Assembly (NCBI GenBank): GCA_963555755.3
Contig: OY820905.2
Span: 3,360,001-3,424,000, forward strand
Source: Nitrospirales bacterium
GTDB lineage: Bacteria > Nitrospirota > Nitrospiria > Nitrospirales > UBA8639
Direction: 5' to 3'
Length of the DNA: 64,000 nt
The translations under genes were made by a program, and so were the position numbers. Under the pieces are notes generated by a model. The model worked only from the letters and a program-made list of their open reading frames with translations. It did not search any database and was not told the DNA's origin. Shown here piece after piece: positions 1 through 64,000 of the stretch (position 1 is its first letter; every line of letters begins with the position of its first letter).

Positions 1-497
1 GGGCGATAGCCTAAATTGACCAGTGCTGAGGCGGCATCGTCCTGGATTTGATCTGGGAGCGCAGGTCGTGTGGGTAAATCCGATCCTGGATCTAGGCGGG
101 CGACTTTATCTTTCAGCTCTAAGGCAATACGACTCGCTGACTTTTTCCCAATCCCCGGCACAGACGACAATTTTTCCCCGTCATCGGTTTGAATGGCGGT
201 GATGAGATCGGGAACGCTGAGCGTGGACAGGACACTGAGGGCTAATTTTCCCCCAACGCCGGAAATGCTCGTGAGCAGGACGAATGCCTCTTTCTCCGGA
301 AGGGTCAAAAAACCAAACAGTTGAATGGCATCTTCCCGTACGTGGGTCAGAATATTGATCGTCAACGAGGCGCGGAGATCCGGAAGGGCAAAGTAGGTAC
401 TGAGCGGGATGAATGCCTCATACCCAACACCCTGGACATCGAGAATGATGCGTGACGGTGCCTTGGCAGCTAATTGGCCCGTCAGTTTAGCAATCAT
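1..497 (-). CDS. ruvA: Holliday junction branch migration protein RuvA (3' end outside window)
   Basis: Manual translation from ATG at 497: MIAKLTGQL...ILDVQGVGYE...THVREDAIQLFGF...SISGVGGKLAL...VPGIGKKSASRIALELKDK. Confidence 0.95.
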   Translation of the reverse strand, partial: MIAKLTGQLAAKAPSRIILDVQGVGYEAFIPLSTYFALPDLRASLTINILTHVREDAIQLFGFLTLPEKEAFVLLTSISGVGGKLALSVLSTLSVPDLITAIQTDDGEKLSSVPGIGKKSASRIALELKDKVARLDPGSDLPTRPALPDQIQDDAASALVNLGYR

Positions 498-498
498 A

Positions 499-677
499 GG
501 ACCTGAGAGAAAATACCTTGGACAATCTCGCGCCAAGATTTGGGTCGGATTTGGACGGAACGATTGAGAAAAACCCGAGGCATAGCACAGCTATGTTGAG
601 GGTTCTTCGATTGAGGCCCGTTCAAAGATGGCCTGAAGATTGGATGCGAGATGTCCAAGGTATTTTCTCTCAGGTCC
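499..677. repeat. MITE/REP-like element with ~33-bp terminal inverted repeats
   Basis: GGACCTGAGAGAAAATACCTTGGACAATCTCGC (499-531) is near-perfectly complementary to GCGAGATGTCCAAGGTATTTTCTCTCAGGTCC (646-677); internal CATAGC-ACA-GCTATG hairpin. Confidence 0.8.
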
Positions 678-777
678 GTAGGGGTTACACCGGCAAGGTG
701 GTTTATGGGTCTGTTGAAAAATTAAAAATTTTTCATTTTGGCGACGACTGTCTAACACGCTCATTGGTCAGAAGAAA

Positions 778-966
778 AGGGGCTGTTCAAAAAGGCCCAT
801 TGTCTGACCCGCCCAACCCAGGCGCGCCAAGACGCGCCCTTCCACAGGCAAGGCCGCAGGGGATTTGGCGCGCGGAGCGTACAGCAGTACGTGAGCACGA
901 CAAAGGCCCGAGAACGCCGCTGGGACCCTTCGGAAAGACTCAGGGCATGCTTTTTCAACAGCCCCT
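778..966 (+). repeat. Family-A palindromic repeat, copy 1
   Basis: Ends AGGGGCTGTTCAAAAA...TTTTTCAACAGCCCCT; core GCAAGGCCGCAG...GCGCGGAGCGTAC..GTACGTGAGCAC...GAGAACGCCGCTGG. Confidence 0.9.
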
Positions 967-971
967 TTAAA

Positions 972-1724
972 TTATTCCGATGCGGCGACCTTTTCCATCA
1001 CCTCATCCGAGATATCAAAATTGGCATGAACTTTTTGAACATCTTCCTGATCATCAAGGATTTCCATCAATTTCAACATCTGCACGGCTGGCCTTTCCTC
1101 GAGTTTCACGAGGTTCTGTGGGAGGAAGGTCACTTCGGCCAAGGACGTTTCAATGTGTGCGGTTTGAAGGGCTTCTTTCACCGCTTCGAAATCGGCAAGA
1201 TCCGTCGTGACTTCAAATCCGGTAGGGGTCTGTTGGACATCTTCGGCCCCGGCTTCCAACGCCAACGTCATGAGTCGATCTTCGTCAGTTTGACTTCCTT
1301 CCACAATTAACAGGCCTTTTTTATGGAATTGCCAGGCTACGGCACCCGCTTCCGCCATGTTACCATGGTTTTTCCCGAATATATTTCGAATTTCCGCTAC
1401 GGTCCGATTCCGATTGTCTGTCGTAATTTCCAGGAGCACCCCGGTCCCGCTGGGGCCATAGCCCTCAAGCGTAAATTCTTCATAGTTTACCCCGGGAAGT
1501 TCTCCGGTGCCTCGCTGAATCGCGCGCTTGATGGTATCGGCGGGCATATTGACTTCTTTGGCCTTGGCAATAAAGGTTCGAAGCGTGGGGTTGGCATCCG
1601 GGTCGCCACCGGCTCTCGACGAAATGGTGATTTCGCGGATGATTTTGGTAAAGATTTTACCTCGCTTGGCATCGATGGCACCTTTATGCCGCTTGATTGT
1701 TGACCAATGACTATGTCCACCCAT
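972..1724 (-). CDS. yebC: YebC/PmpR family protein
   Basis: MGGHSHWSTIKRHKG...EGYGPSG...TDNRNRT...DVQKVHAN. Confidence 0.97.
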   Translation of the reverse strand: MGGHSHWSTIKRHKGAIDAKRGKIFTKIIREITISSRAGGDPDANPTLRTFIAKAKEVNMPADTIKRAIQRGTGELPGVNYEEFTLEGYGPSGTGVLLEITTDNRNRTVAEIRNIFGKNHGNMAEAGAVAWQFHKKGLLIVEGSQTDEDRLMTLALEAGAEDVQQTPTGFEVTTDLADFEAVKEALQTAHIETSLAEVTFLPQNLVKLEERPAVQMLKLMEILDDQEDVQKVHANFDISDEVMEKVAASE

Positions 1725-1965
1725 TGAATAATCCTTTGATTAGGCCTTCGGTTTGGCTGCCAGTTACCATGACGATTTCGCCCGCATCCTAGGCGTGGGC
1801 TTGTATCACAGAGTCAAAACAGGTGTCAATGATAAGTACGTATTTTTAATTAGGTTTTTATTCTATTTTCGCAATTGCGGATACGCAGTTTTTCCGGAAA
1901 CCTTTCCGGACAATCCGTTGCTTGAGGCAGTTGCTTCAGGTCGAGAAGGATGGTATGGAAATCCC

Positions 1966-2940
1966 ATGCGCATTATATTTATGGGTACGCCAGAGTTTGC
2001 AGTTCCCTCTTTAGAATCATTGCTCAACCATGGGTTCCAGGTGGTAGGCGTCGTGACCCAACCCGATCGCCCGAAAGGTCGAGGGCAGACGGTTGGGGTC
2101 TCTCCAATCAAGCAACTCGCACAAGCTCAGGGTTTGCCCGTTCTCCAACCCGAAAAAATGAAAAGCCCCGAACTGCTTCAGGCTCTTGCTGCCTGGCGTT
2201 CTGATGTGATAACGGTCACAGCCTTCGGGCGGATTCTTCCAAAAAGTATATTGGACCTGCCCCCGGGAGGATGTATCAACGTGCATGGGTCGTTGTTGCC
2301 TCGATATCGGGGGGCGGCTCCGATCCAATGGTCCTTAATCAATGGGGATCTGGAAACTGGCATTACAACTATGCTCATGGACGAAGGTATGGATACGGGG
2401 GCCATGCTGCTCCAACGGGCTATTTCGATTGAACCGGATGATACGGCGGCGGAATTAGGCAATCGGCTCGCCAGGGTCGGGGGCGATCTATTGGTCGAAA
2501 CGCTCAAGGGTTTGGCCAACAAGACCGTCGCCCCCCAAGAGCAGGATCACGACAAGGTCACGTACGCACCCCTGTTAACCAAAGATGCGGGAATGATAGA
2601 CTGGACTCAATCGGCAAACGGTCTCGCCAACCGGATTCGAGGGTTATCCCCCTGGCCCGGGTGTTTTACCTTTCTTAGAGATCAACGGTTGGTTATTTGG
2701 AAGGCCAAGGCAGAGACAAAAAAATTCGATGAGGCAAAATCAGAACACAGGCCCGGTACGATTGTGGATGAAAACAAAAAAGAGTTTTGGGTCCTGACCG
2801 GCGAAGGGACATTAGGAGTTACAGAGGTTCAACCGGCCAACAAAAAGCGAATGACCGTGGCGCAATTTCTTCAAGGGCGATCGGTATCAATTGGCGAAGT
2901 GTTTACCTCTGGACCAGCATCGGCTTCTTCGCCTTCGTAA
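1966..2940 (+). CDS. fmt: Methionyl-tRNA formyltransferase
   Basis: MRIIFMGTPEFAVPSL, VVTQPDRPKGRG, NVHGSLLPRYRGAAPIQW; start moved to ATG 1966. Confidence 0.97.
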   Translation: MRIIFMGTPEFAVPSLESLLNHGFQVVGVVTQPDRPKGRGQTVGVSPIKQLAQAQGLPVLQPEKMKSPELLQALAAWRSDVITVTAFGRILPKSILDLPPGGCINVHGSLLPRYRGAAPIQWSLINGDLETGITTMLMDEGMDTGAMLLQRAISIEPDDTAAELGNRLARVGGDLLVETLKGLANKTVAPQEQDHDKVTYAPLLTKDAGMIDWTQSANGLANRIRGLSPWPGCFTFLRDQRLVIWKAKAETKKFDEAKSEHRPGTIVDENKKEFWVLTGEGTLGVTEVQPANKKRMTVAQFLQGRSVSIGEVFTSGPASASSPS

Positions 2941-3061
2941 AAATGGAACCGTGACATCGAAAGATATTTCGCAACTGGCTCCACATGTTGAAAGAGACTG
3001 TTGAATATTTCACTCCAATGGCCAATACATGCTCAGGAGGAGCCGGACAGCATCAGCTGGG

Positions 3062-3207
3062 GGGAATGTTCAAAAAAGCATGCCCTGAGTCTTTCCGAAG
3101 GGTCCGTCCAGCAAGGCCGCAGCCATTTTGACGCGCGGAGCGTACTCTCAGTACGTGAGCACGGCAAAATGGCGAGAACGCCGCTGGCGACTTTTTTCAA
3201 CATTCCC
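3062..3207 (+). repeat. Family-A palindromic repeat, copy 2
   Basis: GGGAATGTTCAAAAAA...TTTTTTCAACATTCCC with conserved core and CCCTGAGTCTTTCCGAAGGG insert. Confidence 0.9.
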
Positions 3208-3237
3208 TGAATTGAAATCAAGAATAGAGAGACAACC

Positions 3238-3585
3238 ATGACCGATCGCGAACAAGCCGCTGTAGAATTTCTCAAGAAACAATTGCAGGATTTAGAAATT
3301 ATACAACCGCATGCCCTCAAAACCACCAATGCCATCCGTGCGAAGGAGCAATTCCATAAATGGAAACTATATGTGATTGGGGCGGTGGCGGAAAGACTGG
3401 GTCCCACCTATGGCGAACGCCTACAAATAGAATGGATCGACACCGCATATGCTGGGGGAGACATGTATGATGAAATCGCCGATGACATCGAGATGTGCCT
3501 TCGCCAACTTAAACATCTTATCAGGGAAGTGGGCACGAAAGGGCTTGAGCCGCAAGATACCAATGACGCACCCGCATCGCAATAA
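3238..3585 (+). CDS. Hypothetical protein
   Basis: 115-aa ORF with plausible RBS, co-oriented just upstream of rsmA. Confidence 0.75.
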   Translation: MTDREQAAVEFLKKQLQDLEIIQPHALKTTNAIRAKEQFHKWKLYVIGAVAERLGPTYGERLQIEWIDTAYAGGDMYDEIADDIEMCLRQLKHLIREVGTKGLEPQDTNDAPASQ

Positions 3586-3600
3586 ACCCTGGCTGGGAAG

Positions 3601-4461
3601 ATGCTAAGGTCTTCTCCCCCTCCTCCACTCAAACGACTCGGTCAGCATTTCCTCATTGATCCCAATATCGTGAGAAAAATCCTTGGTGAAGCCGCGATTC
3701 GTCCAGAGGAAACGGTGTTTGAAATTGGGCCGGGACGTGGGGTGCTCACAGAGCCGTTGTGTGGCGTGGCGTCCCGGGTCATTGCGGTCGAAATCGACAA
3801 GAAGTTGGCGGCCTACTTATCTAGCGTCTGCCATCAATCCAATTTGGACCTTCGCACTGGCGATGCGCTGGAGTTCAACTACGACACCTTGCCACAAGGA
3901 ACGGTGGTGGTGGCGAATTTACCGTATTATGTCTCGACCCCCTTGTTGTTTCAGTTGCTGGAACACCGATCCCGGATCAGCCGGATGGTCCTAATGTTAC
4001 AGCTCGAGGTGGCCAAACGATTAGCGGCGAAGCCTGGGAGTTGCGACTACGGATCCCTATCGGTGTTGAGCCAATACTGTGCCGACTCGCGATTGGCCTT
4101 CAAAATCCCCGCCACCTGTTTTCGCCCACGGCCTGATGTTGATTCGGCGGTCGTGACTCTTTCCCTGCATCCTGGCAAAACGGACGATGATGCATTTGAT
4201 CGAGATTTCATGCGGACCGTTCGCGCGGCTTTTGCCCATCGAAGAAAAACGTTGGTGAATTCGTTTCGCGATTCGGGTTGGCCCCTATCCCCAATTCGGG
4301 ACGCGTTAGGCTCAGTGAACATTGATCCCACACGTCGTGCCGAAACGATGGCCCTCCAAGAATTCATCGACCTGACCCACGCCCTTCGCCATCACGCCCC
4401 TGACGAAAACACCCCTCCCGGCAAGGTCAACATCAGCGTTGCTCCAGATAGTACCTCTTAA
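3601..4461 (+). CDS. rsmA: 16S rRNA m6,2A dimethyltransferase KsgA/RsmA
   Basis: KRLGQHFLID, EIGPGRG, VANLPYY, FRPRPDVDS, FAHRRKTL. Confidence 0.97.
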   Translation: MLRSSPPPPLKRLGQHFLIDPNIVRKILGEAAIRPEETVFEIGPGRGVLTEPLCGVASRVIAVEIDKKLAAYLSSVCHQSNLDLRTGDALEFNYDTLPQGTVVVANLPYYVSTPLLFQLLEHRSRISRMVLMLQLEVAKRLAAKPGSCDYGSLSVLSQYCADSRLAFKIPATCFRPRPDVDSAVVTLSLHPGKTDDDAFDRDFMRTVRAAFAHRRKTLVNSFRDSGWPLSPIRDALGSVNIDPTRRAETMALQEFIDLTHALRHHAPDENTPPGKVNISVAPDSTS

Positions 4462-4712
4462 TTCGTCACGAAATATCCGTGGCCAATTCGAGGGTATGGT
4501 TGTCGCCTTTATCCGATAAAGGGTAGCGTCTCTTTTTTTTGGATCCAGGTTTTCTATGGTTTGGGATCGTCTTGGTAAGTTTGGGGTTTTGTGGTTTGTC
4601 TTTTGGTTTAGGAATTATATTGCGGGGTGTCGCCCCTGCATATAGGGTCTGTTGAATATCTCCTTCCCATAGCCAATAAAAGCTCCGGAGGAGCCAAGCG
4701 TCGTCAATTGGA

Positions 4713-4872
4713 GGGAAGGTTCAAAAAAGCATGCCCTGAGTCTTTCCGAAGGGTCTCTCCAGCCCTGTCCTGAGCGAAAGGCCGCAGCCCTTTTGACGCG
4801 CGGAGCGTACTCTCAGTACGTGAGCACGGCAAAAGGGCGAGAACGCCGCTGGCGGCTTTTTTCAACATTCCC
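4713..4872 (+). repeat. Family-A palindromic repeat, copy 3
   Basis: GGGAAGGTTCAAAAAA...TTTTTTCAACATTCCC with conserved core. Confidence 0.9.
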
Positions 4873-4944
4873 ATATAATAAAACCTTCCAGAGCGAGATC
4901 AACAGAAGGCTGAAACGGGACATGAGAAAAGAGTGGGAGAACCT

Positions 4945-4976
4945 GGATTCCCGATTAAGGATGTCGGGAATGACGG
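4945..4976. repeat. REP-like palindrome (ATTCCCGA...TCGGGAAT type)
   Basis: TGGATTCCCGATTAAGGATGTCGGGAATGACG hairpin. Confidence 0.55.
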
Positions 4977-5508
4977 CTTTCGATTGGGGAGGCAATGGGT
5001 CAACCTGTGCCTAAGGCGTGGCTTCGAATCCATTTGTTGCTTTCTCTGTTCAGACGCTACTACCATATAGTATGAGCACCCTTCCTCCAAAATCCAAACT
5101 GGAAAAGCCCTCTGACGGAGACCCGCCCCGCCGCATTCAAACACAGATCCATCGGCGGAATAAGGCGAAGGCGGTGTATCCTATGACCGATGAATGGGAA
5201 AATTCTCAAGATTCTCCTCCAAAGGGCTTAAAGCGGCCTCCCGAGGATATGCCCAAAAAAAAGTAGACTATCTCGTGCCTGTCTTTCTCTTCATTTTTTT
5301 TACGGCTTCCCGCAAGCATTTCCTTTTGGTGTAGAGTTCCCGATCTGAAAGGTAACGCGTCCATTCTTCCCTAAGTGTACTATGAAGTTGGGGCTTTTGA
5401 TGGCATTTTGGTAGGTCTTTTGTTCTCTTGATTCGTTAAAAAACGCGGTGTTACGATGGTAAATTCTGCAGAAAACTTGATGTTTTTTGCTTTTTGGGGG
5501 AGGTCAGT

Positions 5509-5892
5509 ATGAGTGGTTATGATATTCTACTTGCCTATTTGGATAATTATTCTCCCATCCTGATTTTTATCATCCTTGCCTTGGGCTTTGGGCTGGTGAC
5601 CTTGGGTCTCAGTTACTTAGTCCAACCGAAATATCCAGAAGATGAAAAATTGAGTGTATATGAATGTGGAAGCGAGCCGTTCTCGGACTCTCGTATACCC
5701 TTTCCCGTTCGCTATTACGTGATTGCCATGCTGTTTGTGATTTTCGATATTGAAGTAATTTTTCTCTATCCCTGGGCTATTACCTTCCATGAGTTGGGGG
5801 TGATAGGCCTGATTGAAATGATGATTTTCATTGGATTGTTTGTTGTTGCGTATGTCTATGCGTGGCGCAAGGGCGCTCTTGAGTGGGATTAA
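5509..5892 (+). CDS. nuoA: NADH-quinone oxidoreductase subunit A
   Basis: YECGSEP, RYYVIAMLFVIFDIE, WRKGALEWD; GGAGG upstream of ATG 5509. Confidence 0.97.
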   Translation: MSGYDILLAYLDNYSPILIFIILALGFGLVTLGLSYLVQPKYPEDEKLSVYECGSEPFSDSRIPFPVRYYVIAMLFVIFDIEVIFLYPWAITFHELGVIGLIEMMIFIGLFVVAYVYAWRKGALEWD

Positions 5893-5896
5893 TGAA

Positions 5897-5986
5897 CGTG
5901 AAGCGTGATCCGTGAAGCGTAAGGCGTAAAGGAATGAAAGAAACGGCATTTTCCCACCCATCACGCATGACGCATCACGCATAACG
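5897..5986. repeat. Heptamer tandem-repeat hairpin (nuoA-nuoB)
   Basis: CGTGAAG CGTGATC CGTGAAG CGTAAGG CGTAAAG ... CATCACG CATGACG CATCACG CATAACG. Confidence 0.85.
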
Positions 5987-5995
5987 AGGAAAAGA

Positions 5996-6535
5996 ATGGG
6001 TTTAATCCAAATAGGTAAGAAGCACGAGCGAGATGGCGATCTTGGCGTCATGACGCTTTCATTAGAGAAAGTCGTGAATTGGGCGCGGAAAGGGTCGCTG
6101 TGGCCGATGACATTTGGGTTGGCGTGTTGCGCGATTGAAATGATTGCAGCGGTGTCGTCTCGCTATGATATTGATCGGTATGGCGCCGGTGTGTTTCGCG
6201 GATCACCTCGGCAATCGGATGTCATGATTGTGGCGGGTACGGTGTGTCGCCGCATGGCGCCGGTTATTCGAAAAATTTATGATCAAATGCCGGAACCCAA
6301 ATACGTCATTTCCATGGGATCGTGCGCCACGTCTGGAAATATCTACGACAGTTATAGCGTGGTTCAGGGTGTTGATCGGTTTGTGCCCGTGGATATTTAT
6401 GTTCCGGGGTGCCCACCAACCCCCGAGGCATTGTTCGACGCCATTTTGAAACTTCAAGACCAAATCATGCAGAAGCGGGTGTTTACCAAGCAGCCTGATG
6501 AAGTGAAACCTGGTGCGAAAAGTAGAATGGTCTAA
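5996..6535 (+). CDS. nuoB: NADH-quinone oxidoreductase subunit B
   Basis: [31 protein letters not shown]. Confidence 0.97.
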
Positions 6536-7032
6536 TGCATCCATTAGCTGAATCCATTCAGACTCGATTCCCCCAGGGGGTGGTCTCTGTGTATGAATGG
6601 CGCGGGGATGTGGCGGTGACGGTCACGCGTGACCAGGTACACGATGTGTGTCGGTATTTGCGGGATGACCCGAGCATGGATTTCGATTACATGGTACATG
6701 TGAGTTCCGTGGATTGGCCTGATGAAGAGGAACGGTTTGAGGTAGTGTGGGAAGTGTACTCGATTCGAAACCGTCATCGAATTCGGATTAAAACGCGGGT
6801 GCCTGAACATGATTGTTTTGTGGATTCGATGACGGATATTTGGCATGGGGCGGATTTTATGGAGCGGGAAGTGTTTGACATGATGGGCATTCGCTTCAAC
6901 AACCATCCTGACCTCCGTCGGATCTTGATGCCCGATGAATATACTGAAGGCTGGCCGTTGCGGAAGGATTTTCCGCTGCAAGGCAAGGGCTGGCGAGATA
7001 CGTTTGAATTTTTAGATGAACCGACAGCCTGA
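6535..7032 (+). CDS. nuoC: NADH-quinone oxidoreductase subunit C
   Basis: EREVFDMMGIRFNNHPDLRRILMP...PLRKDFPL. Confidence 0.96.
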   Translation: MHPLAESIQTRFPQGVVSVYEWRGDVAVTVTRDQVHDVCRYLRDDPSMDFDYMVHVSSVDWPDEEERFEVVWEVYSIRNRHRIRIKTRVPEHDCFVDSMTDIWHGADFMEREVFDMMGIRFNNHPDLRRILMPDEYTEGWPLRKDFPLQGKGWRDTFEFLDEPTA

Positions 7033-7150
7033 TTTTTTTGTGAATGGCAATATATCGTCAATCTTCAAAAGATAAATCCCCCTCTTTCCCCCTTTTTCAA
7101 AGAGGGAGGAATCCTGTGAAGAGGGGAACTAAGAGAGTAACGCGGCGAAT

Positions 7151-8401
7151 ATGGCGCATTTAGAAGATCAACGCGAGACGATTTATAAAGTCGATCCGGA
7201 GCATCCGGCGACCAAGGATCTTCCGGTTCTGCGGAGTGAAGAGCTGTTGCTTAACATGGGGCCGCAGCATCCGGCGACACATGGTGTGCTCAAGGTCATT
7301 CTCGCTCTCGAAGGTGAGCGCATTACCAAGTCTACGGTGGTCATGGGCTTTTTGCATCGCGGAGTCGAGAAACTTGCGGAGTATGGCACCTACCATCAGT
7401 TTATTCCCCATACCGATCGTCTTGATTACGTCTGCGCGATGTACAACAACTTTGCGTACTGCCGTGCTGTTGAAAAATTGATGAACATCACCCTGCCCGA
7501 AAAGGCAGAATATTTACGCACCATTGTCGCAGAAGTGCAGCGGATTATCGGCCATTTGTTTTGGCTTGGCACGCAGGCGTTGGATATCGGCGCGATGACC
7601 GTCTTTTTTTATACGTTCCGTGATCGCGAGATTCTCCTGGATTGGTTTGATGAATTATGCGGTGCACGTCTGACTACAAGCTGGTATCGCATTGGTGGCG
7701 TCGAGCGGGATTTCACGGATTCGTTAGAAGATAAAGTTCGACGGTTCTTGGATTATTTCCCTCCGAAGATCGAAGAATATGTGGTGTTCTTGGAGAAGAA
7801 TCGAATTTGGCTAGCTCGCACCGTGGGGGTCGCGGTCATCACTGCCGAAGATGCCTTAAGTTTTGGATTGAGTGGACCTACGTTGCGCGGGTCAGGTGTG
7901 GATTACGATTTGCGCAAATACGAATCATATGGGGCCTATCCCAAATGTGAGTTTAGCGTGCCAGTGGGGAAAAATGGTGATACTTATGACCGGTATTGGA
8001 TTCGCATAGAAGAAATGCGGGAAAGCATCAAAATCGTTCGGCAATGTATGGAGCAGATGCCGAAGGAAGGGGCGATCATGGCGGATGTGCCGAGTGTCAC
8101 CTTACCGCCGAAAGATCGTGTGTTTACCAATCTCGAATCCATGATTCAGCAGTTCAGGCTTTTTTCTCAAGGGTTCGATGCTCCGGCTGGAGAAATTTAT
8201 TGCGGAACGGAAGCGCACAAAGGTGAACTCGGCTTTTATATTGTGAGTACCGGTGGAGGAAATCCCTATCGGTTAAAAATTCGATCGCCTTCCTTTATTC
8301 ATATGGGTGCCTTCGATCATATGGCCAGAGGCTATATGATTGCCGATGCCGTCACGATCTTCGGATCCTACGATATTGTAATGGGGGAGTGCGACAGATG
8401 A
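7151..8401 (+). CDS. nuoD: NADH-quinone oxidoreductase subunit D
   Basis: NMGPQHPATHGVL, GFLHRGVEKL, DRLDY, C-terminal GECDR. Confidence 0.97.
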   Translation: MAHLEDQRETIYKVDPEHPATKDLPVLRSEELLLNMGPQHPATHGVLKVILALEGERITKSTVVMGFLHRGVEKLAEYGTYHQFIPHTDRLDYVCAMYNNFAYCRAVEKLMNITLPEKAEYLRTIVAEVQRIIGHLFWLGTQALDIGAMTVFFYTFRDREILLDWFDELCGARLTTSWYRIGGVERDFTDSLEDKVRRFLDYFPPKIEEYVVFLEKNRIWLARTVGVAVITAEDALSFGLSGPTLRGSGVDYDLRKYESYGAYPKCEFSVPVGKNGDTYDRYWIRIEEMRESIKIVRQCMEQMPKEGAIMADVPSVTLPPKDRVFTNLESMIQQFRLFSQGFDAPAGEIYCGTEAHKGELGFYIVSTGGGNPYRLKIRSPSFIHMGAFDHMARGYMIADAVTIFGSYDIVMGECDR

Positions 8402-8406
8402 AAAGA

Positions 8407-8493
8407 CGTGAAGCGTAACGCGTGATCCGTAATGCGTAAGGAACACGGCCATTCTTTATTTTACGCATCACGCATCACGGGTTACGCATTTCG
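8407..8493. repeat. Heptamer tandem-repeat hairpin (nuoD-nuoG)
   Basis: CGTGAAG CGTAACG CGTGATC CGTAATG ... TTACG CATCACG CATCACG GGTTACG. Confidence 0.85.
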
Positions 8494-8519
8494 AAATTGA
8501 GAAGAGCGGGAGAGATAAT

Positions 8520-11213
8520 ATGGGACTAAAACTAGTCACAACACCAGATGTTGAAGCGGTGAAGATCGAGCTCAGCATTGATGGGGAAACAGTCACCGCG
8601 AACGAAGGTGTGTCGCTCTACGAGGTGATTTCGAGCACGGGCAAGATTATTCCGGCCATGTGCTATCACTATACCTTTGATCCCTTTGGTTCCTGCGGTA
8701 TGTGTTTAGTCCTGCAGGAAGGGAAAAAATCTCCGGTGCGGTCATGCACAGCCAAAGCAGCGGCTGGCATGGTTATTACCACGGAAGGGGATGACCTCTT
8801 TGCTGCCCGAAAGAAGGGCGTAGAAAAACACTTGTTGGTTCATCCATTGGATTGCCCTGTGTGTGATGCCGATGGGCATTGCGAATTACAAGACATGGCC
8901 TTCGAGCATCAGGTCACCGACCTGGCCAATGCCAAACAGAAAAATATCCCTGAAGACACAAGAAGCCTCGTTCTCGATTTCAATATGAATCGCTGCATCG
9001 TGTGTGGTGAGTGCATCAATATTTGCAAAGACGTTCAGCGCATTGATGCGCTGCAGTTTATAAAAAAGGATGGGTTTACCCAGGTCGTGGCCAAAGGGGA
9101 TCAAGCCCTCGATTGCGAATTTTGCGGGGATTGTTTAGCAGTCTGTCCTGTTGGCGCGATTACCAATAAATTTTCTAAATATGTGTACAAGCCATGGCAG
9201 CTCAGAAAGACGACGACGACCTGCAATTATTGTGGTGATGGTTGTCAGATGTATATCGAGACGAAAGATACGGAAGTCGTTCGTGTGACCTCGCCACTCT
9301 CATGGAAAAACAAATGGGGTGATCGGACCGATACGGACAATGGGCATGATGGGTTGTGTGTTCGTGGACGATTCGGGTTTCAATTCATCGATAGCAAAGA
9401 TCGGCTCAAGCAGCCGTTGATGCGCAAAGACAATGCCTTAGTTGATGCCCCATGGATCGAGGCATTGGATACGGCGGCTGAGCGATTGAAGGAGATTAAA
9501 GAAAAATATGCCCCTGATGCTATTGCCGGATTGATTACCGCGCGTTGTACGAATGAAGAACTCTATGTCTTTCAAAAATTCATGCGAACGGTGATCGGGA
9601 CGAATAACGTTGATAGCAGCGCTCGGTACGGACACGTGAATTTCGTACGAGCCGTTCATCATGCCTTAGGCATTCATCGGACGATGAACACGTCGGCGGA
9701 TATCACGAAAGCCACGGCCATTTTGGTGGTGGGATCCAACATCACGGAAACCAATCCTGTGGCCAGCCTGCGAATCAAAGCTGCGCTGGGGACCTATAAA
9801 GCCTCGGTGATTGTGGTGGATTCGATGCAGACGAATCTAGCCAAACTCGCATCCCACCCCATTATGGTCAGACCGGGGACAGAAGGCCTCTTGGTCAAAG
9901 GGTTAGTCAAGTCAGTCTTGGATCAAGACCTTGTGGATTCGGATGTGACCGCGCAGGCGCCTCCAGCGTTCGATGCGCTCAAACAGGCGGCGAATGCTAT
10001 CTCCCTCGAGGCCGTCGCCCAGCAGACGGGCATTGCGGTGGAGCAGATCAATGAAATTGCCAAGATTTTTGCCGAAGCGTCTCGCTCTATCATTCTGTGC
10101 GGCGAAGGAATCGTTCGACAGCATGATGGCTACAATAATGTGTTGAATCTAGTGGACTTGGCTTGGATCACCGGAAAATTAAATGCTGAGGGATCGGGCA
10201 TCAATACGGTTGTGGAAGAAGGCAATGAGCAGGGAGCCTTAGATATGGGGGTGGCCCCGGAATTCCTTCCTGGTCCCATGGCTTTTGATGATACAACGGC
10301 CCAGGAAAAATTCTCTCAAGCTTGGGGTGGGGCATTGCCAGCGTCTCACCATGGCTCGACCCTCATGGATATTTTGCAGGGTTGCCGTGATGGAAAAATT
10401 AAGGCCTTGTATGTCGTTGGAGAAAATCCGTTGGCCACGCTTCCGAAGTCTTATGGTGTTGACGAAGCCTTAGGACAGTTAGAATTGTTGATCTGCCAAG
10501 ATCCGTTCCTCACCGAAACCGCGCAACAGGCGCATATCGTGTTCCCGGCCTGCACCTTTGCGGAAAAGGACGGCACCGTGACCAATCAAGAAGGGAAGGT
10601 GCAGTTTGTCAGGCCGGCGCTCGATCCTCTGGGTGAGAGTGCTTTGGACTGGCATATCATCGTCGGCATCGCCGATAGCATGGGGCATATGATGCCGTAT
10701 GAAAATACGCAGGATATTCAGGATGAAATTCGCAAGCTTCTTCCCGGGTATTACAATCTTGGCCAACCCAAGAAAGTTGAGGCCAATCCAACTGCGTATT
10801 TGAATAATGGATTCGCGAATGAGGCGACTGGCCGCTATGCAAGTTCGGGAAATGCCCTAAACCAGGCCCGGCCGGTTGGCTTAAAACTCATTCAGCTACT
10901 TTACCATTCCGGAAAACTCTCCACGAAAGCATCGGGCCTAATGGATATCTCTCCAAACACCAAATGTTTGCGCATGGCGCCTGAGGAACTTGAACGGTTG
11001 GGGTTAACAGAGGGAGGGCGTGTTCGAGTCACGTCTGACCACGGCCAAGTGGAATTGGGTGTTGAAGCTGATCTTGCGGTGTTGCCGGGTACCTGTGTGT
11101 TCCCGGAGCATTTCACCGATCCTCCGGTCAAAGATTTGATGTTGGTTGAACTCGATCAAGTGACCCGGGTGCCCTATTTTAAATTGGCTCAGGTTTCCAT
11201 CGATAAAGTTTAA
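8520..11213 (+). CDS. nuoG: NADH-quinone oxidoreductase subunit G (long, FdhF/molybdopterin-fold type)
   Basis: N-terminal 2Fe-2S motifs, HPLDCPVCD..GHC, two CxxCxxC ferredoxin motifs, CNYCGDGC, molybdopterin-oxidoreductase fold. Confidence 0.93.
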   Translation: MGLKLVTTPDVEAVKIELSIDGETVTANEGVSLYEVISSTGKIIPAMCYHYTFDPFGSCGMCLVLQEGKKSPVRSCTAKAAAGMVITTEGDDLFAARKKGVEKHLLVHPLDCPVCDADGHCELQDMAFEHQVTDLANAKQKNIPEDTRSLVLDFNMNRCIVCGECINICKDVQRIDALQFIKKDGFTQVVAKGDQALDCEFCGDCLAVCPVGAITNKFSKYVYKPWQLRKTTTTCNYCGDGCQMYIETKDTEVVRVTSPLSWKNKWGDRTDTDNGHDGLCVRGRFGFQFIDSKDRLKQPLMRKDNALVDAPWIEALDTAAERLKEIKEKYAPDAIAGLITARCTNEELYVFQKFMRTVIGTNNVDSSARYGHVNFVRAVHHALGIHRTMNTSADITKATAILVVGSNITETNPVASLRIKAALGTYKASVIVVDSMQTNLAKLASHPIMVRPGTEGLLVKGLVKSVLDQDLVDSDVTAQAPPAFDALKQAANAISLEAVAQQTGIAVEQINEIAKIFAEASRSIILCGEGIVRQHDGYNNVLNLVDLAWITGKLNAEGSGINTVVEEGNEQGALDMGVAPEFLPGPMAFDDTTAQEKFSQAWGGALPASHHGSTLMDILQGCRDGKIKALYVVGENPLATLPKSYGVDEALGQLELLICQDPFLTETAQQAHIVFPACTFAEKDGTVTNQEGKVQFVRPALDPLGESALDWHIIVGIADSMGHMMPYENTQDIQDEIRKLLPGYYNLGQPKKVEANPTAYLNNGFANEATGRYASSGNALNQARPVGLKLIQLLYHSGKLSTKASGLMDISPNTKCLRMAPEELERLGLTEGGRVRVTSDHGQVELGVEADLAVLPGTCVFPEHFTDPPVKDLMLVELDQVTRVPYFKLAQVSIDKV

Positions 11214-11229
11214 GGAGCAGGTTCTTTCT

Positions 11230-11805
11230 ATGGATTCAGGCAACACGACCAAAAAAATCTTTGACGCGGTCTTATTCCGGGAAATCTGGACGGCCATGAA
11301 GGTGACGTTTAAGCATATGTTTCATCGTCCCATCACGTTTGAATACCCTCGTGAAAAGCGAATAATTCCCGATGCCCACCGAGGAGCGCTGGGGCTCTTA
11401 CGATACGATAATGGGGTGGAGCGGTGTGTCGGCTGCGATTTATGTGAGGTGGCTTGCCCTTCTCACTGCATCAAGGTGATTAGTGAGGAAGATAAGTCCA
11501 TGCCGCTCCAAAGAATTGCGACGGAGTTTTATATTGACATCACCAAATGCGTGTTTTGTGGATATTGTGTGGAAGCCTGCCCGGTCAATGCACTCGCCAT
11601 GACCAAAATGTATGAGTATTCAACCCATGACAAGCGAACGCTCATGTTCGACAAAAAGCGGCTCTATGAAATTGGCGACATCCATATAGAAGATGCCAAA
11701 AAATATTTATATGCCCATAACCAAGAAAAGGACGATCAGGAGAGCCGCGCCTACCGCTATCAATTCCCGCAACCTGTAGGAAAAGCTGAAGCTTCTGACT
11801 CTTAA
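11230..11805 (+). CDS. nuoI: NADH-quinone oxidoreductase subunit I
   Basis: CVGCDLCEVACP and CVFCGYCVEACP. Confidence 0.96.
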   Translation: MDSGNTTKKIFDAVLFREIWTAMKVTFKHMFHRPITFEYPREKRIIPDAHRGALGLLRYDNGVERCVGCDLCEVACPSHCIKVISEEDKSMPLQRIATEFYIDITKCVFCGYCVEACPVNALAMTKMYEYSTHDKRTLMFDKKRLYEIGDIHIEDAKKYLYAHNQEKDDQESRAYRYQFPQPVGKAEASDS

Positions 11806-11814
11806 CACTTCACG

Positions 11815-12345
11815 ATGATCTATTTATTGTTCGGGTACTTCGCGACGGTGAGCATCGTGGCCGGTGTCTTCACGATCGCGTTGAAAAATCCTGTTCATTG
11901 CGGCATGAGTCTGTTGACGTTGCTTCTGCACGTCGCGGGGTTGTTCGTCCTGCTCAATGCGGAATTCTTGTTTGCCGTACAGATCATTGTCTATGCGGGA
12001 GCCATTTTGATTCTGTATTTGTTTGTCTTGATGCTATTGAACCTCAAAACTGAAGAGCAATTTCTTCATAAAAAATATCCATTCGCCCTGTTTGCCGGGA
12101 TCGCCATTCTTGGGGAACTTCTTATTCTGATTTTCCAAACGCCCTATAGTGGAGTGAAGGGGAAGGCCACGACGGAGGTCATTTTAACCACCGGACCGAG
12201 TCATGCGATTGGCCTGGTCATGTTTAGCGATTATTTGCTGTTGTTCGAGATTGTCGGAGTGTTTCTCTTGGGAGCCGTGATTGGTGCGATCGTGTTAGCC
12301 AAGACACCATCGTCGCCGGTGCCGAAGGCGGATGGATCTAATTAA
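11815..12345 (+). CDS. nuoJ: NADH-quinone oxidoreductase subunit J
   Basis: NPVH, AEFL..QIIVYAGAILILYLFVLML. Confidence 0.96.
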   Translation: MIYLLFGYFATVSIVAGVFTIALKNPVHCGMSLLTLLLHVAGLFVLLNAEFLFAVQIIVYAGAILILYLFVLMLLNLKTEEQFLHKKYPFALFAGIAILGELLILIFQTPYSGVKGKATTEVILTTGPSHAIGLVMFSDYLLLFEIVGVFLLGAVIGAIVLAKTPSSPVPKADGSN

Positions 12346-12369
12346 CGTCGCGGGGTTTACCATTACACC

Positions 12370-12672
12370 ATGATTCCTCTTTCTGCATATGTGGGGTTGA
12401 GTGCAATTCTGTTTATGACAGGACTCATTGGAGTGCTGATTCGTCGGAACTTCATCATTATCTTGATGTCCGTGGAGATTATGCTCAATGCCGCCAATAT
12501 CAATCTCGTGGCGTTTTCCCATTACTTGGATTCGATGGCTGGGCAAGTAGCAGCCCTATTTGTCATTGCCATTGCCGCCGGAGAAGCGGCCATAGGCTTG
12601 GCCATCATCATCGTGGTGTTCCGTGGAAAAATTGCGACCAATGTGGATCAGATCAATTTGTTGAAATGGTAA
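12370..12672 (+). CDS. nuoK: NADH-quinone oxidoreductase subunit K
   Basis: RRN..LMSVEIMLNAANIN, AAGEAAIGLA. Confidence 0.97.
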   Translation: MIPLSAYVGLSAILFMTGLIGVLIRRNFIIILMSVEIMLNAANINLVAFSHYLDSMAGQVAALFVIAIAAGEAAIGLAIIIVVFRGKIATNVDQINLLKW

Positions 12673-12673
12673 C

Positions 12674-14665
12674 GTGTCAGATCTTCTCGTAATTCTTATC
12701 CCAGTCTTTCCGCTCATTGCCGTCCTGGTGAATGGGCTCGTCGGTCATCGATATTCTCATGACCTAGCTGGCCGTATTGCCTTAGGATCTGTGGGTTTAT
12801 CCTTCCTCTGTTCACTCAATGTTCTCGTGGGTGTCATGTCCGATCCGACCCCTCGCGAAGTCATTGCCTACTCTTGGATCTTTGGGGGTGACCTCAACAT
12901 CAATCTCGGATTCCTGATCGATCCGTTAACCGCTATCATGTTGATGGTAGTGACAGGAGTTGGATTTCTGATTCATGTGTACTCGGTTGGGTATATGCAT
13001 GGCGAAGAAGGGTTTACCCGTTTCTTCGTGTATATGAATTTGTTCATGGTCTCGATGCTCCTGCTGGTGATGGGCAACAACTATTTGGTGCTCTTCATCG
13101 GGTGGGAGGGTGTCGGACTGTGCTCCTATCTGTTGATCGGGTACTACTTCACCAAAGTGTCGGCGTCGAAAGCGGCCACCAAGGCCTTTGTGGTCAATCG
13201 CATTGGTGATGCCGGGTTCCTTCTGGCTATCTTCTTAATCTTCGTGAATTTTAAGACATTGGATTACACCAAAGTATTTGCCAATGCGGACCAACTCTCT
13301 ACAGAAATGGCCACGGCGATCGCCCTGTGCTTGTTAGTCGGAGCCATAGGAAAGTCGGCGCAACTGCCTCTGTTCACGTGGTTGCCTGATGCCATGGAAG
13401 GTCCCACGCCGGTGAGTGCCCTGATTCATGCGGCCACTATGGTAACGGCTGGTGTCTACATGGTGGTTCGAAACCACGTGTTATTCGATATGGCGCCGGT
13501 GGCTATGGCCACGGTGGGCCTCGTTGGAGGCATCACCGCGTTATTTGCCGCCACGATTGGACTAGTTCAGAACGACATCAAGCGTGTGTTGGCCTACTCA
13601 ACCGTCAGTCAGTTGGGCTACATGTTTTTGGCCTGTGGGGTAGGTGCGTATACTGCCGCCATCTTTCATCTGGTCACCCATGCGTTTTTCAAGGCGCTCC
13701 TCTTCCTGACTGCCGGGGCGGTGATTCATTCGCTGAATGGCGAGCAAGACATTCGGAAGATGGGCGGGCTCTCTAAAAGGATTCCGATTACGCATACGGT
13801 GTTTCTCATCGGCACCCTGGCCATTGCGGGGATTCCGCCGTTGGCCGGATTCTGGAGTAAAGATGAGATCATGGCGCATGCGTTTCTTCAGGGAGATTTT
13901 TTGGGATACGTGTTGTACGCTTTTGCGGCCATTGGCGCATTTTTGACGTCTTTTTACATGTTCCGTCTCATGTATCTTACGTTTTACGGGCAGTCGCGAG
14001 TTGATCCTGAAGTCGATCATCATATCCATGAATCGCCGCCGGTGATGACGGTGCCGCTTATGGTGTTGGCTGGCCTCGCGATTGTTGGTGGTTTTTTAGG
14101 TGTTCCGCCCGAGCATGGATGGTTCCATGGATTTTTATCGACTGTGGCAACACCGCTTGGCGCAGTGCCTCATGAAGTGAGTACGGGGACGTTGATCGGT
14201 TTAATGGCTGTGGCCATTAGTATTGCGCTGGGTGGTTGGGGATTGGCGCACTATATGTATTCCGTGAACACGACGTTGGCAGAAGAGTGGTCGGAACGAT
14301 TCGCTGGGGCCTATCGCACCGTGTTGAATAAATACTATGTGGATGAAATTTACGATGCGATCATTGTTGAACCGTGTAAACGTCTTGGCCAAATATGGGA
14401 TTGGGTCGATCAGAATATTATCGATCGCTTCATTCGCGGGATAGGTCACGGAGCCGATGTCAGTGGGGCCGGGGTCACGTGGACGGAGAAACACGTGATT
14501 TATGCGGGTCTCAATGTGATTGGGTTCGCCAATCATTTTGCGGCCCGGTCGTGGCGGAAAATGCAAACGGGTCTGGTGAATCATTACGCTGCGGTGTTTG
14601 TGATTGGACTGTTTATTCTTGTGCATTTAATTATTGTGTGGCTGACCGGAACATCGTTCTTATAA
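12674..14665 (+). CDS. nuoL: NADH-quinone oxidoreductase subunit L (extended C-terminal helix)
   Basis: GWEGVGLCSYLLIG, KSAQLPL.TWLPDAMEGPTPVSALIHAATMV, THAFFKALLFL. Confidence 0.97.
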   Translation: MSDLLVILIPVFPLIAVLVNGLVGHRYSHDLAGRIALGSVGLSFLCSLNVLVGVMSDPTPREVIAYSWIFGGDLNINLGFLIDPLTAIMLMVVTGVGFLIHVYSVGYMHGEEGFTRFFVYMNLFMVSMLLLVMGNNYLVLFIGWEGVGLCSYLLIGYYFTKVSASKAATKAFVVNRIGDAGFLLAIFLIFVNFKTLDYTKVFANADQLSTEMATAIALCLLVGAIGKSAQLPLFTWLPDAMEGPTPVSALIHAATMVTAGVYMVVRNHVLFDMAPVAMATVGLVGGITALFAATIGLVQNDIKRVLAYSTVSQLGYMFLACGVGAYTAAIFHLVTHAFFKALLFLTAGAVIHSLNGEQDIRKMGGLSKRIPITHTVFLIGTLAIAGIPPLAGFWSKDEIMAHAFLQGDFLGYVLYAFAAIGAFLTSFYMFRLMYLTFYGQSRVDPEVDHHIHESPPVMTVPLMVLAGLAIVGGFLGVPPEHGWFHGFLSTVATPLGAVPHEVSTGTLIGLMAVAISIALGGWGLAHYMYSVNTTLAEEWSERFAGAYRTVLNKYYVDEIYDAIIVEPCKRLGQIWDWVDQNIIDRFIRGIGHGADVSGAGVTWTEKHVIYAGLNVIGFANHFAARSWRKMQTGLVNHYAAVFVIGLFILVHLIIVWLTGTSFL

Positions 14666-14670
14666 GGGGA

Positions 14671-14767
14671 AGTGAAGCGTGATCCGTAAAGCGTTATGCG
14701 GGAGTAAAGATTGCGGCGAATTTTAAACGTGACCCCATTCTTTTCATATCACGCATTACTCATTACG
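14671..14767. repeat. Heptamer tandem-repeat hairpin (nuoL-nuoM1)
   Basis: AGTGAAG CGTGATC CGTAAAG CGTTATG ... TATCACG CATTACT CATTACG. Confidence 0.75.
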
Positions 14768-14848
14768 ATCTTTTAAGCCAATGGCAAATAGAGCAATACT
14801 GAATAAATCAAATGGACGTTTTAAATAGAAATACAGCAGGCAGCATTC

Positions 14849-16420
14849 ATGCTTGAAGAACTGCAATTTGGATTTCCCCTACTATCGGTCCTGATTTTCT
14901 TGCCGTTCGTCGGAGCGCTCTTGCTGTGGACGCAGAAGGATCCGGATCTTCTCAAGAAGTCGGCCCTCGGGATCGCCGTACTTGAGCTCATCCTAGCTGC
15001 GTTGCTTTTATGGCGATTCATTCCCGATTCTGCCGCCATGCAATTCAGTGAACGGCATGAATGGATTCCTCCACTGGGAATTTCCTATCACCTCGCCGTC
15101 GATGGCATTAGTATTTTGTTCGTCGGTCTGACGGCCTTTCTCACCGTTCTGATTGTGCTCTATTCCTGGGATGCGGTGTCCCAGAATCTCAAAACCTATT
15201 TCATGAGCATCCTGGTCTTGGAAACGATGATCATGGGCATTTTCGTGTCCATCGATTTAATCCTGTTCTTCGTCTTCTGGGAACTGATGCTGATTCCCAG
15301 CTACTTCCTCATCAAAATGTGGGGGGTGGGAGAAGAGAGGGAGTATGCCGCGTTAAAGTATGTCCTCTACACGTTGTTGGGCAGCGTCTTTATGTTGGTG
15401 GGGTTCGCGCTGCTGAGCTTGAATTATCATGATATCACGAATACGTATAGTTTCGACTTCCTCGAATTGCTGACGGTTCCCGTGCCGGTCGGACAACAGT
15501 TTCTAATTTTTTGGTTCATCTTCATGGGGCTGGCCTTTAAGGCTCCGATATTTCCTTTTCACACCTGGTTGCCGGATGCACTTGTTCAAGGGCCCATCGG
15601 CATGTCGGTAGTATTGGCGGGCGTCAAACTGGGAACGTATGGATTCCTACGCTTCAGTTTTCCGTTGCTCCCTGAAGCCTCCACGAATGAAACAGTGGTT
15701 GTGATACTCATGGTCCTCGGCCTTTCTGCAATTGTGTATGGCGCGATCATTGCGATTGTGCAGGCCGACTTTCGCCGTCTCTTGGTCTATAGCAGCATTA
15801 GCCATTTAGGCTTCATCGTGATCGGTCTGTTTGCGCTGAACTTTCAAGGCATTCAAGGCAGCTTGTTGCAGATGATCAACTTGGGCTTTACGACCGCTGG
15901 CCTCTTTTTCATAGCAGGCTTTCTGTATGACCGAACGGGAAATACCCTTGTGGATCAAGCCGGAGGCATTGCGGCCAAGATGCCCTTGTTCGCGACGTTC
16001 TTTCTCATCATTGGCATGGCGTCAATTGGGTTGCCCGGAACGAATGGGTTTATTGGAGAGTTTCTAATTCTGCTTGGCGCCTTTCAAGCGCATTGGGTCT
16101 ATGGGACTGTGGCGGTATCCGGTGTGATTTTCGCGGCAGCGTATTTCCTGTGGTATTACGAACGAGCGATCTTTGGTCCGTTGGGAGAAAAAGTGCCGCA
16201 AGTGCTACAAGATTTAACTCAACGCGAGACCATTATTGCGGTGTCGCTGTGCGTCATGATTTTTTGGATCGGCTTGTATCCGTCACCATTTTTGCGAATG
16301 ATCAATGGCTCGGTGCAAGCGGTCGTCGATAGATTAGAGCGAGGTTCCGTGGCAAGTATTGAGTTCGACAAACGATTCGCGATGGATTCTCCGAATACAC
16401 GCCTTCTGGTGAAAGAATAG
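14849..16420 (+). CDS. nuoM: NADH-quinone oxidoreductase subunit M (copy 1)
   Basis: FWELMLIP, KAPIFPFHTWLPDA, KLGTYG, YSSISHLG, SIGLPG. Confidence 0.95.
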   Translation: MLEELQFGFPLLSVLIFLPFVGALLLWTQKDPDLLKKSALGIAVLELILAALLLWRFIPDSAAMQFSERHEWIPPLGISYHLAVDGISILFVGLTAFLTVLIVLYSWDAVSQNLKTYFMSILVLETMIMGIFVSIDLILFFVFWELMLIPSYFLIKMWGVGEEREYAALKYVLYTLLGSVFMLVGFALLSLNYHDITNTYSFDFLELLTVPVPVGQQFLIFWFIFMGLAFKAPIFPFHTWLPDALVQGPIGMSVVLAGVKLGTYGFLRFSFPLLPEASTNETVVVILMVLGLSAIVYGAIIAIVQADFRRLLVYSSISHLGFIVIGLFALNFQGIQGSLLQMINLGFTTAGLFFIAGFLYDRTGNTLVDQAGGIAAKMPLFATFFLIIGMASIGLPGTNGFIGEFLILLGAFQAHWVYGTVAVSGVIFAAAYFLWYYERAIFGPLGEKVPQVLQDLTQRETIIAVSLCVMIFWIGLYPSPFLRMINGSVQAVVDRLERGSVASIEFDKRFAMDSPNTRLLVKE

Positions 16421-16425
16421 TTTTC

Positions 16426-18021
16426 ATGGGTTCTTTAGCCTTACTCACAGTATTGTTTTCGCCATTTTTTGGCGCCATTGCGTTGATCTTTGTCCCGAAT
16501 CGGGAAGCCCTCATGGTGCGCATGGTGGCTGCGGCGTCTGCTGGCCTTTCCCTCTTGGCCTCGTTGTATGTGTTTATGGCCTACGACCCGAATGTCGGCG
16601 GGTTTCAGTTTAAGACCCATTGGCCGTGGTCTGAGGAACTAGGCATTGCCTTTTATATTGGCGTGGATGGCATTGGGGCGCCCTTGGTTTTTGCCTCGGC
16701 GCTCTTACTCTTCGCGGGTATTTTTGTTTCGTGGCATATCAAAGATCGAACCAAAGAATTTTATATCTTTTTGTTGATCCTCGCAGCGGCGACCATTGGG
16801 GTCTTCATGTCGCTGGACCTGTTCTTCCTCTACTTCTTCTATGAAATGTCCGTGCTGCCTATGTACTTGCTGTTGGGGGTGTGGGGCAGTCACACCAAGG
16901 GCTACTTGGGCATGACGGATGCAGAAGGCTTGAAGCTGAGGGATTCCACCAAATTCTTTTTAAACTTTGGGTCGAACAGCAAAGAATACGCGGCCATGAA
17001 GCTGACGCTGTTCTTGTCGGCAGGTGCCGTGTTCGCACTCATGGGCATCCTCTTGATTTACCATTTCTCGCCCGTGCATACGTTCAACATTTTGGTGCTG
17101 CGAGAGCAGGCAAAATTTGATGGCCTGTTGGGCAACATTATTTGGCTACTCATCTTTTTTGGATTTGCCTCGATCGCGCCGATTTGGCCGTTGCATTCCT
17201 GGTCGCCCGTCGGCCATGCCGCGGCGCCTGCTGCGACAAGCATGTTGCATGCCGGCGTGCTGATGAAGCTGGGCCACTTCTCCATTATCCGTGTAGCCTT
17301 TGAAATAATGCCGGAGATCACACGCGAACTCATGCCCATTGCGGCGGTCCTGTGTGTCTTCAGTATTCTCTATGGCGGTTTTGTGTCCTATTATGCCAAG
17401 GACACCAAATACGTCATTGGGTATTCCAGTTCGAGCCACATGGGCTACATTTTTTTAGGCATGGCAGCGTTGGACTACATCAGTTTGACCGGGGCGGTCA
17501 TTTATATGTTTGCCCATGCCCTGGCCACGGGAATGCTCTTCGCCATGGCGGGATGGATCTATGACCAAACGCACTCGCGTGACATCCCGTCATTAGGAGG
17601 GTTGGCACAGAAGATGCCCTTCCTTGCCGGTGCGTTTCTTGTGGCCTGTATGGCCTCAGTCGGCATGCCCGGCACCATAAATTTTATCGCCGAAGTGATG
17701 ATTATCGTGGGCAGTTGGGAGAAATATCCCTTCCAAGTCATCGTCGCGGTGTTGGGAATTGTGCTGACCCTCGCCTATTTGTTCAAAATGATGCGGGGCC
17801 TCTTCTACGGAAAGCTGTCACCGGAATTTGAGCATGTGAGTGATACCTCGCAATGGGTGGATCGAATGCCACTGCTGCTGATGATCACCGCCAGTATTTT
17901 CTTTGGCATTTTCCCGATGCACTTTTATCACGTGGTCCGGTCAACGGTAGAACCCATGCTAGATCGAATCAACCAAGTGGCGCCGGCGATTGCGCAGAAT
18001 ACAGCGGGGATTTTTCCGTAA
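16426..18021 (+). CDS. nuoM: NADH-quinone oxidoreductase subunit M (copy 2, divergent)
   Basis: FFYEMSVLPMY, WPLHSWSPVGHAAAP, LMKLG, YSSSSHMG. Confidence 0.93.
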   Translation: MGSLALLTVLFSPFFGAIALIFVPNREALMVRMVAAASAGLSLLASLYVFMAYDPNVGGFQFKTHWPWSEELGIAFYIGVDGIGAPLVFASALLLFAGIFVSWHIKDRTKEFYIFLLILAAATIGVFMSLDLFFLYFFYEMSVLPMYLLLGVWGSHTKGYLGMTDAEGLKLRDSTKFFLNFGSNSKEYAAMKLTLFLSAGAVFALMGILLIYHFSPVHTFNILVLREQAKFDGLLGNIIWLLIFFGFASIAPIWPLHSWSPVGHAAAPAATSMLHAGVLMKLGHFSIIRVAFEIMPEITRELMPIAAVLCVFSILYGGFVSYYAKDTKYVIGYSSSSHMGYIFLGMAALDYISLTGAVIYMFAHALATGMLFAMAGWIYDQTHSRDIPSLGGLAQKMPFLAGAFLVACMASVGMPGTINFIAEVMIIVGSWEKYPFQVIVAVLGIVLTLAYLFKMMRGLFYGKLSPEFEHVSDTSQWVDRMPLLLMITASIFFGIFPMHFYHVVRSTVEPMLDRINQVAPAIAQNTAGIFP

Positions 18022-18099
18022 ACCAAAAACGCAACGGGAGAAAAATGATAGACCTTTTAGCTTGTATTTCCTGCACCTTGCGACGTGGTGACCATTCAG

Positions 18100-18130
18100 T
18101 CCCCCCTTTGGAAAAGGGGGTTAGGGGGAT
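18100..18130. repeat. REP-like palindrome (CCCCCTTT..AAAGGGGG family); related copies at ~7077-7110 and ~51989-52019
   Basis: TCCCCCCTTTGGAAAAGGGGGTTAGGGGGAT. Confidence 0.65.
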
Positions 18131-18169
18131 TTATAGTTTTTTAACTTTCAACTAGTACATCCCAAACCT

Positions 18170-18205
18170 CCCTCGCCCCTGAGGGGAGAGGGTTGGGGTG
18201 AGGGG
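18170..18205. repeat. REP-like palindrome (CCCTCGCCCCT.AGGGGAGAGGG..GGGTGAGGGG family)
   Basis: Related copies at 20253-20287, 43689-43729, 55935-55969 and 57539-57573. Confidence 0.85.
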
Positions 18206-18265
18206 TTAGCCCATGAGGAAGTTAAAATACCCTACTCACAAAAACTACGATTAACTGAATTTCTT

Positions 18266-19762
18266 ATGACCTTTGATCTCACACTATCCGTCTCCGACCT
18301 CCTCCTTCTCGCACCAGAGATTTTTCTCACACTCTGGCTGTGTGTGGTGTTGGCCGTCGATTTTTCAATCAAAAATATAGATCACGAAAATCTCGCGTAC
18401 CTTTCGGTTGGCGGAATTATTGCCACGCTCATCAATCTGATTTGGTTCGATTATATCGGGGTCCACGGTGCATTGTTTAAGGACACGTTTGTCCTGGACG
18501 GCATGGCGATCTTCTTTAAAATCCTCATTCTGCTGTCCACCGCGCTCGTCTTGTTGATGTCTATCGATTACGTCAAGAATTTCCGCTTCTTTCGTGGCGA
18601 ATATTATTTCCTCGTCATGATGTCGGCCCTGGGCATGATGTTTATGGCATCAGCCCAGGATCTGTTGTCGGTGTTCGTGACGTTAGAGTTTTCCACATTC
18701 GGGTTTTATGTGTTGGTCGCGTACCTCAGAGAAGATGAACGGTCCAGCGAAGCGGGGCTGAAATTTTTTATTCTGGGAGTGTTTGCCGCGGGCCTATTGG
18801 CATACGGGATCAGTCTGGTCTACGGAGAAACCGGAACCTTTACATTCTCTGAAATGACATCGTCACCTGGAAGCTACGGTTTGGCAATTGGCTTTATCAT
18901 GATCTTTGCCGCCCTCGGTTTCAAAATCGGTGCGGTGCCATTTCACTCTTGGATTCCTGATACGTACCAAGGCGCTCCGACACCCGTTACCGCGTTTCTC
19001 TCCATCGCTCCGAAGGCAGCGGCATTAGCTATTCTCATTCGCATGTTCTATGTCGCGCTCATCACGTTTAAGCCGATGTGGGTGTTGCTGTTTGTCGTTG
19101 CCTCGATTGTCTCGATGACCTATGGCAACATTGTGGCCATAGCGCAGAAAAATATTAAACGGCTGCTGGCGTATTCCGGCATCGCCCAAATTGGCACTGT
19201 GATGATTGGGTTGGCCGCGGGAACCAAGCGCGGAAGTGATGCGATTCTGTTCTTTCTGTTAACCTACCTGTTCGCCAATCTCGGCGCGTTTGCTGTGGTT
19301 GTCGGCGTAAGTAACCTAATCAAGAGTGATGAAATCGAGGACTACAATGGCTTGAATCGCCGATCACCCTTCCTCGCAGCGGCCATGCTGCTCTTTCTTC
19401 TGTCGTTGGCAGGCGTGCCACCACTCGCTGGATTTATCGGGAAACTCTACATCTTTCTCGCCGCCATTGAACAAGAACTCTATACGCTGTTGATTGTCGG
19501 TCTGATCAACATCGTGATCTCACTGTATTACTACCTTATTGTGGTCAAAAAGATGTACATCAACGAACCCACCGATCCCACCCCTCTCACCGTCTCAGCC
19601 CCCCTCAAAACCGTCATCTTCGTCAGCATCGCTGGTACGCTGATCCTCGGCATCTACCCCAAACCCTTCATCGACTGGGCCGTCTCAGCCACCCTCATGT
19701 TTTCCAATCTTGTAGCTCCAACAGCAGCAGTGCCTGCCGTGAGTCATTTGGTGGGCGGCTGA
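18266..19762 (+). CDS. nuoN: NADH-quinone oxidoreductase subunit N
   Basis: SSEAGLKFFILG, FKIGAVPFHSWIPDTYQGAPTP, NIKRLLAYS, SLAGVPPLAGF. Confidence 0.97.
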   Translation: MTFDLTLSVSDLLLLAPEIFLTLWLCVVLAVDFSIKNIDHENLAYLSVGGIIATLINLIWFDYIGVHGALFKDTFVLDGMAIFFKILILLSTALVLLMSIDYVKNFRFFRGEYYFLVMMSALGMMFMASAQDLLSVFVTLEFSTFGFYVLVAYLREDERSSEAGLKFFILGVFAAGLLAYGISLVYGETGTFTFSEMTSSPGSYGLAIGFIMIFAALGFKIGAVPFHSWIPDTYQGAPTPVTAFLSIAPKAAALAILIRMFYVALITFKPMWVLLFVVASIVSMTYGNIVAIAQKNIKRLLAYSGIAQIGTVMIGLAAGTKRGSDAILFFLLTYLFANLGAFAVVVGVSNLIKSDEIEDYNGLNRRSPFLAAAMLLFLLSLAGVPPLAGFIGKLYIFLAAIEQELYTLLIVGLINIVISLYYYLIVVKKMYINEPTDPTPLTVSAPLKTVIFVSIAGTLILGIYPKPFIDWAVSATLMFSNLVAPTAAVPAVSHLVGG

Positions 19763-19970
19763 TATCCCTTCCTTCCTAAGTATATTCTCACTTATGAAAA
19801 ACTCATTGTAGTTGTAAAAGAAGCTTCAAGGAAAAATATTTCTCAAGCAGAGCTTGGACAACGAATCAAACAGCTTGGAGAAGTGGCGATTACCATTGCC
19901 AAAAAGGTAGGTGTCTTGGCTGCGACCATAGCCCTATAATGAGCTGAAGGGAGAGTTGCGTAGGGGAGGG

Positions 19971-20216
19971 TTACTTCGATTTCCTTACATAAGCCTTATA
20001 GACCATTTTAGGATCGGCTTCTTCTTCTTCAAGTCCTACCATTTCATGGCCGGTGGTTTGGCACCAGGCGGGCATGTCTTTTTTGATGCCTTCGTCGTCG
20101 GATAGTACTTCGAGGACTTGGCCCATGGTGAGTTGTTTGATTTTCTTTGAAGTCATTATTATGGGCATGGGGCAGAAATAACCTAGGGTATCAAGTGTGG
20201 TGTCGGATTCGATCAT
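19971..20216 (-). CDS. tusA: TusA/SirA-like sulfur carrier protein
   Basis: LDTLGYFCPMPII (CPxP), VLSDD, AWC. Confidence 0.9.
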   Translation of the reverse strand: MIESDTTLDTLGYFCPMPIIMTSKKIKQLTMGQVLEVLSDDEGIKKDMPAWCQTTGHEMVGLEEEEADPKMVYKAYVRKSK

Positions 20217-20307
20217 TTAATTAGCTCCAATTTAATCATGAAAAAAGATTAACCCCTCACCCTTCCCTCTCCCCTCAGTGGCGAGGGTAGTTCTCTATAC
20301 TTATTTC

Positions 20308-20838
20308 TCAAATAAACAAATTCACAGCGCCGTCTTTGGCTTCCGCAAGATAGGTGGAGACGCCGGCAAGTTGGTCAATGCCATCAATCAGCGTATCTTT
20401 TGAAATCCCGAGTAAGCCAAGGGTCGTTGTGCACGCGATCATGTTCACGCCAAGATCTTGAGCAGTTTCCAGCAGCTCAGGAACAGAGGGCATCCGGTTG
20501 TCTTTCATGACCTTCTTCATCATGATGGAGCCCAAGCCGCCAAAGTGAAATCTTGACAGTGGAAGGTTCTTCGCGCCTCCTTTGTTCAGCCAACCAAAGG
20601 CCTTGCGGAGAAAGTCTTTGGCAGAACTTGTGGCGCCTTCCTTTCGAATGACATTCAATCCCCAGAAGGTAAAAAACATGGTGACTTGCATGCCCATGGC
20701 CGCGGCGCCGGTGGCGATGATAAAGGCGGCCATGGCTTTATCCATATCTCCACTCAGAAGCACGATCGTTACCTTATCAGGTTTGGTTTCTTGAAGTTGA
20801 GCGAGAGTTGTAGCGGGTTCAACTTGTGTCATACTCAT
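20308..20838 (-). CDS. DsrE/DsrF/DrsH-like (DsrE2-type) protein
   Basis: SGDMDKAMAAFIIATGAAAMG..VTMFFTFWGL, MIACT. Confidence 0.9.
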   Translation of the reverse strand: MSMTQVEPATTLAQLQETKPDKVTIVLLSGDMDKAMAAFIIATGAAAMGMQVTMFFTFWGLNVIRKEGATSSAKDFLRKAFGWLNKGGAKNLPLSRFHFGGLGSIMMKKVMKDNRMPSVPELLETAQDLGVNMIACTTTLGLLGISKDTLIDGIDQLAGVSTYLAEAKDGAVNLFI

Positions 20839-21056
20839 AAGTTCACCTATCGCATTGTATGGGAGTTAGCATGTATCTTTTCACTCTACCCCACTTTTTT
20901 TGTGCACAGAAAGCCCAGGCTCTGAAGGTGGAGAAAGAAGGAAAAGCCAGTATTTTCAACTATAATATGGCCTTTTGGGGGTTGTCAAGAAAGAGGGTTT
21001 GGGGTATGAATCCTTAGCCCAACAAATCTACGCTTGTTAGAAATGGATATCCCAGA

Positions 21057-21980
21057 ATGGCAGCACCCATCATCGAATGTGTGGCAAACTGCAGTGAGGG
21101 GCGCAATAGCGAAACGATTCATGCGCTCGCCCACGCGATCAATACCGTCAAAGACGTAAGCCTTTTGGACCAACACCATGATGTTGACCATCATCGGTGT
21201 GTGTTGACCTTTGCCGGGTCGCCTGAGGGGGTGGCCCAAGCCGCATTTAAATTAGTGAAAACGTCAACCAGGTTGATCGATATGCGTCACCATACGGGGC
21301 AGCATCCACGAATTGGCGCCACCGATGTTCTGCCATTTATCCCGCTTGACGGCGCAACGATGGGCCAGTGTGTGGATCTGGCCAGGAGCCTGGGAAAACG
21401 CATTGGCGATGAGCTTGAAATCCCCGTGTTCCTCTATGAGGAAGCGTGTGATCAACCTCACCGCAAACCGCTTGAAGCCATTCGCCGTGGGGGCTTACCT
21501 GATCTTGCGTCACGGATGGAGTCCGATCCGGCCTGGCTGCCTGATTTCGGTCCGGAGCATCCCCACCCCACGGCCGGGGCGGTAGCGATTGGAGTGCGTC
21601 ATTCGCTGATTGCCTATAATATCGTGCTGAACACGAGCGACCTAGCTATTGCCCAAGCCATTGCCAAGGTCATTCGGGCGTCCAGCGGCGGTTTGCCAGC
21701 GGTGAAGGCACTGGGCATGGAGCTAAAAACTCAAGGCTTCGTCCAGGTATCCATGAATCTCACGAATTATCGCAAAACCCCGCTCCATGTGGTGTTTGAA
21801 AAAGTCAAAGAAGAAGCGGAACAACGTGGAGTGTCGATCAAGGGGAGTGAGCTGGTTGGGTTAATCCCACAAGAGGCGGCCACTCAGGCTGCGGCACACG
21901 ATCTGAAATGTGATTCATTGGATTCCGATCACATTCTTGAGTCTCGCTTGCGCCGTTGTCAGACGGACAAATTGGAATGA
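21057..21980 (+). CDS. ftcD: Glutamate formimidoyltransferase
   Basis: ECVANCSEGRN, DHHRCVLT, HTGQHPRIGATDV, VQVSMNL, SELVGLIP. Confidence 0.93.
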   Translation: MAAPIIECVANCSEGRNSETIHALAHAINTVKDVSLLDQHHDVDHHRCVLTFAGSPEGVAQAAFKLVKTSTRLIDMRHHTGQHPRIGATDVLPFIPLDGATMGQCVDLARSLGKRIGDELEIPVFLYEEACDQPHRKPLEAIRRGGLPDLASRMESDPAWLPDFGPEHPHPTAGAVAIGVRHSLIAYNIVLNTSDLAIAQAIAKVIRASSGGLPAVKALGMELKTQGFVQVSMNLTNYRKTPLHVVFEKVKEEAEQRGVSIKGSELVGLIPQEAATQAAAHDLKCDSLDSDHILESRLRRCQTDKLE

Positions 21981-22159
21981 ACAATAGTGAACGCGGGCTG
22001 GATCCGCGGGTTTTGTGATTGTGGAATCACAGTGTATTTCATGATATGGTTTCCTAAGGGTCAAGTAAGGGTATTTTTCGGCCCTTATTTGTACAAAGAA
22101 ATCACAGCAACTTCTGAGGTTCTGAGTTCATGGGGTTCAAGGTTCAGGGTTTATGAAAG

Positions 22160-22552
22160 ATGAAAATTGAACGATTTGAAGATATTGAAGCATGGCAACT
22201 GGCGCGTGAGTTGACCCGAAAAGTGTATGGACTGGCGAAGAAGCCAGTATTTGCCAAAGATTATGGGTTAAAGAAACAGATACAAAATGCTGCTGGATCG
22301 TCGATGCATAATATCGCTGAAGGGTTCGATTCAGAGACGAATCCTGAATTTATCCGGTTCTTACGGTACGCCAAGCGGTCTTGCACGGAAGTTCAGAGTG
22401 AGTTGTATTTAGCTTTGGACGAAGAGTACATCTCGTCCGATGAATTCAAAGAAACCTTCGAGCTTGCTGGACGAACCCGTGCTGCTGTTAGGGGATTCAT
22501 TAACTATCTCAAGAAATTTGAGGAACACAACAAGGCGATCCATGAACGGTGA
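22160..22552 (+). CDS. Four-helix-bundle protein (23S rRNA-IVS protein family)
   Basis: FEDIEAWQ, DYGLKKQI..AAGS.MHNIAEGF, EFIRFL.YAKRSCTEVQSELY.ALDEEYI. Confidence 0.92.
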   Translation: MKIERFEDIEAWQLARELTRKVYGLAKKPVFAKDYGLKKQIQNAAGSSMHNIAEGFDSETNPEFIRFLRYAKRSCTEVQSELYLALDEEYISSDEFKETFELAGRTRAAVRGFINYLKKFEEHNKAIHER

Positions 22553-22830
22553 CCCCTGAACCATGAACGGTGACCCCTGAACCATGAACGGTGACCCCTG
22601 AACCATGAACGGTGAACCCTGAACCCTGAACCTTGAACCCTGAACCTTGAACCCTGAACCTTGAACGGTGACCCCTGAACCTTGAACGGTGACCCCTGAA
22701 CCTTGAACGGTGACCCCTGAACCTTGAACGGTGACCCCTGAACCTTGAACGGTGACCCCTGAACCATGAACGGTGACCCCTGAACCTTGAACGGTGAACC
22801 CTGAACCTTGAACGGTGAACCCTGAACCTG
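22540..22830 (+). repeat. Heptamer tandem array (~41 units; 21-bp higher-order repeat)
   Basis: TGAACGG-TGACCCC-TGAACC(A/T) repeated, interrupted by TGAACCC/TGAACCT; short reverse-complement array at 22118-22154. Confidence 0.95.
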
Positions 22831-22884
22831 ACAGCCTGAGTCGTTAACAATCATCCAACCCTTGTTTCCCTAAAGGAGAGTCGT

Positions 22885-23304
22885 ATGCCAGGAACGAATA
22901 TTCGAGAGACTAAGTTTGGACAAATGACAGTCGGGCAATTGATGGAAAAATGCGTGCAGTCTGCCAACAGGGACTCGAAGGCGGAATTGCTCGCTTCGTA
23001 TATGATGGAGGGGTTTGGCTCGGTGCCGATCATTGACAATTCGGAAAATTTAGTTGGCATTGTGTCAGAGTTTGACTTATTGAAAGCCCTGAGAAAAGGC
23101 AACAAACTAGGCGAGGTCTTGGCTGGTGATATCATGACTCCGAATCCTATTTCAGCCTTTCAGGGTATGGATGTGCCAGCGCTCATTGATATTTTGCAAA
23201 ACAATCATCTCATTCGGGTGCCGGTGATCGATGGTAATGGAAAATTGATCGGGATTGTCGCTCGACGGGATATCCTCCGCGGTTACCTCCAATCTGGCAG
23301 CTAA
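22885..23304 (+). CDS. CBS domain-containing protein
   Basis: VPIID..LVGIVSEFDLL and RVPVID..KLIGIVARRDIL. Confidence 0.92.
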   Translation: MPGTNIRETKFGQMTVGQLMEKCVQSANRDSKAELLASYMMEGFGSVPIIDNSENLVGIVSEFDLLKALRKGNKLGEVLAGDIMTPNPISAFQGMDVPALIDILQNNHLIRVPVIDGNGKLIGIVARRDILRGYLQSGS

Positions 23305-23317
23305 ATCCACAACCAAC

Positions 23318-23438
23318 GGGCCTGCTGCAAAAGCCCGCCAGCGGCGTTCTCAGGCCTTTGTCGTGCTCACGTACTTCATGTACGCTCCGCGCGCCAAAGT
23401 CCCTGCGGCCTTGCTGGACGAACTTTTTCAACAAGCCC
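23318..23438 (-). repeat. Family-A palindromic repeat, copy 4
   Basis: Reverse-complement core CCAGCGGCGTTCTC...GTGCTCACGTAC..GTACGCTCCGCGC...CTGCGGCCTTGCTGG. Confidence 0.9.
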
Positions 23439-23453
23439 AAAAGAGGCTTTCAC

Positions 23454-24275
23454 GTGCGACAGTTTGCCGATCGAATCGTTAAGACTGCTGGTTTTGAATA
23501 TTTCATCATTGCCCTCATTATCGGCAATGGCGCATTGCTTGGAATGGAAACGTCTCCGGCATTGGTTCAGGCCTATGGGGATTGGTTTCACCTGGGCAAT
23601 CAACTCGTTCTTGGCGTATTTATCATTGAAGCATTATTAAAGATGACGGCCGTCGCGCCTCGAGTCGGGCGCTATTTCCAGGATAGCTGGAACATCTTTG
23701 ACTTTTCAGTCATTGTCTTTTCTCTCATTCCGGCAACTGGGGATTTTGCCATGATTGCTCGGCTTGCCCGCTTGTTGCGGGTTGTCCGTCTGATTTCCAC
23801 GATCCCCGAGCTTCGGCTTATTGTCTCGACCTTGGTTCGCTCAATCCCCAGCATGGGGCATGTGATGCTCTTAATGGGGGTGATTTTTTATATCTATGCC
23901 ATCACCGGGTATCAGCTGTTTCATGAACACGATCCCACTCACTGGCGATCGCTGGGCATTGCCCTGCTCACACTCTTCCGCGTGGTCACGCTCGAAGATT
24001 GGACGGACATCATGTACACCGCCATGGAATTTCATGACCTCGCCTGGATCTATTTTGTGAGTTTCGTGGTGGTAGGAACTTTCGTGGTGGTCAATTTATT
24101 CATCGCGGTCGTGATCAATAACCTAGACGAAGCCAAGGCAGAGCGTCTTCGAGAGTTGGAGCCACCAGTCTCGCGAGAAGAAATCTTGAGTGATTTGCGG
24201 TCAACTCAAAAAGCCTTACAACGGTTAGAGGAACGATTGGAACGCCACGGTCAGCATATACCTGAAGGGAACTAA
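23454..24275 (+). CDS. Bacterial voltage-gated cation channel (BacNav-like ion transporter)
   Basis: WNIFDF, S4 RLARLLRVVRL, filter TLEDWTD, S6 NLFIAVVINN, C-terminal coiled coil; start moved to GTG 23454, after the repeat. Confidence 0.92.
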   Translation: MRQFADRIVKTAGFEYFIIALIIGNGALLGMETSPALVQAYGDWFHLGNQLVLGVFIIEALLKMTAVAPRVGRYFQDSWNIFDFSVIVFSLIPATGDFAMIARLARLLRVVRLISTIPELRLIVSTLVRSIPSMGHVMLLMGVIFYIYAITGYQLFHEHDPTHWRSLGIALLTLFRVVTLEDWTDIMYTAMEFHDLAWIYFVSFVVVGTFVVVNLFIAVVINNLDEAKAERLRELEPPVSREEILSDLRSTQKALQRLEERLERHGQHIPEGN

Positions 24276-24316
24276 CTATAGATCAAGTCCAGGCAATCAA
24301 TGTGACAAGAATATGG

Positions 24317-25405
24317 TTAGTACTGGAGCTGTTTGCCAATCGTCGAAAGTCCCTTCTGAAAATCCTCTTGCTTCAACATAGAAGCCCATGATAGGCGAAT
24401 CGCCGGCATGTCATTTGCTGGATAGTCTACAAATGGTTTCACAATAATTCCAAAGTCTAAGGCAAGCTGCTTGGCAAATTGGACATGATCTAAGTCAGAC
24501 TTTCCTTTGAATGTGAGGATGCCAGGGGCATGTGGTCCCTCCCATTCCAGGACATGACAACCTTGAATCCGGCCTAACTGTTCTTTTGCCTCCTTCTGAA
24601 AATTTAGGAGTTGTTCTGTCTCGATTCCCTTTTGATGTCTGTGTTCACAGGCCTGAGCCAACCCCGCAATGAGTCCGATGTTGTGTGTTCCGATTTCAAA
24701 TTGGGAGGCTAGCGGCCACCCTGGATTTTCCGATTGAATCTGTTGGTAATTCGGGTGCTGGAAAAAGCCATCTCGCACCACCATCGCCCCCGTGCCGAGG
24801 GGGCCCTGACACCACTTGTGTCCAGTAAGCAGGTAGACATCGAAATCCAACATGCTCAGGTCTACAGCGATATGTCCCACAGCTTGCGCACCATCGATGA
24901 TGACCACACACTGGTGTTCTTTGGCTAAAACTGAAATGTCGTGTATGGGAAAAACCCGGCCATCCACGTGAGACACATGGCTCATTACGAGGGCTTTGGG
25001 GTGGTGTTGGTTGATTTGATGTTTGAATTCTTTGATGAATTCGCCAGGGCTGACCGGCTTAATCGCGTGAATGTGAATGCCTCGGGGCTCAAGGGCGAAC
25101 AGTTGACTCGTGATGGAAGGATTTTCGTGCGTGGTGGTCAGAATGGTATCGCCCGATTTCCAATTCAATGAGGAGAGTATGAGAAAATGAGCGGTAGATG
25201 CATTCGAGACGAATGCAATGGTCGAGGGATCCGAAACATGTAATAACGAGCCAACCTTTTGCCGGCAATCACGAATTTTGTTGAGATACCACTCAATGCC
25301 GGCATCGGAATACAGATAGTGCTTGAACTCGGTCAGCGTACGTTCAACTTCCTGTTCAGCCTCTGGGAGAGTCGGGCACAATGCCGCGTAATTGAGATAG
25401 ATCAT
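24317..25405 (-). CDS. Class V PLP-dependent enzyme, probable EgtE-like C-S lyase
   Basis: YLNYAA, IDGAQAVGH, TGHKWCQGPLGTG; lies downstream of egtD. Confidence 0.8.
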   Translation of the reverse strand: MIYLNYAALCPTLPEAEQEVERTLTEFKHYLYSDAGIEWYLNKIRDCRQKVGSLLHVSDPSTIAFVSNASTAHFLILSSLNWKSGDTILTTTHENPSITSQLFALEPRGIHIHAIKPVSPGEFIKEFKHQINQHHPKALVMSHVSHVDGRVFPIHDISVLAKEHQCVVIIDGAQAVGHIAVDLSMLDFDVYLLTGHKWCQGPLGTGAMVVRDGFFQHPNYQQIQSENPGWPLASQFEIGTHNIGLIAGLAQACEHRHQKGIETEQLLNFQKEAKEQLGRIQGCHVLEWEGPHAPGILTFKGKSDLDHVQFAKQLALDFGIIVKPFVDYPANDMPAIRLSWASMLKQEDFQKGLSTIGKQLQY

Positions 25406-25473
25406 GCGTGATCACGCAAAGAAAGAAAATTCATGAGCCAAGTAGCTCAAGGAAGCGAGTACAAGAAATAGCC

Positions 25474-25643
25474 AAGGGGCTGTTCAAAAAGGCCGTTGTC
25501 TGACCCGCCCAACCCAGGCGCGCCAAGACGCGCCCTTCCACAGGCAAGGCCGCAGGTACTTTGGCGCGCGGAGCGTACTCACAGTACGTGAGCACGACAA
25601 AGGGCCGAGAACGCCGCTGGGCGGCCTTTTTGAACAGCCCCTT
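25474..25643 (+). repeat. Family-A palindromic repeat, copy 5
   Basis: AAGGGGCTGTTCAAAAAGGCCG...CGGCCTTTTTGAACAGCCCCTT; shares the TCTGACCCGCCCAACCCAGGCGCGCCAAGACGCGCCC insert with copy 1. Confidence 0.92.
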
Positions 25644-26619
25644 ATCGCTTTTTCGCTAAGGCGAGACCGTGAAGATGGTTGGAATCAGTGTACCACTCAA
25701 CAGGACTAAAACCTGCCCCGGTTAACAGGGCTTCTACCTGGTGCCGGGTATATTTCGTGCTGATTTCCGTGAGAATCTCTTCGCCTTCGTGGAGATGAAG
25801 GTTTAAATCCAATTCGGGAATGGGAATGACTTGCTCTCGAATCGATCGAAGATGCATTTCAATACGGTGCATGTCATGATTGAAACGAGCCACATGTTGA
25901 AAAGCATCCTGGTCAAACTCGGCCCCAATGACAGATTGTAAGACGCGCAACATATTTTTGTTAAAGGCGGCCGTGATTCCTGCTGAATCATTGTAGGCGG
26001 CTTCTAAACGATCGACATGGGTGATGAGTTGGACCCCAAGAAGGAAAAAATCTCCTTGGTCCATTTCATCATAGATCGATGACAAAAAGGCCTGGCTGGC
26101 CTCAGGTCCCAGGTTGCCGATGGTGCCACCTAAAATAACGACCAAGCGTCGTCCGCCATCGGGAATGTGTTCCAAGTGTGCAAGAAAATCTCCAACCACG
26201 CCATGAACCTGTAAACCTTCATATTCCTCAGCAAGTTCTTGAGCCACTCGTCGTACAATACCTTCGCTGAAATCAAACGGTACATAGAACCGGAGCTGTT
26301 TCGCGCGAGTCATGGCATCCAATAACACCCGGGTTTTGGTGGCGGCGCCTGATCCCAACTCCACTAATTCATCCGCGCCCGTTTTGGCGACGACATCATC
26401 GGCTACGGCTTCAAGTAATTGGTGCTCGGTTCGAGTTTGATAGTATTCCGGCAATTCGCAAATTTGCTCAAAGAGGGTAGACCCCCGATCATCGTAGAAA
26501 TATTTGGTCGGGAATTTTTTTGGTGTCGAAAGTAATCCATCACGAATTTCTTCTTTAATGGCTTCAGGGTCTTGGGTGTGCACATGGACATCGATAATGA
26601 CATTGGATTGATCAAGCAT
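25642..26619 (-). CDS. egtD: L-histidine N-alpha-methyltransferase
   Basis: PKKFPTKYFYDDRGS.LFEQICELPEYYQTRTE, ELGSG, GTIGN, AYNDSAGITAAFNKN, TEISTKY. Confidence 0.95.
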   Translation of the reverse strand: MLDQSNVIIDVHVHTQDPEAIKEEIRDGLLSTPKKFPTKYFYDDRGSTLFEQICELPEYYQTRTEHQLLEAVADDVVAKTGADELVELGSGAATKTRVLLDAMTRAKQLRFYVPFDFSEGIVRRVAQELAEEYEGLQVHGVVGDFLAHLEHIPDGGRRLVVILGGTIGNLGPEASQAFLSSIYDEMDQGDFFLLGVQLITHVDRLEAAYNDSAGITAAFNKNMLRVLQSVIGAEFDQDAFQHVARFNHDMHRIEMHLRSIREQVIPIPELDLNLHLHEGEEILTEISTKYTRHQVEALLTGAGFSPVEWYTDSNHLHGLALAKKR

Positions 26620-26784
26620 GGAATCGATTCCTTAACAGTGATGAAAACGTGATGGGTAATGGTGTTGAGAAGAGTCAGCCTAGAAACTGCCATTCTAGGT
26701 TCAGTCAGCAGGTCTCAAACTGTATCGCGTTGCTCAAAATTATGCAAGACTTGAGAGACGCGTGATTTCTCCTGCTTGGTCAAT

Positions 26785-28362
26785 TTACAATTGTAAACCA
26801 CGCGGTCTGACCCAGTTTTCCACTTTGCTCAGAGAGCCATCGATCATTAACGCTAGCGCTGCGGCTGGCAATGCTCCGGAAAGGATGACGGTGGTGTTGG
26901 CCATTTGCAACCCGGCGACAATGGGAACGCCCAATCCGCCTGCTCCAATAAACGCCGCAAGCGTGGTGGTGCCAACCGTGATCACTCCAGCGGTTCGGAC
27001 GCCTGCCATAATAACGGGGGCAGCTAATGGCAGTCGAACCCAATAGAGAATTTGCCATTCCGTCATCCCAAGCGCACGCGCGGATTCCACAGCCTGAGGC
27101 GCCGCATCGCGGAGGCCTGAATACGTATTTCTGACAATCGGATACAGAGAATATAGCCATAGGGCCATGACGGCGGGCAGCATGCCGATTCCGAACACCG
27201 GGATCATAAAGGCTAGCAACGCGATGGAGGGGATAGTTTGTGTCAGTCCAATGGCTCGGATAATAGGTTCGGCAACAGTTGGGTGGCGTTCGAGAATTAA
27301 GCCCAACGGGACGGCCAGAAGAATTCCCAATCCTAACGCTAGGCCTGCTAGTGTGAGATGTTCGACTGTTCGATTCATCAGCGACGATCGGTTCGACCAT
27401 AAGTAGGAGAAGAGTCCTTCTCGATTGGTTGTGGGGCCAGCAATGCTCTCATCTGTTGCGAAGAGTCCGAGTGATGCCAACGCATCGTGGGCTACGACTT
27501 CTACCGGTTCTCCACCTTCTTGTAGACGATAATTCAATTTCCGCATGGTCTTGGCATCAAAGGCGTTGCCTAACAATCCTAGGACCGCTCCCAACTCAGG
27601 ATGCTGCTTAAGCGTGGAACCTCTCAATAACCCTGCGGCCTCATAGGGTGGGAAAAATTTTTGATCATCCTCGAGTACCACAAAGTCATACACAGACAGA
27701 CGTCCATCAGTGGTATACACATCAAGCACGTCAATCTCACCTGCGGCAGCCGCTTGGTATTTTAACGATTGTTGCATGGCCTGAACGTGTTGAAATGTGA
27801 GGCCGTACTGCGTTTCCAGGCCAGGGAGCCCATCAGGCCGTTTGAGAAACTCATATCCGACTCCGGCCTTAAGGGATGAGGATACCTTGGCGAGATCGGA
27901 AATGGTTCGTAGTGACGGTTCGTGTGCCTGAGCCCGAGGCACCGCAAGTGCATAGGAATTTTCAAAACCCAAAGGATTCAGCCACCATAGATTCCACCGT
28001 TTTAAAAACTCTGAACGCACGGTGTTGAGTGCGGTTCGTGGATCTCCGGTGGGTGGATACTGAAGAATACTGACAAGCCCAGTGCCGGTATATTCTGGGT
28101 AGAGGTCAATGGCTCCCGTGCGTAAGGCTTCAAAGCAGACTTGCGTGCCGGCTAACCCTAATCGCCGTTCGACAATCAAATCAGTGCGGGCTTCAATGAG
28201 TTGCGCGAAGATTTCAGCCAGGAGTTTGTTCTCCATAAAATTTTTTGACCCCACGACAATACGACCGTCCTGAGAAAAGACAGGTGTGCCCAACCACATC
28301 AGCATGGCGAAGGCCAAGAAGACGACGAGGCTAATAGGAAGTGACCGTCCAAACTTCGTCAT
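26785..28362 (-). CDS. ABC transporter fused substrate-binding/permease subunit (OpuBC/EgtU-like)
   Basis: VGSKNFMEN, DLYPEYTGT, YTTDG, DDQKFFPPY; permease QTIPSIALL, ESARALGMT, GAGGLG. Confidence 0.9.
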   Translation of the reverse strand: MTKFGRSLPISLVVFLAFAMLMWLGTPVFSQDGRIVVGSKNFMENKLLAEIFAQLIEARTDLIVERRLGLAGTQVCFEALRTGAIDLYPEYTGTGLVSILQYPPTGDPRTALNTVRSEFLKRWNLWWLNPLGFENSYALAVPRAQAHEPSLRTISDLAKVSSSLKAGVGYEFLKRPDGLPGLETQYGLTFQHVQAMQQSLKYQAAAAGEIDVLDVYTTDGRLSVYDFVVLEDDQKFFPPYEAAGLLRGSTLKQHPELGAVLGLLGNAFDAKTMRKLNYRLQEGGEPVEVVAHDALASLGLFATDESIAGPTTNREGLFSYLWSNRSSLMNRTVEHLTLAGLALGLGILLAVPLGLILERHPTVAEPIIRAIGLTQTIPSIALLAFMIPVFGIGMLPAVMALWLYSLYPIVRNTYSGLRDAAPQAVESARALGMTEWQILYWVRLPLAAPVIMAGVRTAGVITVGTTTLAAFIGAGGLGVPIVAGLQMANTTVILSGALPAAALALMIDGSLSKVENWVRPRGLQL

Positions 28363-29114
28363 GGGTGATCTCTATTTGACCGATGGTGCAGCAACTGTGA
28401 AATGTAATCGTGTGCAGGAGTGTGAATCAGTTCGGTGGGACTCCCAATTTGCAGGAGTTGCCCATCTTTCAGCACGGCGATTCGATCGCCGAGTTGTAAT
28501 GCCTCATCGATATCGTGCGTGACCATGATCATGGTCTTATTGAGGTGTTGTTTAAGCCCGAGAAATTGCTCTTGGATTTCGTGACGAGTAATCGCGTCGA
28601 GTGCACCAAAGGGTTCATCGAGTAATACGATTTCAGGGTCAGCCGCGAGGGCTCGTGCAAAGGCGACCCGTTGCCGTTGTCCCCCGGAAAGTTCGATCGG
28701 GTATCGTGCTTGGTACTGTTCGGGATCAAGATGAACGAGTTCAAGAAGTGCGTGTATTCGGCTCGTTCTTTGTGCAGCGTCCCAGCCGAGTAATAGCGGC
28801 ACAAGGCCGATGTTTTCTTCGACCGTCCAATGGGGCAACAACCCACCATCCTGTTGCACATACCCGATGTGACGACGGATCTGAATGGGATCTTTCCCTT
28901 CTAGCGCTTCTCCATGAATGCGAACCTCTCCTGAGGTAGGAGAATCCAGCCCATTCAACATTCGAAGCAGGGTCGTTTTTCCGGATCCACTTTCCCCAAT
29001 GAGCACCACGGTCTCACCCTGAAGGACTTCAAGATCAATGTGTTGGAGGGCTCGAACATCAGCTCCAAATTCTTTACACACATTGTGGACACTGAGGGCA
29101 GGAAATGGCATCAT
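28359..29114 (-). CDS. ABC transporter ATP-binding subunit (OpuA/EgtV-like)
   Basis: GESGSGKTT, LSGGQRQRV, LLDEPFGALD. Confidence 0.93.
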   Translation of the reverse strand: MMPFPALSVHNVCKEFGADVRALQHIDLEVLQGETVVLIGESGSGKTTLLRMLNGLDSPTSGEVRIHGEALEGKDPIQIRRHIGYVQQDGGLLPHWTVEENIGLVPLLLGWDAAQRTSRIHALLELVHLDPEQYQARYPIELSGGQRQRVAFARALAADPEIVLLDEPFGALDAITRHEIQEQFLGLKQHLNKTMIMVTHDIDEALQLGDRIAVLKDGQLLQIGSPTELIHTPAHDYISQLLHHRSNRDHP

Positions 29115-29242
29115 TAAATATTCTTGACAAGCATGGCTATGGATATATTACAAAAGACGAGTTACGCCCGTAATATAGATTTTGGGAATATCCAAAGGTC
29201 GTTTCCTTGAAGACATTCATTCACCTCGTCGAGTAAGGGATT

Positions 29243-30457
29243 ATGCCGAGTTTACTTGAAATGCGAAAGGAATTATCCGCGGCGCGGGCCTGTACCGATC
29301 ACATCTTTTCGCTATTTACACCAGAGGCGCTTTATGAGCGCCCCATTCCTGAACGCCATCGTGTGATTTTTTATGTGGGTCATTTGGAGGCGTTCGATTG
29401 GAATCAAATCTGTCGATGGAGCCTCGGCCATTCTTCGTTTCACCGTACCTTTGATTCCCTCTTTGAGGCTGGTATCGATCCGGAAGTTGGCTCTTCACCA
29501 AAAGATACACCAGCGGATTGGCCCTCGCCCGAGGAAGTCCAGGAGTATAATACCCAGGTTCGTGAAAAAGTTGACCAGGCGCTGGAAGAGGCTCCTGATC
29601 CGATTGTCCAGATGGCCATTGAGCATCGATGGATGCATGCCGAAACGACCGCGTATATTTTGCACCATGTCTCCTCAACAGGAAAGCAGCCTCCGACTCT
29701 ACCTCTATCACCAGTGTGTCCATCGCCAAAGCATGCGATGATCGACATTTCAAGCGGAAAGGTCACCTTAGGACAAAAGGTCCGGGACGGATTCGGCTGG
29801 GATAATGAATTTGGGGAACGCCAAGAAGAGGTCGCGGATTTTGCCATCAGCAAGTATAAAGTGACCAACGCTCAATATCAGCAATTTGTGCAAGAAGGCG
29901 GACCGGTTCCCCCGTTTTGGGTAAAGCGAGATCACCGCTGGTTTCTTCTCACCATGTTTCAAGAAATACCACTGCCTGAGGATTGGCCAGTGTATGTGTC
30001 GTTGAAGGAAGCTCGGGCATATGCCGAATGGGCAGGGCTTTCGCTTCCAACAGAAGCGCAATATCATCGAGCCGCCTATGGGACTCCTTCTGGGGAGGAA
30101 CGTGCCTATCCATGGGGAAATGAGGTGTCCAACGGCATACATGGGAATTTTAATTTCCACCATTGGGACCCGGTTCCGGTCACGGCGCATCCCCAAGGCA
30201 CCAGTGCCTTTGGCGTCTCGCAACTTGTTGGGAATGGATGGGAGTGGACAAGCACACCCTTTCATCCGTTTGAAGGGTTCAAACCCTATGCGACCTATCC
30301 CGAGTATTCAAACCGATTCTTTGATGACGATCACTTCATCGTCAAAGGCGGATCCCCCACCACGGCATCGTGTTTATTACGTCGGTCTTTCCGAAATTGG
30401 TTCCGCCAGGGTTATCCGTATGCCCATGCCGGGTTTCGCTGTGTGAATCCCACGTAG
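29243..30457 (+). CDS. egtB: EgtB/OvoA-family non-heme iron sulfoxide synthase
   Basis: DinB-like N-terminus (FYVGH, EHRWMHAET iron motif) plus FGE-sulfatase domain (LPTEA, GNGWEWT, RSFRNWF); divergent from egtD operon. Confidence 0.8.
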   Translation: MPSLLEMRKELSAARACTDHIFSLFTPEALYERPIPERHRVIFYVGHLEAFDWNQICRWSLGHSSFHRTFDSLFEAGIDPEVGSSPKDTPADWPSPEEVQEYNTQVREKVDQALEEAPDPIVQMAIEHRWMHAETTAYILHHVSSTGKQPPTLPLSPVCPSPKHAMIDISSGKVTLGQKVRDGFGWDNEFGERQEEVADFAISKYKVTNAQYQQFVQEGGPVPPFWVKRDHRWFLLTMFQEIPLPEDWPVYVSLKEARAYAEWAGLSLPTEAQYHRAAYGTPSGEERAYPWGNEVSNGIHGNFNFHHWDPVPVTAHPQGTSAFGVSQLVGNGWEWTSTPFHPFEGFKPYATYPEYSNRFFDDDHFIVKGGSPTTASCLLRRSFRNWFRQGYPYAHAGFRCVNPT

Positions 30458-30622
30458 CTGACTGTTATCCTTTCCTTCCTCAAATCAAATAACTCGATGA
30501 ATTCCTCACTCTTCTGCTAGAGTTCGCGTCGATTCGTAGGAGATTCGTTTATCAAATTCCGTTATAATTGCTGAGTCGCTTATTGACCCTGGTACCGAAA
30601 TATTGGTTGCCGCATTCACGGG

Positions 30623-31399
30623 GTGAAGAAAGAGATAAAGAGGGACACCTCTGAATCGGTGCGTAATACCGTTAAGGCTATCAGTTCTATGGAGAAAATC
30701 GAACCTCTCAAGGTTGCCTATGCGGAAGCACTTTTGGAAGTTGAAAGAAAAGGGGTAACAACCATGCAGCTCGGGGCAGGCACGGATTACATCCGTTTTC
30801 AGGGTGCGATTCCTGATATTGTCGCCTACCTTTAACATGAAACCGAGTTGACGCGAGCAAGGATCGTGCGAATCTTGAAGGAATCCGGGCGGCTAAGCGA
30901 CCTCCTGGTTAACCCACAAAATTTTATTGATACGGTTTCGGCAATTCTGAAGTGGGAACTGCGCCGTCTCATGATTGACTGGGTCAAGTATGAAAAGCTT
31001 TCGGATCAGGAATATAGTATGCGGTTGTTTGAGGAAGAGGAGATCGTGGGTTACCTCAACAGCCATGTTGAAGTGAGCAAAAGCGTGTATGACGCGGTGG
31101 TTTACGACAGTGAAGTTGAACGAGAGTTCGCGGAAAAGCTCGAAAAACGGGAGGATATAAAATTATTCGCCAAGCTTCCCAAGTGGTTTACAATCGATAC
31201 TCCTATTGGGACTTACAACCCTGATTGGGCTATTCTCAAACGCGATGATACGGTGCTGTACCTCCTGTGCGAGACCAAACACACGAAAGACTTCGAAAAA
31301 CTCCGCAACAGCGAAGCTGAAAAAGTCCGATGTGGACGAAGACATTTTGAAGAACTGGGTGTTGATTTTGCCGTGGTGACTTCCTCTTCAGAGATTTAA
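30623..31399 (+). pseudogene. Type III restriction Res subunit, C-terminal fragment with in-frame stop
   Basis: IPDIVAYL*HETELTR (TAA at 30833 in frame), YDSEVEREFA, KLPKWFTIDTPIGTYNPDWAI...ETK; helicase N-terminus absent. Confidence 0.85.
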
Positions 31400-31557
31400 T
31401 CGTCTACACAAAAAAAAAGGTCATCTGGAAATGAATTCTTTAACGAATAGATCAGTTCCGTGCATCATGAGGTAGCTTTGAAATCGCTGAAGATACCTGA
31501 CCCTGTCCTCATCCGCGCCTTGATTACCTCTCGTGATGTGGAGAAAGGCGTACGGAT

Positions 31558-32430
31558 GTGAATTTCACGCTGTCAGAAATTCGCCATGATCAGCATGGCT
31601 ACGAAACACTGGTCCGTCTCAATGCTGATATCGAAGCGCTCCACTTTACACACGTCGAAATTGATTTGTCCTCAACCACGTGGTTTGACGCAGACATGTG
31701 TGCACCCTTTGGAGCTATCCTCTATCGAATTGGACAACTTGGAAATCAGGTTCATCTGACGAATTTCCGGCCAGGGGTTGAGAAGATTTTATCCAAGAAC
31801 GGGTTTCTCAGCCATTACGGATGCTTGCTTCTACCGGATACCTATGGCACCACGATCCCCTATCAACGCTTCGATGTGAAAGATGATCGGTTCTTTGCGA
31901 GCTATGTCGAGTCGAGATTCGTCCGACGATCCGAGATGCCGCATATGTCCCCTGGATTAGTGAAGCGGTTTCGGGAGAGCGTCTTTGAAATTTTCAGCAA
32001 TGCGGTCATTCATTCACAAACACAGTTAGGGATTTTTAGTTGCGGCCAATTCTTTCCAAATCGGTACCGGCTTGATTTCTCTGTAGCCGATCTGGGAATT
32101 GGCATTCAAAAAAATGTCAAGGACTATGCTGGCTTGGATTTACCGGCTGACAAGGCAATTGAATGGGCCACTCAAGGAAATAATACAACCAAGCGTGGTT
32201 CGATTCCCGGAGGCTTGGGTCTCAAGCTGTTAGCGGAGTTCATCAATCTGAACGGCGGGAGGCTCCAAATTATTTCAGATGCGGGGTATTGGTCGCTGGA
32301 GAAAGGACATTCAAGTAGTGTACTCTTATCTTTCCCTTTCCCTGGAACGGTTGTGAATGTTGAAATCAATACTTCCGATACACAATCATATGTCCTTGCT
32401 TCTGAATTGACGGACTTAGAGATTTTTTAA
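31558..32430 (+). CDS. GHKL/HATPase-fold ATP-binding protein with N-terminal STAS-like region
   Basis: N-box EIFSNAVIHS, G1 VADLGIGI, G2 GGLGL, FPGTVV; no recognisable HisKA phosphoacceptor helix; N-terminal IDLSSTTWFD. Confidence 0.85.
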   Translation: MNFTLSEIRHDQHGYETLVRLNADIEALHFTHVEIDLSSTTWFDADMCAPFGAILYRIGQLGNQVHLTNFRPGVEKILSKNGFLSHYGCLLLPDTYGTTIPYQRFDVKDDRFFASYVESRFVRRSEMPHMSPGLVKRFRESVFEIFSNAVIHSQTQLGIFSCGQFFPNRYRLDFSVADLGIGIQKNVKDYAGLDLPADKAIEWATQGNNTTKRGSIPGGLGLKLLAEFINLNGGRLQIISDAGYWSLEKGHSSSVLLSFPFPGTVVNVEINTSDTQSYVLASELTDLEIF

Positions 32431-32461
32431 TGTTCGACATGAGACCCAGAGGGGATTCCTT

Positions 32462-32821
32462 ATGCGCACTGAGCTTATTCTTTCCGTGTTTGAAATTGTT
32501 GGGAGCTCCCTGTGCGTGGCTTCTGATGACGGCCAAAAAGTCCACGATCGTATTGCCGCCGCTTTGCGTCAAGGTATGCGCGTCACGGTGTCATTTCAGA
32601 ACGTCACTAGCCTTACGTCGGCTTTTCTGAACGCCGCTATTGGGCAATTGTATGGCGCGTTTACTGAAGGTGAGATCCGAGCGAAGATTAAGGTCCAGGA
32701 CATGGAGCCGGAAGATCGTGCATTACTCAAGCGAGTCGTTGAGACCGCCAAAGCCTATTTTAAAGATCCCGAGCGCTTCAAACAGGCCGAAAAAGCAGTG
32801 ATTGGTGGCGCGGATGCCTGA
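32462..32821 (+). CDS. STAS-like (DUF4325-type) protein
   Basis: DGQKVHDRI, VTVSFQNVTSLTSAFLNAAIGQLY. Confidence 0.85.
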   Translation: MRTELILSVFEIVGSSLCVASDDGQKVHDRIAAALRQGMRVTVSFQNVTSLTSAFLNAAIGQLYGAFTEGEIRAKIKVQDMEPEDRALLKRVVETAKAYFKDPERFKQAEKAVIGGADA

Positions 32822-33362
32822 GCGGCATGTCCATCGAATTGATCAATATCATTTCAAGAAATCAGACAAACTCCTCTTGGATGCCAATGTATGGCTCCTT
32901 CTTTACAGCCCACAATATAGGCCGGATGATGTTCGTGTCCGAACCTACTCCTCTGCATTCAAGGGCATGGTAGAAGCCCAAAGTCGGATTTTTATTGACG
33001 CCATTGTTCTTTCGGAATTTGTGAATGCGCTTGCCCGATTCGCGTTTCATATTCTTTCTCCACAACAAAGACCAGCTAACTTCAAGTCATTCCGGAGAAG
33101 CTCACGGTTCAGACCAGTGGCCAAGACCATTGCCTCTGCCTGCCGGAAAGTTCTTGGGTTTTGCACACGGATCGAAAGCCATTTTGTGTCGCTGGATATT
33201 GATGCCTTGCTGGGTCAATATGAATGCGGGGCGTCAGATTTGAATGACCTTCTCCTCGCCAATCTTTGCAAAAGCAGAAATTTGACCTTGGTCACGGATG
33301 ATGGCGATTTCCGGAGACGTGGCCTGGAAGTCTTAACGGCGAACAATCGCCTCTTACGCTGA
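32814..33362 (+). CDS. PIN-domain ribonuclease
   Basis: LLDANVWL, SEFVN, DLNDLLL, VTDDGDF acidic tetrad; ATG 32814 overlaps the end of the STAS gene. Confidence 0.88.
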   Translation: MPERHVHRIDQYHFKKSDKLLLDANVWLLLYSPQYRPDDVRVRTYSSAFKGMVEAQSRIFIDAIVLSEFVNALARFAFHILSPQQRPANFKSFRRSSRFRPVAKTIASACRKVLGFCTRIESHFVSLDIDALLGQYECGASDLNDLLLANLCKSRNLTLVTDDGDFRRRGLEVLTANNRLLR

Positions 33363-33419
33363 CCAAAGGTGCAAAACCTCAGCCTGTGGCTCACCAGATA
33401 CAATGTGATTTTCCAAGAA

Positions 33420-33760
33420 GATTAATACTGGGGAAAATAAAGTGGCGATTACCAAATCCGTGGGAGGGGAAAAAGGCGGTTTTCAGTTTGGAGGGTTTCG
33501 TCCTTGCCCCAAGGAGCTGACGTACTGGCAGCACGCCCATTCCACGGATAATGACTTCATGTATGTGACCAGGCAAACGCTCACTCCTCATTTGCTGTGG
33601 GGCCTTTTGCATAAAGCCCGATGCGTTCCCCAATTTGACGCTCAAGAAAATCCCTAAGGCCGTGTTGAGCCGCTGCGAGTGAGGCAAGGACGACTATAGT
33701 TTGCGGGTGGAAAATTTGCCCAAGGCTCCACCGAAGGCAGGGCAGCAGCGAGTTGGAATT
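33420..33760 (+). pseudogene. Type III R-M Mod (DNA methyltransferase) C-terminal remnant
   Basis: Fragments ITKSVG..KGGFQF, YWQHAHSTDNDFMYVTRQTLT and LKKIPKAVLSRCE*GKDDYSLRVENLPKAP, with frameshifts and a stop. Confidence 0.7.
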
Positions 33761-33839
33761 TTGTTAGGAGGAAGGACTCTGGGGGATTTGGGTCGTAGGG
33801 GGCAATGGACCTGCAGATGAGTGTGTTATGATCGATGAA

Positions 33840-33938
33840 GTTGTCTATCGGGAACAGGGGGATGACGGATTTATTATTACCGCATTTTTGACCAGCAATG
33901 CTCGATCGCTTGCAAAGAGGAGTCAGGTTTGGTTATAG
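33840..33938 (+). pseudogene. Truncated toxin-like ORF (DUF4258-like C-terminus)
   Basis: VVYREQGDDGFIITAFLTS...QVWL*, overlapping the DUF2283 gene start; no N-terminus. Confidence 0.55.
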
Positions 33939-34171
33939 CCGATTTTCAGGAATACTTGAAGCTGCTCCCCATGGTAAATCGGACACCGCAACATGCTGTC
34001 TGGCTGACGTTCGATGCTGAGGCGGACGCACTGTATGTGAATTTTAAAAAGCCTAGCTACGCGACTGACAGTGAGATGACCGATGATGATGTCATTGTTC
34101 GCTATGAAAGTGATGCGGTGATCGGTTTTACGGCTCTGCATGCCAGTAAACGATCACCGAAGTTCGTGTAG
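33929..34171 (+). CDS. DUF2283 family putative antitoxin
   Basis: FDAEADALYVNF, DSEMTDDDVIVRY, VIGFTAL. Confidence 0.8.
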   Translation: MVIADFQEYLKLLPMVNRTPQHAVWLTFDAEADALYVNFKKPSYATDSEMTDDDVIVRYESDAVIGFTALHASKRSPKFV

Positions 34172-34299
34172 AACCATGTCCCAGATGGAAACAGAGGGAT
34201 ACGAAGCCTTGAGCTGTCGTTGTTTGTGGGGAAAACTATTTTTTCCTTGGTGAATTCTCCACGCAGTGCGTGGAGAATTCAGTTGGGTCGTCTGGATTT

Positions 34300-34662
34300 C
34301 CAAGACTCTGTGTCGAAATTCTTTGCGGGGTTCCCGCTCAATCCCTACATGCTCTTTGTGACGGATCGGAAATATTCTCGTGGAGAATTCTGTAAGAGAT
34401 GGGTATGGAAGCATGCTTGCCTGGGCCAATTCCTTCGATCCTTTCCAGCACGTATTTGTGTGAACCTAAGCGCACGGAGTAGATGTACCAAAAGGATGTT
34501 CTTGCTAAAGCCAAGGCTGCCACGACTTGGTGTCAACAAGCTACCGAGCACGAGAAAACCCATGGGGGAAAATCCTGGTCTTACCTGCTGATCCCGCATG
34601 ATGCCATTATGGAAAACAAAACGCTTCAAGGATTGGCTAGTGGCTTTTCGTTCACAGCTTGA
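34300..34662 (+). pseudogene. Second type III Res-like endonuclease C-terminal remnant
   Basis: CEPKRTE*...DVLAKAKAATTWCQQATEH...KSWSYLLIPHDAIMENKTLQGL; left boundary approximate. Confidence 0.65.
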
Positions 34663-34774
34663 ATTATTTTGGTCCTGTCCAGCCTTAGCAATTTTTCCAG
34701 CACATTTGAGATAGTCGTTTGATTGAAAGATGAAAACACTGACCTTAAAATCCCTCTCTACTCAATAGCGTTTC

Positions 34775-37192
34775 ATGATTCGTCCAAAAGTCTCAATAGA
34801 TAAATCTCTGCACTGCTGGAATCCCCGCCGATGGTTTTTTGAACTACGGCATGTGTGGCAAGATACACGCCTCATTGTGCTGACGGCTCAGATTGCCGCG
34901 ATCTATGCTGCGATCCTCATTCCCTTTAAAGTCGGCATTCCTCTGATCCCCGGGTTTGCGGAGTTGCGGCCCGCGAATGCCATCCCCATTGTCACCTCAC
35001 TTCTTTTTGGCCCGGCGGCAGCATGGGGTGCGGGCATTGGCAATGTCATCGGCGATTGTTTTGGAACGTTGGGCCCGGCGAGTCTGTTCGGGTTTTTGGG
35101 AAACTTTCTCTATGGGTATGTGCCTTACTTGTTGTGGGGAAACTTAGGTCCACTTTCATCCAATAAAGAACCTGTGATTCGTTCTTGGCGGCAAGGCCTG
35201 GAATTTGTCCTCGTGTGCATCGTGGCGTCCTGGGTCTGTGCCGTGACCATCGGGTGGGGTGTCGAATTGCTTGGCCTTCTTCCGTCCTCCATCCTGACGC
35301 CTGCGATCTTTTTTAATAATATGGTTATGGCCCTGGTGTTGGGCCCGCCCTTATTGCTGTTTCTCTACCCGCGCGTCAAACAGTGGGGCCTGTGTTATAG
35401 CGATCTCATAGAAACAGGCCTTGTGGCTCAAGATCGTCGCCTCCCCACCAGCTCCTTCGTTCAGGAGTCTTCGTTGGAAATAGACGAGTCCTCTTCGATT
35501 GTATCCATTCAAAACCTGACGTTTCGTCATGCGCATGCCGATACACCTGCGTTACTAAACCTTTCGTTGAATGTGAAACGGGGAGAGGTGGTGATGATCA
35601 TGGGTCCGAGTGGTTCAGGAAAATCATCGCTGTGTTATGTGTTGAATGGGCTCATCCCGCATTTTATTCAGGGCGACTATAGTGGAACGGTTCGTGTCGC
35701 GGGGAAAGAGACCGCAACCTTCCCTGTTTGGCAGCAGGCTGGACACGTGGGCATAGTTTTTCAAGACTTTGAAACGCAGCTGATTTCGACCAATGTCGAG
35801 ACGGAGTTACGATTTCCCCTTGAATGCTTTTCTCCAAGCGAGAGTCATGATGAAACTCAGCCCGTGGCTGCGCAAATTGGAACCACCCTCGAGCTGGTAG
35901 GATTAGCCGGATTCGAGCGGCGAGATCCTTTCTCTTTATCAGGCGGACAGCGGCAACGACTGGTGATTGGATCGGTCTTGGTGCGCAACCCTGAGCTGGT
36001 CGTGATGGACCAACCCTTGACCGATCTCGATCCCGCGGGGAGGCGCCATTTTCTTACTTTGTTGAATCGGCTTAAAGCGCAGGGCATCACGGTGATTCTT
36101 ACAGAACATGAATACGATGAGACCTTGCACGTTGATCGCATTGGCCTGATGCAGGAAGGACACATGGCTTGGATCGGGCCTCCGGCTGAACTCTTTCGTC
36201 AACCTGCCTTGGTTGCCCAGTACGGAATTCGACCTCAACCTTTAGCCGAGTGCTTTGCAGGGTATGACTTGTCAACATTGCCGGTCACGGTCGAAGAGGC
36301 ATGGCAGGTTGCCGATGACCTTGGTTTGTCTTGTTGCCTTCCCGAGGAACGCCAAGAAAGTTCAACGGGTGATCATTCGACTCAAGACCCTCCGATCCTG
36401 GCACTCGACCATGTGACGTATGGATATGATGAGCGCCAACCGGCCCTTCGCGATGTGTCGGTAACTATTCACAAGGGAGAGTTCGTAGCCATTCTCGGGG
36501 AAAATGGATCCGGGAAGAGTACCTTGGCCAAACTGTTCAATGGATTGCTCGTGCCAAACGAAGGTACGGTTACGGTCATGGGGTTGGATACGAAAGTGGC
36601 GGGGGTCGGACAATTGGCTTCTGTTGCAGGTTATGTGTTTCAAAATCCTGATCATCAAATCTTTGCCGAAACCGTATGGAATGAGGTGGCGTTTGGCGCG
36701 AAAAATGTCGGGTGTTCTAAAGAGGAATGTGAGCGGCGAGTGGCGGAGGCGCTTCATGCGGTACGGTTGACCGATTCGGAGCAACACGATCCGTTTTCGT
36801 TAACCAAAGGAGAACGTCAGCGAGTAGCCGTGGCTTCCATGTTAGCGGCTCAACCCAAGATCTTGATCTTTGACGAACCCACCACTGGCCTTGATGCCGA
36901 GGAAACGGTTCGAATGATGCGCATGATCCAACAGCTCAATCAGCAAGGCCACACGATTGTGATGATCACGCATACCATGTGGCTCGTTGCGGAATATGCC
37001 ACGCGATGTGTGTTACTGCGAAAGGGACAACTCATCGCCGATGGGCCAACCCGTGAAATTTTTTCCGATCCTTCATTACTCCAATCAGCCGCGTTGGCAT
37101 TGCCTTCGATCACCAGATTCAGTCAACGTTGGGGGATGACCTTCCTAACCGTGGATGAGGTTCGTGCTGGGTTAAAACGCGGGGGCTGTTGA
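34775..37192 (+). CDS. ECF transporter: QueT-like S component fused to tandem ATPase domains
   Basis: Hydrophobic N-terminus (ELRPANAIP..FGPAAAWGAGIGNVIGD), then GPSGSGKS/LSGGQRQ and GENGSGKST/FQNPDHQ/LTKGERQ/FDEPT. Confidence 0.88.
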   Translation: MIRPKVSIDKSLHCWNPRRWFFELRHVWQDTRLIVLTAQIAAIYAAILIPFKVGIPLIPGFAELRPANAIPIVTSLLFGPAAAWGAGIGNVIGDCFGTLGPASLFGFLGNFLYGYVPYLLWGNLGPLSSNKEPVIRSWRQGLEFVLVCIVASWVCAVTIGWGVELLGLLPSSILTPAIFFNNMVMALVLGPPLLLFLYPRVKQWGLCYSDLIETGLVAQDRRLPTSSFVQESSLEIDESSSIVSIQNLTFRHAHADTPALLNLSLNVKRGEVVMIMGPSGSGKSSLCYVLNGLIPHFIQGDYSGTVRVAGKETATFPVWQQAGHVGIVFQDFETQLISTNVETELRFPLECFSPSESHDETQPVAAQIGTTLELVGLAGFERRDPFSLSGGQRQRLVIGSVLVRNPELVVMDQPLTDLDPAGRRHFLTLLNRLKAQGITVILTEHEYDETLHVDRIGLMQEGHMAWIGPPAELFRQPALVAQYGIRPQPLAECFAGYDLSTLPVTVEEAWQVADDLGLSCCLPEERQESSTGDHSTQDPPILALDHVTYGYDERQPALRDVSVTIHKGEFVAILGENGSGKSTLAKLFNGLLVPNEGTVTVMGLDTKVAGVGQLASVAGYVFQNPDHQIFAETVWNEVAFGAKNVGCSKEECERRVAEALHAVRLTDSEQHDPFSLTKGERQRVAVASMLAAQPKILIFDEPTTGLDAEETVRMMRMIQQLNQQGHTIVMITHTMWLVAEYATRCVLLRKGQLIADGPTREIFSDPSLLQSAALALPSITRFSQRWGMTFLTVDEVRAGLKRGGC

Positions 37193-37328
37193 AAAAGCAT
37201 GCCCTGAGTATGGCCGAAGGGTCCGCCAGCAGCGTTCTCGGCCCGTTGTCGTGCTCACGTACTCCATGTACGCTCCGCGCGCCAACGGGCCTGCGGCCTT
37301 GCTGGACGGGCCTTTTTGAACAGCCCCC
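37181..37328 (-). repeat. Family-A palindromic repeat, copy 6 (supplies ECF gene stop codon)
   Basis: GGGGGCTGTTGAAAAA...TTTTTGAACAGCCCCC. Confidence 0.92.
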
Positions 37329-37403
37329 TTCGACCCGACATTTGAGGGAATTGGGCTGTGTTCGGCAATTTGAACATCTTTTGAATTATTCAACGGATCA
37401 AGT

Positions 37404-38180
37404 ATGAATCTTTCTCTTTATCTCGACAAAGGAACGTGGATCCATCGGTTGGATGCACGCACTAAGATTTTGTGGCTCCTTGGACTGTTCGTCTTGTCCC
37501 TGATGTTTTCGGATCCAAGTTTTTTGTTGGGGATGATGGGCCTGGTGCTGGGAACAATAATCATGGCGAAAAGTCTGGCGAACGTGAAAAGGATTTTGGT
37601 CTTGCTGGTGCTTCTGTTTGTCTACAGCCTGATTTTATGGCCATTTTTTGTGGAAGGCAAAACGCCTCTCTTTGAAATCGGGTCACAAATAATCACGGTT
37701 GAAGGAGTGTTGTATGGATTGGGGATGGGCCTGCGGTTGAATGTGATGCTCTTGAGCGGCATCTTCATGTTATCCACGACGGCCATTGAAGAGTTTACGC
37801 AGGGCTTGCATCGACTGGGGGTGCCGCATGCGTTGGCATTTGCGCTATCGTTAGCGTTTCGGTGGGTGCCGACCTTGTTGGGGTCGGTGAGTGCTGTAGT
37901 GCAGGCGCAGCGGGCCCGTGGACTCGATCTGCCATCGGGTACCATCTTCAGCAAGCTGCGTCAGTATCCTCCTTTGGTGGTGCCGTTAATCGGCCATACC
38001 TTGCGGCAAACCAATTTGCTGGCCATGGCCTTGGAATCGAAAGGGTTTGGGCCTGGGCACCCGCGCCGTTCCCTTTTGGAGTCACGAATGACTGGCGTCG
38101 ATTACCTCGTGTTGGGGATCATGATAGGACTAGTGAGTGGAAGCATATGGCTAAGGCTGAACGGCTATGGTACAACTTGA
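37404..38180 (+). CDS. ecfT: ECF transporter T component
   Basis: HRLDARTK, AFRWVP, AQRARG, AMALESKGF. Confidence 0.92.
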   Translation: MNLSLYLDKGTWIHRLDARTKILWLLGLFVLSLMFSDPSFLLGMMGLVLGTIIMAKSLANVKRILVLLVLLFVYSLILWPFFVEGKTPLFEIGSQIITVEGVLYGLGMGLRLNVMLLSGIFMLSTTAIEEFTQGLHRLGVPHALAFALSLAFRWVPTLLGSVSAVVQAQRARGLDLPSGTIFSKLRQYPPLVVPLIGHTLRQTNLLAMALESKGFGPGHPRRSLLESRMTGVDYLVLGIMIGLVSGSIWLRLNGYGTT

Positions 38181-38261
38181 AAAATTCAAACATTATTTTT
38201 ACCATTTATACGTGTAGCGCATTTCCTTGATTGGTAACTTAGACTGGGGGGCGGTGACATC

Positions 38262-39200
38262 ATGAGGCAGCTAACCTTCAAAATGAGTGCTCACATTGTG
38301 GGTGTCGTATGTTGTGCCATGCTACTTTTCACGGTAAATGCTTTGGGGCAGGGAAAGCCAGCCCAAAAGACCAAAACCATTGTGGGTGACCTTCTGATGA
38401 TCGATCGCGATCTCTATATCGTACGTGGCGAACTGGGTGAGATTCAAATCGAAGCCACGTACAAGACTGAAATTACGGAAGAGTTTGAATTTGGCGATCG
38501 GATCAAGGCCTTGGTGCTCATGAATAATAAGGCCTTGAAGATCGAACGCGCAGGGCCAAATGATGTGCCTGGGGTGGTGGAAAATTTGCCGATGATAGCC
38601 AAAGTTCCCCATACTAAAAAGGCAGAAAAGGAAAAAGGCAAAGCCCCTGCTCTGTCCCTGAAACCGAAGCAGCCTGATCAAAAAATAATTATCGGTGATC
38701 TTCTGATGATCGACCGCGATCTCTACATCGTGCGTGGCCCAATGGGCGAGATTCAAATCGAAGCCACGTACAAGACGGACGTGACGGAGGAATTTGAATT
38801 TGGCGATCGGATCAAGGCTGTGGTGCTTATGAACAATAGGGCGCTAAAAATTGAGCGCGCGGGTCCGAACGATGTGCCAGGAGTGACAATCCTACAAGGG
38901 GCTTCCGGGACTGGCCCAGAGAAAGCCAAGGCTGAGTCAGCGAAAGAGTCTGAGACCAACGGTCAAGCCAAAAAGCCGGTCAAAGCTGCATCGGGTGGGC
39001 CCCCGTCCGATACCCGTGTGGTGGAGGGACAAATCCTGATGATCGACGGCGACTTCTACGTCTTGCGTGGGGACCGAGGTGAAATCCGAGTAGAACGCAC
39101 AGACAAAACCAAGGTGTCCGAAGAGTTCAAATTCGGGGACTTTATCAAAGCCACCGTCCAAAAAAATGATCAGGCCTTAACAATCGAACGCCTGAAATAA
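38262..39200 (+). CDS. Exported protein with three internal ~55-aa repeats
   Basis: Signal peptide-like N-terminus; G(D/Q)(L/I)LMIDxD(L/F)Y..RG..GEI...EEF.FGD.IKA repeated three times. Confidence 0.85.
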   Translation: MRQLTFKMSAHIVGVVCCAMLLFTVNALGQGKPAQKTKTIVGDLLMIDRDLYIVRGELGEIQIEATYKTEITEEFEFGDRIKALVLMNNKALKIERAGPNDVPGVVENLPMIAKVPHTKKAEKEKGKAPALSLKPKQPDQKIIIGDLLMIDRDLYIVRGPMGEIQIEATYKTDVTEEFEFGDRIKAVVLMNNRALKIERAGPNDVPGVTILQGASGTGPEKAKAESAKESETNGQAKKPVKAASGGPPSDTRVVEGQILMIDGDFYVLRGDRGEIRVERTDKTKVSEEFKFGDFIKATVQKNDQALTIERLK

Positions 39201-39382
39201 ACCCGGAATTCCGCCGTTGCGTGTGATCCACTGTGCGAGGAGCCGCCTGTCCCGAGCCTTGTCGAAGGACTCACACCGTGCTCGCCAGATGGAAGAATTC
39301 TGGGCTGCGGCTCCGCCGCGTCCAATGCGAGAACCCACGACCGAGACAGAGAATAAAAGCGCCACGCGACCTCACGACGGTA

Positions 39383-39508
39383 TTGTCATTTTGACCCATG
39401 GGAGAAATCCGTAGCTCGGTAACGAGGGAGATTTCTCCCATGGGTCAAAATGACAAAAGGAACGCAATGACAAAAGGAACGCAATGACAAAAGGAACGCA
39501 ATGACAAA
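39383..39508. repeat. 27-bp perfect inverted repeat followed by 17-bp tandem repeat x3
   Basis: TTGTCATTTTGACCCATGGGAGAAATC (39383-39409) / GATTTCTCCCATGGGTCAAAATGACAA (39430-39456); AATGACAAAAGGAACGC x3. Confidence 0.85.
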
Positions 39509-39601
39509 GAAAGAGTTGGGTCGAAATGACAAGGAAAGAAGGGGACACGATTTACCAAGCCGTCCCAAGAGTATTGAGCAGTGTTTGAAAAAACTCATTG
39601 A

Positions 39602-41542
39602 TTAGAGGTTTTCAATATGAACGGGTTCTTCTCCCTCCGCTGGTGTAAACCCAAACACTTTTGAATAGAAGTACAACTCGTTGTCCAGTACCCGTTTGAT
39701 GTTTTCTGGTCGGCGAAAACCATGCTGCTCCCCTTCAAATGCGACATACGCGACGGGCAAGCCTTTCGCTTTGACGGCGTCGAACATCTTTTCAGCTTGA
39801 TTTGGTGGAACGACTTTGTCCTCTAACCCTTGGAATAAAATTAACGGGCAAGAGAGACGGTCGGTGAAATAAATCGGCGAGCGTTGATCGTAGAGATCTT
39901 TTCGTTCCGGGTACGGACCGATCAGCCGGTCCAAATATCGCGACTCAAACTTATGGGTATCGCAAACCAAGGCTTCAAGATCGGACACGCCATAGTAACT
40001 CGATCCCGCGGTAAAACAATCCCGAAAGGTTAAGGCACAGAGGGTTGTATAGCCGCCCGCGCTGCCGCCCGTAATCGTCACCCGTGAAGCATCGGCCTTT
40101 CCCTGGTCAATCACGTATTGCACGGCACTGACACAATCATCCACATCGACAATGCCCCACTGGCTATTGAGCCGTTCTCGATAGGCTCGGCCATATCCTG
40201 TGCTGCCGCCATAGTTTACGTCGAGCACGGCAAAGCCTCGGCTCGTCCAATACTGAATCATCAAGTTAAATGTTGTCGATGCTGCGGCGGTTGGTCCGCC
40301 GTGGCTTTTGACCATAAGAGGGGGCTGTTCACCTTCCGGCGCTTGAAAGTCTGTGTTTTGAGGTGGGTAGTAAAACGCATGAGCAGTGTGGCCATCCTTA
40401 GCGGGATACTCAATGGCGGTCGGGGCTGATACGTATTTTCCCTCGATCGTGAAATCAATGGCTTGACGAAGAATGTTGACGTGATGAGTCGCAAGGTCCA
40501 ATTGAATAATCGAATGTGGGTGAGACGGGGAACTTGCTGTACACAATACGTTGCCCCCTCGAACGAGAACATTTCCAAAGTCCGTGTAAGGAAGATCGAA
40601 CGTGTCCAGGTGGCCGTTCGTCATGTTCAGTCTGGCTAAGTGCCATAGGCCCTTTCGGGTGTAGGCACAAATGAGGTTAGAGGAAGATTCAAAATCATAG
40701 AGCCTCTGTCCAAAGGCCCATTGGGGCAGGCCACATTCAGCATCCATAGAGCATAAGGGGTGAACCTGCCCTTCTTGCCATTGATAAAGGTTCCACCAAC
40801 CCGTCCGGTCCGAAACAAAATGCAAAATTCCTTCCGGAGACCATTCAGGCTGGAAGATAGATTCGTCTGGTCCTCCCGCAACACAGTGAGCATGGACAAG
40901 CGTACCGTCTTGTTGGATGTCAGCAATCCACAGTTCCGTGCCATCCCAAGGCATATTAGGGTGGTTCCAGGTAAGCCAGGCCAGTTGGTTCCCATTGGGG
41001 TTGAGGCGAGGCGAAGCGTAAAAATCGTTGCCCGAGACAAGGATTGATCCTGGATACGGTTCACCAGCAGGATCGAGTGGAATGCTGACAATCGTGTTGA
41101 TAGGTTCGTGATGAGCATCGGTTTGGTCTTCCCGAATATAAATTAGACGGTTGCGTGTATGGTCGTAAATTCCGTCAGCGTAGAACAGGGAAGCTTTGGG
41201 AGTACGAGGTTCGGGAACCTGCCCCGGAATTTGTCGGTAAAGCCGTTGGTCAGCGAAATTGGAGAAATAGAGAACGTCGTTGGCCACGAGGTAAGGCGCT
41301 CCCCCGTACTCATGGACTCGCGTCCGGGCATTAAACGGCTGAGGCGTGAGGATCTCTCGCGACCCATCATCATGAAGGCGAATAATCGCACTCCGTCCAC
41401 CTTCGGTTGGCCGACTCTCAATCCAGTAAACCTGATCACCGCAAAGAGAAATTTGTCCGAGCTTGATCGATTTTGAGACAATTCGGTCCGACGTGAGGGG
41501 GGATTTCCAAGAACCGTATGGGGCAACGGTCGGTTCAGTCAT
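39602..41542 (-). CDS. S9 family peptidase (acylaminoacyl/dipeptidyl aminopeptidase)
   Basis: APYGSWKSP, HGGPT, GGSAGGY, DKVVPP, EQHGFR. Confidence 0.95.
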   Translation of the reverse strand: MTEPTVAPYGSWKSPLTSDRIVSKSIKLGQISLCGDQVYWIESRPTEGGRSAIIRLHDDGSREILTPQPFNARTRVHEYGGAPYLVANDVLYFSNFADQRLYRQIPGQVPEPRTPKASLFYADGIYDHTRNRLIYIREDQTDAHHEPINTIVSIPLDPAGEPYPGSILVSGNDFYASPRLNPNGNQLAWLTWNHPNMPWDGTELWIADIQQDGTLVHAHCVAGGPDESIFQPEWSPEGILHFVSDRTGWWNLYQWQEGQVHPLCSMDAECGLPQWAFGQRLYDFESSSNLICAYTRKGLWHLARLNMTNGHLDTFDLPYTDFGNVLVRGGNVLCTASSPSHPHSIIQLDLATHHVNILRQAIDFTIEGKYVSAPTAIEYPAKDGHTAHAFYYPPQNTDFQAPEGEQPPLMVKSHGGPTAAASTTFNLMIQYWTSRGFAVLDVNYGGSTGYGRAYRERLNSQWGIVDVDDCVSAVQYVIDQGKADASRVTITGGSAGGYTTLCALTFRDCFTAGSSYYGVSDLEALVCDTHKFESRYLDRLIGPYPERKDLYDQRSPIYFTDRLSCPLILFQGLEDKVVPPNQAEKMFDAVKAKGLPVAYVAFEGEQHGFRRPENIKRVLDNELYFYSKVFGFTPAEGEEPVHIENL

Positions 41543-41641
41543 ACCAACGATGTACCTCGATCCAGAAAAGGGGTTATGCAGCCAAGGACTAAAAAGTGCA
41601 TCTTACTCCGAGGAAATTTTGGAAAGAAAATTTGGAAGGAA

Positions 41642-41848
41642 TTAGGCTTGCACCGAAGAGTGACACCGCACATATTCTTCGGAAGCAATGGTGACGAAGT
41701 CGACGAGGTTTTTGATGCATCGGCCACAGCAGTTATCTTTGTCATCAATTTCGAGGGTTGAGGCGAGCTCTTTGGGACAGGTCACTCCGGCTCGACCGAG
41801 TGCCCTGACATCCGCTTCCTTGATCCCTTTGCAAACACAAATGTACAT
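41642..41848 (-). CDS. bfd: Bfd-like (2Fe-2S)-binding protein
   Basis: MYICVCKGIKE...CCGRC; start moved to ATG 41848. Confidence 0.85.
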   Translation of the reverse strand: MYICVCKGIKEADVRALGRAGVTCPKELASTLEIDDKDNCCGRCIKNLVDFVTIASEEYVRCHSSVQA

Positions 41849-41869
41849 AATGTTTATCCGAATACGATT

Positions 41870-41886
41870 TTGATTACCGTTCTCAA
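41870..41886. promoter_or_regulatory. Possible Fur-type operator upstream of bfd
   Basis: Imperfect palindrome TTGATTACCGTTCTCAA about 20 bp upstream of the bfd start; bfd genes are commonly iron-regulated. Confidence 0.45.
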
Positions 41887-42004
41887 CTAAATAGATTCTA
41901 AGCCCCAATTGTTGTGGTTGTCAATACGAAATATGAGAAAATTTTTCATGGTAAAGGAACTGGATCCATGTTCCATGAAATCATTGTAACCTGTTGAAAT
42001 AACA

Positions 42005-42301
42005 ATGATTGAATCGACTTCAGATGGGGTCATCCTCACGGTGCACGTACAGCCCAAGGCTTCGAAAACAGAATTTGTCGGCATGCATGGTGATGCTTTA
42101 AAGTTTCGCGTGGCTGCCCCACCTGTTGAGGGAAAAGCCAATGCTGCGTTGTGTCGCCATGTGGCGAAATTGTTTTCTATCCCTCAACGTGGAGTGTCGG
42201 TTTCTTCGGGCCAGGCCAGTCGAAAGAAACGAATTGAGGTTATCGGTGTCACTGAGGACGAAGTCCGGAACATATTAGGTCTGTCGAAATTTTCATGCTA
42301 A
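42005..42301 (+). CDS. yggU: DUF167 (YggU) family protein
   Basis: VHVQPKAS, AAPPVEGKAN, SGQASRKK. Confidence 0.9.
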   Translation: MIESTSDGVILTVHVQPKASKTEFVGMHGDALKFRVAAPPVEGKANAALCRHVAKLFSIPQRGVSVSSGQASRKKRIEVIGVTEDEVRNILGLSKFSC

Positions 42302-42310
42302 AAACGTGCT

Positions 42311-45300
42311 ATGGATAATTCATCCCTTAAAAAAGAACTTCTTGCCGTTTTTGGAAATCGGTTGAGCCAGGAAGCTGCCGGTGAAGTTACTCCGCTTTTG
42401 GAGGAGGCTGGTGTTTCTGCACAGGTATTGGAACTTCTTTCGGAATTACAGGATAGTTCAGCCAAACTTGCGGGGGAGGCGATCGAAGCCTTGCCGGAAG
42501 TCCTTCGCCGATGTGATCCGCACACGGTTGTCTGGTGGTTGGATTTGGCTATTGCGTTAGCGGCTTTGTCGGGCGCGGTCACGCTCAAGTATCTACGGGA
42601 AAGCCCACGGATTTTGGGAGTGCTGGACACTCCGGCTCTTCGCCAACACGTTCTCGTCGTTTCGCTGGAAGTGGCGGATCGCGATTCCGAGTATGCCGCG
42701 AATTGTGCGTTTGAGTTTTTCCGAAAGACCCCTGAATTACTGTTTGCCGATCCAGCAATCGATCTGGCCGGTTGGGCCGAAGTGGGACAAGAACTTACGG
42801 AGTGGAACCAAGTACTAGGGATTGAATTCTTTCGAGAATGTGCCAATGTGGCCGACGTGCTGCCTTTAGATGACGTTCGGCCCTGGGTCGCGTTCGGGAT
42901 GAAACTCATCACACAAAATAGCCTTGGGAAACTTGACTATATCGGGATTTTGGAATTCTTTAGAACGAGTCCTTCGCTCTTAAAAGAAATTGAAGCGATG
43001 GATGTGCGGCCACGGGTTGTTGCACTTGGATCGACCCTTGCCGATCGTTCCCCTGAAACCGCTCTGACGTTTCTGGGTGAAATTCCCCTATTGACAAAAG
43101 CTCTTCCAACCAAAGAATGGCAGACTACGGTGTTGCAATATGGAGGGCTTCTGGCGGAACGTGATGCTGAAGTCACGCTGGCCTATTTGCGACGATGTCC
43201 GGAGGTGGTGAGTGTGACGGTCGGATCAGATGATACCCACGATGCCTTTGAGACATGGTTCCGTGGTGGCATGGATGTGCTGGACTATAGCATCGATGGG
43301 GCTCGCGCTTATTTTGCGCTTGAAACGTCCAAGGCGTTGAGTTCGATTGAACAGGCCATGAATGGGGTGCCGCTTCGACAAGTGGCACGTTCGTTAAAAC
43401 TGTTTGCTCAGATGATTTGCGGAGAATCCATTTCTATAGAATCGTTGTCCGAAAATAGTGGTCTTGCTCGAACCGAGAAGACCCCTGAAGGTATGCGAAT
43501 CCGGTTGCCCATGGTGATGAATCAATACCCCACGCGTGAGGTGAATCTTCGATGTTATACCGTGATGGTCGCGCACGAAGTAGGGCACTTGGAGTTTGGA
43601 ACGTATCGGATTGATCTAGAGGCTGTTCGGGCTTTGGCGCAAGAGGTGGTGTCTCGATATCGACGCGGTGATGGGGATGCGGGGACAACCCCCTCACCCT
43701 CCCCTCTCCCCCTTCCAGGGGGCGAGGGTTTAAGAAATCAAACCCCCACGATTGCGCCGGAAATTAAGTGTTTGGGGGATCTCTTTTCTCTCTACCCTCA
43801 AAAGGGTGTGATTCAAGATCTGTGGACGATCCTCGAAGATGCGCGGGTCGAGTTTCTTCTGCAACAAGAATATCCAGGGCTTTGTCATGATCTCGCGGCA
43901 TTAGCCAAAGCGTCAGTGAGTATGCGTTCGTTATTACATGGGATGACGGCACGCGAAATGGTGTTGGATGCGTTGCTTCTGCATTTCACTCAAGGGGCTG
44001 ATGCCGTTCATTTCCAGGATGATCTCATGCCAGTGATTGAGCGTGGTTGGGCATTGGCACAATCTATTTTACAACCCTCAGCCTCGGCTCATGATGTGAT
44101 AGAGACGGCGGATCAAATTTATCAGGCCATGGAAGACATGATTGGGACATATGAGGTGTCCACGACTGAGCTAACTCAGGAATCTCAGGACGAAGACTCC
44201 GATATCGGTGCTGGCCCGCGAGCGGCGGAAGAAACTGCCGGGGCCTATCGGTCTATCACGAACTTTGCATACAGAGGCGAAATGAGTCCGGAACTCGTCC
44301 AAGGCGAAACGGATTCAGAAGAAGGCGTCGCACCATCTGGTGGTAAGAGCCCGGACATGCAGGAGTTTGGCGGAGCGGGTGAGTCGTCATCTCGAAGATC
44401 CGAGGAATCGGGCAAGAAAGAGTTAATTGAAGATCAGCCGCATGATCGGGGTGATTCGCAACCTGGTGAAGATCGCATCTTGGAGAAACATTGGGAGGTC
44501 AAAGGGTCAGGGCAAGGCGAGTTACAGGTTCAAAAGGGTGAAGATCGAACCTATCTCTATCCTGAATGGGATGGAATGATACAAGACTATCGACTCAAAT
44601 GGTGTCGAGTCATTGAACGGCCAGGTCCGGAAGGGAGCCCGGACTTTGCCCAGGCGACTCTCGAAAAACATGCTTCCTCGATCCGGTTATTGAGACGGTA
44701 CTTTGAAACCATTCGCCCAACGGCCTTACGTCGGGTGCGTGGATATGAACATGGCGAGGAACTCGATCTCGATGCCGTCATTAGTCGAGCCGTGGATCGG
44801 CGCGCGGGAGCCGAGCCGTCCGACCGGATCTATTCACGCAGAGACAAACGGGAACGGCAGGTGGCCGTAGCGTTTTTAGTGGACATGAGTGGATCGACCG
44901 GTCGGCAGATTGAAACCGGAGCGCGTCGTGTGATTGATATTGAAAAAGAAGGGTTGGTGTTGTTGATTGAGGCATTAGAGGCCATAGGCGATCAATACGC
45001 TTTGTACGCTTTTTCCGGACAAGGGCGGGATCATGTGGATTTTCTCGTGCTCAAAGATTTCGAAGACACTCTACGCTATCAAGTGGCGCAGCGCATTGAA
45101 GCCATGACTCCGTTGCAACAAAATCGCGATGGAGCCGCCATTCGTCACGCCGCTCAGAAGTTGCTTCAATGCCCTGCCCGGCATCGTTTGTTGATCTTGT
45201 TGAGTGACGGAAAGCCGCTGGATGGCGGGTATGCAGAAGAATATGCTCTGGAGGATACCAAGATGGCCTTACGTGAAGCGCGTCAGCGCGGCATTAGTCC

Positions 45301-45439
45301 GTTTTGCCTGACGGTTGATCAAGAAGCCACCGGATACCTCAAACGAATGTATGGAGATGTTCAGTATCTGGTCCTTGATGATGTGGCGGACTTGCCTGAA
45401 CGGTTGCCACGGGTGTATCAACGACTAACCGGGCGTTGA
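42311..45439 (+). CDS. NorD/CbbO-like VWA-domain protein with long helical-repeat N-terminus
   Basis: AHEVGH, EDARVE, YPEWD, MIDAS DMSGS, NRDGAAIRHA, LSDGKP. Confidence 0.88.
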   Translation: MDNSSLKKELLAVFGNRLSQEAAGEVTPLLEEAGVSAQVLELLSELQDSSAKLAGEAIEALPEVLRRCDPHTVVWWLDLAIALAALSGAVTLKYLRESPRILGVLDTPALRQHVLVVSLEVADRDSEYAANCAFEFFRKTPELLFADPAIDLAGWAEVGQELTEWNQVLGIEFFRECANVADVLPLDDVRPWVAFGMKLITQNSLGKLDYIGILEFFRTSPSLLKEIEAMDVRPRVVALGSTLADRSPETALTFLGEIPLLTKALPTKEWQTTVLQYGGLLAERDAEVTLAYLRRCPEVVSVTVGSDDTHDAFETWFRGGMDVLDYSIDGARAYFALETSKALSSIEQAMNGVPLRQVARSLKLFAQMICGESISIESLSENSGLARTEKTPEGMRIRLPMVMNQYPTREVNLRCYTVMVAHEVGHLEFGTYRIDLEAVRALAQEVVSRYRRGDGDAGTTPSPSPLPLPGGEGLRNQTPTIAPEIKCLGDLFSLYPQKGVIQDLWTILEDARVEFLLQQEYPGLCHDLAALAKASVSMRSLLHGMTAREMVLDALLLHFTQGADAVHFQDDLMPVIERGWALAQSILQPSASAHDVIETADQIYQAMEDMIGTYEVSTTELTQESQDEDSDIGAGPRAAEETAGAYRSITNFAYRGEMSPELVQGETDSEEGVAPSGGKSPDMQEFGGAGESSSRRSEESGKKELIEDQPHDRGDSQPGEDRILEKHWEVKGSGQGELQVQKGEDRTYLYPEWDGMIQDYRLKWCRVIERPGPEGSPDFAQATLEKHASSIRLLRRYFETIRPTALRRVRGYEHGEELDLDAVISRAVDRRAGAEPSDRIYSRRDKRERQVAVAFLVDMSGSTGRQIETGARRVIDIEKEGLVLLIEALEAIGDQYALYAFSGQGRDHVDFLVLKDFEDTLRYQVAQRIEAMTPLQQNRDGAAIRHAAQKLLQCPARHRLLILLSDGKPLDGGYAEEYALEDTKMALREARQRGISPFCLTVDQEATGYLKRMYGDVQYLVLDDVADLPERLPRVYQRLTGR

Positions 45440-45551
45440 AAAAGGCCGCCAGCGGCGTTCTCGGCCCGTTGCCGTGCTCACGTACTATGAGTACGCTCCG
45501 CGCGCCCACGGTCCTGCGGCCTTGCTGGACGACCTTTTTGAACGCCCGGTT
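45428..45551 (-). repeat. Family-A palindromic repeat, copy 7 (supplies VWA gene stop codon)
   Basis: ACCGGGCGTTGAAAAAGG...CCTTTTTGAACGCCCGGT. Confidence 0.92.
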
Positions 45552-45553
45552 TA

Positions 45554-45627
45554 CGTGTTCCGTAATGCGTGATGGGTTTTTGAATTAGCAATTTTTACGG
45601 TTCACGCATTACGCTTTACGCATCACG
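45554..45627. repeat. Heptamer tandem-repeat hairpin
   Basis: CGTGTTC CGTAATG CGTGATG ... GTTCACG CATTACG CTTTACG CATCACG. Confidence 0.8.
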
Positions 45628-45639
45628 AAAATCTTATCC

Positions 45640-46050
45640 ATGACCACTGACTCAACTAAACCAGAAATTCCCCCTTGGCTGTATAAGCTGTTTACCGGGA
45701 AACAATATCCGTATATTCGCCGGTTGGCCAAATTTGAAAAAAAAGATCGGATCATCGGCGATCCAAGTTCCGAACCGACGCGGGAAGAAGTTGATGCGAA
45801 GTTTTGGGAGATCTATCCTCATTGTTCCGCCAAAATTATGCAGGAAGTCAAAACGGGCATGATTGTGAGTTTTACCGATTTGGAAGTCTATCCTCCTGGA
45901 ACCTATCAAGAGCTTGTCGATGGTCCAGAGGAATTCCTTGCTCGTGAATTTGGCCGGAAAAAGATTAAACTGAATTTTTATTATGGGGACAACTTCGTCT
46001 GCACCATCAATTTCAAGGTTGCGGGATGGGCCAGTCATGATGATGACTAG
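45640..46050 (+). CDS. Hypothetical protein
   Basis: 136-aa ORF co-oriented between the VWA gene and mdh. Confidence 0.8.
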   Translation: MTTDSTKPEIPPWLYKLFTGKQYPYIRRLAKFEKKDRIIGDPSSEPTREEVDAKFWEIYPHCSAKIMQEVKTGMIVSFTDLEVYPPGTYQELVDGPEEFLAREFGRKKIKLNFYYGDNFVCTINFKVAGWASHDDD

Positions 46051-46083
46051 GCTGTTTTTCGATTTGAATGGAAAAGGTGTCCT

Positions 46084-47028
46084 ATGAATCAGCGGAAAGT
46101 GACAGTAGTAGGGGCTGGCAATGTGGGAGGATCGGCGGTGCAACGGCTCGCTGAAAAGAATAGCTACGACATTGTTTTGGTAGATATTGTTGAAGGACTT
46201 CCGCAGGGCAAGGCATTGGACTTGGCCCAAGCTGGGGCAGTGTGTGGATACGATTCTCCTATTATTGGAACGAACAACTATGATGAAACGGAAGGGTCAG
46301 ACCTCGTCGTCATTACCTCGGGTATTGCGCGCAAGCCAGGGATGAGCCGATCGGAATTGCTCGAAACCAATACCAAAATTGTCCGGTCGGTTGTCCAGGA
46401 AATCGTGAAGCGGTCACCGTCAACTATTTTAGTCATTGTGGCCAATCCTTTAGATGCGATGACCCATGTGGCATACCGGACCAGTGGATTTCCAAAACAG
46501 CGCGTGGTTGGAATGGCGGGCGTGCTCGACTCTGCTCGGTTCAGCACGTTCATTGCTCAAGAATTGAAGGTCTCAGTGCACAATGTGCAGGCGATGGTCT
46601 TAGGGGGCCATGGAGATGCCATGGTTCCGTTGGTTCGATATACCACCGTGAGTGGCCGGCCAGTCGATCAATGGATGTCTAAAGAAAAACTCGATGAGAT
46701 TGTGAAGCGGACTCGCAATGGTGGGGCAGAAATCGTTAACCTGCTGAAGACTGGAAGTGCCTATTATGCTCCGGCTGCCTCGGCTGTGGAAATGGTGGAA
46801 TCGATCCTCAAGGATGAACACAAAGTGCTTCCCTGTGCCGCGCTCTGTGAAGGGGAATACGGATTGAAGGGTACTTACATGGGAGTCCCGGTTTGCCTTG
46901 GAAAAAATGGTGTGGAAGAAATCCTGGAATATGATCTCACGCCTGAAGAAAAAACCGCGTTCGACAACTCGGCCCAGGGCGTCCGCGAGTTGTGTAAGGA
47001 AGTCGATCGAATTTTGGATGCAGGATAA
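46084..47028 (+). CDS. mdh: Malate dehydrogenase (LDH-like)
   Basis: [38 protein letters not shown]. Confidence 0.96.
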
Positions 47029-47033
47029 AAAGC

Positions 47034-47097
47034 CGTAATGCGTGACCCGTCAGGCGTTATGCGTGTGAGACTTCTTTATGTTCTTTTACGCTTCACG
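47034..47097. repeat. Heptamer tandem-repeat hairpin between convergent mdh and purE
   Basis: CGTAATG CGTGACC CGTCAGG CGTTATG ... TTTTACG CTTCACG. Confidence 0.7.
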
Positions 47098-47596
47098 GTT
47101 TTAAATATGTATCCGCCAGCACTTTCTCCGTTTGTTTCTTCCGATATTCTTCCAGCCGTTGCTTAATCTTCGAATCGGATAACGCCAAGATGGCTGCCGC
47201 AAATAAGGCGGCGTTGGCCGACCCCGCTTCACCGATTGCCAGAGTAGCCACGGGAATACCTTTGGGCATTTGGACGATCGACAATAAGGAGTCCAATCCC
47301 TGAAGTGCTTTGGATTGCATGGGGCAGCCCAGCACCGGCAACGTGGTTTTGGCGGCGATGACTCCAGGTAAATGTGCGGCCCCGCCCGCTCCGGCGATGA
47401 TGACTTTCAGCCCTCGTGATTCTGCTTGGGCGACGTATTCAATGAGCGCATCAGGGGCCCGGTGGGCAGAAATGACGCGGCATTCATTTTCAATCCCCAA
47501 TTGGGTCAGCGTCTCGCTGGCGAGTCGCATGACTTCCCAATCGCTTTTGCTTCCCATGATTATGCCGACCAATGGTGCTGTATTCTGCGATGCCAC
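47093..47596 (-). CDS. purE: N5-CAIR mutase PurE
   Basis: [30 protein letters not shown]; start moved to GTG 47596 behind GGAGG. Confidence 0.96.
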
Positions 47597-47926
47597 GTAT
47601 CTGCCTCCTTCCCTCTCAATGTATTCCCTTGAACCCAGTGACCTTGCGACGCGAGATGGTTCCTGAGTGGTCCTCCTCGCGCGAGGAAGTGTACAAGCTC
47701 CCCCATCAACTCTCAACCGGGACCGTGGGGTTTTTATGATTATTCTTTACGGCCAGTTGAGGTGTAAATGCCGTGACTTGGTGGTTGTAAGTGTTTGAGA
47801 GTGTTGCGGTTTTCGCCTTTTTCGTGAGCCCAAATGCTTGACGGAATTATGGATTGACCCGTATAGTTAAAAGTTCTGAGTTGAGATATTGTGTCCAAAC
47901 CCATTGAAGATAGTCAGGATTATTGT

Positions 47927-49234
47927 ATGACGAATGACATGCCCCTTCGCCTTCTTCAACCCATGAATGGCGAACCTTGGGATATCGATGCCTATATCAA
48001 ACAAGGGGGCTATGAAGCCTGGCAACGGTGTGTGCGAGAGAACAATCCGGATGGCGTGATTGATGAGCTCAAGCGTGCGTCTTTGCGGGGTCGTGGGGGC
48101 GCGGGTTTCCCGACCGCCCTGAAATGGGAAAAAGTGGTTCATCACCGAACCAAGGAACGGTATTTTGTCTGTAACGCGGGAGAGCATGAACCCGGGACTT
48201 TTAAAGATCGGTACCTGATTCAACACCACCCCCATCAATTGCTTGAGGGCTGTTTGATTGCGGCCTTTACTGCTGGAGTGAAAGCTTCGTACATCTATTT
48301 GAATGCTGAATTTCTTGAAGCCAGGGCGAGTTTTGAGAAGGCCTTAGAGCAAGCCAGAGGACGGGGATTTCTGGGTAAGAATGTCTTGGGTTCAAGCGTT
48401 GATTTGGAGATAGAGATTTTTGACGGCCACGGCAGCTATGTGGCTGGTGAAGAAACCGCTATGTTGGAATCAATGCAAGGTCGCCCAGCTCAACCCAAAC
48501 AGAAGCCTCCATTTTATCCAACAGACTTTGGCCTCCATGGAAAACCCACCTTGGTCAATAATGTCGAGACGCTCTCCCATGTGCCCCATATTCTTCGCAA
48601 GGGCGCCGAATGGTTTAAGGAAGTCGGGGCGGAAAAAACTCCGGGAACGATGTTGTTTAGTCTTAGTGGCGCCGTGCAACGTCCGGGAGTCTATGAGCTG
48701 CCGTTGGGCACCCCGCTTCGCTATTTAATCGAAGAATGTGGTGGTGGGGTGGCGAATGGGCGAAAAGTGAAAGCCGTGTTCCCTGGAGGCCCGTCTTTTT
48801 CGATGGTGGGCCCTGATGCGCTGGACCTCGGCATGGATTTTGATTCGTTGAAAAAGGCCGGGACGGGATTAGGGTCAGCCGGCGTTATTGTGGTGGATGA
48901 TGCCACGTGTATGGTCGCTCACACGCTGAAGCTTTCCACCTTTTTTCGGGAAGAAAGTTGCGGACAATGTCCACCCTGCAAGATTGGTACAGAACATCTT
49001 GAAGAACTCGTTACGAAAATTGAAGAGGGACATGGGACCCAAGAAGATCTGGATAAAATGTTGCAGATCTGTGGGTTTGTGAAAGGGACGGGTTTTTGCA
49101 CGTTAGTGACTGGTGCCTCGGTGCTGGTCCAAAACAGTTTTCGTCTGTTCCAGCACGAGTTTGAAGCGCACGTGGCCAACCATGCGTGCCCCTTTAACCC
49201 TTCTCCTGCAGAGGTGGTTTCCGCTACGGGTTAA
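47927..49234 (+). CDS. nuoF: Stand-alone NuoF-like flavoprotein
   Basis: LRGRGGAGFPT..KW, NAGEHEPGTFKDR, YVAGEETA, NNVET, ESCGQCPPC...C; exact start uncertain. Confidence 0.9.
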   Translation: MTNDMPLRLLQPMNGEPWDIDAYIKQGGYEAWQRCVRENNPDGVIDELKRASLRGRGGAGFPTALKWEKVVHHRTKERYFVCNAGEHEPGTFKDRYLIQHHPHQLLEGCLIAAFTAGVKASYIYLNAEFLEARASFEKALEQARGRGFLGKNVLGSSVDLEIEIFDGHGSYVAGEETAMLESMQGRPAQPKQKPPFYPTDFGLHGKPTLVNNVETLSHVPHILRKGAEWFKEVGAEKTPGTMLFSLSGAVQRPGVYELPLGTPLRYLIEECGGGVANGRKVKAVFPGGPSFSMVGPDALDLGMDFDSLKKAGTGLGSAGVIVVDDATCMVAHTLKLSTFFREESCGQCPPCKIGTEHLEELVTKIEEGHGTQEDLDKMLQICGFVKGTGFCTLVTGASVLVQNSFRLFQHEFEAHVANHACPFNPSPAEVVSATG

Positions 49235-49240
49235 TTGGTT

Positions 49241-49585
49241 ATGCCGCGCATTACGTTCGTTCACTCAGAAGGAAAAAGTGGAGAGGTGCCCGAAAACGTC
49301 TCGGTCCTCGAAGCCGCAGAATTGTTGGGTTTTCCGTTGGAGCATGACTGCGGGGGCAATGCTTCGTGTTCAACATGTCGGGTGGAAGTGATGGTGGGGG
49401 GCGAGCATTTATCCGAAATAGATTTTGAGGAACAAGATTTATTAGACCGAGAAGCCCTCACCGAGCCGTACCATCGGTTAAGTTGCCAGGCGAAAATTTT
49501 TGGCGATGTCATGGTGCAAGTCCCCGAAGAAAAGTTTGGAACAACGGAATCCGTTCAAGAAGAAACCAAAACTTCTCAGTCGTAA
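49241..49585 (+). CDS. [2Fe-2S] ferredoxin (adrenodoxin/ISC type)
   Basis: HDCGGNASCSTC...RLSCQ. Confidence 0.93.
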   Translation: MPRITFVHSEGKSGEVPENVSVLEAAELLGFPLEHDCGGNASCSTCRVEVMVGGEHLSEIDFEEQDLLDREALTEPYHRLSCQAKIFGDVMVQVPEEKFGTTESVQEETKTSQS

Positions 49586-49589
49586 GATC

Positions 49590-50012
49590 ATGAATCACCA
49601 AGCGCGCCTGACCCGGCAATATCATTTCTGTGCAGCCCACCGATTACATGCCAAGGAACTGTCTGATGACGTCAATCGGAAAGTGTTTGGAAAATGCAAT
49701 AATCTCAACGGGCATGGGCACAATTACACGGTTCTGGTAACCGTGCGTGGCGAAATCGATGCTCTGACGGGTGAGATCACGGATCTTGAACGTCTGGATC
49801 GGCTGGTGACGACAACAATCCTCGAACGGTTTGATCATCGACATCTCAACCACGATCCGGCCTTCCAAGATGTGGTGACCACGGGAGAAAATGTCGCTCG
49901 ATTTATTTGGGATGAACTGGTGGATGCCATTCCTCTCGGGCAGTTAGAGAAAATCGGGCTCATTGAAACCCGTGACAATTATTTCGAATATCAAGGCGAT
50001 CGGCATGGGTAA
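49590..50012 (+). CDS. 6-pyruvoyl-tetrahydropterin synthase / QueD family protein
   Basis: [32 protein letters not shown]. Confidence 0.9.
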
Positions 50013-50056
50013 GGGCCTCGTTTTCTCATCCAACCTCTTTCCCTCGTGAACAACTC

Positions 50057-50731
50057 ATGAATCATCTACCACGTTCGAAAACACAATCTGGTCGAAGCTC
50101 TGCGCTAAAACAGGTCAAAGGAAAAGTTGGTCGAGTCACACGAGCACCCGAAAAGGGGACCCCGGCGAATCTCGAAGGCTTGATCACCCAACTCCTGACG
50201 ATACTTGGCGAGGATCCCAAGCGACGTGGTTTGGAAGAAACGCCAAAGCGTGTGGCCGACGCGCTGACGTTTTTCACAAAAGGCTATCAAGAGAATATTG
50301 ATGACCTGGTCAATGGCGCTTTGTATCCCATTGAGTACGATGAAATGGTTATTGTCCGCGACATCGATTTTTTCAGTTTGTGCGAACATCACTTGCTGCC
50401 GTTTTTTGGAAAATGTCATGTGGGGTACATCCCAAAGAAACAAGTTGTTGGATTAAGTAAGATCCCTCGAATCGTCGACGTGTTCAGCCGGCGGCTCCAA
50501 ATACAAGAACGTTTGACAGTCCAAATTGCTGAAACCCTTCAGAAAAAGTTAGACCCGATTGGAGTTGGGGTAGTCATTGAAGCACGGCATCTCTGCATGA
50601 TGATGCGGGGTGTGGAAAAACAAAACACCGTAGCAGTCACCAGCCATATGCTCGGTGCCTTCCGCAAACAACAACAAACCCGCGATGAGTTTTTGAGGTT
50701 GATTCGACCTCCCGCCCGAGAAACAGGCTAA
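50057..50731 (+). CDS. folE: GTP cyclohydrolase I
   Basis: [38 protein letters not shown]. Confidence 0.97.
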
Positions 50732-50805
50732 CGCTCCTACCCATCCGCCTTCACAGAGATCTAGATTTTTTCTATCTTCCCCCATCAAGTCCAATAAATA
50801 AAAAA

Positions 50806-50882
50806 GGGGTCAGACTCGATTTAGTTAGGTATGTGTTCCGCAAGGGGTGATCGTAAGAATTCATTAAGTCGAGTCTGACCCC
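50806..50882. repeat. REP-doublet-like inverted repeat between convergent genes
   Basis: GGGGTCAGACTCGA...TCGAGTCTGACCCC. Confidence 0.75.
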
Positions 50883-50955
50883 AAATTACTTCAAGAAAAC
50901 TAAAATTTCCAAACAGATACCCTCGTTCCCCTCGACATCCTGTACTTAAGCACCC

Positions 50956-51765
50956 TCAATTGTCGCCTGCAGATCGGTCGAGATTTTCTAGGAACTGTAT
51001 GAGGGCATGATTGAAGACTTCGGGTTGCTCCAGATTTGAAACATGTCCTGCCTGAGGGATGAGCCTAAATTGTGAATGAGGTATGTGTTCTGCCATTCGT
51101 TTCACCTCTTCTAGTGGTGAAGCTAAGTCGTTCTCCCCTACCAAAAGCAAAGTTGGAACGTTGAACCTTTTCAGGAGCGGGGTGGAATCCGGTCGTTCTT
51201 CCATGGCCATGAGGTCGCCCACGATACCGGAGATTTGGTTGCCGATTATCATTTTCCGTAACCTAGCGACCAAGTCTTTTCGATTTTCCAATCCTGAAGG
51301 GCTGAAAAGCTTTGGGAGCATGAGGTCTGCAATAGCCGAGGCCCCCCGCCTATACGCGACTTGGGCCATGGAGAATCGAGCGGTTTTGATTTCGGGAGTA
51401 TCGGCGGTCGCTCGGGTATCGGCTAACACCAGAGCGTGAAAGAACGTTGGGTACTTTCGATACAGCGCAAAAAGGATATACCCACCCATGGACAGCCCGA
51501 CGAATGTCGCCTTTGAAATCCCAAGGTGATCGAGCAAGCCTTTGATGTCCTCGGCAAACAGGTCCAAGGTATAGCGCCACATTGGAGCATCGGACTCTCC
51601 ATGCCCCCGAAGGTCCATCGTAATCACTCGATATCGATCCTTGAGCCCAGCGACCTGGGGTTCCCACATGGTACGATTGAGCGGAAACGCGTGGAGGAAA
51701 ATGATCGACGCCCCATGTCCTTCATCCGAATACGCGAGATCGATTCCGTTGACGTGTATTTTCAT
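50956..51765 (-). CDS. Alpha/beta hydrolase (PcaD-like)
   Basis: FLHAFP, DLRGHGES, GLSMGG, AGHVSNLEQP. Confidence 0.92.
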   Translation of the reverse strand: MKIHVNGIDLAYSDEGHGASIIFLHAFPLNRTMWEPQVAGLKDRYRVITMDLRGHGESDAPMWRYTLDLFAEDIKGLLDHLGISKATFVGLSMGGYILFALYRKYPTFFHALVLADTRATADTPEIKTARFSMAQVAYRRGASAIADLMLPKLFSPSGLENRKDLVARLRKMIIGNQISGIVGDLMAMEERPDSTPLLKRFNVPTLLLVGENDLASPLEEVKRMAEHIPHSQFRLIPQAGHVSNLEQPEVFNHALIQFLENLDRSAGDN

Positions 51766-51778
51766 GTGTTGCTCCTAA

Positions 51779-51935
51779 GGGTTCGCGCAAGAATAACTTT
51801 CCCTGTTTGGGTGTTGAGACGCCTGTCTGGCAAGGCGCGAGGACTGCGCATACTCCGCGTATGGAAAGGACGAGCAATGCCGCCAGACGGGATGGATCGA
51901 CGCCCAAACACGGGAAGGTATTCTTGCGCGAGCCC
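51779..51935. mobile_element. MITE-like element with ~39-bp TIRs and TAA flanks
   Basis: TAA|GGGTTCGCGCAAGAATAACTTTCCCTGTTTGGGTGTTGA ... TCGACGCCCAAACACGGGAAGGTATTCTTGCGCGAGCCC|TAA; solo end at 52105-52124. Confidence 0.75.
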
Positions 51936-52167
51936 TAAGGTTTCCGGTTTTGTCGTTGGGTATTTAAAGGAAACAATATGATTGGAAAATCCCCATAACC
52001 CCCTTTTCCATAAGGGGGACCTCAATGGTTACCCCCTCTCAGAGCACCGGGGAATAACGAAATCGAATCACAGTTTGCAGGACATCCGCATGGCGTTATA
52101 GCATAAGGTATTCTTGCGCGAACCTTCAGAACACGTTTCTGCCACCTCGATAATTCGTGAGGATCTC

Positions 52168-53478
52168 ATGATACCCAGTAACAATCCTCCGCAACCTGAC
52201 CTGTTTCGTGATTCTTCCAACACCCAAGCCGGCCCAATCTCCTTTTCCGTCGGACCTCTCGCGGAGCGATTCCGGCCTCAGACATTTTCAGAATTTTTGG
52301 GTCAGGAGCATCTGCTCTCAGAGAATCAAGCCTTACGACAGGCGATTGAATCCGATCAGGTTCCTTCACTCATTCTTTGGGGGCCTCCGGGATCGGGGAA
52401 GACAACCTTGGCTCATCTCATTGCACGACATTCGGAAGCCGCCTTTGTCCCGTTTTCGGCGGTGGTCAGTGGCGTGCCTGAACTTCGCACCATCATCAAA
52501 GAGGCGGTACAACGTCGCCGGATGACCGGTCAACATACTATTTTATTCGTGGATGAAATTCATCGATTTAATAAAGCGCAGCAAGATGCCTTTCTCCCGT
52601 ATGTGGAGCGCGGCGATATTACTCTGATTGGGGCGACGACTCAAAACCCGTCCTTTGAAATTATTGCCCCGCTGTTGTCACGCTCAATGGTCGTGGAGCT
52701 ACATTCTTTGAATGAGGAGGCGATGGGAACCATCATGGATCGGGCGATGACGGATCAGGAGCGAGGGCTGGGGAAGTTCAATGTGACCGTGACCAGTGAG
52801 GCTCGAACGGGGCTGATCCACTATGGAAATGGGGATGCACGATCCCTGCTTTCGGCCCTGGAATACGCGGTGAGACAAGTGGCTGCAAAAGATAAATCCC
52901 CACGGGCCCTTGATCAGCAACAGCTCAAACGCATTCTCCAGAAGAAGTCGCTCCGGTATGACAAAGACGGGGAAGAGCACTACAACCTGATCTCTGGGTA
53001 CATTAAGAGCATGCGAGATTCCGATGCCGATGGTGCGTTGTATTGGCTCGCTCGTATGTTGGAAGGAGGTGAGGATCCGAAATTCATTGCACGGCGCATG
53101 GTCATTTTTGCCTCAGAAGATGTGAGCAATGCCGAGCCAATGGCCATAATGGTGGCGACCGCGATTTTTCAAGCAGTGGTGCAGGTAGGGCTGCCCGAAG
53201 CACAAATTAATTTGGCGCATGGTACGACCTACTTGGCCTCATGCCCTAAAAGCAATGCCTCGTATGTGGGTTTAAAGGAAGCCTTAGCCGATGCCAAACA
53301 ATTGGGGAATTTGCCCGTGCCCTTGCACCTCCGGAATGCTGTCACTTCGCTGATGAAAGATGTGGGCTATGGGAAAGGGTATCGATATGTTCACGATGAT
53401 CCAGAAGCACAAGTTGAGCAAAGCCACCTTCCGCCATCCTTAGAAGGGCGACGGTACTACCGGCCTCGGAAGACGTAA
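52168..53478 (+). CDS. rarA: Replication-associated recombination protein A
   Basis: PLAERFRP, WGPPGSGKTT, DEIHRFNKAQQD, YDKDGEEHY, VPLHLRNA; start uncertain. Confidence 0.95.
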   Translation: MIPSNNPPQPDLFRDSSNTQAGPISFSVGPLAERFRPQTFSEFLGQEHLLSENQALRQAIESDQVPSLILWGPPGSGKTTLAHLIARHSEAAFVPFSAVVSGVPELRTIIKEAVQRRRMTGQHTILFVDEIHRFNKAQQDAFLPYVERGDITLIGATTQNPSFEIIAPLLSRSMVVELHSLNEEAMGTIMDRAMTDQERGLGKFNVTVTSEARTGLIHYGNGDARSLLSALEYAVRQVAAKDKSPRALDQQQLKRILQKKSLRYDKDGEEHYNLISGYIKSMRDSDADGALYWLARMLEGGEDPKFIARRMVIFASEDVSNAEPMAIMVATAIFQAVVQVGLPEAQINLAHGTTYLASCPKSNASYVGLKEALADAKQLGNLPVPLHLRNAVTSLMKDVGYGKGYRYVHDDPEAQVEQSHLPPSLEGRRYYRPRKT

Positions 53479-53556
53479 TGCGTGAAGGGTTATGCGTGAA
53501 GCGTAGGGAAGTTTTTCCTCTTCACGCTTCACGCATGACCCTTCACGCATTACGTC
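53472..53556. repeat. Heptamer tandem-repeat hairpin between convergent rarA and ABC-F (possible terminator)
   Basis: GACGTAATGCGTGAAGGGTTATGCGTGAAGCGT / ACGCTTCACGCATGACCCTTCACGCATTACGTC near-perfect arms; rarA TAA lies in the left arm. Confidence 0.88.
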
Positions 53557-55407
53557 TCACCCCACCTGTTCCATCTGTTGTTTTTGGGTTTCAAGTTGAG
53601 AAGAGAGGTCTGACCACTTGTCCGTCAATACGTTGAGATCGCGCTTCCATTGTTCGTGTTCTTGATGGAGTTCATTCCAACGGGCAAAGTCTTGATACAG
53701 TTCGGGAGCCGCAAGTTCCGCTGCTCGGGTCTTGATCCGCTCCTCTAGGTCGGCAATCTCTTCTTCTGCGCGCGCGACTTGTTTCTCCAGCCGATTGATG
53801 GATTTGGTGATGTCTCGCCGATTGACTTTTTTCTCCTGAGGAGGGGGCTCTATGGGGGAAGCACCGTTGGTGTGTTTCTTCCGCTTCTTTTCCTTGAGGT
53901 TGGAAGCCTGTTGAGCTTCTTCTTGTTTCCGAAGTTCTTCGAGTTCCTTCGATCGTTTCCACAGATAATATTCGTAATCGCCGATATAATCCGTCAGCAC
54001 GCCTTCGTCAATGTCCACGACGCGTGTTGCCACCCGGCTCAAAAACGTCGGGTCGTGTGAGATGAACACAATCGTACCGGGAAAGATCGTCATTGCGTCG
54101 GTGAGCACATCAACGGAGCCGGGGTCTAAATGATTAGTCGGCTCGTCAAGCAGCAACGTGTTGGCCGGTTCTGCTAACATGCGAGCCAAGGCCACTCGAT
54201 TGCGTTCCCCTCCGCTCAACGCCTTGATGGGTTTTTTCTGATCATCCCCAGAGAAGAGAAACACCCCAGCGATGCTTCGCAAATAATTCGTTTCGGCTTG
54301 TCGCGCAGCTTCAGCCAAGGATTCTAAAATGGTGTGTTCAGGATTGAGAATTTCGGCTTGATGCTGCGCAAAGTAATGGAGCGAGACCCCATGCCCCTCC
54401 TTACGGGTGCCGGCCTCGAATTCCAACACGCCGGACAATATTTTTAATAAGGTACTTTTCCCTGCGCCGTTTTCACCAACCAGGGCCACACGCTGACCTC
54501 GTTCTACGGCAAAGTCCATGTTGTCGTAGACGACGTTTTCTCCGTATTGTTTTCTGATCCCCTGTAGGTCAAGAGGAAGTCTGCCGCTTGGTTTTGGCTC
54601 AGGGAATCGAAAACGAAGGCGCTTCGTATCGCGTTTGGTTTCAATGAGCTTCACCTTTTCCAATTGCTTGATCCGAGATTGAACCTGTTTAGCTTTATTG
54701 GCTTTGTACCGGAAGCGATCGACGAACTTTTGCACGCGGGCGACTTCTTTGGCCTGTCGTTGCGCAGCTGCGGATTGTTGGAGATCGAGTTGAAACCGGA
54801 GGTTTTGAAAATCGGAATAATTGCCACGGTACTCTTGAAGTTGCGCATCGCGAATTTCCCAAATGTGCGTGACCATTCGATCCAAAAACGCGGTATCGTG
54901 ACTGATGATCAGCATGGTTATTTTGGAATTCAGCAGGTAAGATTCCAACCATGCTTGAGTGGGTTTATCCAAATGGTTTGTCGGCTCGTCAAGCATTAAC
55001 ACGTCGGGATGGGAGAGGAGTAAATGCCCAAGGGCTACACGCATACGATAGCCCCCTGAAAAGGTTTCGAGCTTTCGGTCCCAGTCGCCTTCTCCAAAAC
55101 CCAGGCCGGAGAGTATCCGTTTGGCCTCATGCTCGGGATATTCGTCGCGGTGAGTGGCTTGTAGGACGGTCAGTTTGGTTGGGGCCTCGAGTTCTTGGGG
55201 AAGATAGCCAATGCGGAGCCAGGGGCGTTGTCGAATGGAGCCATCATCGGCTGTATTTTCACCAATGATCATTCGGAGGAGGGTGGTTTTTCCAGTCCCG
55301 TTTCGCCCCACCAAGCCGACTCGTGTTTCCGGACGCAAGTGCGCCGAGGCCGAAGAGAACAAGGTTTTGGTTGGAAACTCTTTGGTTAATTCTTCAATAT
55401 GAATCAT
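53557..55407 (-). CDS. ABC-F family ATP-binding protein
   Basis: Two ABC domains (GRNGTGKTT, GENGAGKST, LDEPTNHLD twice), no transmembrane segments, C-terminal coiled coil. Confidence 0.95.
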   Translation of the reverse strand: MIHIEELTKEFPTKTLFSSASAHLRPETRVGLVGRNGTGKTTLLRMIIGENTADDGSIRQRPWLRIGYLPQELEAPTKLTVLQATHRDEYPEHEAKRILSGLGFGEGDWDRKLETFSGGYRMRVALGHLLLSHPDVLMLDEPTNHLDKPTQAWLESYLLNSKITMLIISHDTAFLDRMVTHIWEIRDAQLQEYRGNYSDFQNLRFQLDLQQSAAAQRQAKEVARVQKFVDRFRYKANKAKQVQSRIKQLEKVKLIETKRDTKRLRFRFPEPKPSGRLPLDLQGIRKQYGENVVYDNMDFAVERGQRVALVGENGAGKSTLLKILSGVLEFEAGTRKEGHGVSLHYFAQHQAEILNPEHTILESLAEAARQAETNYLRSIAGVFLFSGDDQKKPIKALSGGERNRVALARMLAEPANTLLLDEPTNHLDPGSVDVLTDAMTIFPGTIVFISHDPTFLSRVATRVVDIDEGVLTDYIGDYEYYLWKRSKELEELRKQEEAQQASNLKEKKRKKHTNGASPIEPPPQEKKVNRRDITKSINRLEKQVARAEEEIADLEERIKTRAAELAAPELYQDFARWNELHQEHEQWKRDLNVLTDKWSDLSSQLETQKQQMEQVG

Positions 55408-55649
55408 GGCTTACGGTACGATCTGTCTTGACACGCTTCTGCTTGTGTAACATTCAGGAGAAAAACCCAACTGGGGTGAAAAACTGAATGTGGAATGAAG
55501 GCAGGAGGCGAGGAGAAAGGTAAATATTGCTTGCCCCAAATTTTTTTTGGAAATCTCTACAAGAAAGTCCGCCTTCGCCAAGGCTACGGCGGAGAGCTTT
55601 CGCTTCAATATTTGGTTGGCTTGCCAGCTGAAGCTCAAAGAGCGAAAGC

Positions 55650-55725
55650 TGGTGGAGCTGGCCGGGATTGAACCGGCGACCTCGTGAATGCCATTCACGC
55701 GCGCTCCCAACTGCGCCACAGCCCC
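55650..55725 (-). tRNA. tRNA-Ala(GGC)
   Basis: GGGGCTGTGGCGCAGTTGGGAGCGCGCGTGAATGGCATTCACGAGGTCGCCGGTTCAATCCCGGCCAGCTCCACCA; G3-U70 pair, encoded CCA. Confidence 0.97.
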
Positions 55726-56019
55726 ACGCAACCCGTTTTTTCGGTAAATTCGAAAAAAATCTTAACGGATTCGAATCTAACATGTAGGGTCACACCGGTC
55801 AAGAAAGAGGAGAATTTGAACATGTGTTGAGAAAATAAGTGGCAATACCTCAATGGCCTCTGATAGAAGAATAGAGCACACTAGGTAACCCACCTAGCAC
55901 TCAGTTTCTAATCTGTTTGACGTTTCTTTCTTCACCCTCGCCCCTGAGGGGAGAGGGTAGGGTGAGGGGATACAAGGTTTGGGTAAATCGCCAATCCCAA
56001 TGACAAAGGATGAATCAGA

Positions 56020-57432
56020 ATGACCAACGTTCGAGTTCGTTTTGCCCCAAGTCCAACAGGCTATCTCCATATTGGCGGAGTCCGGACGGCGTTATTTAAT
56101 TGGCTGTTCGCTCGGCATCACGGCGGGACCTTTGTGTTGCGCATTGAAGATACCGATCGGGCCCGATCCACCGATGAGGCCATCGAAGCCATTGTGCAAG
56201 GGATGCGATGGGTCGGGCTGGATTGGGATGAAGGTCCGCTTCGCCAGACTGACCGACTCGATCTGTATCGTGAAAAAGCCAAGGAGTTGTTAGATCAAGG
56301 CAAAGCCTATTGGTGTGTGTGTACGCCCGAAGAGTTAGAGGTGCGTCGTAAGGAAGCTCAGGCTAAGGGGGAGTCCAGTAAGTATGATGGCCGGTGTCGC
56401 GACAAGGGAATCACGTCACCGACTGGGCCAGCGGCGATGCGATTTAAATCTCCGCAAGAAGGCCAGACAATTGTTGACGATCTTATCAAAGGGAAAATTG
56501 TCTTCGAGAATACCGTGCTCGATGATTTGATTATTCTCCGATCGAATAACTATCCCACCTATAATTTCTCCGTGGTCATCGATGACGCGCTCATGAACAT
56601 CACCCACGTCATCCGTGGCGACGATCATGTGAATAACACCCCTCGGCAAGTGCCAATGTTTGAAGCCATGGGGTACCAGGTCCCCAAGTTCGCGCATTTG
56701 CCGATGATTCTTGGTTCGGATAAAGCGCGATTGTCCAAACGGCACGGCGCGACCTCGGTATTGGCCTATCAAGAAATGGGGTATTTACCGGAAGCGCTGG
56801 TGAATTATCTCGTGAGGCTTGGATGGTCTCATGGCGATCAAGAAATCTTTACGATTCAGGAACTGATCGAAAAGTTTTCGTTTGAGAATGTGCAATCGTC
56901 GGCTGCCGTGTTTAATCACGAAAAACTTCAATGGTTGAATGCCGAATATATTAAACAGGGTGATCCTCAACACATTGCCACGTTACTGGTCCCGTTCCTC
57001 ACACAACACGGGTATGATCCAAACGGACCGGTTCAACCACAAGGGGGCCTTGAGGCCGTTGTCCCGCATGTCAGAGAGCGCGCCAAAACTCTCGTCGAAA
57101 TGGCCGATTGGTTCATGCCGTTCATTACGGAGCCAGTCACGATGGATGAGGCAGCCGCGATCAAATTTCTTACGCCCGCAATTGCCCCAAGCCTCAAAAA
57201 GTTTGCCGAACGCATGAGCGTCGTAGATAGCCTATCCAAGGAAACACTCGATCCCGTCATACAATCTGTCCTGGAGGAAGATGGCCTCAAAATGGGCAAG
57301 TTTGCCCAACCCCTCCGCGTCGCGCTCACCGGACGAACCTTCAGCCCCGGCATTCATGAAGTGATGCAATTGCTAGGAAAAGACCGAACCCTGCATCGCA
57401 TTAACCAAGCCATTCAAAGAATACCCTCGTAG
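56020..57432 (+). CDS. gltX: Glutamate--tRNA ligase
   Basis: RFAPSPTGYLHIGG, LRIEDTD, IRGDDH, LSKRHGA. Confidence 0.97.
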   Translation: MTNVRVRFAPSPTGYLHIGGVRTALFNWLFARHHGGTFVLRIEDTDRARSTDEAIEAIVQGMRWVGLDWDEGPLRQTDRLDLYREKAKELLDQGKAYWCVCTPEELEVRRKEAQAKGESSKYDGRCRDKGITSPTGPAAMRFKSPQEGQTIVDDLIKGKIVFENTVLDDLIILRSNNYPTYNFSVVIDDALMNITHVIRGDDHVNNTPRQVPMFEAMGYQVPKFAHLPMILGSDKARLSKRHGATSVLAYQEMGYLPEALVNYLVRLGWSHGDQEIFTIQELIEKFSFENVQSSAAVFNHEKLQWLNAEYIKQGDPQHIATLLVPFLTQHGYDPNGPVQPQGGLEAVVPHVRERAKTLVEMADWFMPFITEPVTMDEAAAIKFLTPAIAPSLKKFAERMSVVDSLSKETLDPVIQSVLEEDGLKMGKFAQPLRVALTGRTFSPGIHEVMQLLGKDRTLHRINQAIQRIPS

Positions 57433-57632
57433 TGGATATTTTCAGTATTTCCTCGCCCACTTTTACGTGGCGAGGAGAAAGGAAAGGGGGCAAGAGGCAC
57501 CCTTAGCAATATTGCCAGTTGATAAATGCCTTGGTTGTCCCTCGCCCCTTTGGGGAGAGGGTAGGGTGAGGGGTTCTTCCCATCATCTGTTTCTTGACTC
57601 AGATAAGAGGCTCCATTAAGCTTTTCAGAGGA

Positions 57633-57706
57633 TGGGGGATCGTCTAAGGGTAGGACGTCAGATTCTGGTTCTGGCTGTGAGGGTTCGAATCCTTCTCCCC
57701 CAGCCA
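57633..57706 (+). tRNA. tRNA-Gln(CTG)
   Basis: TGGGGGATCGTCTAAGGGTAGGACGTCAGATTCTGGTTCTGGCTGTGAGGGTTCGAATCCTTCTCCCCCAGCCA. Confidence 0.96.
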
Positions 57707-57790
57707 CCCTTCATTTTTAACCCGTTGAGCGAGCAGGCCGAACGGTTTTTTGTAGTTAGGACGCAGACTTCCGTTAGTCAGGGTGCAGTT

Positions 57791-58120
57791 CTATAGTAAA
57801 ACATTCAGTAAACGACGTTGCTCGTGTGGGGTTTGTTGAAGGTATAGTGAATAGGCTCGTTCATTCTGATGGCTTGCGCGCGGGGCTTCCTTGATCCACT
57901 CCACTTTGTCTCCGTCGATTTCAATTGCCCGTACCAGTTCCCCCAACAGTCCTTGTAGCTTTTCCTCTCGAAGGGTGGCTTCGCCGCACTTGCCCTTACA
58001 TCCGGTACAACGATAATAAATGTATCGGCCTTTCTTTATTTCTGCCGTGATCGCACACCCACACCTTCCGCACGACACGAGTCCGGTAAACGCAAAAGAC
58101 CGGCCTGCCCGTCTTTTTGG
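57791..58120 (-). pseudogene. Large serine recombinase fragment (zinc-ribbon region)
   Basis: FAFTGLVSCGRCGCAITAEIKKGRYIYYRCTGCKGKC; catalytic domain absent; adjacent to tRNA 3' end. Confidence 0.75.
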
Positions 58121-58194
58121 CTTATTGTGCCGACAAAAAGCTTCCTACAAGTTTTCCAAAATTCATGACTCACAAGGGGGGGGCGCACCTTGGT

Positions 58195-58375
58195 ATCGTT
58201 GCCCATTCCAATTTGCTACAAGGGGTTGATGCACAGGGGTGGCGGAAGGCCCTGTGCGAGAAAAATGTTCTTCAGGCAGGCAACTCGGCGACTGTAGGGC
58301 GGTTGGGCGGGTTGATTCGGAGGCGGCTGGGAATGATGGAGCCGAACTTATGGCAGCTCATTTGCGATGGATCAC
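58195..58375 (+). pseudogene. BREX BrxA (DUF1819)-like fragment
   Basis: LLQGVDAQGWRKALCEKNVLQAGNSATVGRLGGLIRRRLGMMEPNLWQLICDGS resembles the BrxA N-terminal half. Confidence 0.6.
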
Positions 58376-58498
58376 TAATCCCACCCTGGCTTCCGGTTCA
58401 ACTCCCGAACCGGCACTCTTCCTTCGCCCATTTCCCCTCCCCACACGCCACAAGGGATCGAAATACTTGGCACCAGCTTTGGGCACAGGAGGTGTGTC

Positions 58499-58567
58499 AT
58501 GTCGAAACGACGACGTTACACCAAACAGTTCAAAGAAAAGGCCCTTCGGTTGGTGAGCCAGAAGTAA
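58499..58567 (+). pseudogene. IS3-family transposase OrfA N-terminal remnant
   Basis: AGGAGG, then MSKRRRYTKQFKEKALRLVSQK*. Confidence 0.65.
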
Positions 58568-59245
58568 GGTGTCGAAGTCCGAAATATCCGGCTTGGCCAG
58601 TAAGGTGCCCTGAATCCTCTTCAGGTGCTTGAGGCCAAAGGTCAGCCAAAAACCCGACAGAGATACGTTCCAAAGAAACAAGGACCGTCCCGAACAACCT
58701 CAAGAAAACTTCCAAAACTGAGCAACTATTCTTGCAAGAATAACGAAACAAGGACCAGGTGCCAACACGGCCTACATTTAGACACAATCTTGAACAAAAT
58801 AGCGCAATCCCATACCCCAGACTGCAAGATTCATCTTGCCATTAAAACCTGGAGTTATTCATTGATTTACCGATGAATTTCTCCTTAACAAGTTCTGGAA
58901 CCTGCCGAAGAAATACTCAGGTTGAGTTTCGATAAGGGCCACCCCATTCGAAAGAATGGGTGCGCAAAATCACCGGTCTACGAGGCCTCAGGCCTTAGGA
59001 CAGCGGGATTGCCGGAACTTCCAGAGTCATGCATCCTTTTGGAAAAATGGTGAATGCACGGCTTCACCATTTTCATGCAATCCCTTCCGGCTCCGCTCCC
59101 CGAACGCCAAACGGCTTCTTATCGACCTCTTCCGGCAGTGCTACAACTCGAAAATGAATGAAGTTAGGACAATCAGGGATCATGGGGTTTGCCTTCCTGA
59201 GGCAACCGAGATCTCCAAGAGCCTGATTATTCTCAGGGTGACGCA

Positions 59246-60973
59246 ATGGAAATCAACGGGTTTGGCAGTCTCATTTATGGCAATCCGTATCGCCGCGTCT
59301 TCATACGTGAAGCTGATGCTCTACTGGCCAAACGTCTAGAACGTCTAGAGGGAGCAATTGGTGCCACGACCCAACCGGCTGAGACCCGTGACCAATTGCT
59401 TCGGCTCAGACGACAAGTCGTCGAACTTCGAAAGGCCCTTGAGACGAACAATCAACCGGTACGGCTCGCCCGGACATTTTCGTTTGGCTCCGCGCCGATC
59501 GCCGCCACTGCCACCTCTGCCATAAATTTAAACCTGGGAGCAACAATTCCCTTAACAGCTGCTACGTTGGAGTCCACGGAAGAAGTGAATACCACGGCCA
59601 CCTCCTTCACGCCATTTGGCCCAAACTTTACCGGTGCCTCCACTGCCGAGGCCACGATCGGCGGGATCTACGATGGATCCAACGGTACCGCCACCCTGAC
59701 TTTCAGAGTAACTAAAGGAGGGACTCATGGTGAGAAAACCATCCACGTCCGAGTCTATGACCCCGCTGAGGTAGAAATCGACTTCTTCAATATCAAGTCG
59801 AATCACCCCATCAACACGGTATATACCCTTGCTAACGGGTTGACCTTCACCCTGGGGGCAGGGGACGCCATCCAAAACGACGAGTTTACCATCCAGGTCT
59901 TCGATTCCGTGGGTAGTGCCGTCGATCCGGACAAGCCCTTCGACGGCATCAGAAACCAGAACCCCAACTTTGAGAATGGGTTGAGTCTCACGGCCGGGTC
60001 CTTCGACGTGAACAGCGAGACCATTACTGTCCTCGCCACTGATACGATCAACTCCATCCTCGGGAAGATTACTTCCTCCAATGCGGGGGTGACTGCGACA
60101 TTCGATTCCCAAACCGAAAAAATCCTGCTCACTCAAAACACGCTGGGGTCCAGCCCGACGATCGTCCTCGACAATGACTCTTCCGGCTTCCTGGCCGCCA
60201 CCAAATTGGCGGCAGCCGCCGTCGTTCCAGGAACGGATGTGGAAGGTACCCCGGATGATATTCTCTCCATCACTACCGGGTTCGCGTCCGTCATCAATGG
60301 GTCAATTCTTATCAATGGGGAATCGATCGCGATTGATGTCGGAAGCGACTCGCTCAACGATGTGCTAGCCAACATTAATGCCTCTGCCGCGGGTGTAACG
60401 GCCAGCCTGATCAATGGGGGGCAGAAGATCTCGATTGTTGCCACTTCCCTCACCGGTCAGATCATCTTGAACGGGAACGGAACCGGATTTTTCACCGCGT
60501 CAGAAATTACTGAAACGACCTACAATCCGAATAAAGGCCAGCTTCACCGTGTCACTCGCAAAGGTCTGACGGATCGGCGTTCCCAACAACTCACCCGATC
60601 GTTGCGGGAAGTAGCCCATACCTTGAATCCGATTTTTGACGAGGCGAAGAGCGCAGGGAGCCTGGGGGCTTCTCTCATCCAACTGCGCGCCAATCTCAAA
60701 GGCGCCATCGTCGGGTCAAGTGGCTCAAAATTGGACACTGACTTTGGGATCAACTTCGATTTTGGAATGAGAACCAACACGGTGTTTGCCTTTTCCCGTG
60801 CCAACCAGGATCAACTGACTGCCAGCCTTCGGCGGAAACCTAATGCCGCCCATACATTGTTGTTCGCCGACAAAGGCCTCATCTCGCGATTATTGGCTGT
60901 CATCCAACAAGCCGAACAGGAATTAAATGCCGCGCTCGGGTCAAGCGGAACCTTCGTCGACGTATTCGCGTAA
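59246..60973 (+). CDS. Flagellar cap/flagellin-like protein with hook-IN-type domains
   Basis: GSFDVNSETITV..DTINSILGKI...GVTATFD and GSILINGESIAID..DSLNDVLANINA..AGVTAS; helical termini; ends GTFVDVFA. Confidence 0.65.
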   Translation: MEINGFGSLIYGNPYRRVFIREADALLAKRLERLEGAIGATTQPAETRDQLLRLRRQVVELRKALETNNQPVRLARTFSFGSAPIAATATSAINLNLGATIPLTAATLESTEEVNTTATSFTPFGPNFTGASTAEATIGGIYDGSNGTATLTFRVTKGGTHGEKTIHVRVYDPAEVEIDFFNIKSNHPINTVYTLANGLTFTLGAGDAIQNDEFTIQVFDSVGSAVDPDKPFDGIRNQNPNFENGLSLTAGSFDVNSETITVLATDTINSILGKITSSNAGVTATFDSQTEKILLTQNTLGSSPTIVLDNDSSGFLAATKLAAAAVVPGTDVEGTPDDILSITTGFASVINGSILINGESIAIDVGSDSLNDVLANINASAAGVTASLINGGQKISIVATSLTGQIILNGNGTGFFTASEITETTYNPNKGQLHRVTRKGLTDRRSQQLTRSLREVAHTLNPIFDEAKSAGSLGASLIQLRANLKGAIVGSSGSKLDTDFGINFDFGMRTNTVFAFSRANQDQLTASLRRKPNAAHTLLFADKGLISRLLAVIQQAEQELNAALGSSGTFVDVFA

Positions 60974-61617
60974 CCTTACACCGTGTTTTGATAACTGCAT
61001 GCATACAGGATCAACAGAAAAAACCGGCGTTGTTGCATAATTGGCCCATAATGTTAGGTGTCGTGACAATGGCTCATGGCCCACAACGCATATACCTTCC
61101 GATGGTATTGTCACCTTAACGAAAATTCCACCCTGAGCACACAATTCCCCCCAAGATAATCCATTGATTTATCAGGGATTACGCTGTGTCCTCCACAGGT
61201 TCAAGCAGCCAAAGTTGACAATGCCGCCCTATGACATGGAATCACTCGGTGTGTGGGGAAGTTGAAGTAGGCCCTGGATCTCAATACGCGTGTGGCCATG
61301 GCTCAAGAGGTATTAACTCACATCCTGCCACCACAATCGGGTGTAGGATCCCCAAAGTCCGTGCAAGCTCTTGGCACCTGGCAAAATAAAAATTGGTCTC
61401 ATCATTACCGATGTGATCGCAAATTTTTGAATTTCACCATACACCAAAATTTTTACACGTCTGTTAAATGTTCAACTGCCGTTTCTAGGTTGAAAGTGAT
61501 AGCGCGTCTATTTTCTCACGACTGAACCCTACCCCAGTTTTTGCAGGTCCACATCCCTCCCTATTCCTTCAAACTCTGATTTTCAGGGATGGGTCAAACC
61601 TGGTATAACGATGGACC

Positions 61618-64000
61618 ATGCGCGTTTTTAAGGTTCTCAGAATTCTGGTCTTTATCGCCCTGGGACTGATCGCACTGTATGCCGGCATTGGGTTTCTTGG
61701 CGTGCCCTGGGCCGTGAAGAAATATGGCGTACCGGAAGTCTCAAAAATACTTGACCGTCCGGTGATGTTGAGAAATATCGCCTTCGATCCCTTTGCCTTT
61801 AAGCTCAAGCTCGAGGGATTTGAAATTCAAGAAACGGACGGGTCGCCTCTGATCGGCTTCGAACAATTGTTTGTGAATTTCGAGGCAGCATCCGTTTTGG
61901 CCGATGCGTATCGATTCGATATCATTCGTCTGAGTCGCCCCTTTGGACTGGTCAAAATCCTTGAAGACGGACGGCTCAATCTTGCCCAACTTGGGAGCCA
62001 AGAAAATTCTGCCGAGCCTTCCGTTCCCGAGACAGAAGAGCCTACTGGCGATCCATCTGAAGACAAGCCAATCTTTTTTAATATCGGCCTGTTTTCCATC
62101 GAGCAGGGTGCCGTGGAGTTTCGCGATGAATCCAAGCCCAAGCCCTTTGTCGCTGACCTCGTGCCGATTCAGATTAAATTGAGAAATTTTAGCACGCGTC
62201 CCGGGAATCAAAATTCCTACTTTGTGGCAGCAGAATTGGGAGAGGGCGAACGTCTGCGGTGGCAGGGCAATGTGTCCCTCGACCCCATTCGCTCCCAAGG
62301 CCAGGTAGAAATCACCGGCCTTCGAGCCGAGACTATTTGGCTATACGTTCAAGATCTGTTTCGATTTGAGATTACTCAAGGCCTGTTGGATTTTGAAATG
62401 GCTTATGACGTGGATATGGGGAAAGAACCCATGGGGGTGGTGTTGGATAAGGGAACCATCACGTTGCGGAATTTTGCGCTTCGTGAAAAAGGGCAACCCG
62501 ATGAGTTGATTGTGGTGCCGTCATTTTCAATCAGAGGGCTTGAGGCCAACATGGGGACTCGGCAGGTTTCCGTGGATTCGATTCAATCCCGTGGAACCGA
62601 GGTGCGGGGATGGATCAACCAGGACGGAACGGTGAATTATCAATCGTTGTTTGCCAGCCAGGAAGAATCTGCGATCCCTGATGATGGTGAATCCAATCCG
62701 CCGCAGGTCACCGAGTCAGATGAATCGCCGTGGTCAGCCACGATCAAGCAAATTTCTTTGGAGGAGTACACCGTACGGTTCGAAGATCGGCAGCCTAGCA
62801 CTCCGGTCCTCTTCCTTATCGAAAACTTCGGGCTGCACGTTCAAAATGTTACCACGGATATGAGCAAACCGATTGCACTGAAATTGGGTTTCACGTTCAA
62901 CCAATCGGCCCAATTGGCGGTGAGTGGACATGTGACTCCAGAGCCACCGGCCGTGGACCTGAAGCTGGATCTTTCAGACTTGGCCTTTACACCTTTTCAA
63001 CCATACCTTGACCCAGTTGTTCCATTTCAACTTGAGCGCGGGACTCTATCTGTGAAAGGCCATACTACCATTCAGGCTGAAGAAGGAAAGGACTCGACGG
63101 TTCGGTTTTCCGGGGATGTGACCATCGATGACTTTGCCCTGGTCAATGCCGGGGCTTCCGAAGAAATTTTGAAATGGGAACAATTAGCCTTTCAGGGAAT
63201 GGTCGTGGATTCTCAGCCAGCCCGTATGGGCTTGCGCGAGATTGTCGTGACGCTTCCCTATGCCAAAGTCGTGCACAGTGAAGACGGTATCTTTAATGTT
63301 TCACGATTATTCTCGCCGCCGGGATCCCAGCCGAGTGAATCCGATATCGGGGATACGGCATTGGAGGCAAAGGGGGTAGAGGAAAATCAGGAATCTTCCA
63401 GTGACGGCGAAGAAGATGTGGAGCCGTCGCCGCTCATTACGATCGATACGATACAAATTCACAACGCGGCAATTGATTTTACGGATCTGGCTATTGATCC
63501 CAATGTGGTGACCGGGATTCAAAACTTCTCTGGAACCATTCAGGGGCTTTCTTCGAAGGAGCTGTCCAAGGCAGATGTTTCGCTAAAAGGACGAGTGGAT
63601 AATGTCGCCACGATCAAGATTCAGGGACAAGTCAATCCGTTGCAGGATGATCTCTATACGGATTTGACCTTGGTGCTTCAGAATCTCGATTTAACCACGG
63701 TGTCGCCCTATGCGGGGAAATTTATGGGGTACCCCATCACCAAAGGCAAGCTGTCGATAGACTTGGAGTATAGTTTGTCTGAAAAAATATTGATTGGTGA
63801 GAATACAGTTCACATCGATCAATTAACCTTAGGCGATGCGACGGACAGTCCTGATGCGCCATCCTTACCAATCCCTTTGGCGTTGGCCTTGTTGAAGGAT
63901 CGAGATGGTCGAATCGATATTGAATTGCCCGTGCGGGGCGATTTGAATAATCCGGAATTTAGTTATGGGCAATTGGTGCTGCAAACCCTTGTGAATCTTA
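61618..64000 (+). CDS. DUF748 (AsmA-like) domain protein (3' end outside window)
   Basis: Manual translation MRVFKVLRILVFIALGLIALYAGIGFLGVPW...FDPF...SPYAGKFMGYPITKGKLS...LALALLKDRDGRIDIELPVRGDLNNPEFSYG. Confidence 0.9.
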   Translation, partial: MRVFKVLRILVFIALGLIALYAGIGFLGVPWAVKKYGVPEVSKILDRPVMLRNIAFDPFAFKLKLEGFEIQETDGSPLIGFEQLFVNFEAASVLADAYRFDIIRLSRPFGLVKILEDGRLNLAQLGSQENSAEPSVPETEEPTGDPSEDKPIFFNIGLFSIEQGAVEFRDESKPKPFVADLVPIQIKLRNFSTRPGNQNSYFVAAELGEGERLRWQGNVSLDPIRSQGQVEITGLRAETIWLYVQDLFRFEITQGLLDFEMAYDVDMGKEPMGVVLDKGTITLRNFALREKGQPDELIVVPSFSIRGLEANMGTRQVSVDSIQSRGTEVRGWINQDGTVNYQSLFASQEESAIPDDGESNPPQVTESDESPWSATIKQISLEEYTVRFEDRQPSTPVLFLIENFGLHVQNVTTDMSKPIALKLGFTFNQSAQLAVSGHVTPEPPAVDLKLDLSDLAFTPFQPYLDPVVPFQLERGTLSVKGHTTIQAEEGKDSTVRFSGDVTIDDFALVNAGASEEILKWEQLAFQGMVVDSQPARMGLREIVVTLPYAKVVHSEDGIFNVSRLFSPPGSQPSESDIGDTALEAKGVEENQESSSDGEEDVEPSPLITIDTIQIHNAAIDFTDLAIDPNVVTGIQNFSGTIQGLSSKELSKADVSLKGRVDNVATIKIQGQVNPLQDDLYTDLTLVLQNLDLTTVSPYAGKFMGYPITKGKLSIDLEYSLSEKILIGENTVHIDQLTLGDATDSPDAPSLPIPLALALLKDRDGRIDIELPVRGDLNNPEFSYGQLVLQTLVNL

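Follow-up and report, generated by a model that had tools for sequence, protein, structure and literature searches.

The seven repeats in a 64,000-nucleotide window (the whole stretch of DNA analysed here) of a Nitrospirales bacterium are copies of a gene-less mobile DNA element, a MITE, whose interior is a hairpin with the two loop motifs of ERIC. I lean towards the reading that the element is likely moved by an IS5/IS1182-type transposase and that the host has likely retained the hairpin for its RNA fold at the ends of genes. This study observed terminal repeats, target duplications of 5 bp, empty orthologous sites, covarying stems and conserved loops.

Seven copies in the window

It was found that seven copies, in both orientations and with four core motifs, lie where an earlier note on this DNA had placed them. 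A covariance model search of the window returned exactly these seven and no others. Copies 1, 2, 3 and 6 extend 70-85 bp beyond the ends proposed earlier, by an extra arm that ends in an outer terminal repeat. Copy 1 (707..965, plus strand) is a full AC-type MITE with its left outer terminal repeat at 707 and its hairpin unit at 779-965; the inner unit has two optional inserts, the flanks are TTTAT and TTTAA, and the end is 6 nt from the stop codon of the minus-strand yebC gene. Copy 2 (2994..3207, plus strand), an AC-type MITE with the optional module m1, lies in the spacer between fmt and a 115-aa ORF and is flanked by TGAAA and TGAAT. Copy 3 (4645..4872, plus strand), also of the AC type, lies behind ksgA and has modules m1 and m2 and a perfect 5-bp duplication, ATATA. 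Copy 4 (23318..23438, minus strand) and copy 7 (45428..45551, minus strand) are "solo" units without an insert; the former lies 13 nt past the stop codon of the ORF at 22885-23304, and the element end of the latter provides the TGA of a 1042-aa ORF. Copy 5 (25476..25641, plus strand) is a unit with one insert and adjoins the stop codon of the minus-strand egtD gene. Copy 6 (37182..about 37400, minus strand), an AC-type copy with a worn left arm, lies between an ECF ATPase gene, whose TGA is provided by the element end, and ecfT. With copy 2 as the example, the ERIC-like core (3109..3187, plus strand) is an internal-loop motif, CAGC-AAGGC-CGCA ... GAG-AACGC-CGCTG, enclosing a variable 9-bp stem and the conserved tip (3133..3161, plus strand), which consists of GGAG, a 5-bp stem (CGTAC/GTACG) that closes a free loop, and TGAG.

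Are the copies mostly located right after stop codons, as had been claimed? This is true for five of the seven (copies 1, 4, 5, 6 and 7) but not for the other two. In all five cases, the reading direction of the gene enters the element, as drawn, from its 3′ end, and the mRNA corresponds to the opposite strand.

A gene-less mobile family

This genome has about 287-290 copies, which are short, dispersed and devoid of a transposase gene, and which have terminal inverted repeats. Among 119 full-length AC copies, 65 have a perfect 5-bp target duplication (shuffled mean 1.1, maximum 6) and 81 have one with at most one mismatch; perfect duplications of 4 bp and 6 bp were found in 4 and 2 copies, respectively. 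Solo copies mostly have no target duplication. For six of the seven window copies, the orthologous site is empty or the copy is absent in at least one congener (copy 3 was not alignable). The copy 1 site is empty in genome G162 and the copy 2 site in G160, while G055 has an independent insertion in the same spacer as copy 2. Genome G162 also lacks copy 4, has the ECF ATPase gene directly coupled to ecfT without copy 6, and retains copy 5. Both G055 and G158 are without copy 5 and have an empty copy 7 site, where G118 carries a worn copy. Contigs from RNA and DNA runs, in which the repeats collapse, showed no joints of empty sites. The target duplications and the empty orthologous sites bear out the "MITE-like" label proposed earlier. 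The family has a strong subfamily structure, and all of the IS110 copies (11/11) are inserted within module m1. The young families are evenly distributed on the replichores (61 vs 54 for AC, 22 vs 23 for B). Solo copies do show a bias (78 lagging vs 49), which is absent in AC and B and probably follows from gene orientation.

Ends, shells and candidate transposases

The ends of the family are IS5/IS1182-like in sequence. A resident IS5 has the ends GGGCTTGCTGAWAAAAG, nearly matching the unit ends, but its duplication is 6 bp. The B shell occurs as a 162-bp MITE without the core, in numerous copies, and as a 291-bp form with the core and a 4-6-bp duplication. Its ends agree with those of a resident IS1182 flanked by CTAG, which gives the B shell an autonomous element with the same ends. 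The hairpin unit was inserted once into the 162-bp IS1182 MITE, and the composite then spread. A sister family, D (141 bp, 117 copies, a perfect 4-bp duplication in 94), has ends matching IS5 (NF033581) elements of relatives, which make 4-bp duplications, and its tip shows a compensated C-G to T-A change. Judging the class from the end sequence, the mover of the AC and solo units is likely an IS5/IS1182-type transposase.

Paired-end scans of this genome (G000) revealed no autonomous element with the AC-type ends GGGnCTGTTGAATA and a 5-bp duplication. The only elements picked up in it were IS110, IS1595 and IS5 elements, all either inserted inside the MITE or unrelated to it; the IS1595 at C1:3591602 resembled a partner but was rejected, having its own ends and its own duplication. 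The 29 DUF772 loci of relatives have 4-bp or CTAG-type duplications and include no AC partner. When metagenomes were scanned for the left end, 21 copies with the tip came up, and none of 102 stretches held a bounded transposase. No match to transposase DNA was found in the MITE interior.

Fold and covariation of the hairpin

Taken singly, the copies fold into one long hairpin (z from -4.2 to -6.7 as DNA and from -5.2 to -6.3 as RNA of the drawn strand); G.U and tandem G.A pairs are predicted in the tip. The stems co-vary between copies, as the earlier note had stated, and far more than by chance. In 85 distinct haplotypes, 660 of 765 inner-stem cells are Watson-Crick pairs, against 527 +/- 9 after shuffling (maximum 559 in 2000 shuffles). 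Two-sided change is seen in 20 of 35 pairs against 8.6 +/- 1.6, a value reached by 0/500 shuffles, although the shuffles ignore relatedness. The inner stems, described before as paired, are perfect in three of the seven window copies and have one or two mismatches in the other four; genome-wide, 108 of 241 parsed copies have a perfect inner stem. In 238 copies anchored on the outer motifs only, the GGAGCGTAC and GTACGTGAG positions are 89-100% conserved, and positions 2-5 of the stem next to the tip 54-68%.

Of 17 changes between perfect stems, 11 are transversion-type, and the common intermediates are G.G and A.G rather than G.U. The asymmetry of G.U over A.C in one-mismatch haplotypes is not significant (9 vs 3, p 0.15), while the tolerance of purine-purine pairs is strand-asymmetric (28 vs 4 haplotypes). 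Of the two strands, with fold energies of -47.7 and -44.0 kcal/mol, the one that folds better and tolerates more purine-purine pairs is the complement of the strand present in the mRNA of the adjoining gene. In one of 297 copies, the left arm has been replaced by the complement of the right arm. Because of this overwritten copy and the transversion-type changes, covariation among dispersed copies alone is not proof of selection on RNA.

Copies fixed at one site and polarity at gene ends

A copy fixed at the rplW-rplB site was compared among the 12 species whose copies keep the motifs (L389 and L391 were left out and L394 was not captured): the p-distance is 0.008 for the loop motifs, 0.065 for the tip and 0.17-0.26 for the stems, the reference being 0.30 at four-fold sites of rplB. 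At a second fixed site (5 copies), the tip shows 0.064 against 0.30. Since the hairpin is conserved even in a copy fixed at one site across species, it likely does some job for the host; the same conservation supports the earlier claim that the fold is maintained and is not neutral debris. Covariation inside the rplW-rplB set is weak (6/43 pairs). The rplW-rplB copy is missing in 15 of 30 genomes and worn in two more, and the second fixed copy is missing in 24 of 30. Thus, a fixed-site copy is dispensable. In G022, both fixed copies carry one common insert, indicating that conversion or re-insertion can refresh a fixed copy.

Solo copies behind stop codons are distributed 67 vs 21 by polarity (of 120), and AC copies with a perfect duplication 24 vs 12 (of 65, p 0.065). 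No polarity was found in B (7 vs 7) or in empty shells (9 vs 9), and family D gave 16 vs 26. The counts were 15 vs 2 of 20 in relatives and 13 vs 1 of 38 in GTDB Nitrospirota loci. The stop-codon polarity grows with copy age, the older copies favouring one polarity.

Proposed explanation and alternatives

Copies landing beside a stop codon would be co-transcribed with the gene. The intact rod, which is preceded by an A-run and followed by a U-run on either strand, may then serve as a 3′-end barrier or a processing site recognised via the conserved loops. Stop-adjacent copies would either stay intact or be deleted, and this would account for the conservation at fixed sites as well as for the polarity growing with age. 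An alternative that I regard as unlikely, though it deserves attention, retains the same MITEs and has the fold selected as single-stranded or cruciform DNA, with the loops binding a host or element protein for end pairing in transposition or for a chromosomal role (replication or repair), the transcripts being incidental. The transversion-type changes with G.G and A.G intermediates, the position of the conserved-fold strand opposite to the abutting mRNA and the good folding of the hairpin as DNA all fit this alternative. The recurrence of the core in shells with different ends would also be expected if the core helps any MITE to spread, but core-less 162-bp shells are numerous too, and help in transposition cannot conserve a stationary copy. 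Moreover, the polarity tracks gene ends and copy age, while the young families have no replichore bias.

It is improbable that the covariation arose without selection, by bursts of a few master copies and template switching between the arms. The single arm-overwritten copy, the strong subfamily structure, the decay or deletion of many copies and the uncompensated stem changes in congener orthologues of the window copies are in line with such a neutral process. However, arm copying would erase asymmetric loops, and yet the loops are the most conserved positions, common to ERIC across phyla and nearly unchanged at the fixed site; the neutral explanation is already weakened. I give very little credence to a multicopy small-RNA gene or ribozyme family that has its own promoter and spreads by an RNA intermediate. 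Its attraction lies in the fold, which differs between the strands and has tandem G.A and G.U pairs, and in the conserved loops, while the inverted repeats at the termini and the constant 5-bp length of the duplications point to a DDE enzyme. Scanning copies 2 and 3 for sigma-70 promoters gave no match in the extra arm, and the Rfam 15 models gave no family at the gathering or E-value level, only chance matches. As the copies are mobile and have neither a promoter match nor an Rfam family, the ncRNA gene suggested in the earlier note is unlikely as a stand-alone gene.

The preferred reading, a MITE with a host-kept RNA fold, may be part of a wider picture, which I put forward tentatively and with somewhat less than even confidence. 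The ERIC interior may be an ancient portable module carried across phyla by unrelated MITE shells (IS1182, IS5, the 5-bp family and the TA-ended ERIC). A conserved host factor would recognise the two loop motifs, insertions at gene ends would be tolerable or useful, and purifying selection would follow once mobility ends. Viewed purely as mobile DNA, the family is unremarkable. The presence of a homologous core within IS5/IS1182-ended Nitrospirota MITEs uncouples the core from the ends. Three shells of this genome have an identifiable or near-identifiable transposase, and core-less controls are present as well. If the module is portable, the mobility and function of ERIC-type cores are directly testable here, with natural controls in shells with and without the core, in young and old copies and in orthologous copies at fixed sites. 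Should the conservation at fixed sites be confirmed, bacterial intergenic DNA would contain a widespread RNA or DNA motif with a putative binding partner.

Relation to ERIC and other known repeats

REPs are targets of IS110, and IS110 inserts into the present family, which is likewise palindromic and intergenic. In contrast to REP and REPIN, the family is longer and is bounded by terminal repeats with fixed-length duplications. The REPIN reading considered earlier did not hold up, as no Y1-domain locus is flanked by copies on both sides (0/17); 2/17 have a copy on one side, against 1.9 expected. Rickettsia palindromic elements (RPE), as treated in a 2007 review (PMC2229807), likewise form long hairpins and contain open frames. 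The identical 27-nt tip occurs in an Agrobacterium plasmid copy, which gave a sub-threshold match to the RPE5 peptide model at E 2e-4 and 21 bits (cut-off, 29.45), while 0/10 frames of the window copies matched it. IS5 and IS1182 elements and their MITEs have ends of the same sequence class as the family, including the end matches of the B shell and family D; no known partner combining AC ends with a 5-bp duplication turned up among them.

ERIC has been used in typing for three decades. A model built solely from Nitrospirota copies detected 11 sites in E. coli K-12; the tip is the same in every one, and six of them are ERIC-like. With an ERIC-only model, copy 7 was the best match and copy 4 the second-best. 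These reciprocal covariance-model matches reveal a conserved central core common to the family and ERIC, while sequence-only cross-scores were above all controls in 7/34 and 7/26 cases, lending weak support to homology. A second K-12 repeat (5 sites) also has the tip of the family; its flanks resemble family D, but the outer AAGGC/AACGC motif is absent. I take its sites to include the rpsP-ffh and pyrH-frr spacers, and it may be RSA. A table in PMC5172473 lists RSA as 150/151 bp in 6 copies. A viral scan gave one match only, an ERIC-like copy. Literature searches gave no paper on such a Nitrospirota repeat and none describing an ERIC core outside the Gammaproteobacteria, although these elements may be listed without a name in the MITE catalogue that supplements PMC11602168. 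On the points that the earlier note had set against its own reading, the outcome is divided: the ends proved to be of IS5/IS1182 type and the interior to match ERIC, and no Rfam family was found.

ERIC (also IRU or RU-1, 127 bp) is likewise a rod-shaped imperfect palindrome, and the inner unit of the family is about 120-125 bp. The order and spacing of AAGGC..GCA, GGAGC(G/T)TAC-loop-GTA(C/A)GTGA and AACGC are identical in the two. Their tips differ by a compensated T-A / G-C swap, the G-C form also occurring in one K-12 ERIC. The ERIC stems co-vary too (23/39 pairs), and open reading frames across the element and 3′ gene fusions, as described for ERIC in PMC2759123, are common to both. The 2007 review reports effects of ERIC on mRNA stability and orientation-dependent mRNA decay via RNase E, and states that the way in which such elements move had no experimental backing (PMC2229807). 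In contrast to the strong stop-codon polarity of the family, an ERIC sample gave 23 vs 13 of 56 (p 0.13, not significant). The hosts differ as well: a 2024 review places ERIC in two gammaproteobacterial families, Enterobacteriaceae and Vibrionaceae (PMC10969869), whereas the present family is hosted by Nitrospirota. The outer arms and the inner stem differ from those of ERIC, and ERIC has TA termini and a TA duplication (table 1 of PMC2229807), while the family has GGG..CCC ends and a 5-bp duplication. Thus, having no TA ends, the family is not an ERIC member. It is not an unrelated new motif either, because its ends are of the IS5/IS1182 type and its interior matches the described ERIC.

Copies in the window, the genome and the phylum

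An earlier note had described seven copies of a structured repeat in the window (copies 1 to 7, at 778-966, 3062-3207, 4713-4872, 23318-23438, 25474-25643, 37181-37328 and 45428-45551). All seven copies, with their four motifs and in both orientations, were found at these places, and a search of the window with the family model recovered no others. In the source genome, 189 instances of the exact core were counted (0 for a reversed-pattern control), and a looser search gave 287 copies. Across the phylum, the pattern of the conserved apical part, or tip, is patchy (20 of 251 genomes, from one copy to more than 100), and records with the titles Nitrospira or Nitrospirales contain elements nearly identical to the window copies.

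Layouts and mobility

The copies are MITEs, as had been suspected; target duplications were found, and empty or absent orthologous sites for six window copies. Clustering of the flanks separated three layouts of the hairpin unit. The AC type (n=119; copies 1, 2, 3 and 6) has an additional left arm of 70-85 bp ending GGGnCTGTTGAATAWT. A perfect 5-bp target duplication flanks 65 of the 119 (shuffled mean 1.1), while duplications of 4 or 6 bp are no commoner than chance. In the B type (n=45), the unit is nested in a shell with ends matching those of a resident IS1182, of which there are two copies with CTAG flanks. Since the genome has both 162-bp shells that lack the unit and 291-bp shells that contain it together with a 4-6-bp duplication, the unit itself jumped once into a shell, and the composite then spread. 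The solo type (n~120) is the unit by itself, and most copies have no readable duplication. The arms hold small optional modules; all 11 copies of an IS110 (343-aa frame) are inserted at one position of one of them, m1 (e.g. 1171755 and 2155842 of the window's contig).

The site of copy 1 is cleanly empty in the congener G162. Empty or absent sites were also found in congeners for copy 2 (G160), copies 4 and 6 (G162), and copies 5 and 7 (G055 and G158). A worn copy 7 is present in the more distant G118; thus, its absence in G055 and G158 may be a loss. Copy 6 provides the stop codon of an ECF ATPase gene, uncoupling that gene from ecfT, and copy 7 provides the stop of a 1042-aa ORF. At the copy 6 site after the ECF ATPase gene, REP-like hairpins are found in G160, along with a short ORF resembling a GIY-YIG nuclease.

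A resident IS5 (NF033578; GGGCTTGCTGAWAAAAG) has ends similar to those of the unit, but its duplications are 6 bp, unlike the 5 bp of AC copies. A sister MITE family, D, numbers 117 copies of roughly 141 bp (e.g. 2217104-2217244 of the contig), none of them in the window; 94 have a perfect 4-bp duplication. It has the same architecture and a compensated tip variant, and its ends match those of IS5 (NF033581) elements in relatives. Eleven copies carry a third tip variant, E, enclosed by the same outer motifs. A search of the source genome, the relatives' loci and metagenome stretches yielded no autonomous element that combines AC ends with a 5-bp duplication; a transposase of the IS5/IS1182 class would, by these resemblances, have moved the window copies. 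The suggested link to REPINs did not hold up, as none of 17 Y1/RAYT genes is flanked by copies on both sides.

Other repeats were observed in the window. A different hairpin MITE of about 180 bp (497-677), with many copies elsewhere, lies between copy 1 and a ruvA-like gene. Hairpins of 7-nt tandem units (5887-5986, 8397-8493, 14661-14767, 45546-45627, 47024-47066 and 53471-53557) include several between the genes of a complex I operon, which has two nuoM genes, a mark of Nitrospirota, and one directly adjoining copy 7, which also stands in place of the tip in two B shells. REP-like GC-rich palindromes (18099-18204, 20250-20292, 43676-43711, 51987-52020, 55926-55972 and 57530-57587), a 21-nt tandem array (22481-22900) and a c-di-GMP-I riboswitch (58927-59016) were also found; the 575-aa ORF downstream of the riboswitch (59246-60973) has no NCBIfam match at 1e-10.

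Polarity at stop codons

With one ORF-based test, stop codons were counted at the 3′ versus the 5′ end of the element as drawn. The counts were 67 versus 21 for solo copies (n=120), 24 versus 12 for AC copies with a perfect duplication (n=65, p 0.065; 15 versus 4 by called genes) and 21 versus 12 for other AC copies (n=54). B copies (7 versus 7, n=40) and empty shells (9 versus 9, n=38) were even, and family D gave 16 versus 26 (n=117). Relatives gave 15 versus 2 of 20 and 13 versus 1 of 38, and an ERIC sample 23 versus 13 (n=56, not significant). Since the polarity is strongest in copies without a readable duplication, retention by selection fits better than directed insertion.

Is the fold maintained?

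The paired segments do change together, as the earlier note had claimed: for the 9-bp inner stem, 85 distinct haplotypes give 765 cells, of which 660 are Watson-Crick pairs (arm-shuffled, 527 +/- 9). In a set of 26 diverse copies, two-sided change is seen at 20 of 35 pairs, a level reached in none of 500 shuffles, although these controls ignore kinship among copies. The inner stem is perfect in only 3 of 7 window copies, and in 108 of the 241 copies parsed across the genome. In 238 copies anchored by the outer motifs alone, the positions of GGAGCGTAC and GTACGTGAG are 89-100% conserved, against 54-68% for positions 2-5 of the adjoining stem. Stems are thus kept in pairing, and loops and tip in sequence. 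Comparison of perfect stems among dispersed copies showed 17 pair changes, 11 of them of the transversion type. One-mismatch haplotypes on the drawn strand are purine-purine in 28 and pyrimidine-pyrimidine in 4, the events not being independent, and G.T in 9 versus A.C in 3; in 1 of 297 copies, one arm was overwritten by the other. As evidence for selection on the fold, dispersed copies are ambiguous.

The stronger test came from copies that stay put in a sister genus whose genomes each have 0-3 exact tips, and here the claim of a maintained fold gained support. Of 30 rplW-rplB spacers, 15 have the element directly behind the rplW stop (13 of these copies retain the tip and 2 are worn); the other 15 lack it, some retaining a scrap of its end. 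Differences among 12 comparable copies (L389 and L391 were excluded because of indels, and L394 was not captured) are 0.008 in the loop motifs, 0.065 in the tip and 0.17-0.26 in the stems, versus 0.30 at rplB four-fold sites. A second fixed site, which follows a sigma-factor-like gene, has the element in 6 of 30 (tip, 0.064 versus 0.30). Three genomes (G002, G049 and G080) keep different loops at the two sites, which argues against mutual conversion, while one insert common to both copies of G022 indicates that refreshing can happen. Among the fixed copies, covariation is weak, at 6 of 43 pairs, and there is a slight preference for one strand. In the convergent spacer that follows the sigma-factor-like gene (L408-L437), the hairpin repeats vary from species to species, as though any long hairpin were acceptable there.

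Beyond the mobility, architecture, nesting, core similarity and conservation pattern observed here, a mechanism may be proposed. A DDE transposase of the IS5/IS1182 type would move the element, which would be co-transcribed with the abutting gene, and the rod, through its loops, might serve as a 3′-end barrier or processing site. The last step is proposed by analogy with Yersinia ERICs, for which passages of PMC2229807 report an orientation-dependent, RNase E-linked effect. A role at the DNA level is a serious rival to such an RNA role, since the strand that folds better is the opposite of the abutting gene's mRNA.

Comparison with ERIC

The core of the element is ERIC-like. A degenerate pattern, partly circular because both families had guided its design, matched at least 112 stretches of GTDB genomes; among the matches listed, 77 of 80 titled rows were Enterobacterales or Nitrospirota/Nitrospinota, and 1 was Coriobacteriales. 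A covariance model of ERICs, partly circular because it was built from those matches, ranked copies 7 (E 1e-7) and 4 (E 8e-7) at the top, with unrelated hairpins up to E 2e-4 and the five insert-bearing window copies at E 0.005-9.8. In the independent direction, a model of 26 Nitrospirota copies only gave 11 matches at E <= 1 in E. coli K-12, all with the tip. Six are ERIC-like (best E 2e-5, one just 26 nt long), a minority of the 19-30 ERICs given for K-12 in passages of PMC10969869 and PMC5172473; five are a second repeat (best E 8e-8). Family D resembles the second E. coli repeat. The ERIC2 primer is present in the enterobacterial consensus with one mismatch. Sequence-only profiles are weak: cross-scores exceeded all shuffled and pair-shuffled controls in 7 of 34 and 7 of 26, and most remaining comparisons had no match.

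Agrobacterium and Sphingobium plasmid copies have the tip in common and end beside the stop codon of an opposite-strand gene; one matches the RPE5 model below cut-off. In a Coriobacteriales-titled bin (G176, L213/L217), two tandem ERIC-like copies, intermediate in form between ERIC and the window element, lie immediately upstream of a 16S rRNA gene, where a nearby contig end makes the binning uncertain. In another locus (L035, 813-995), the rpsB-tsf ERIC is overlapped in its right half by Rfam CssrA and matched weakly by V_AS5; thus, some sRNA families in Rfam may have originated from ERIC.

No published account of the family was found in literature searches, which covered passages of PMC2229807, PMC3184786, PMC10969869, PMC2759123, PMC11602168 and PMC5172473. 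Added here are shells with and without the core inside one genome, an age-graded polarity with controls, and a rate comparison at fixed sites. ERIC has TA ends and a TA duplication, whereas the window element has neither and is thus not an ERIC member; it is a MITE with an ERIC-type core and ends unlike those of ERIC.
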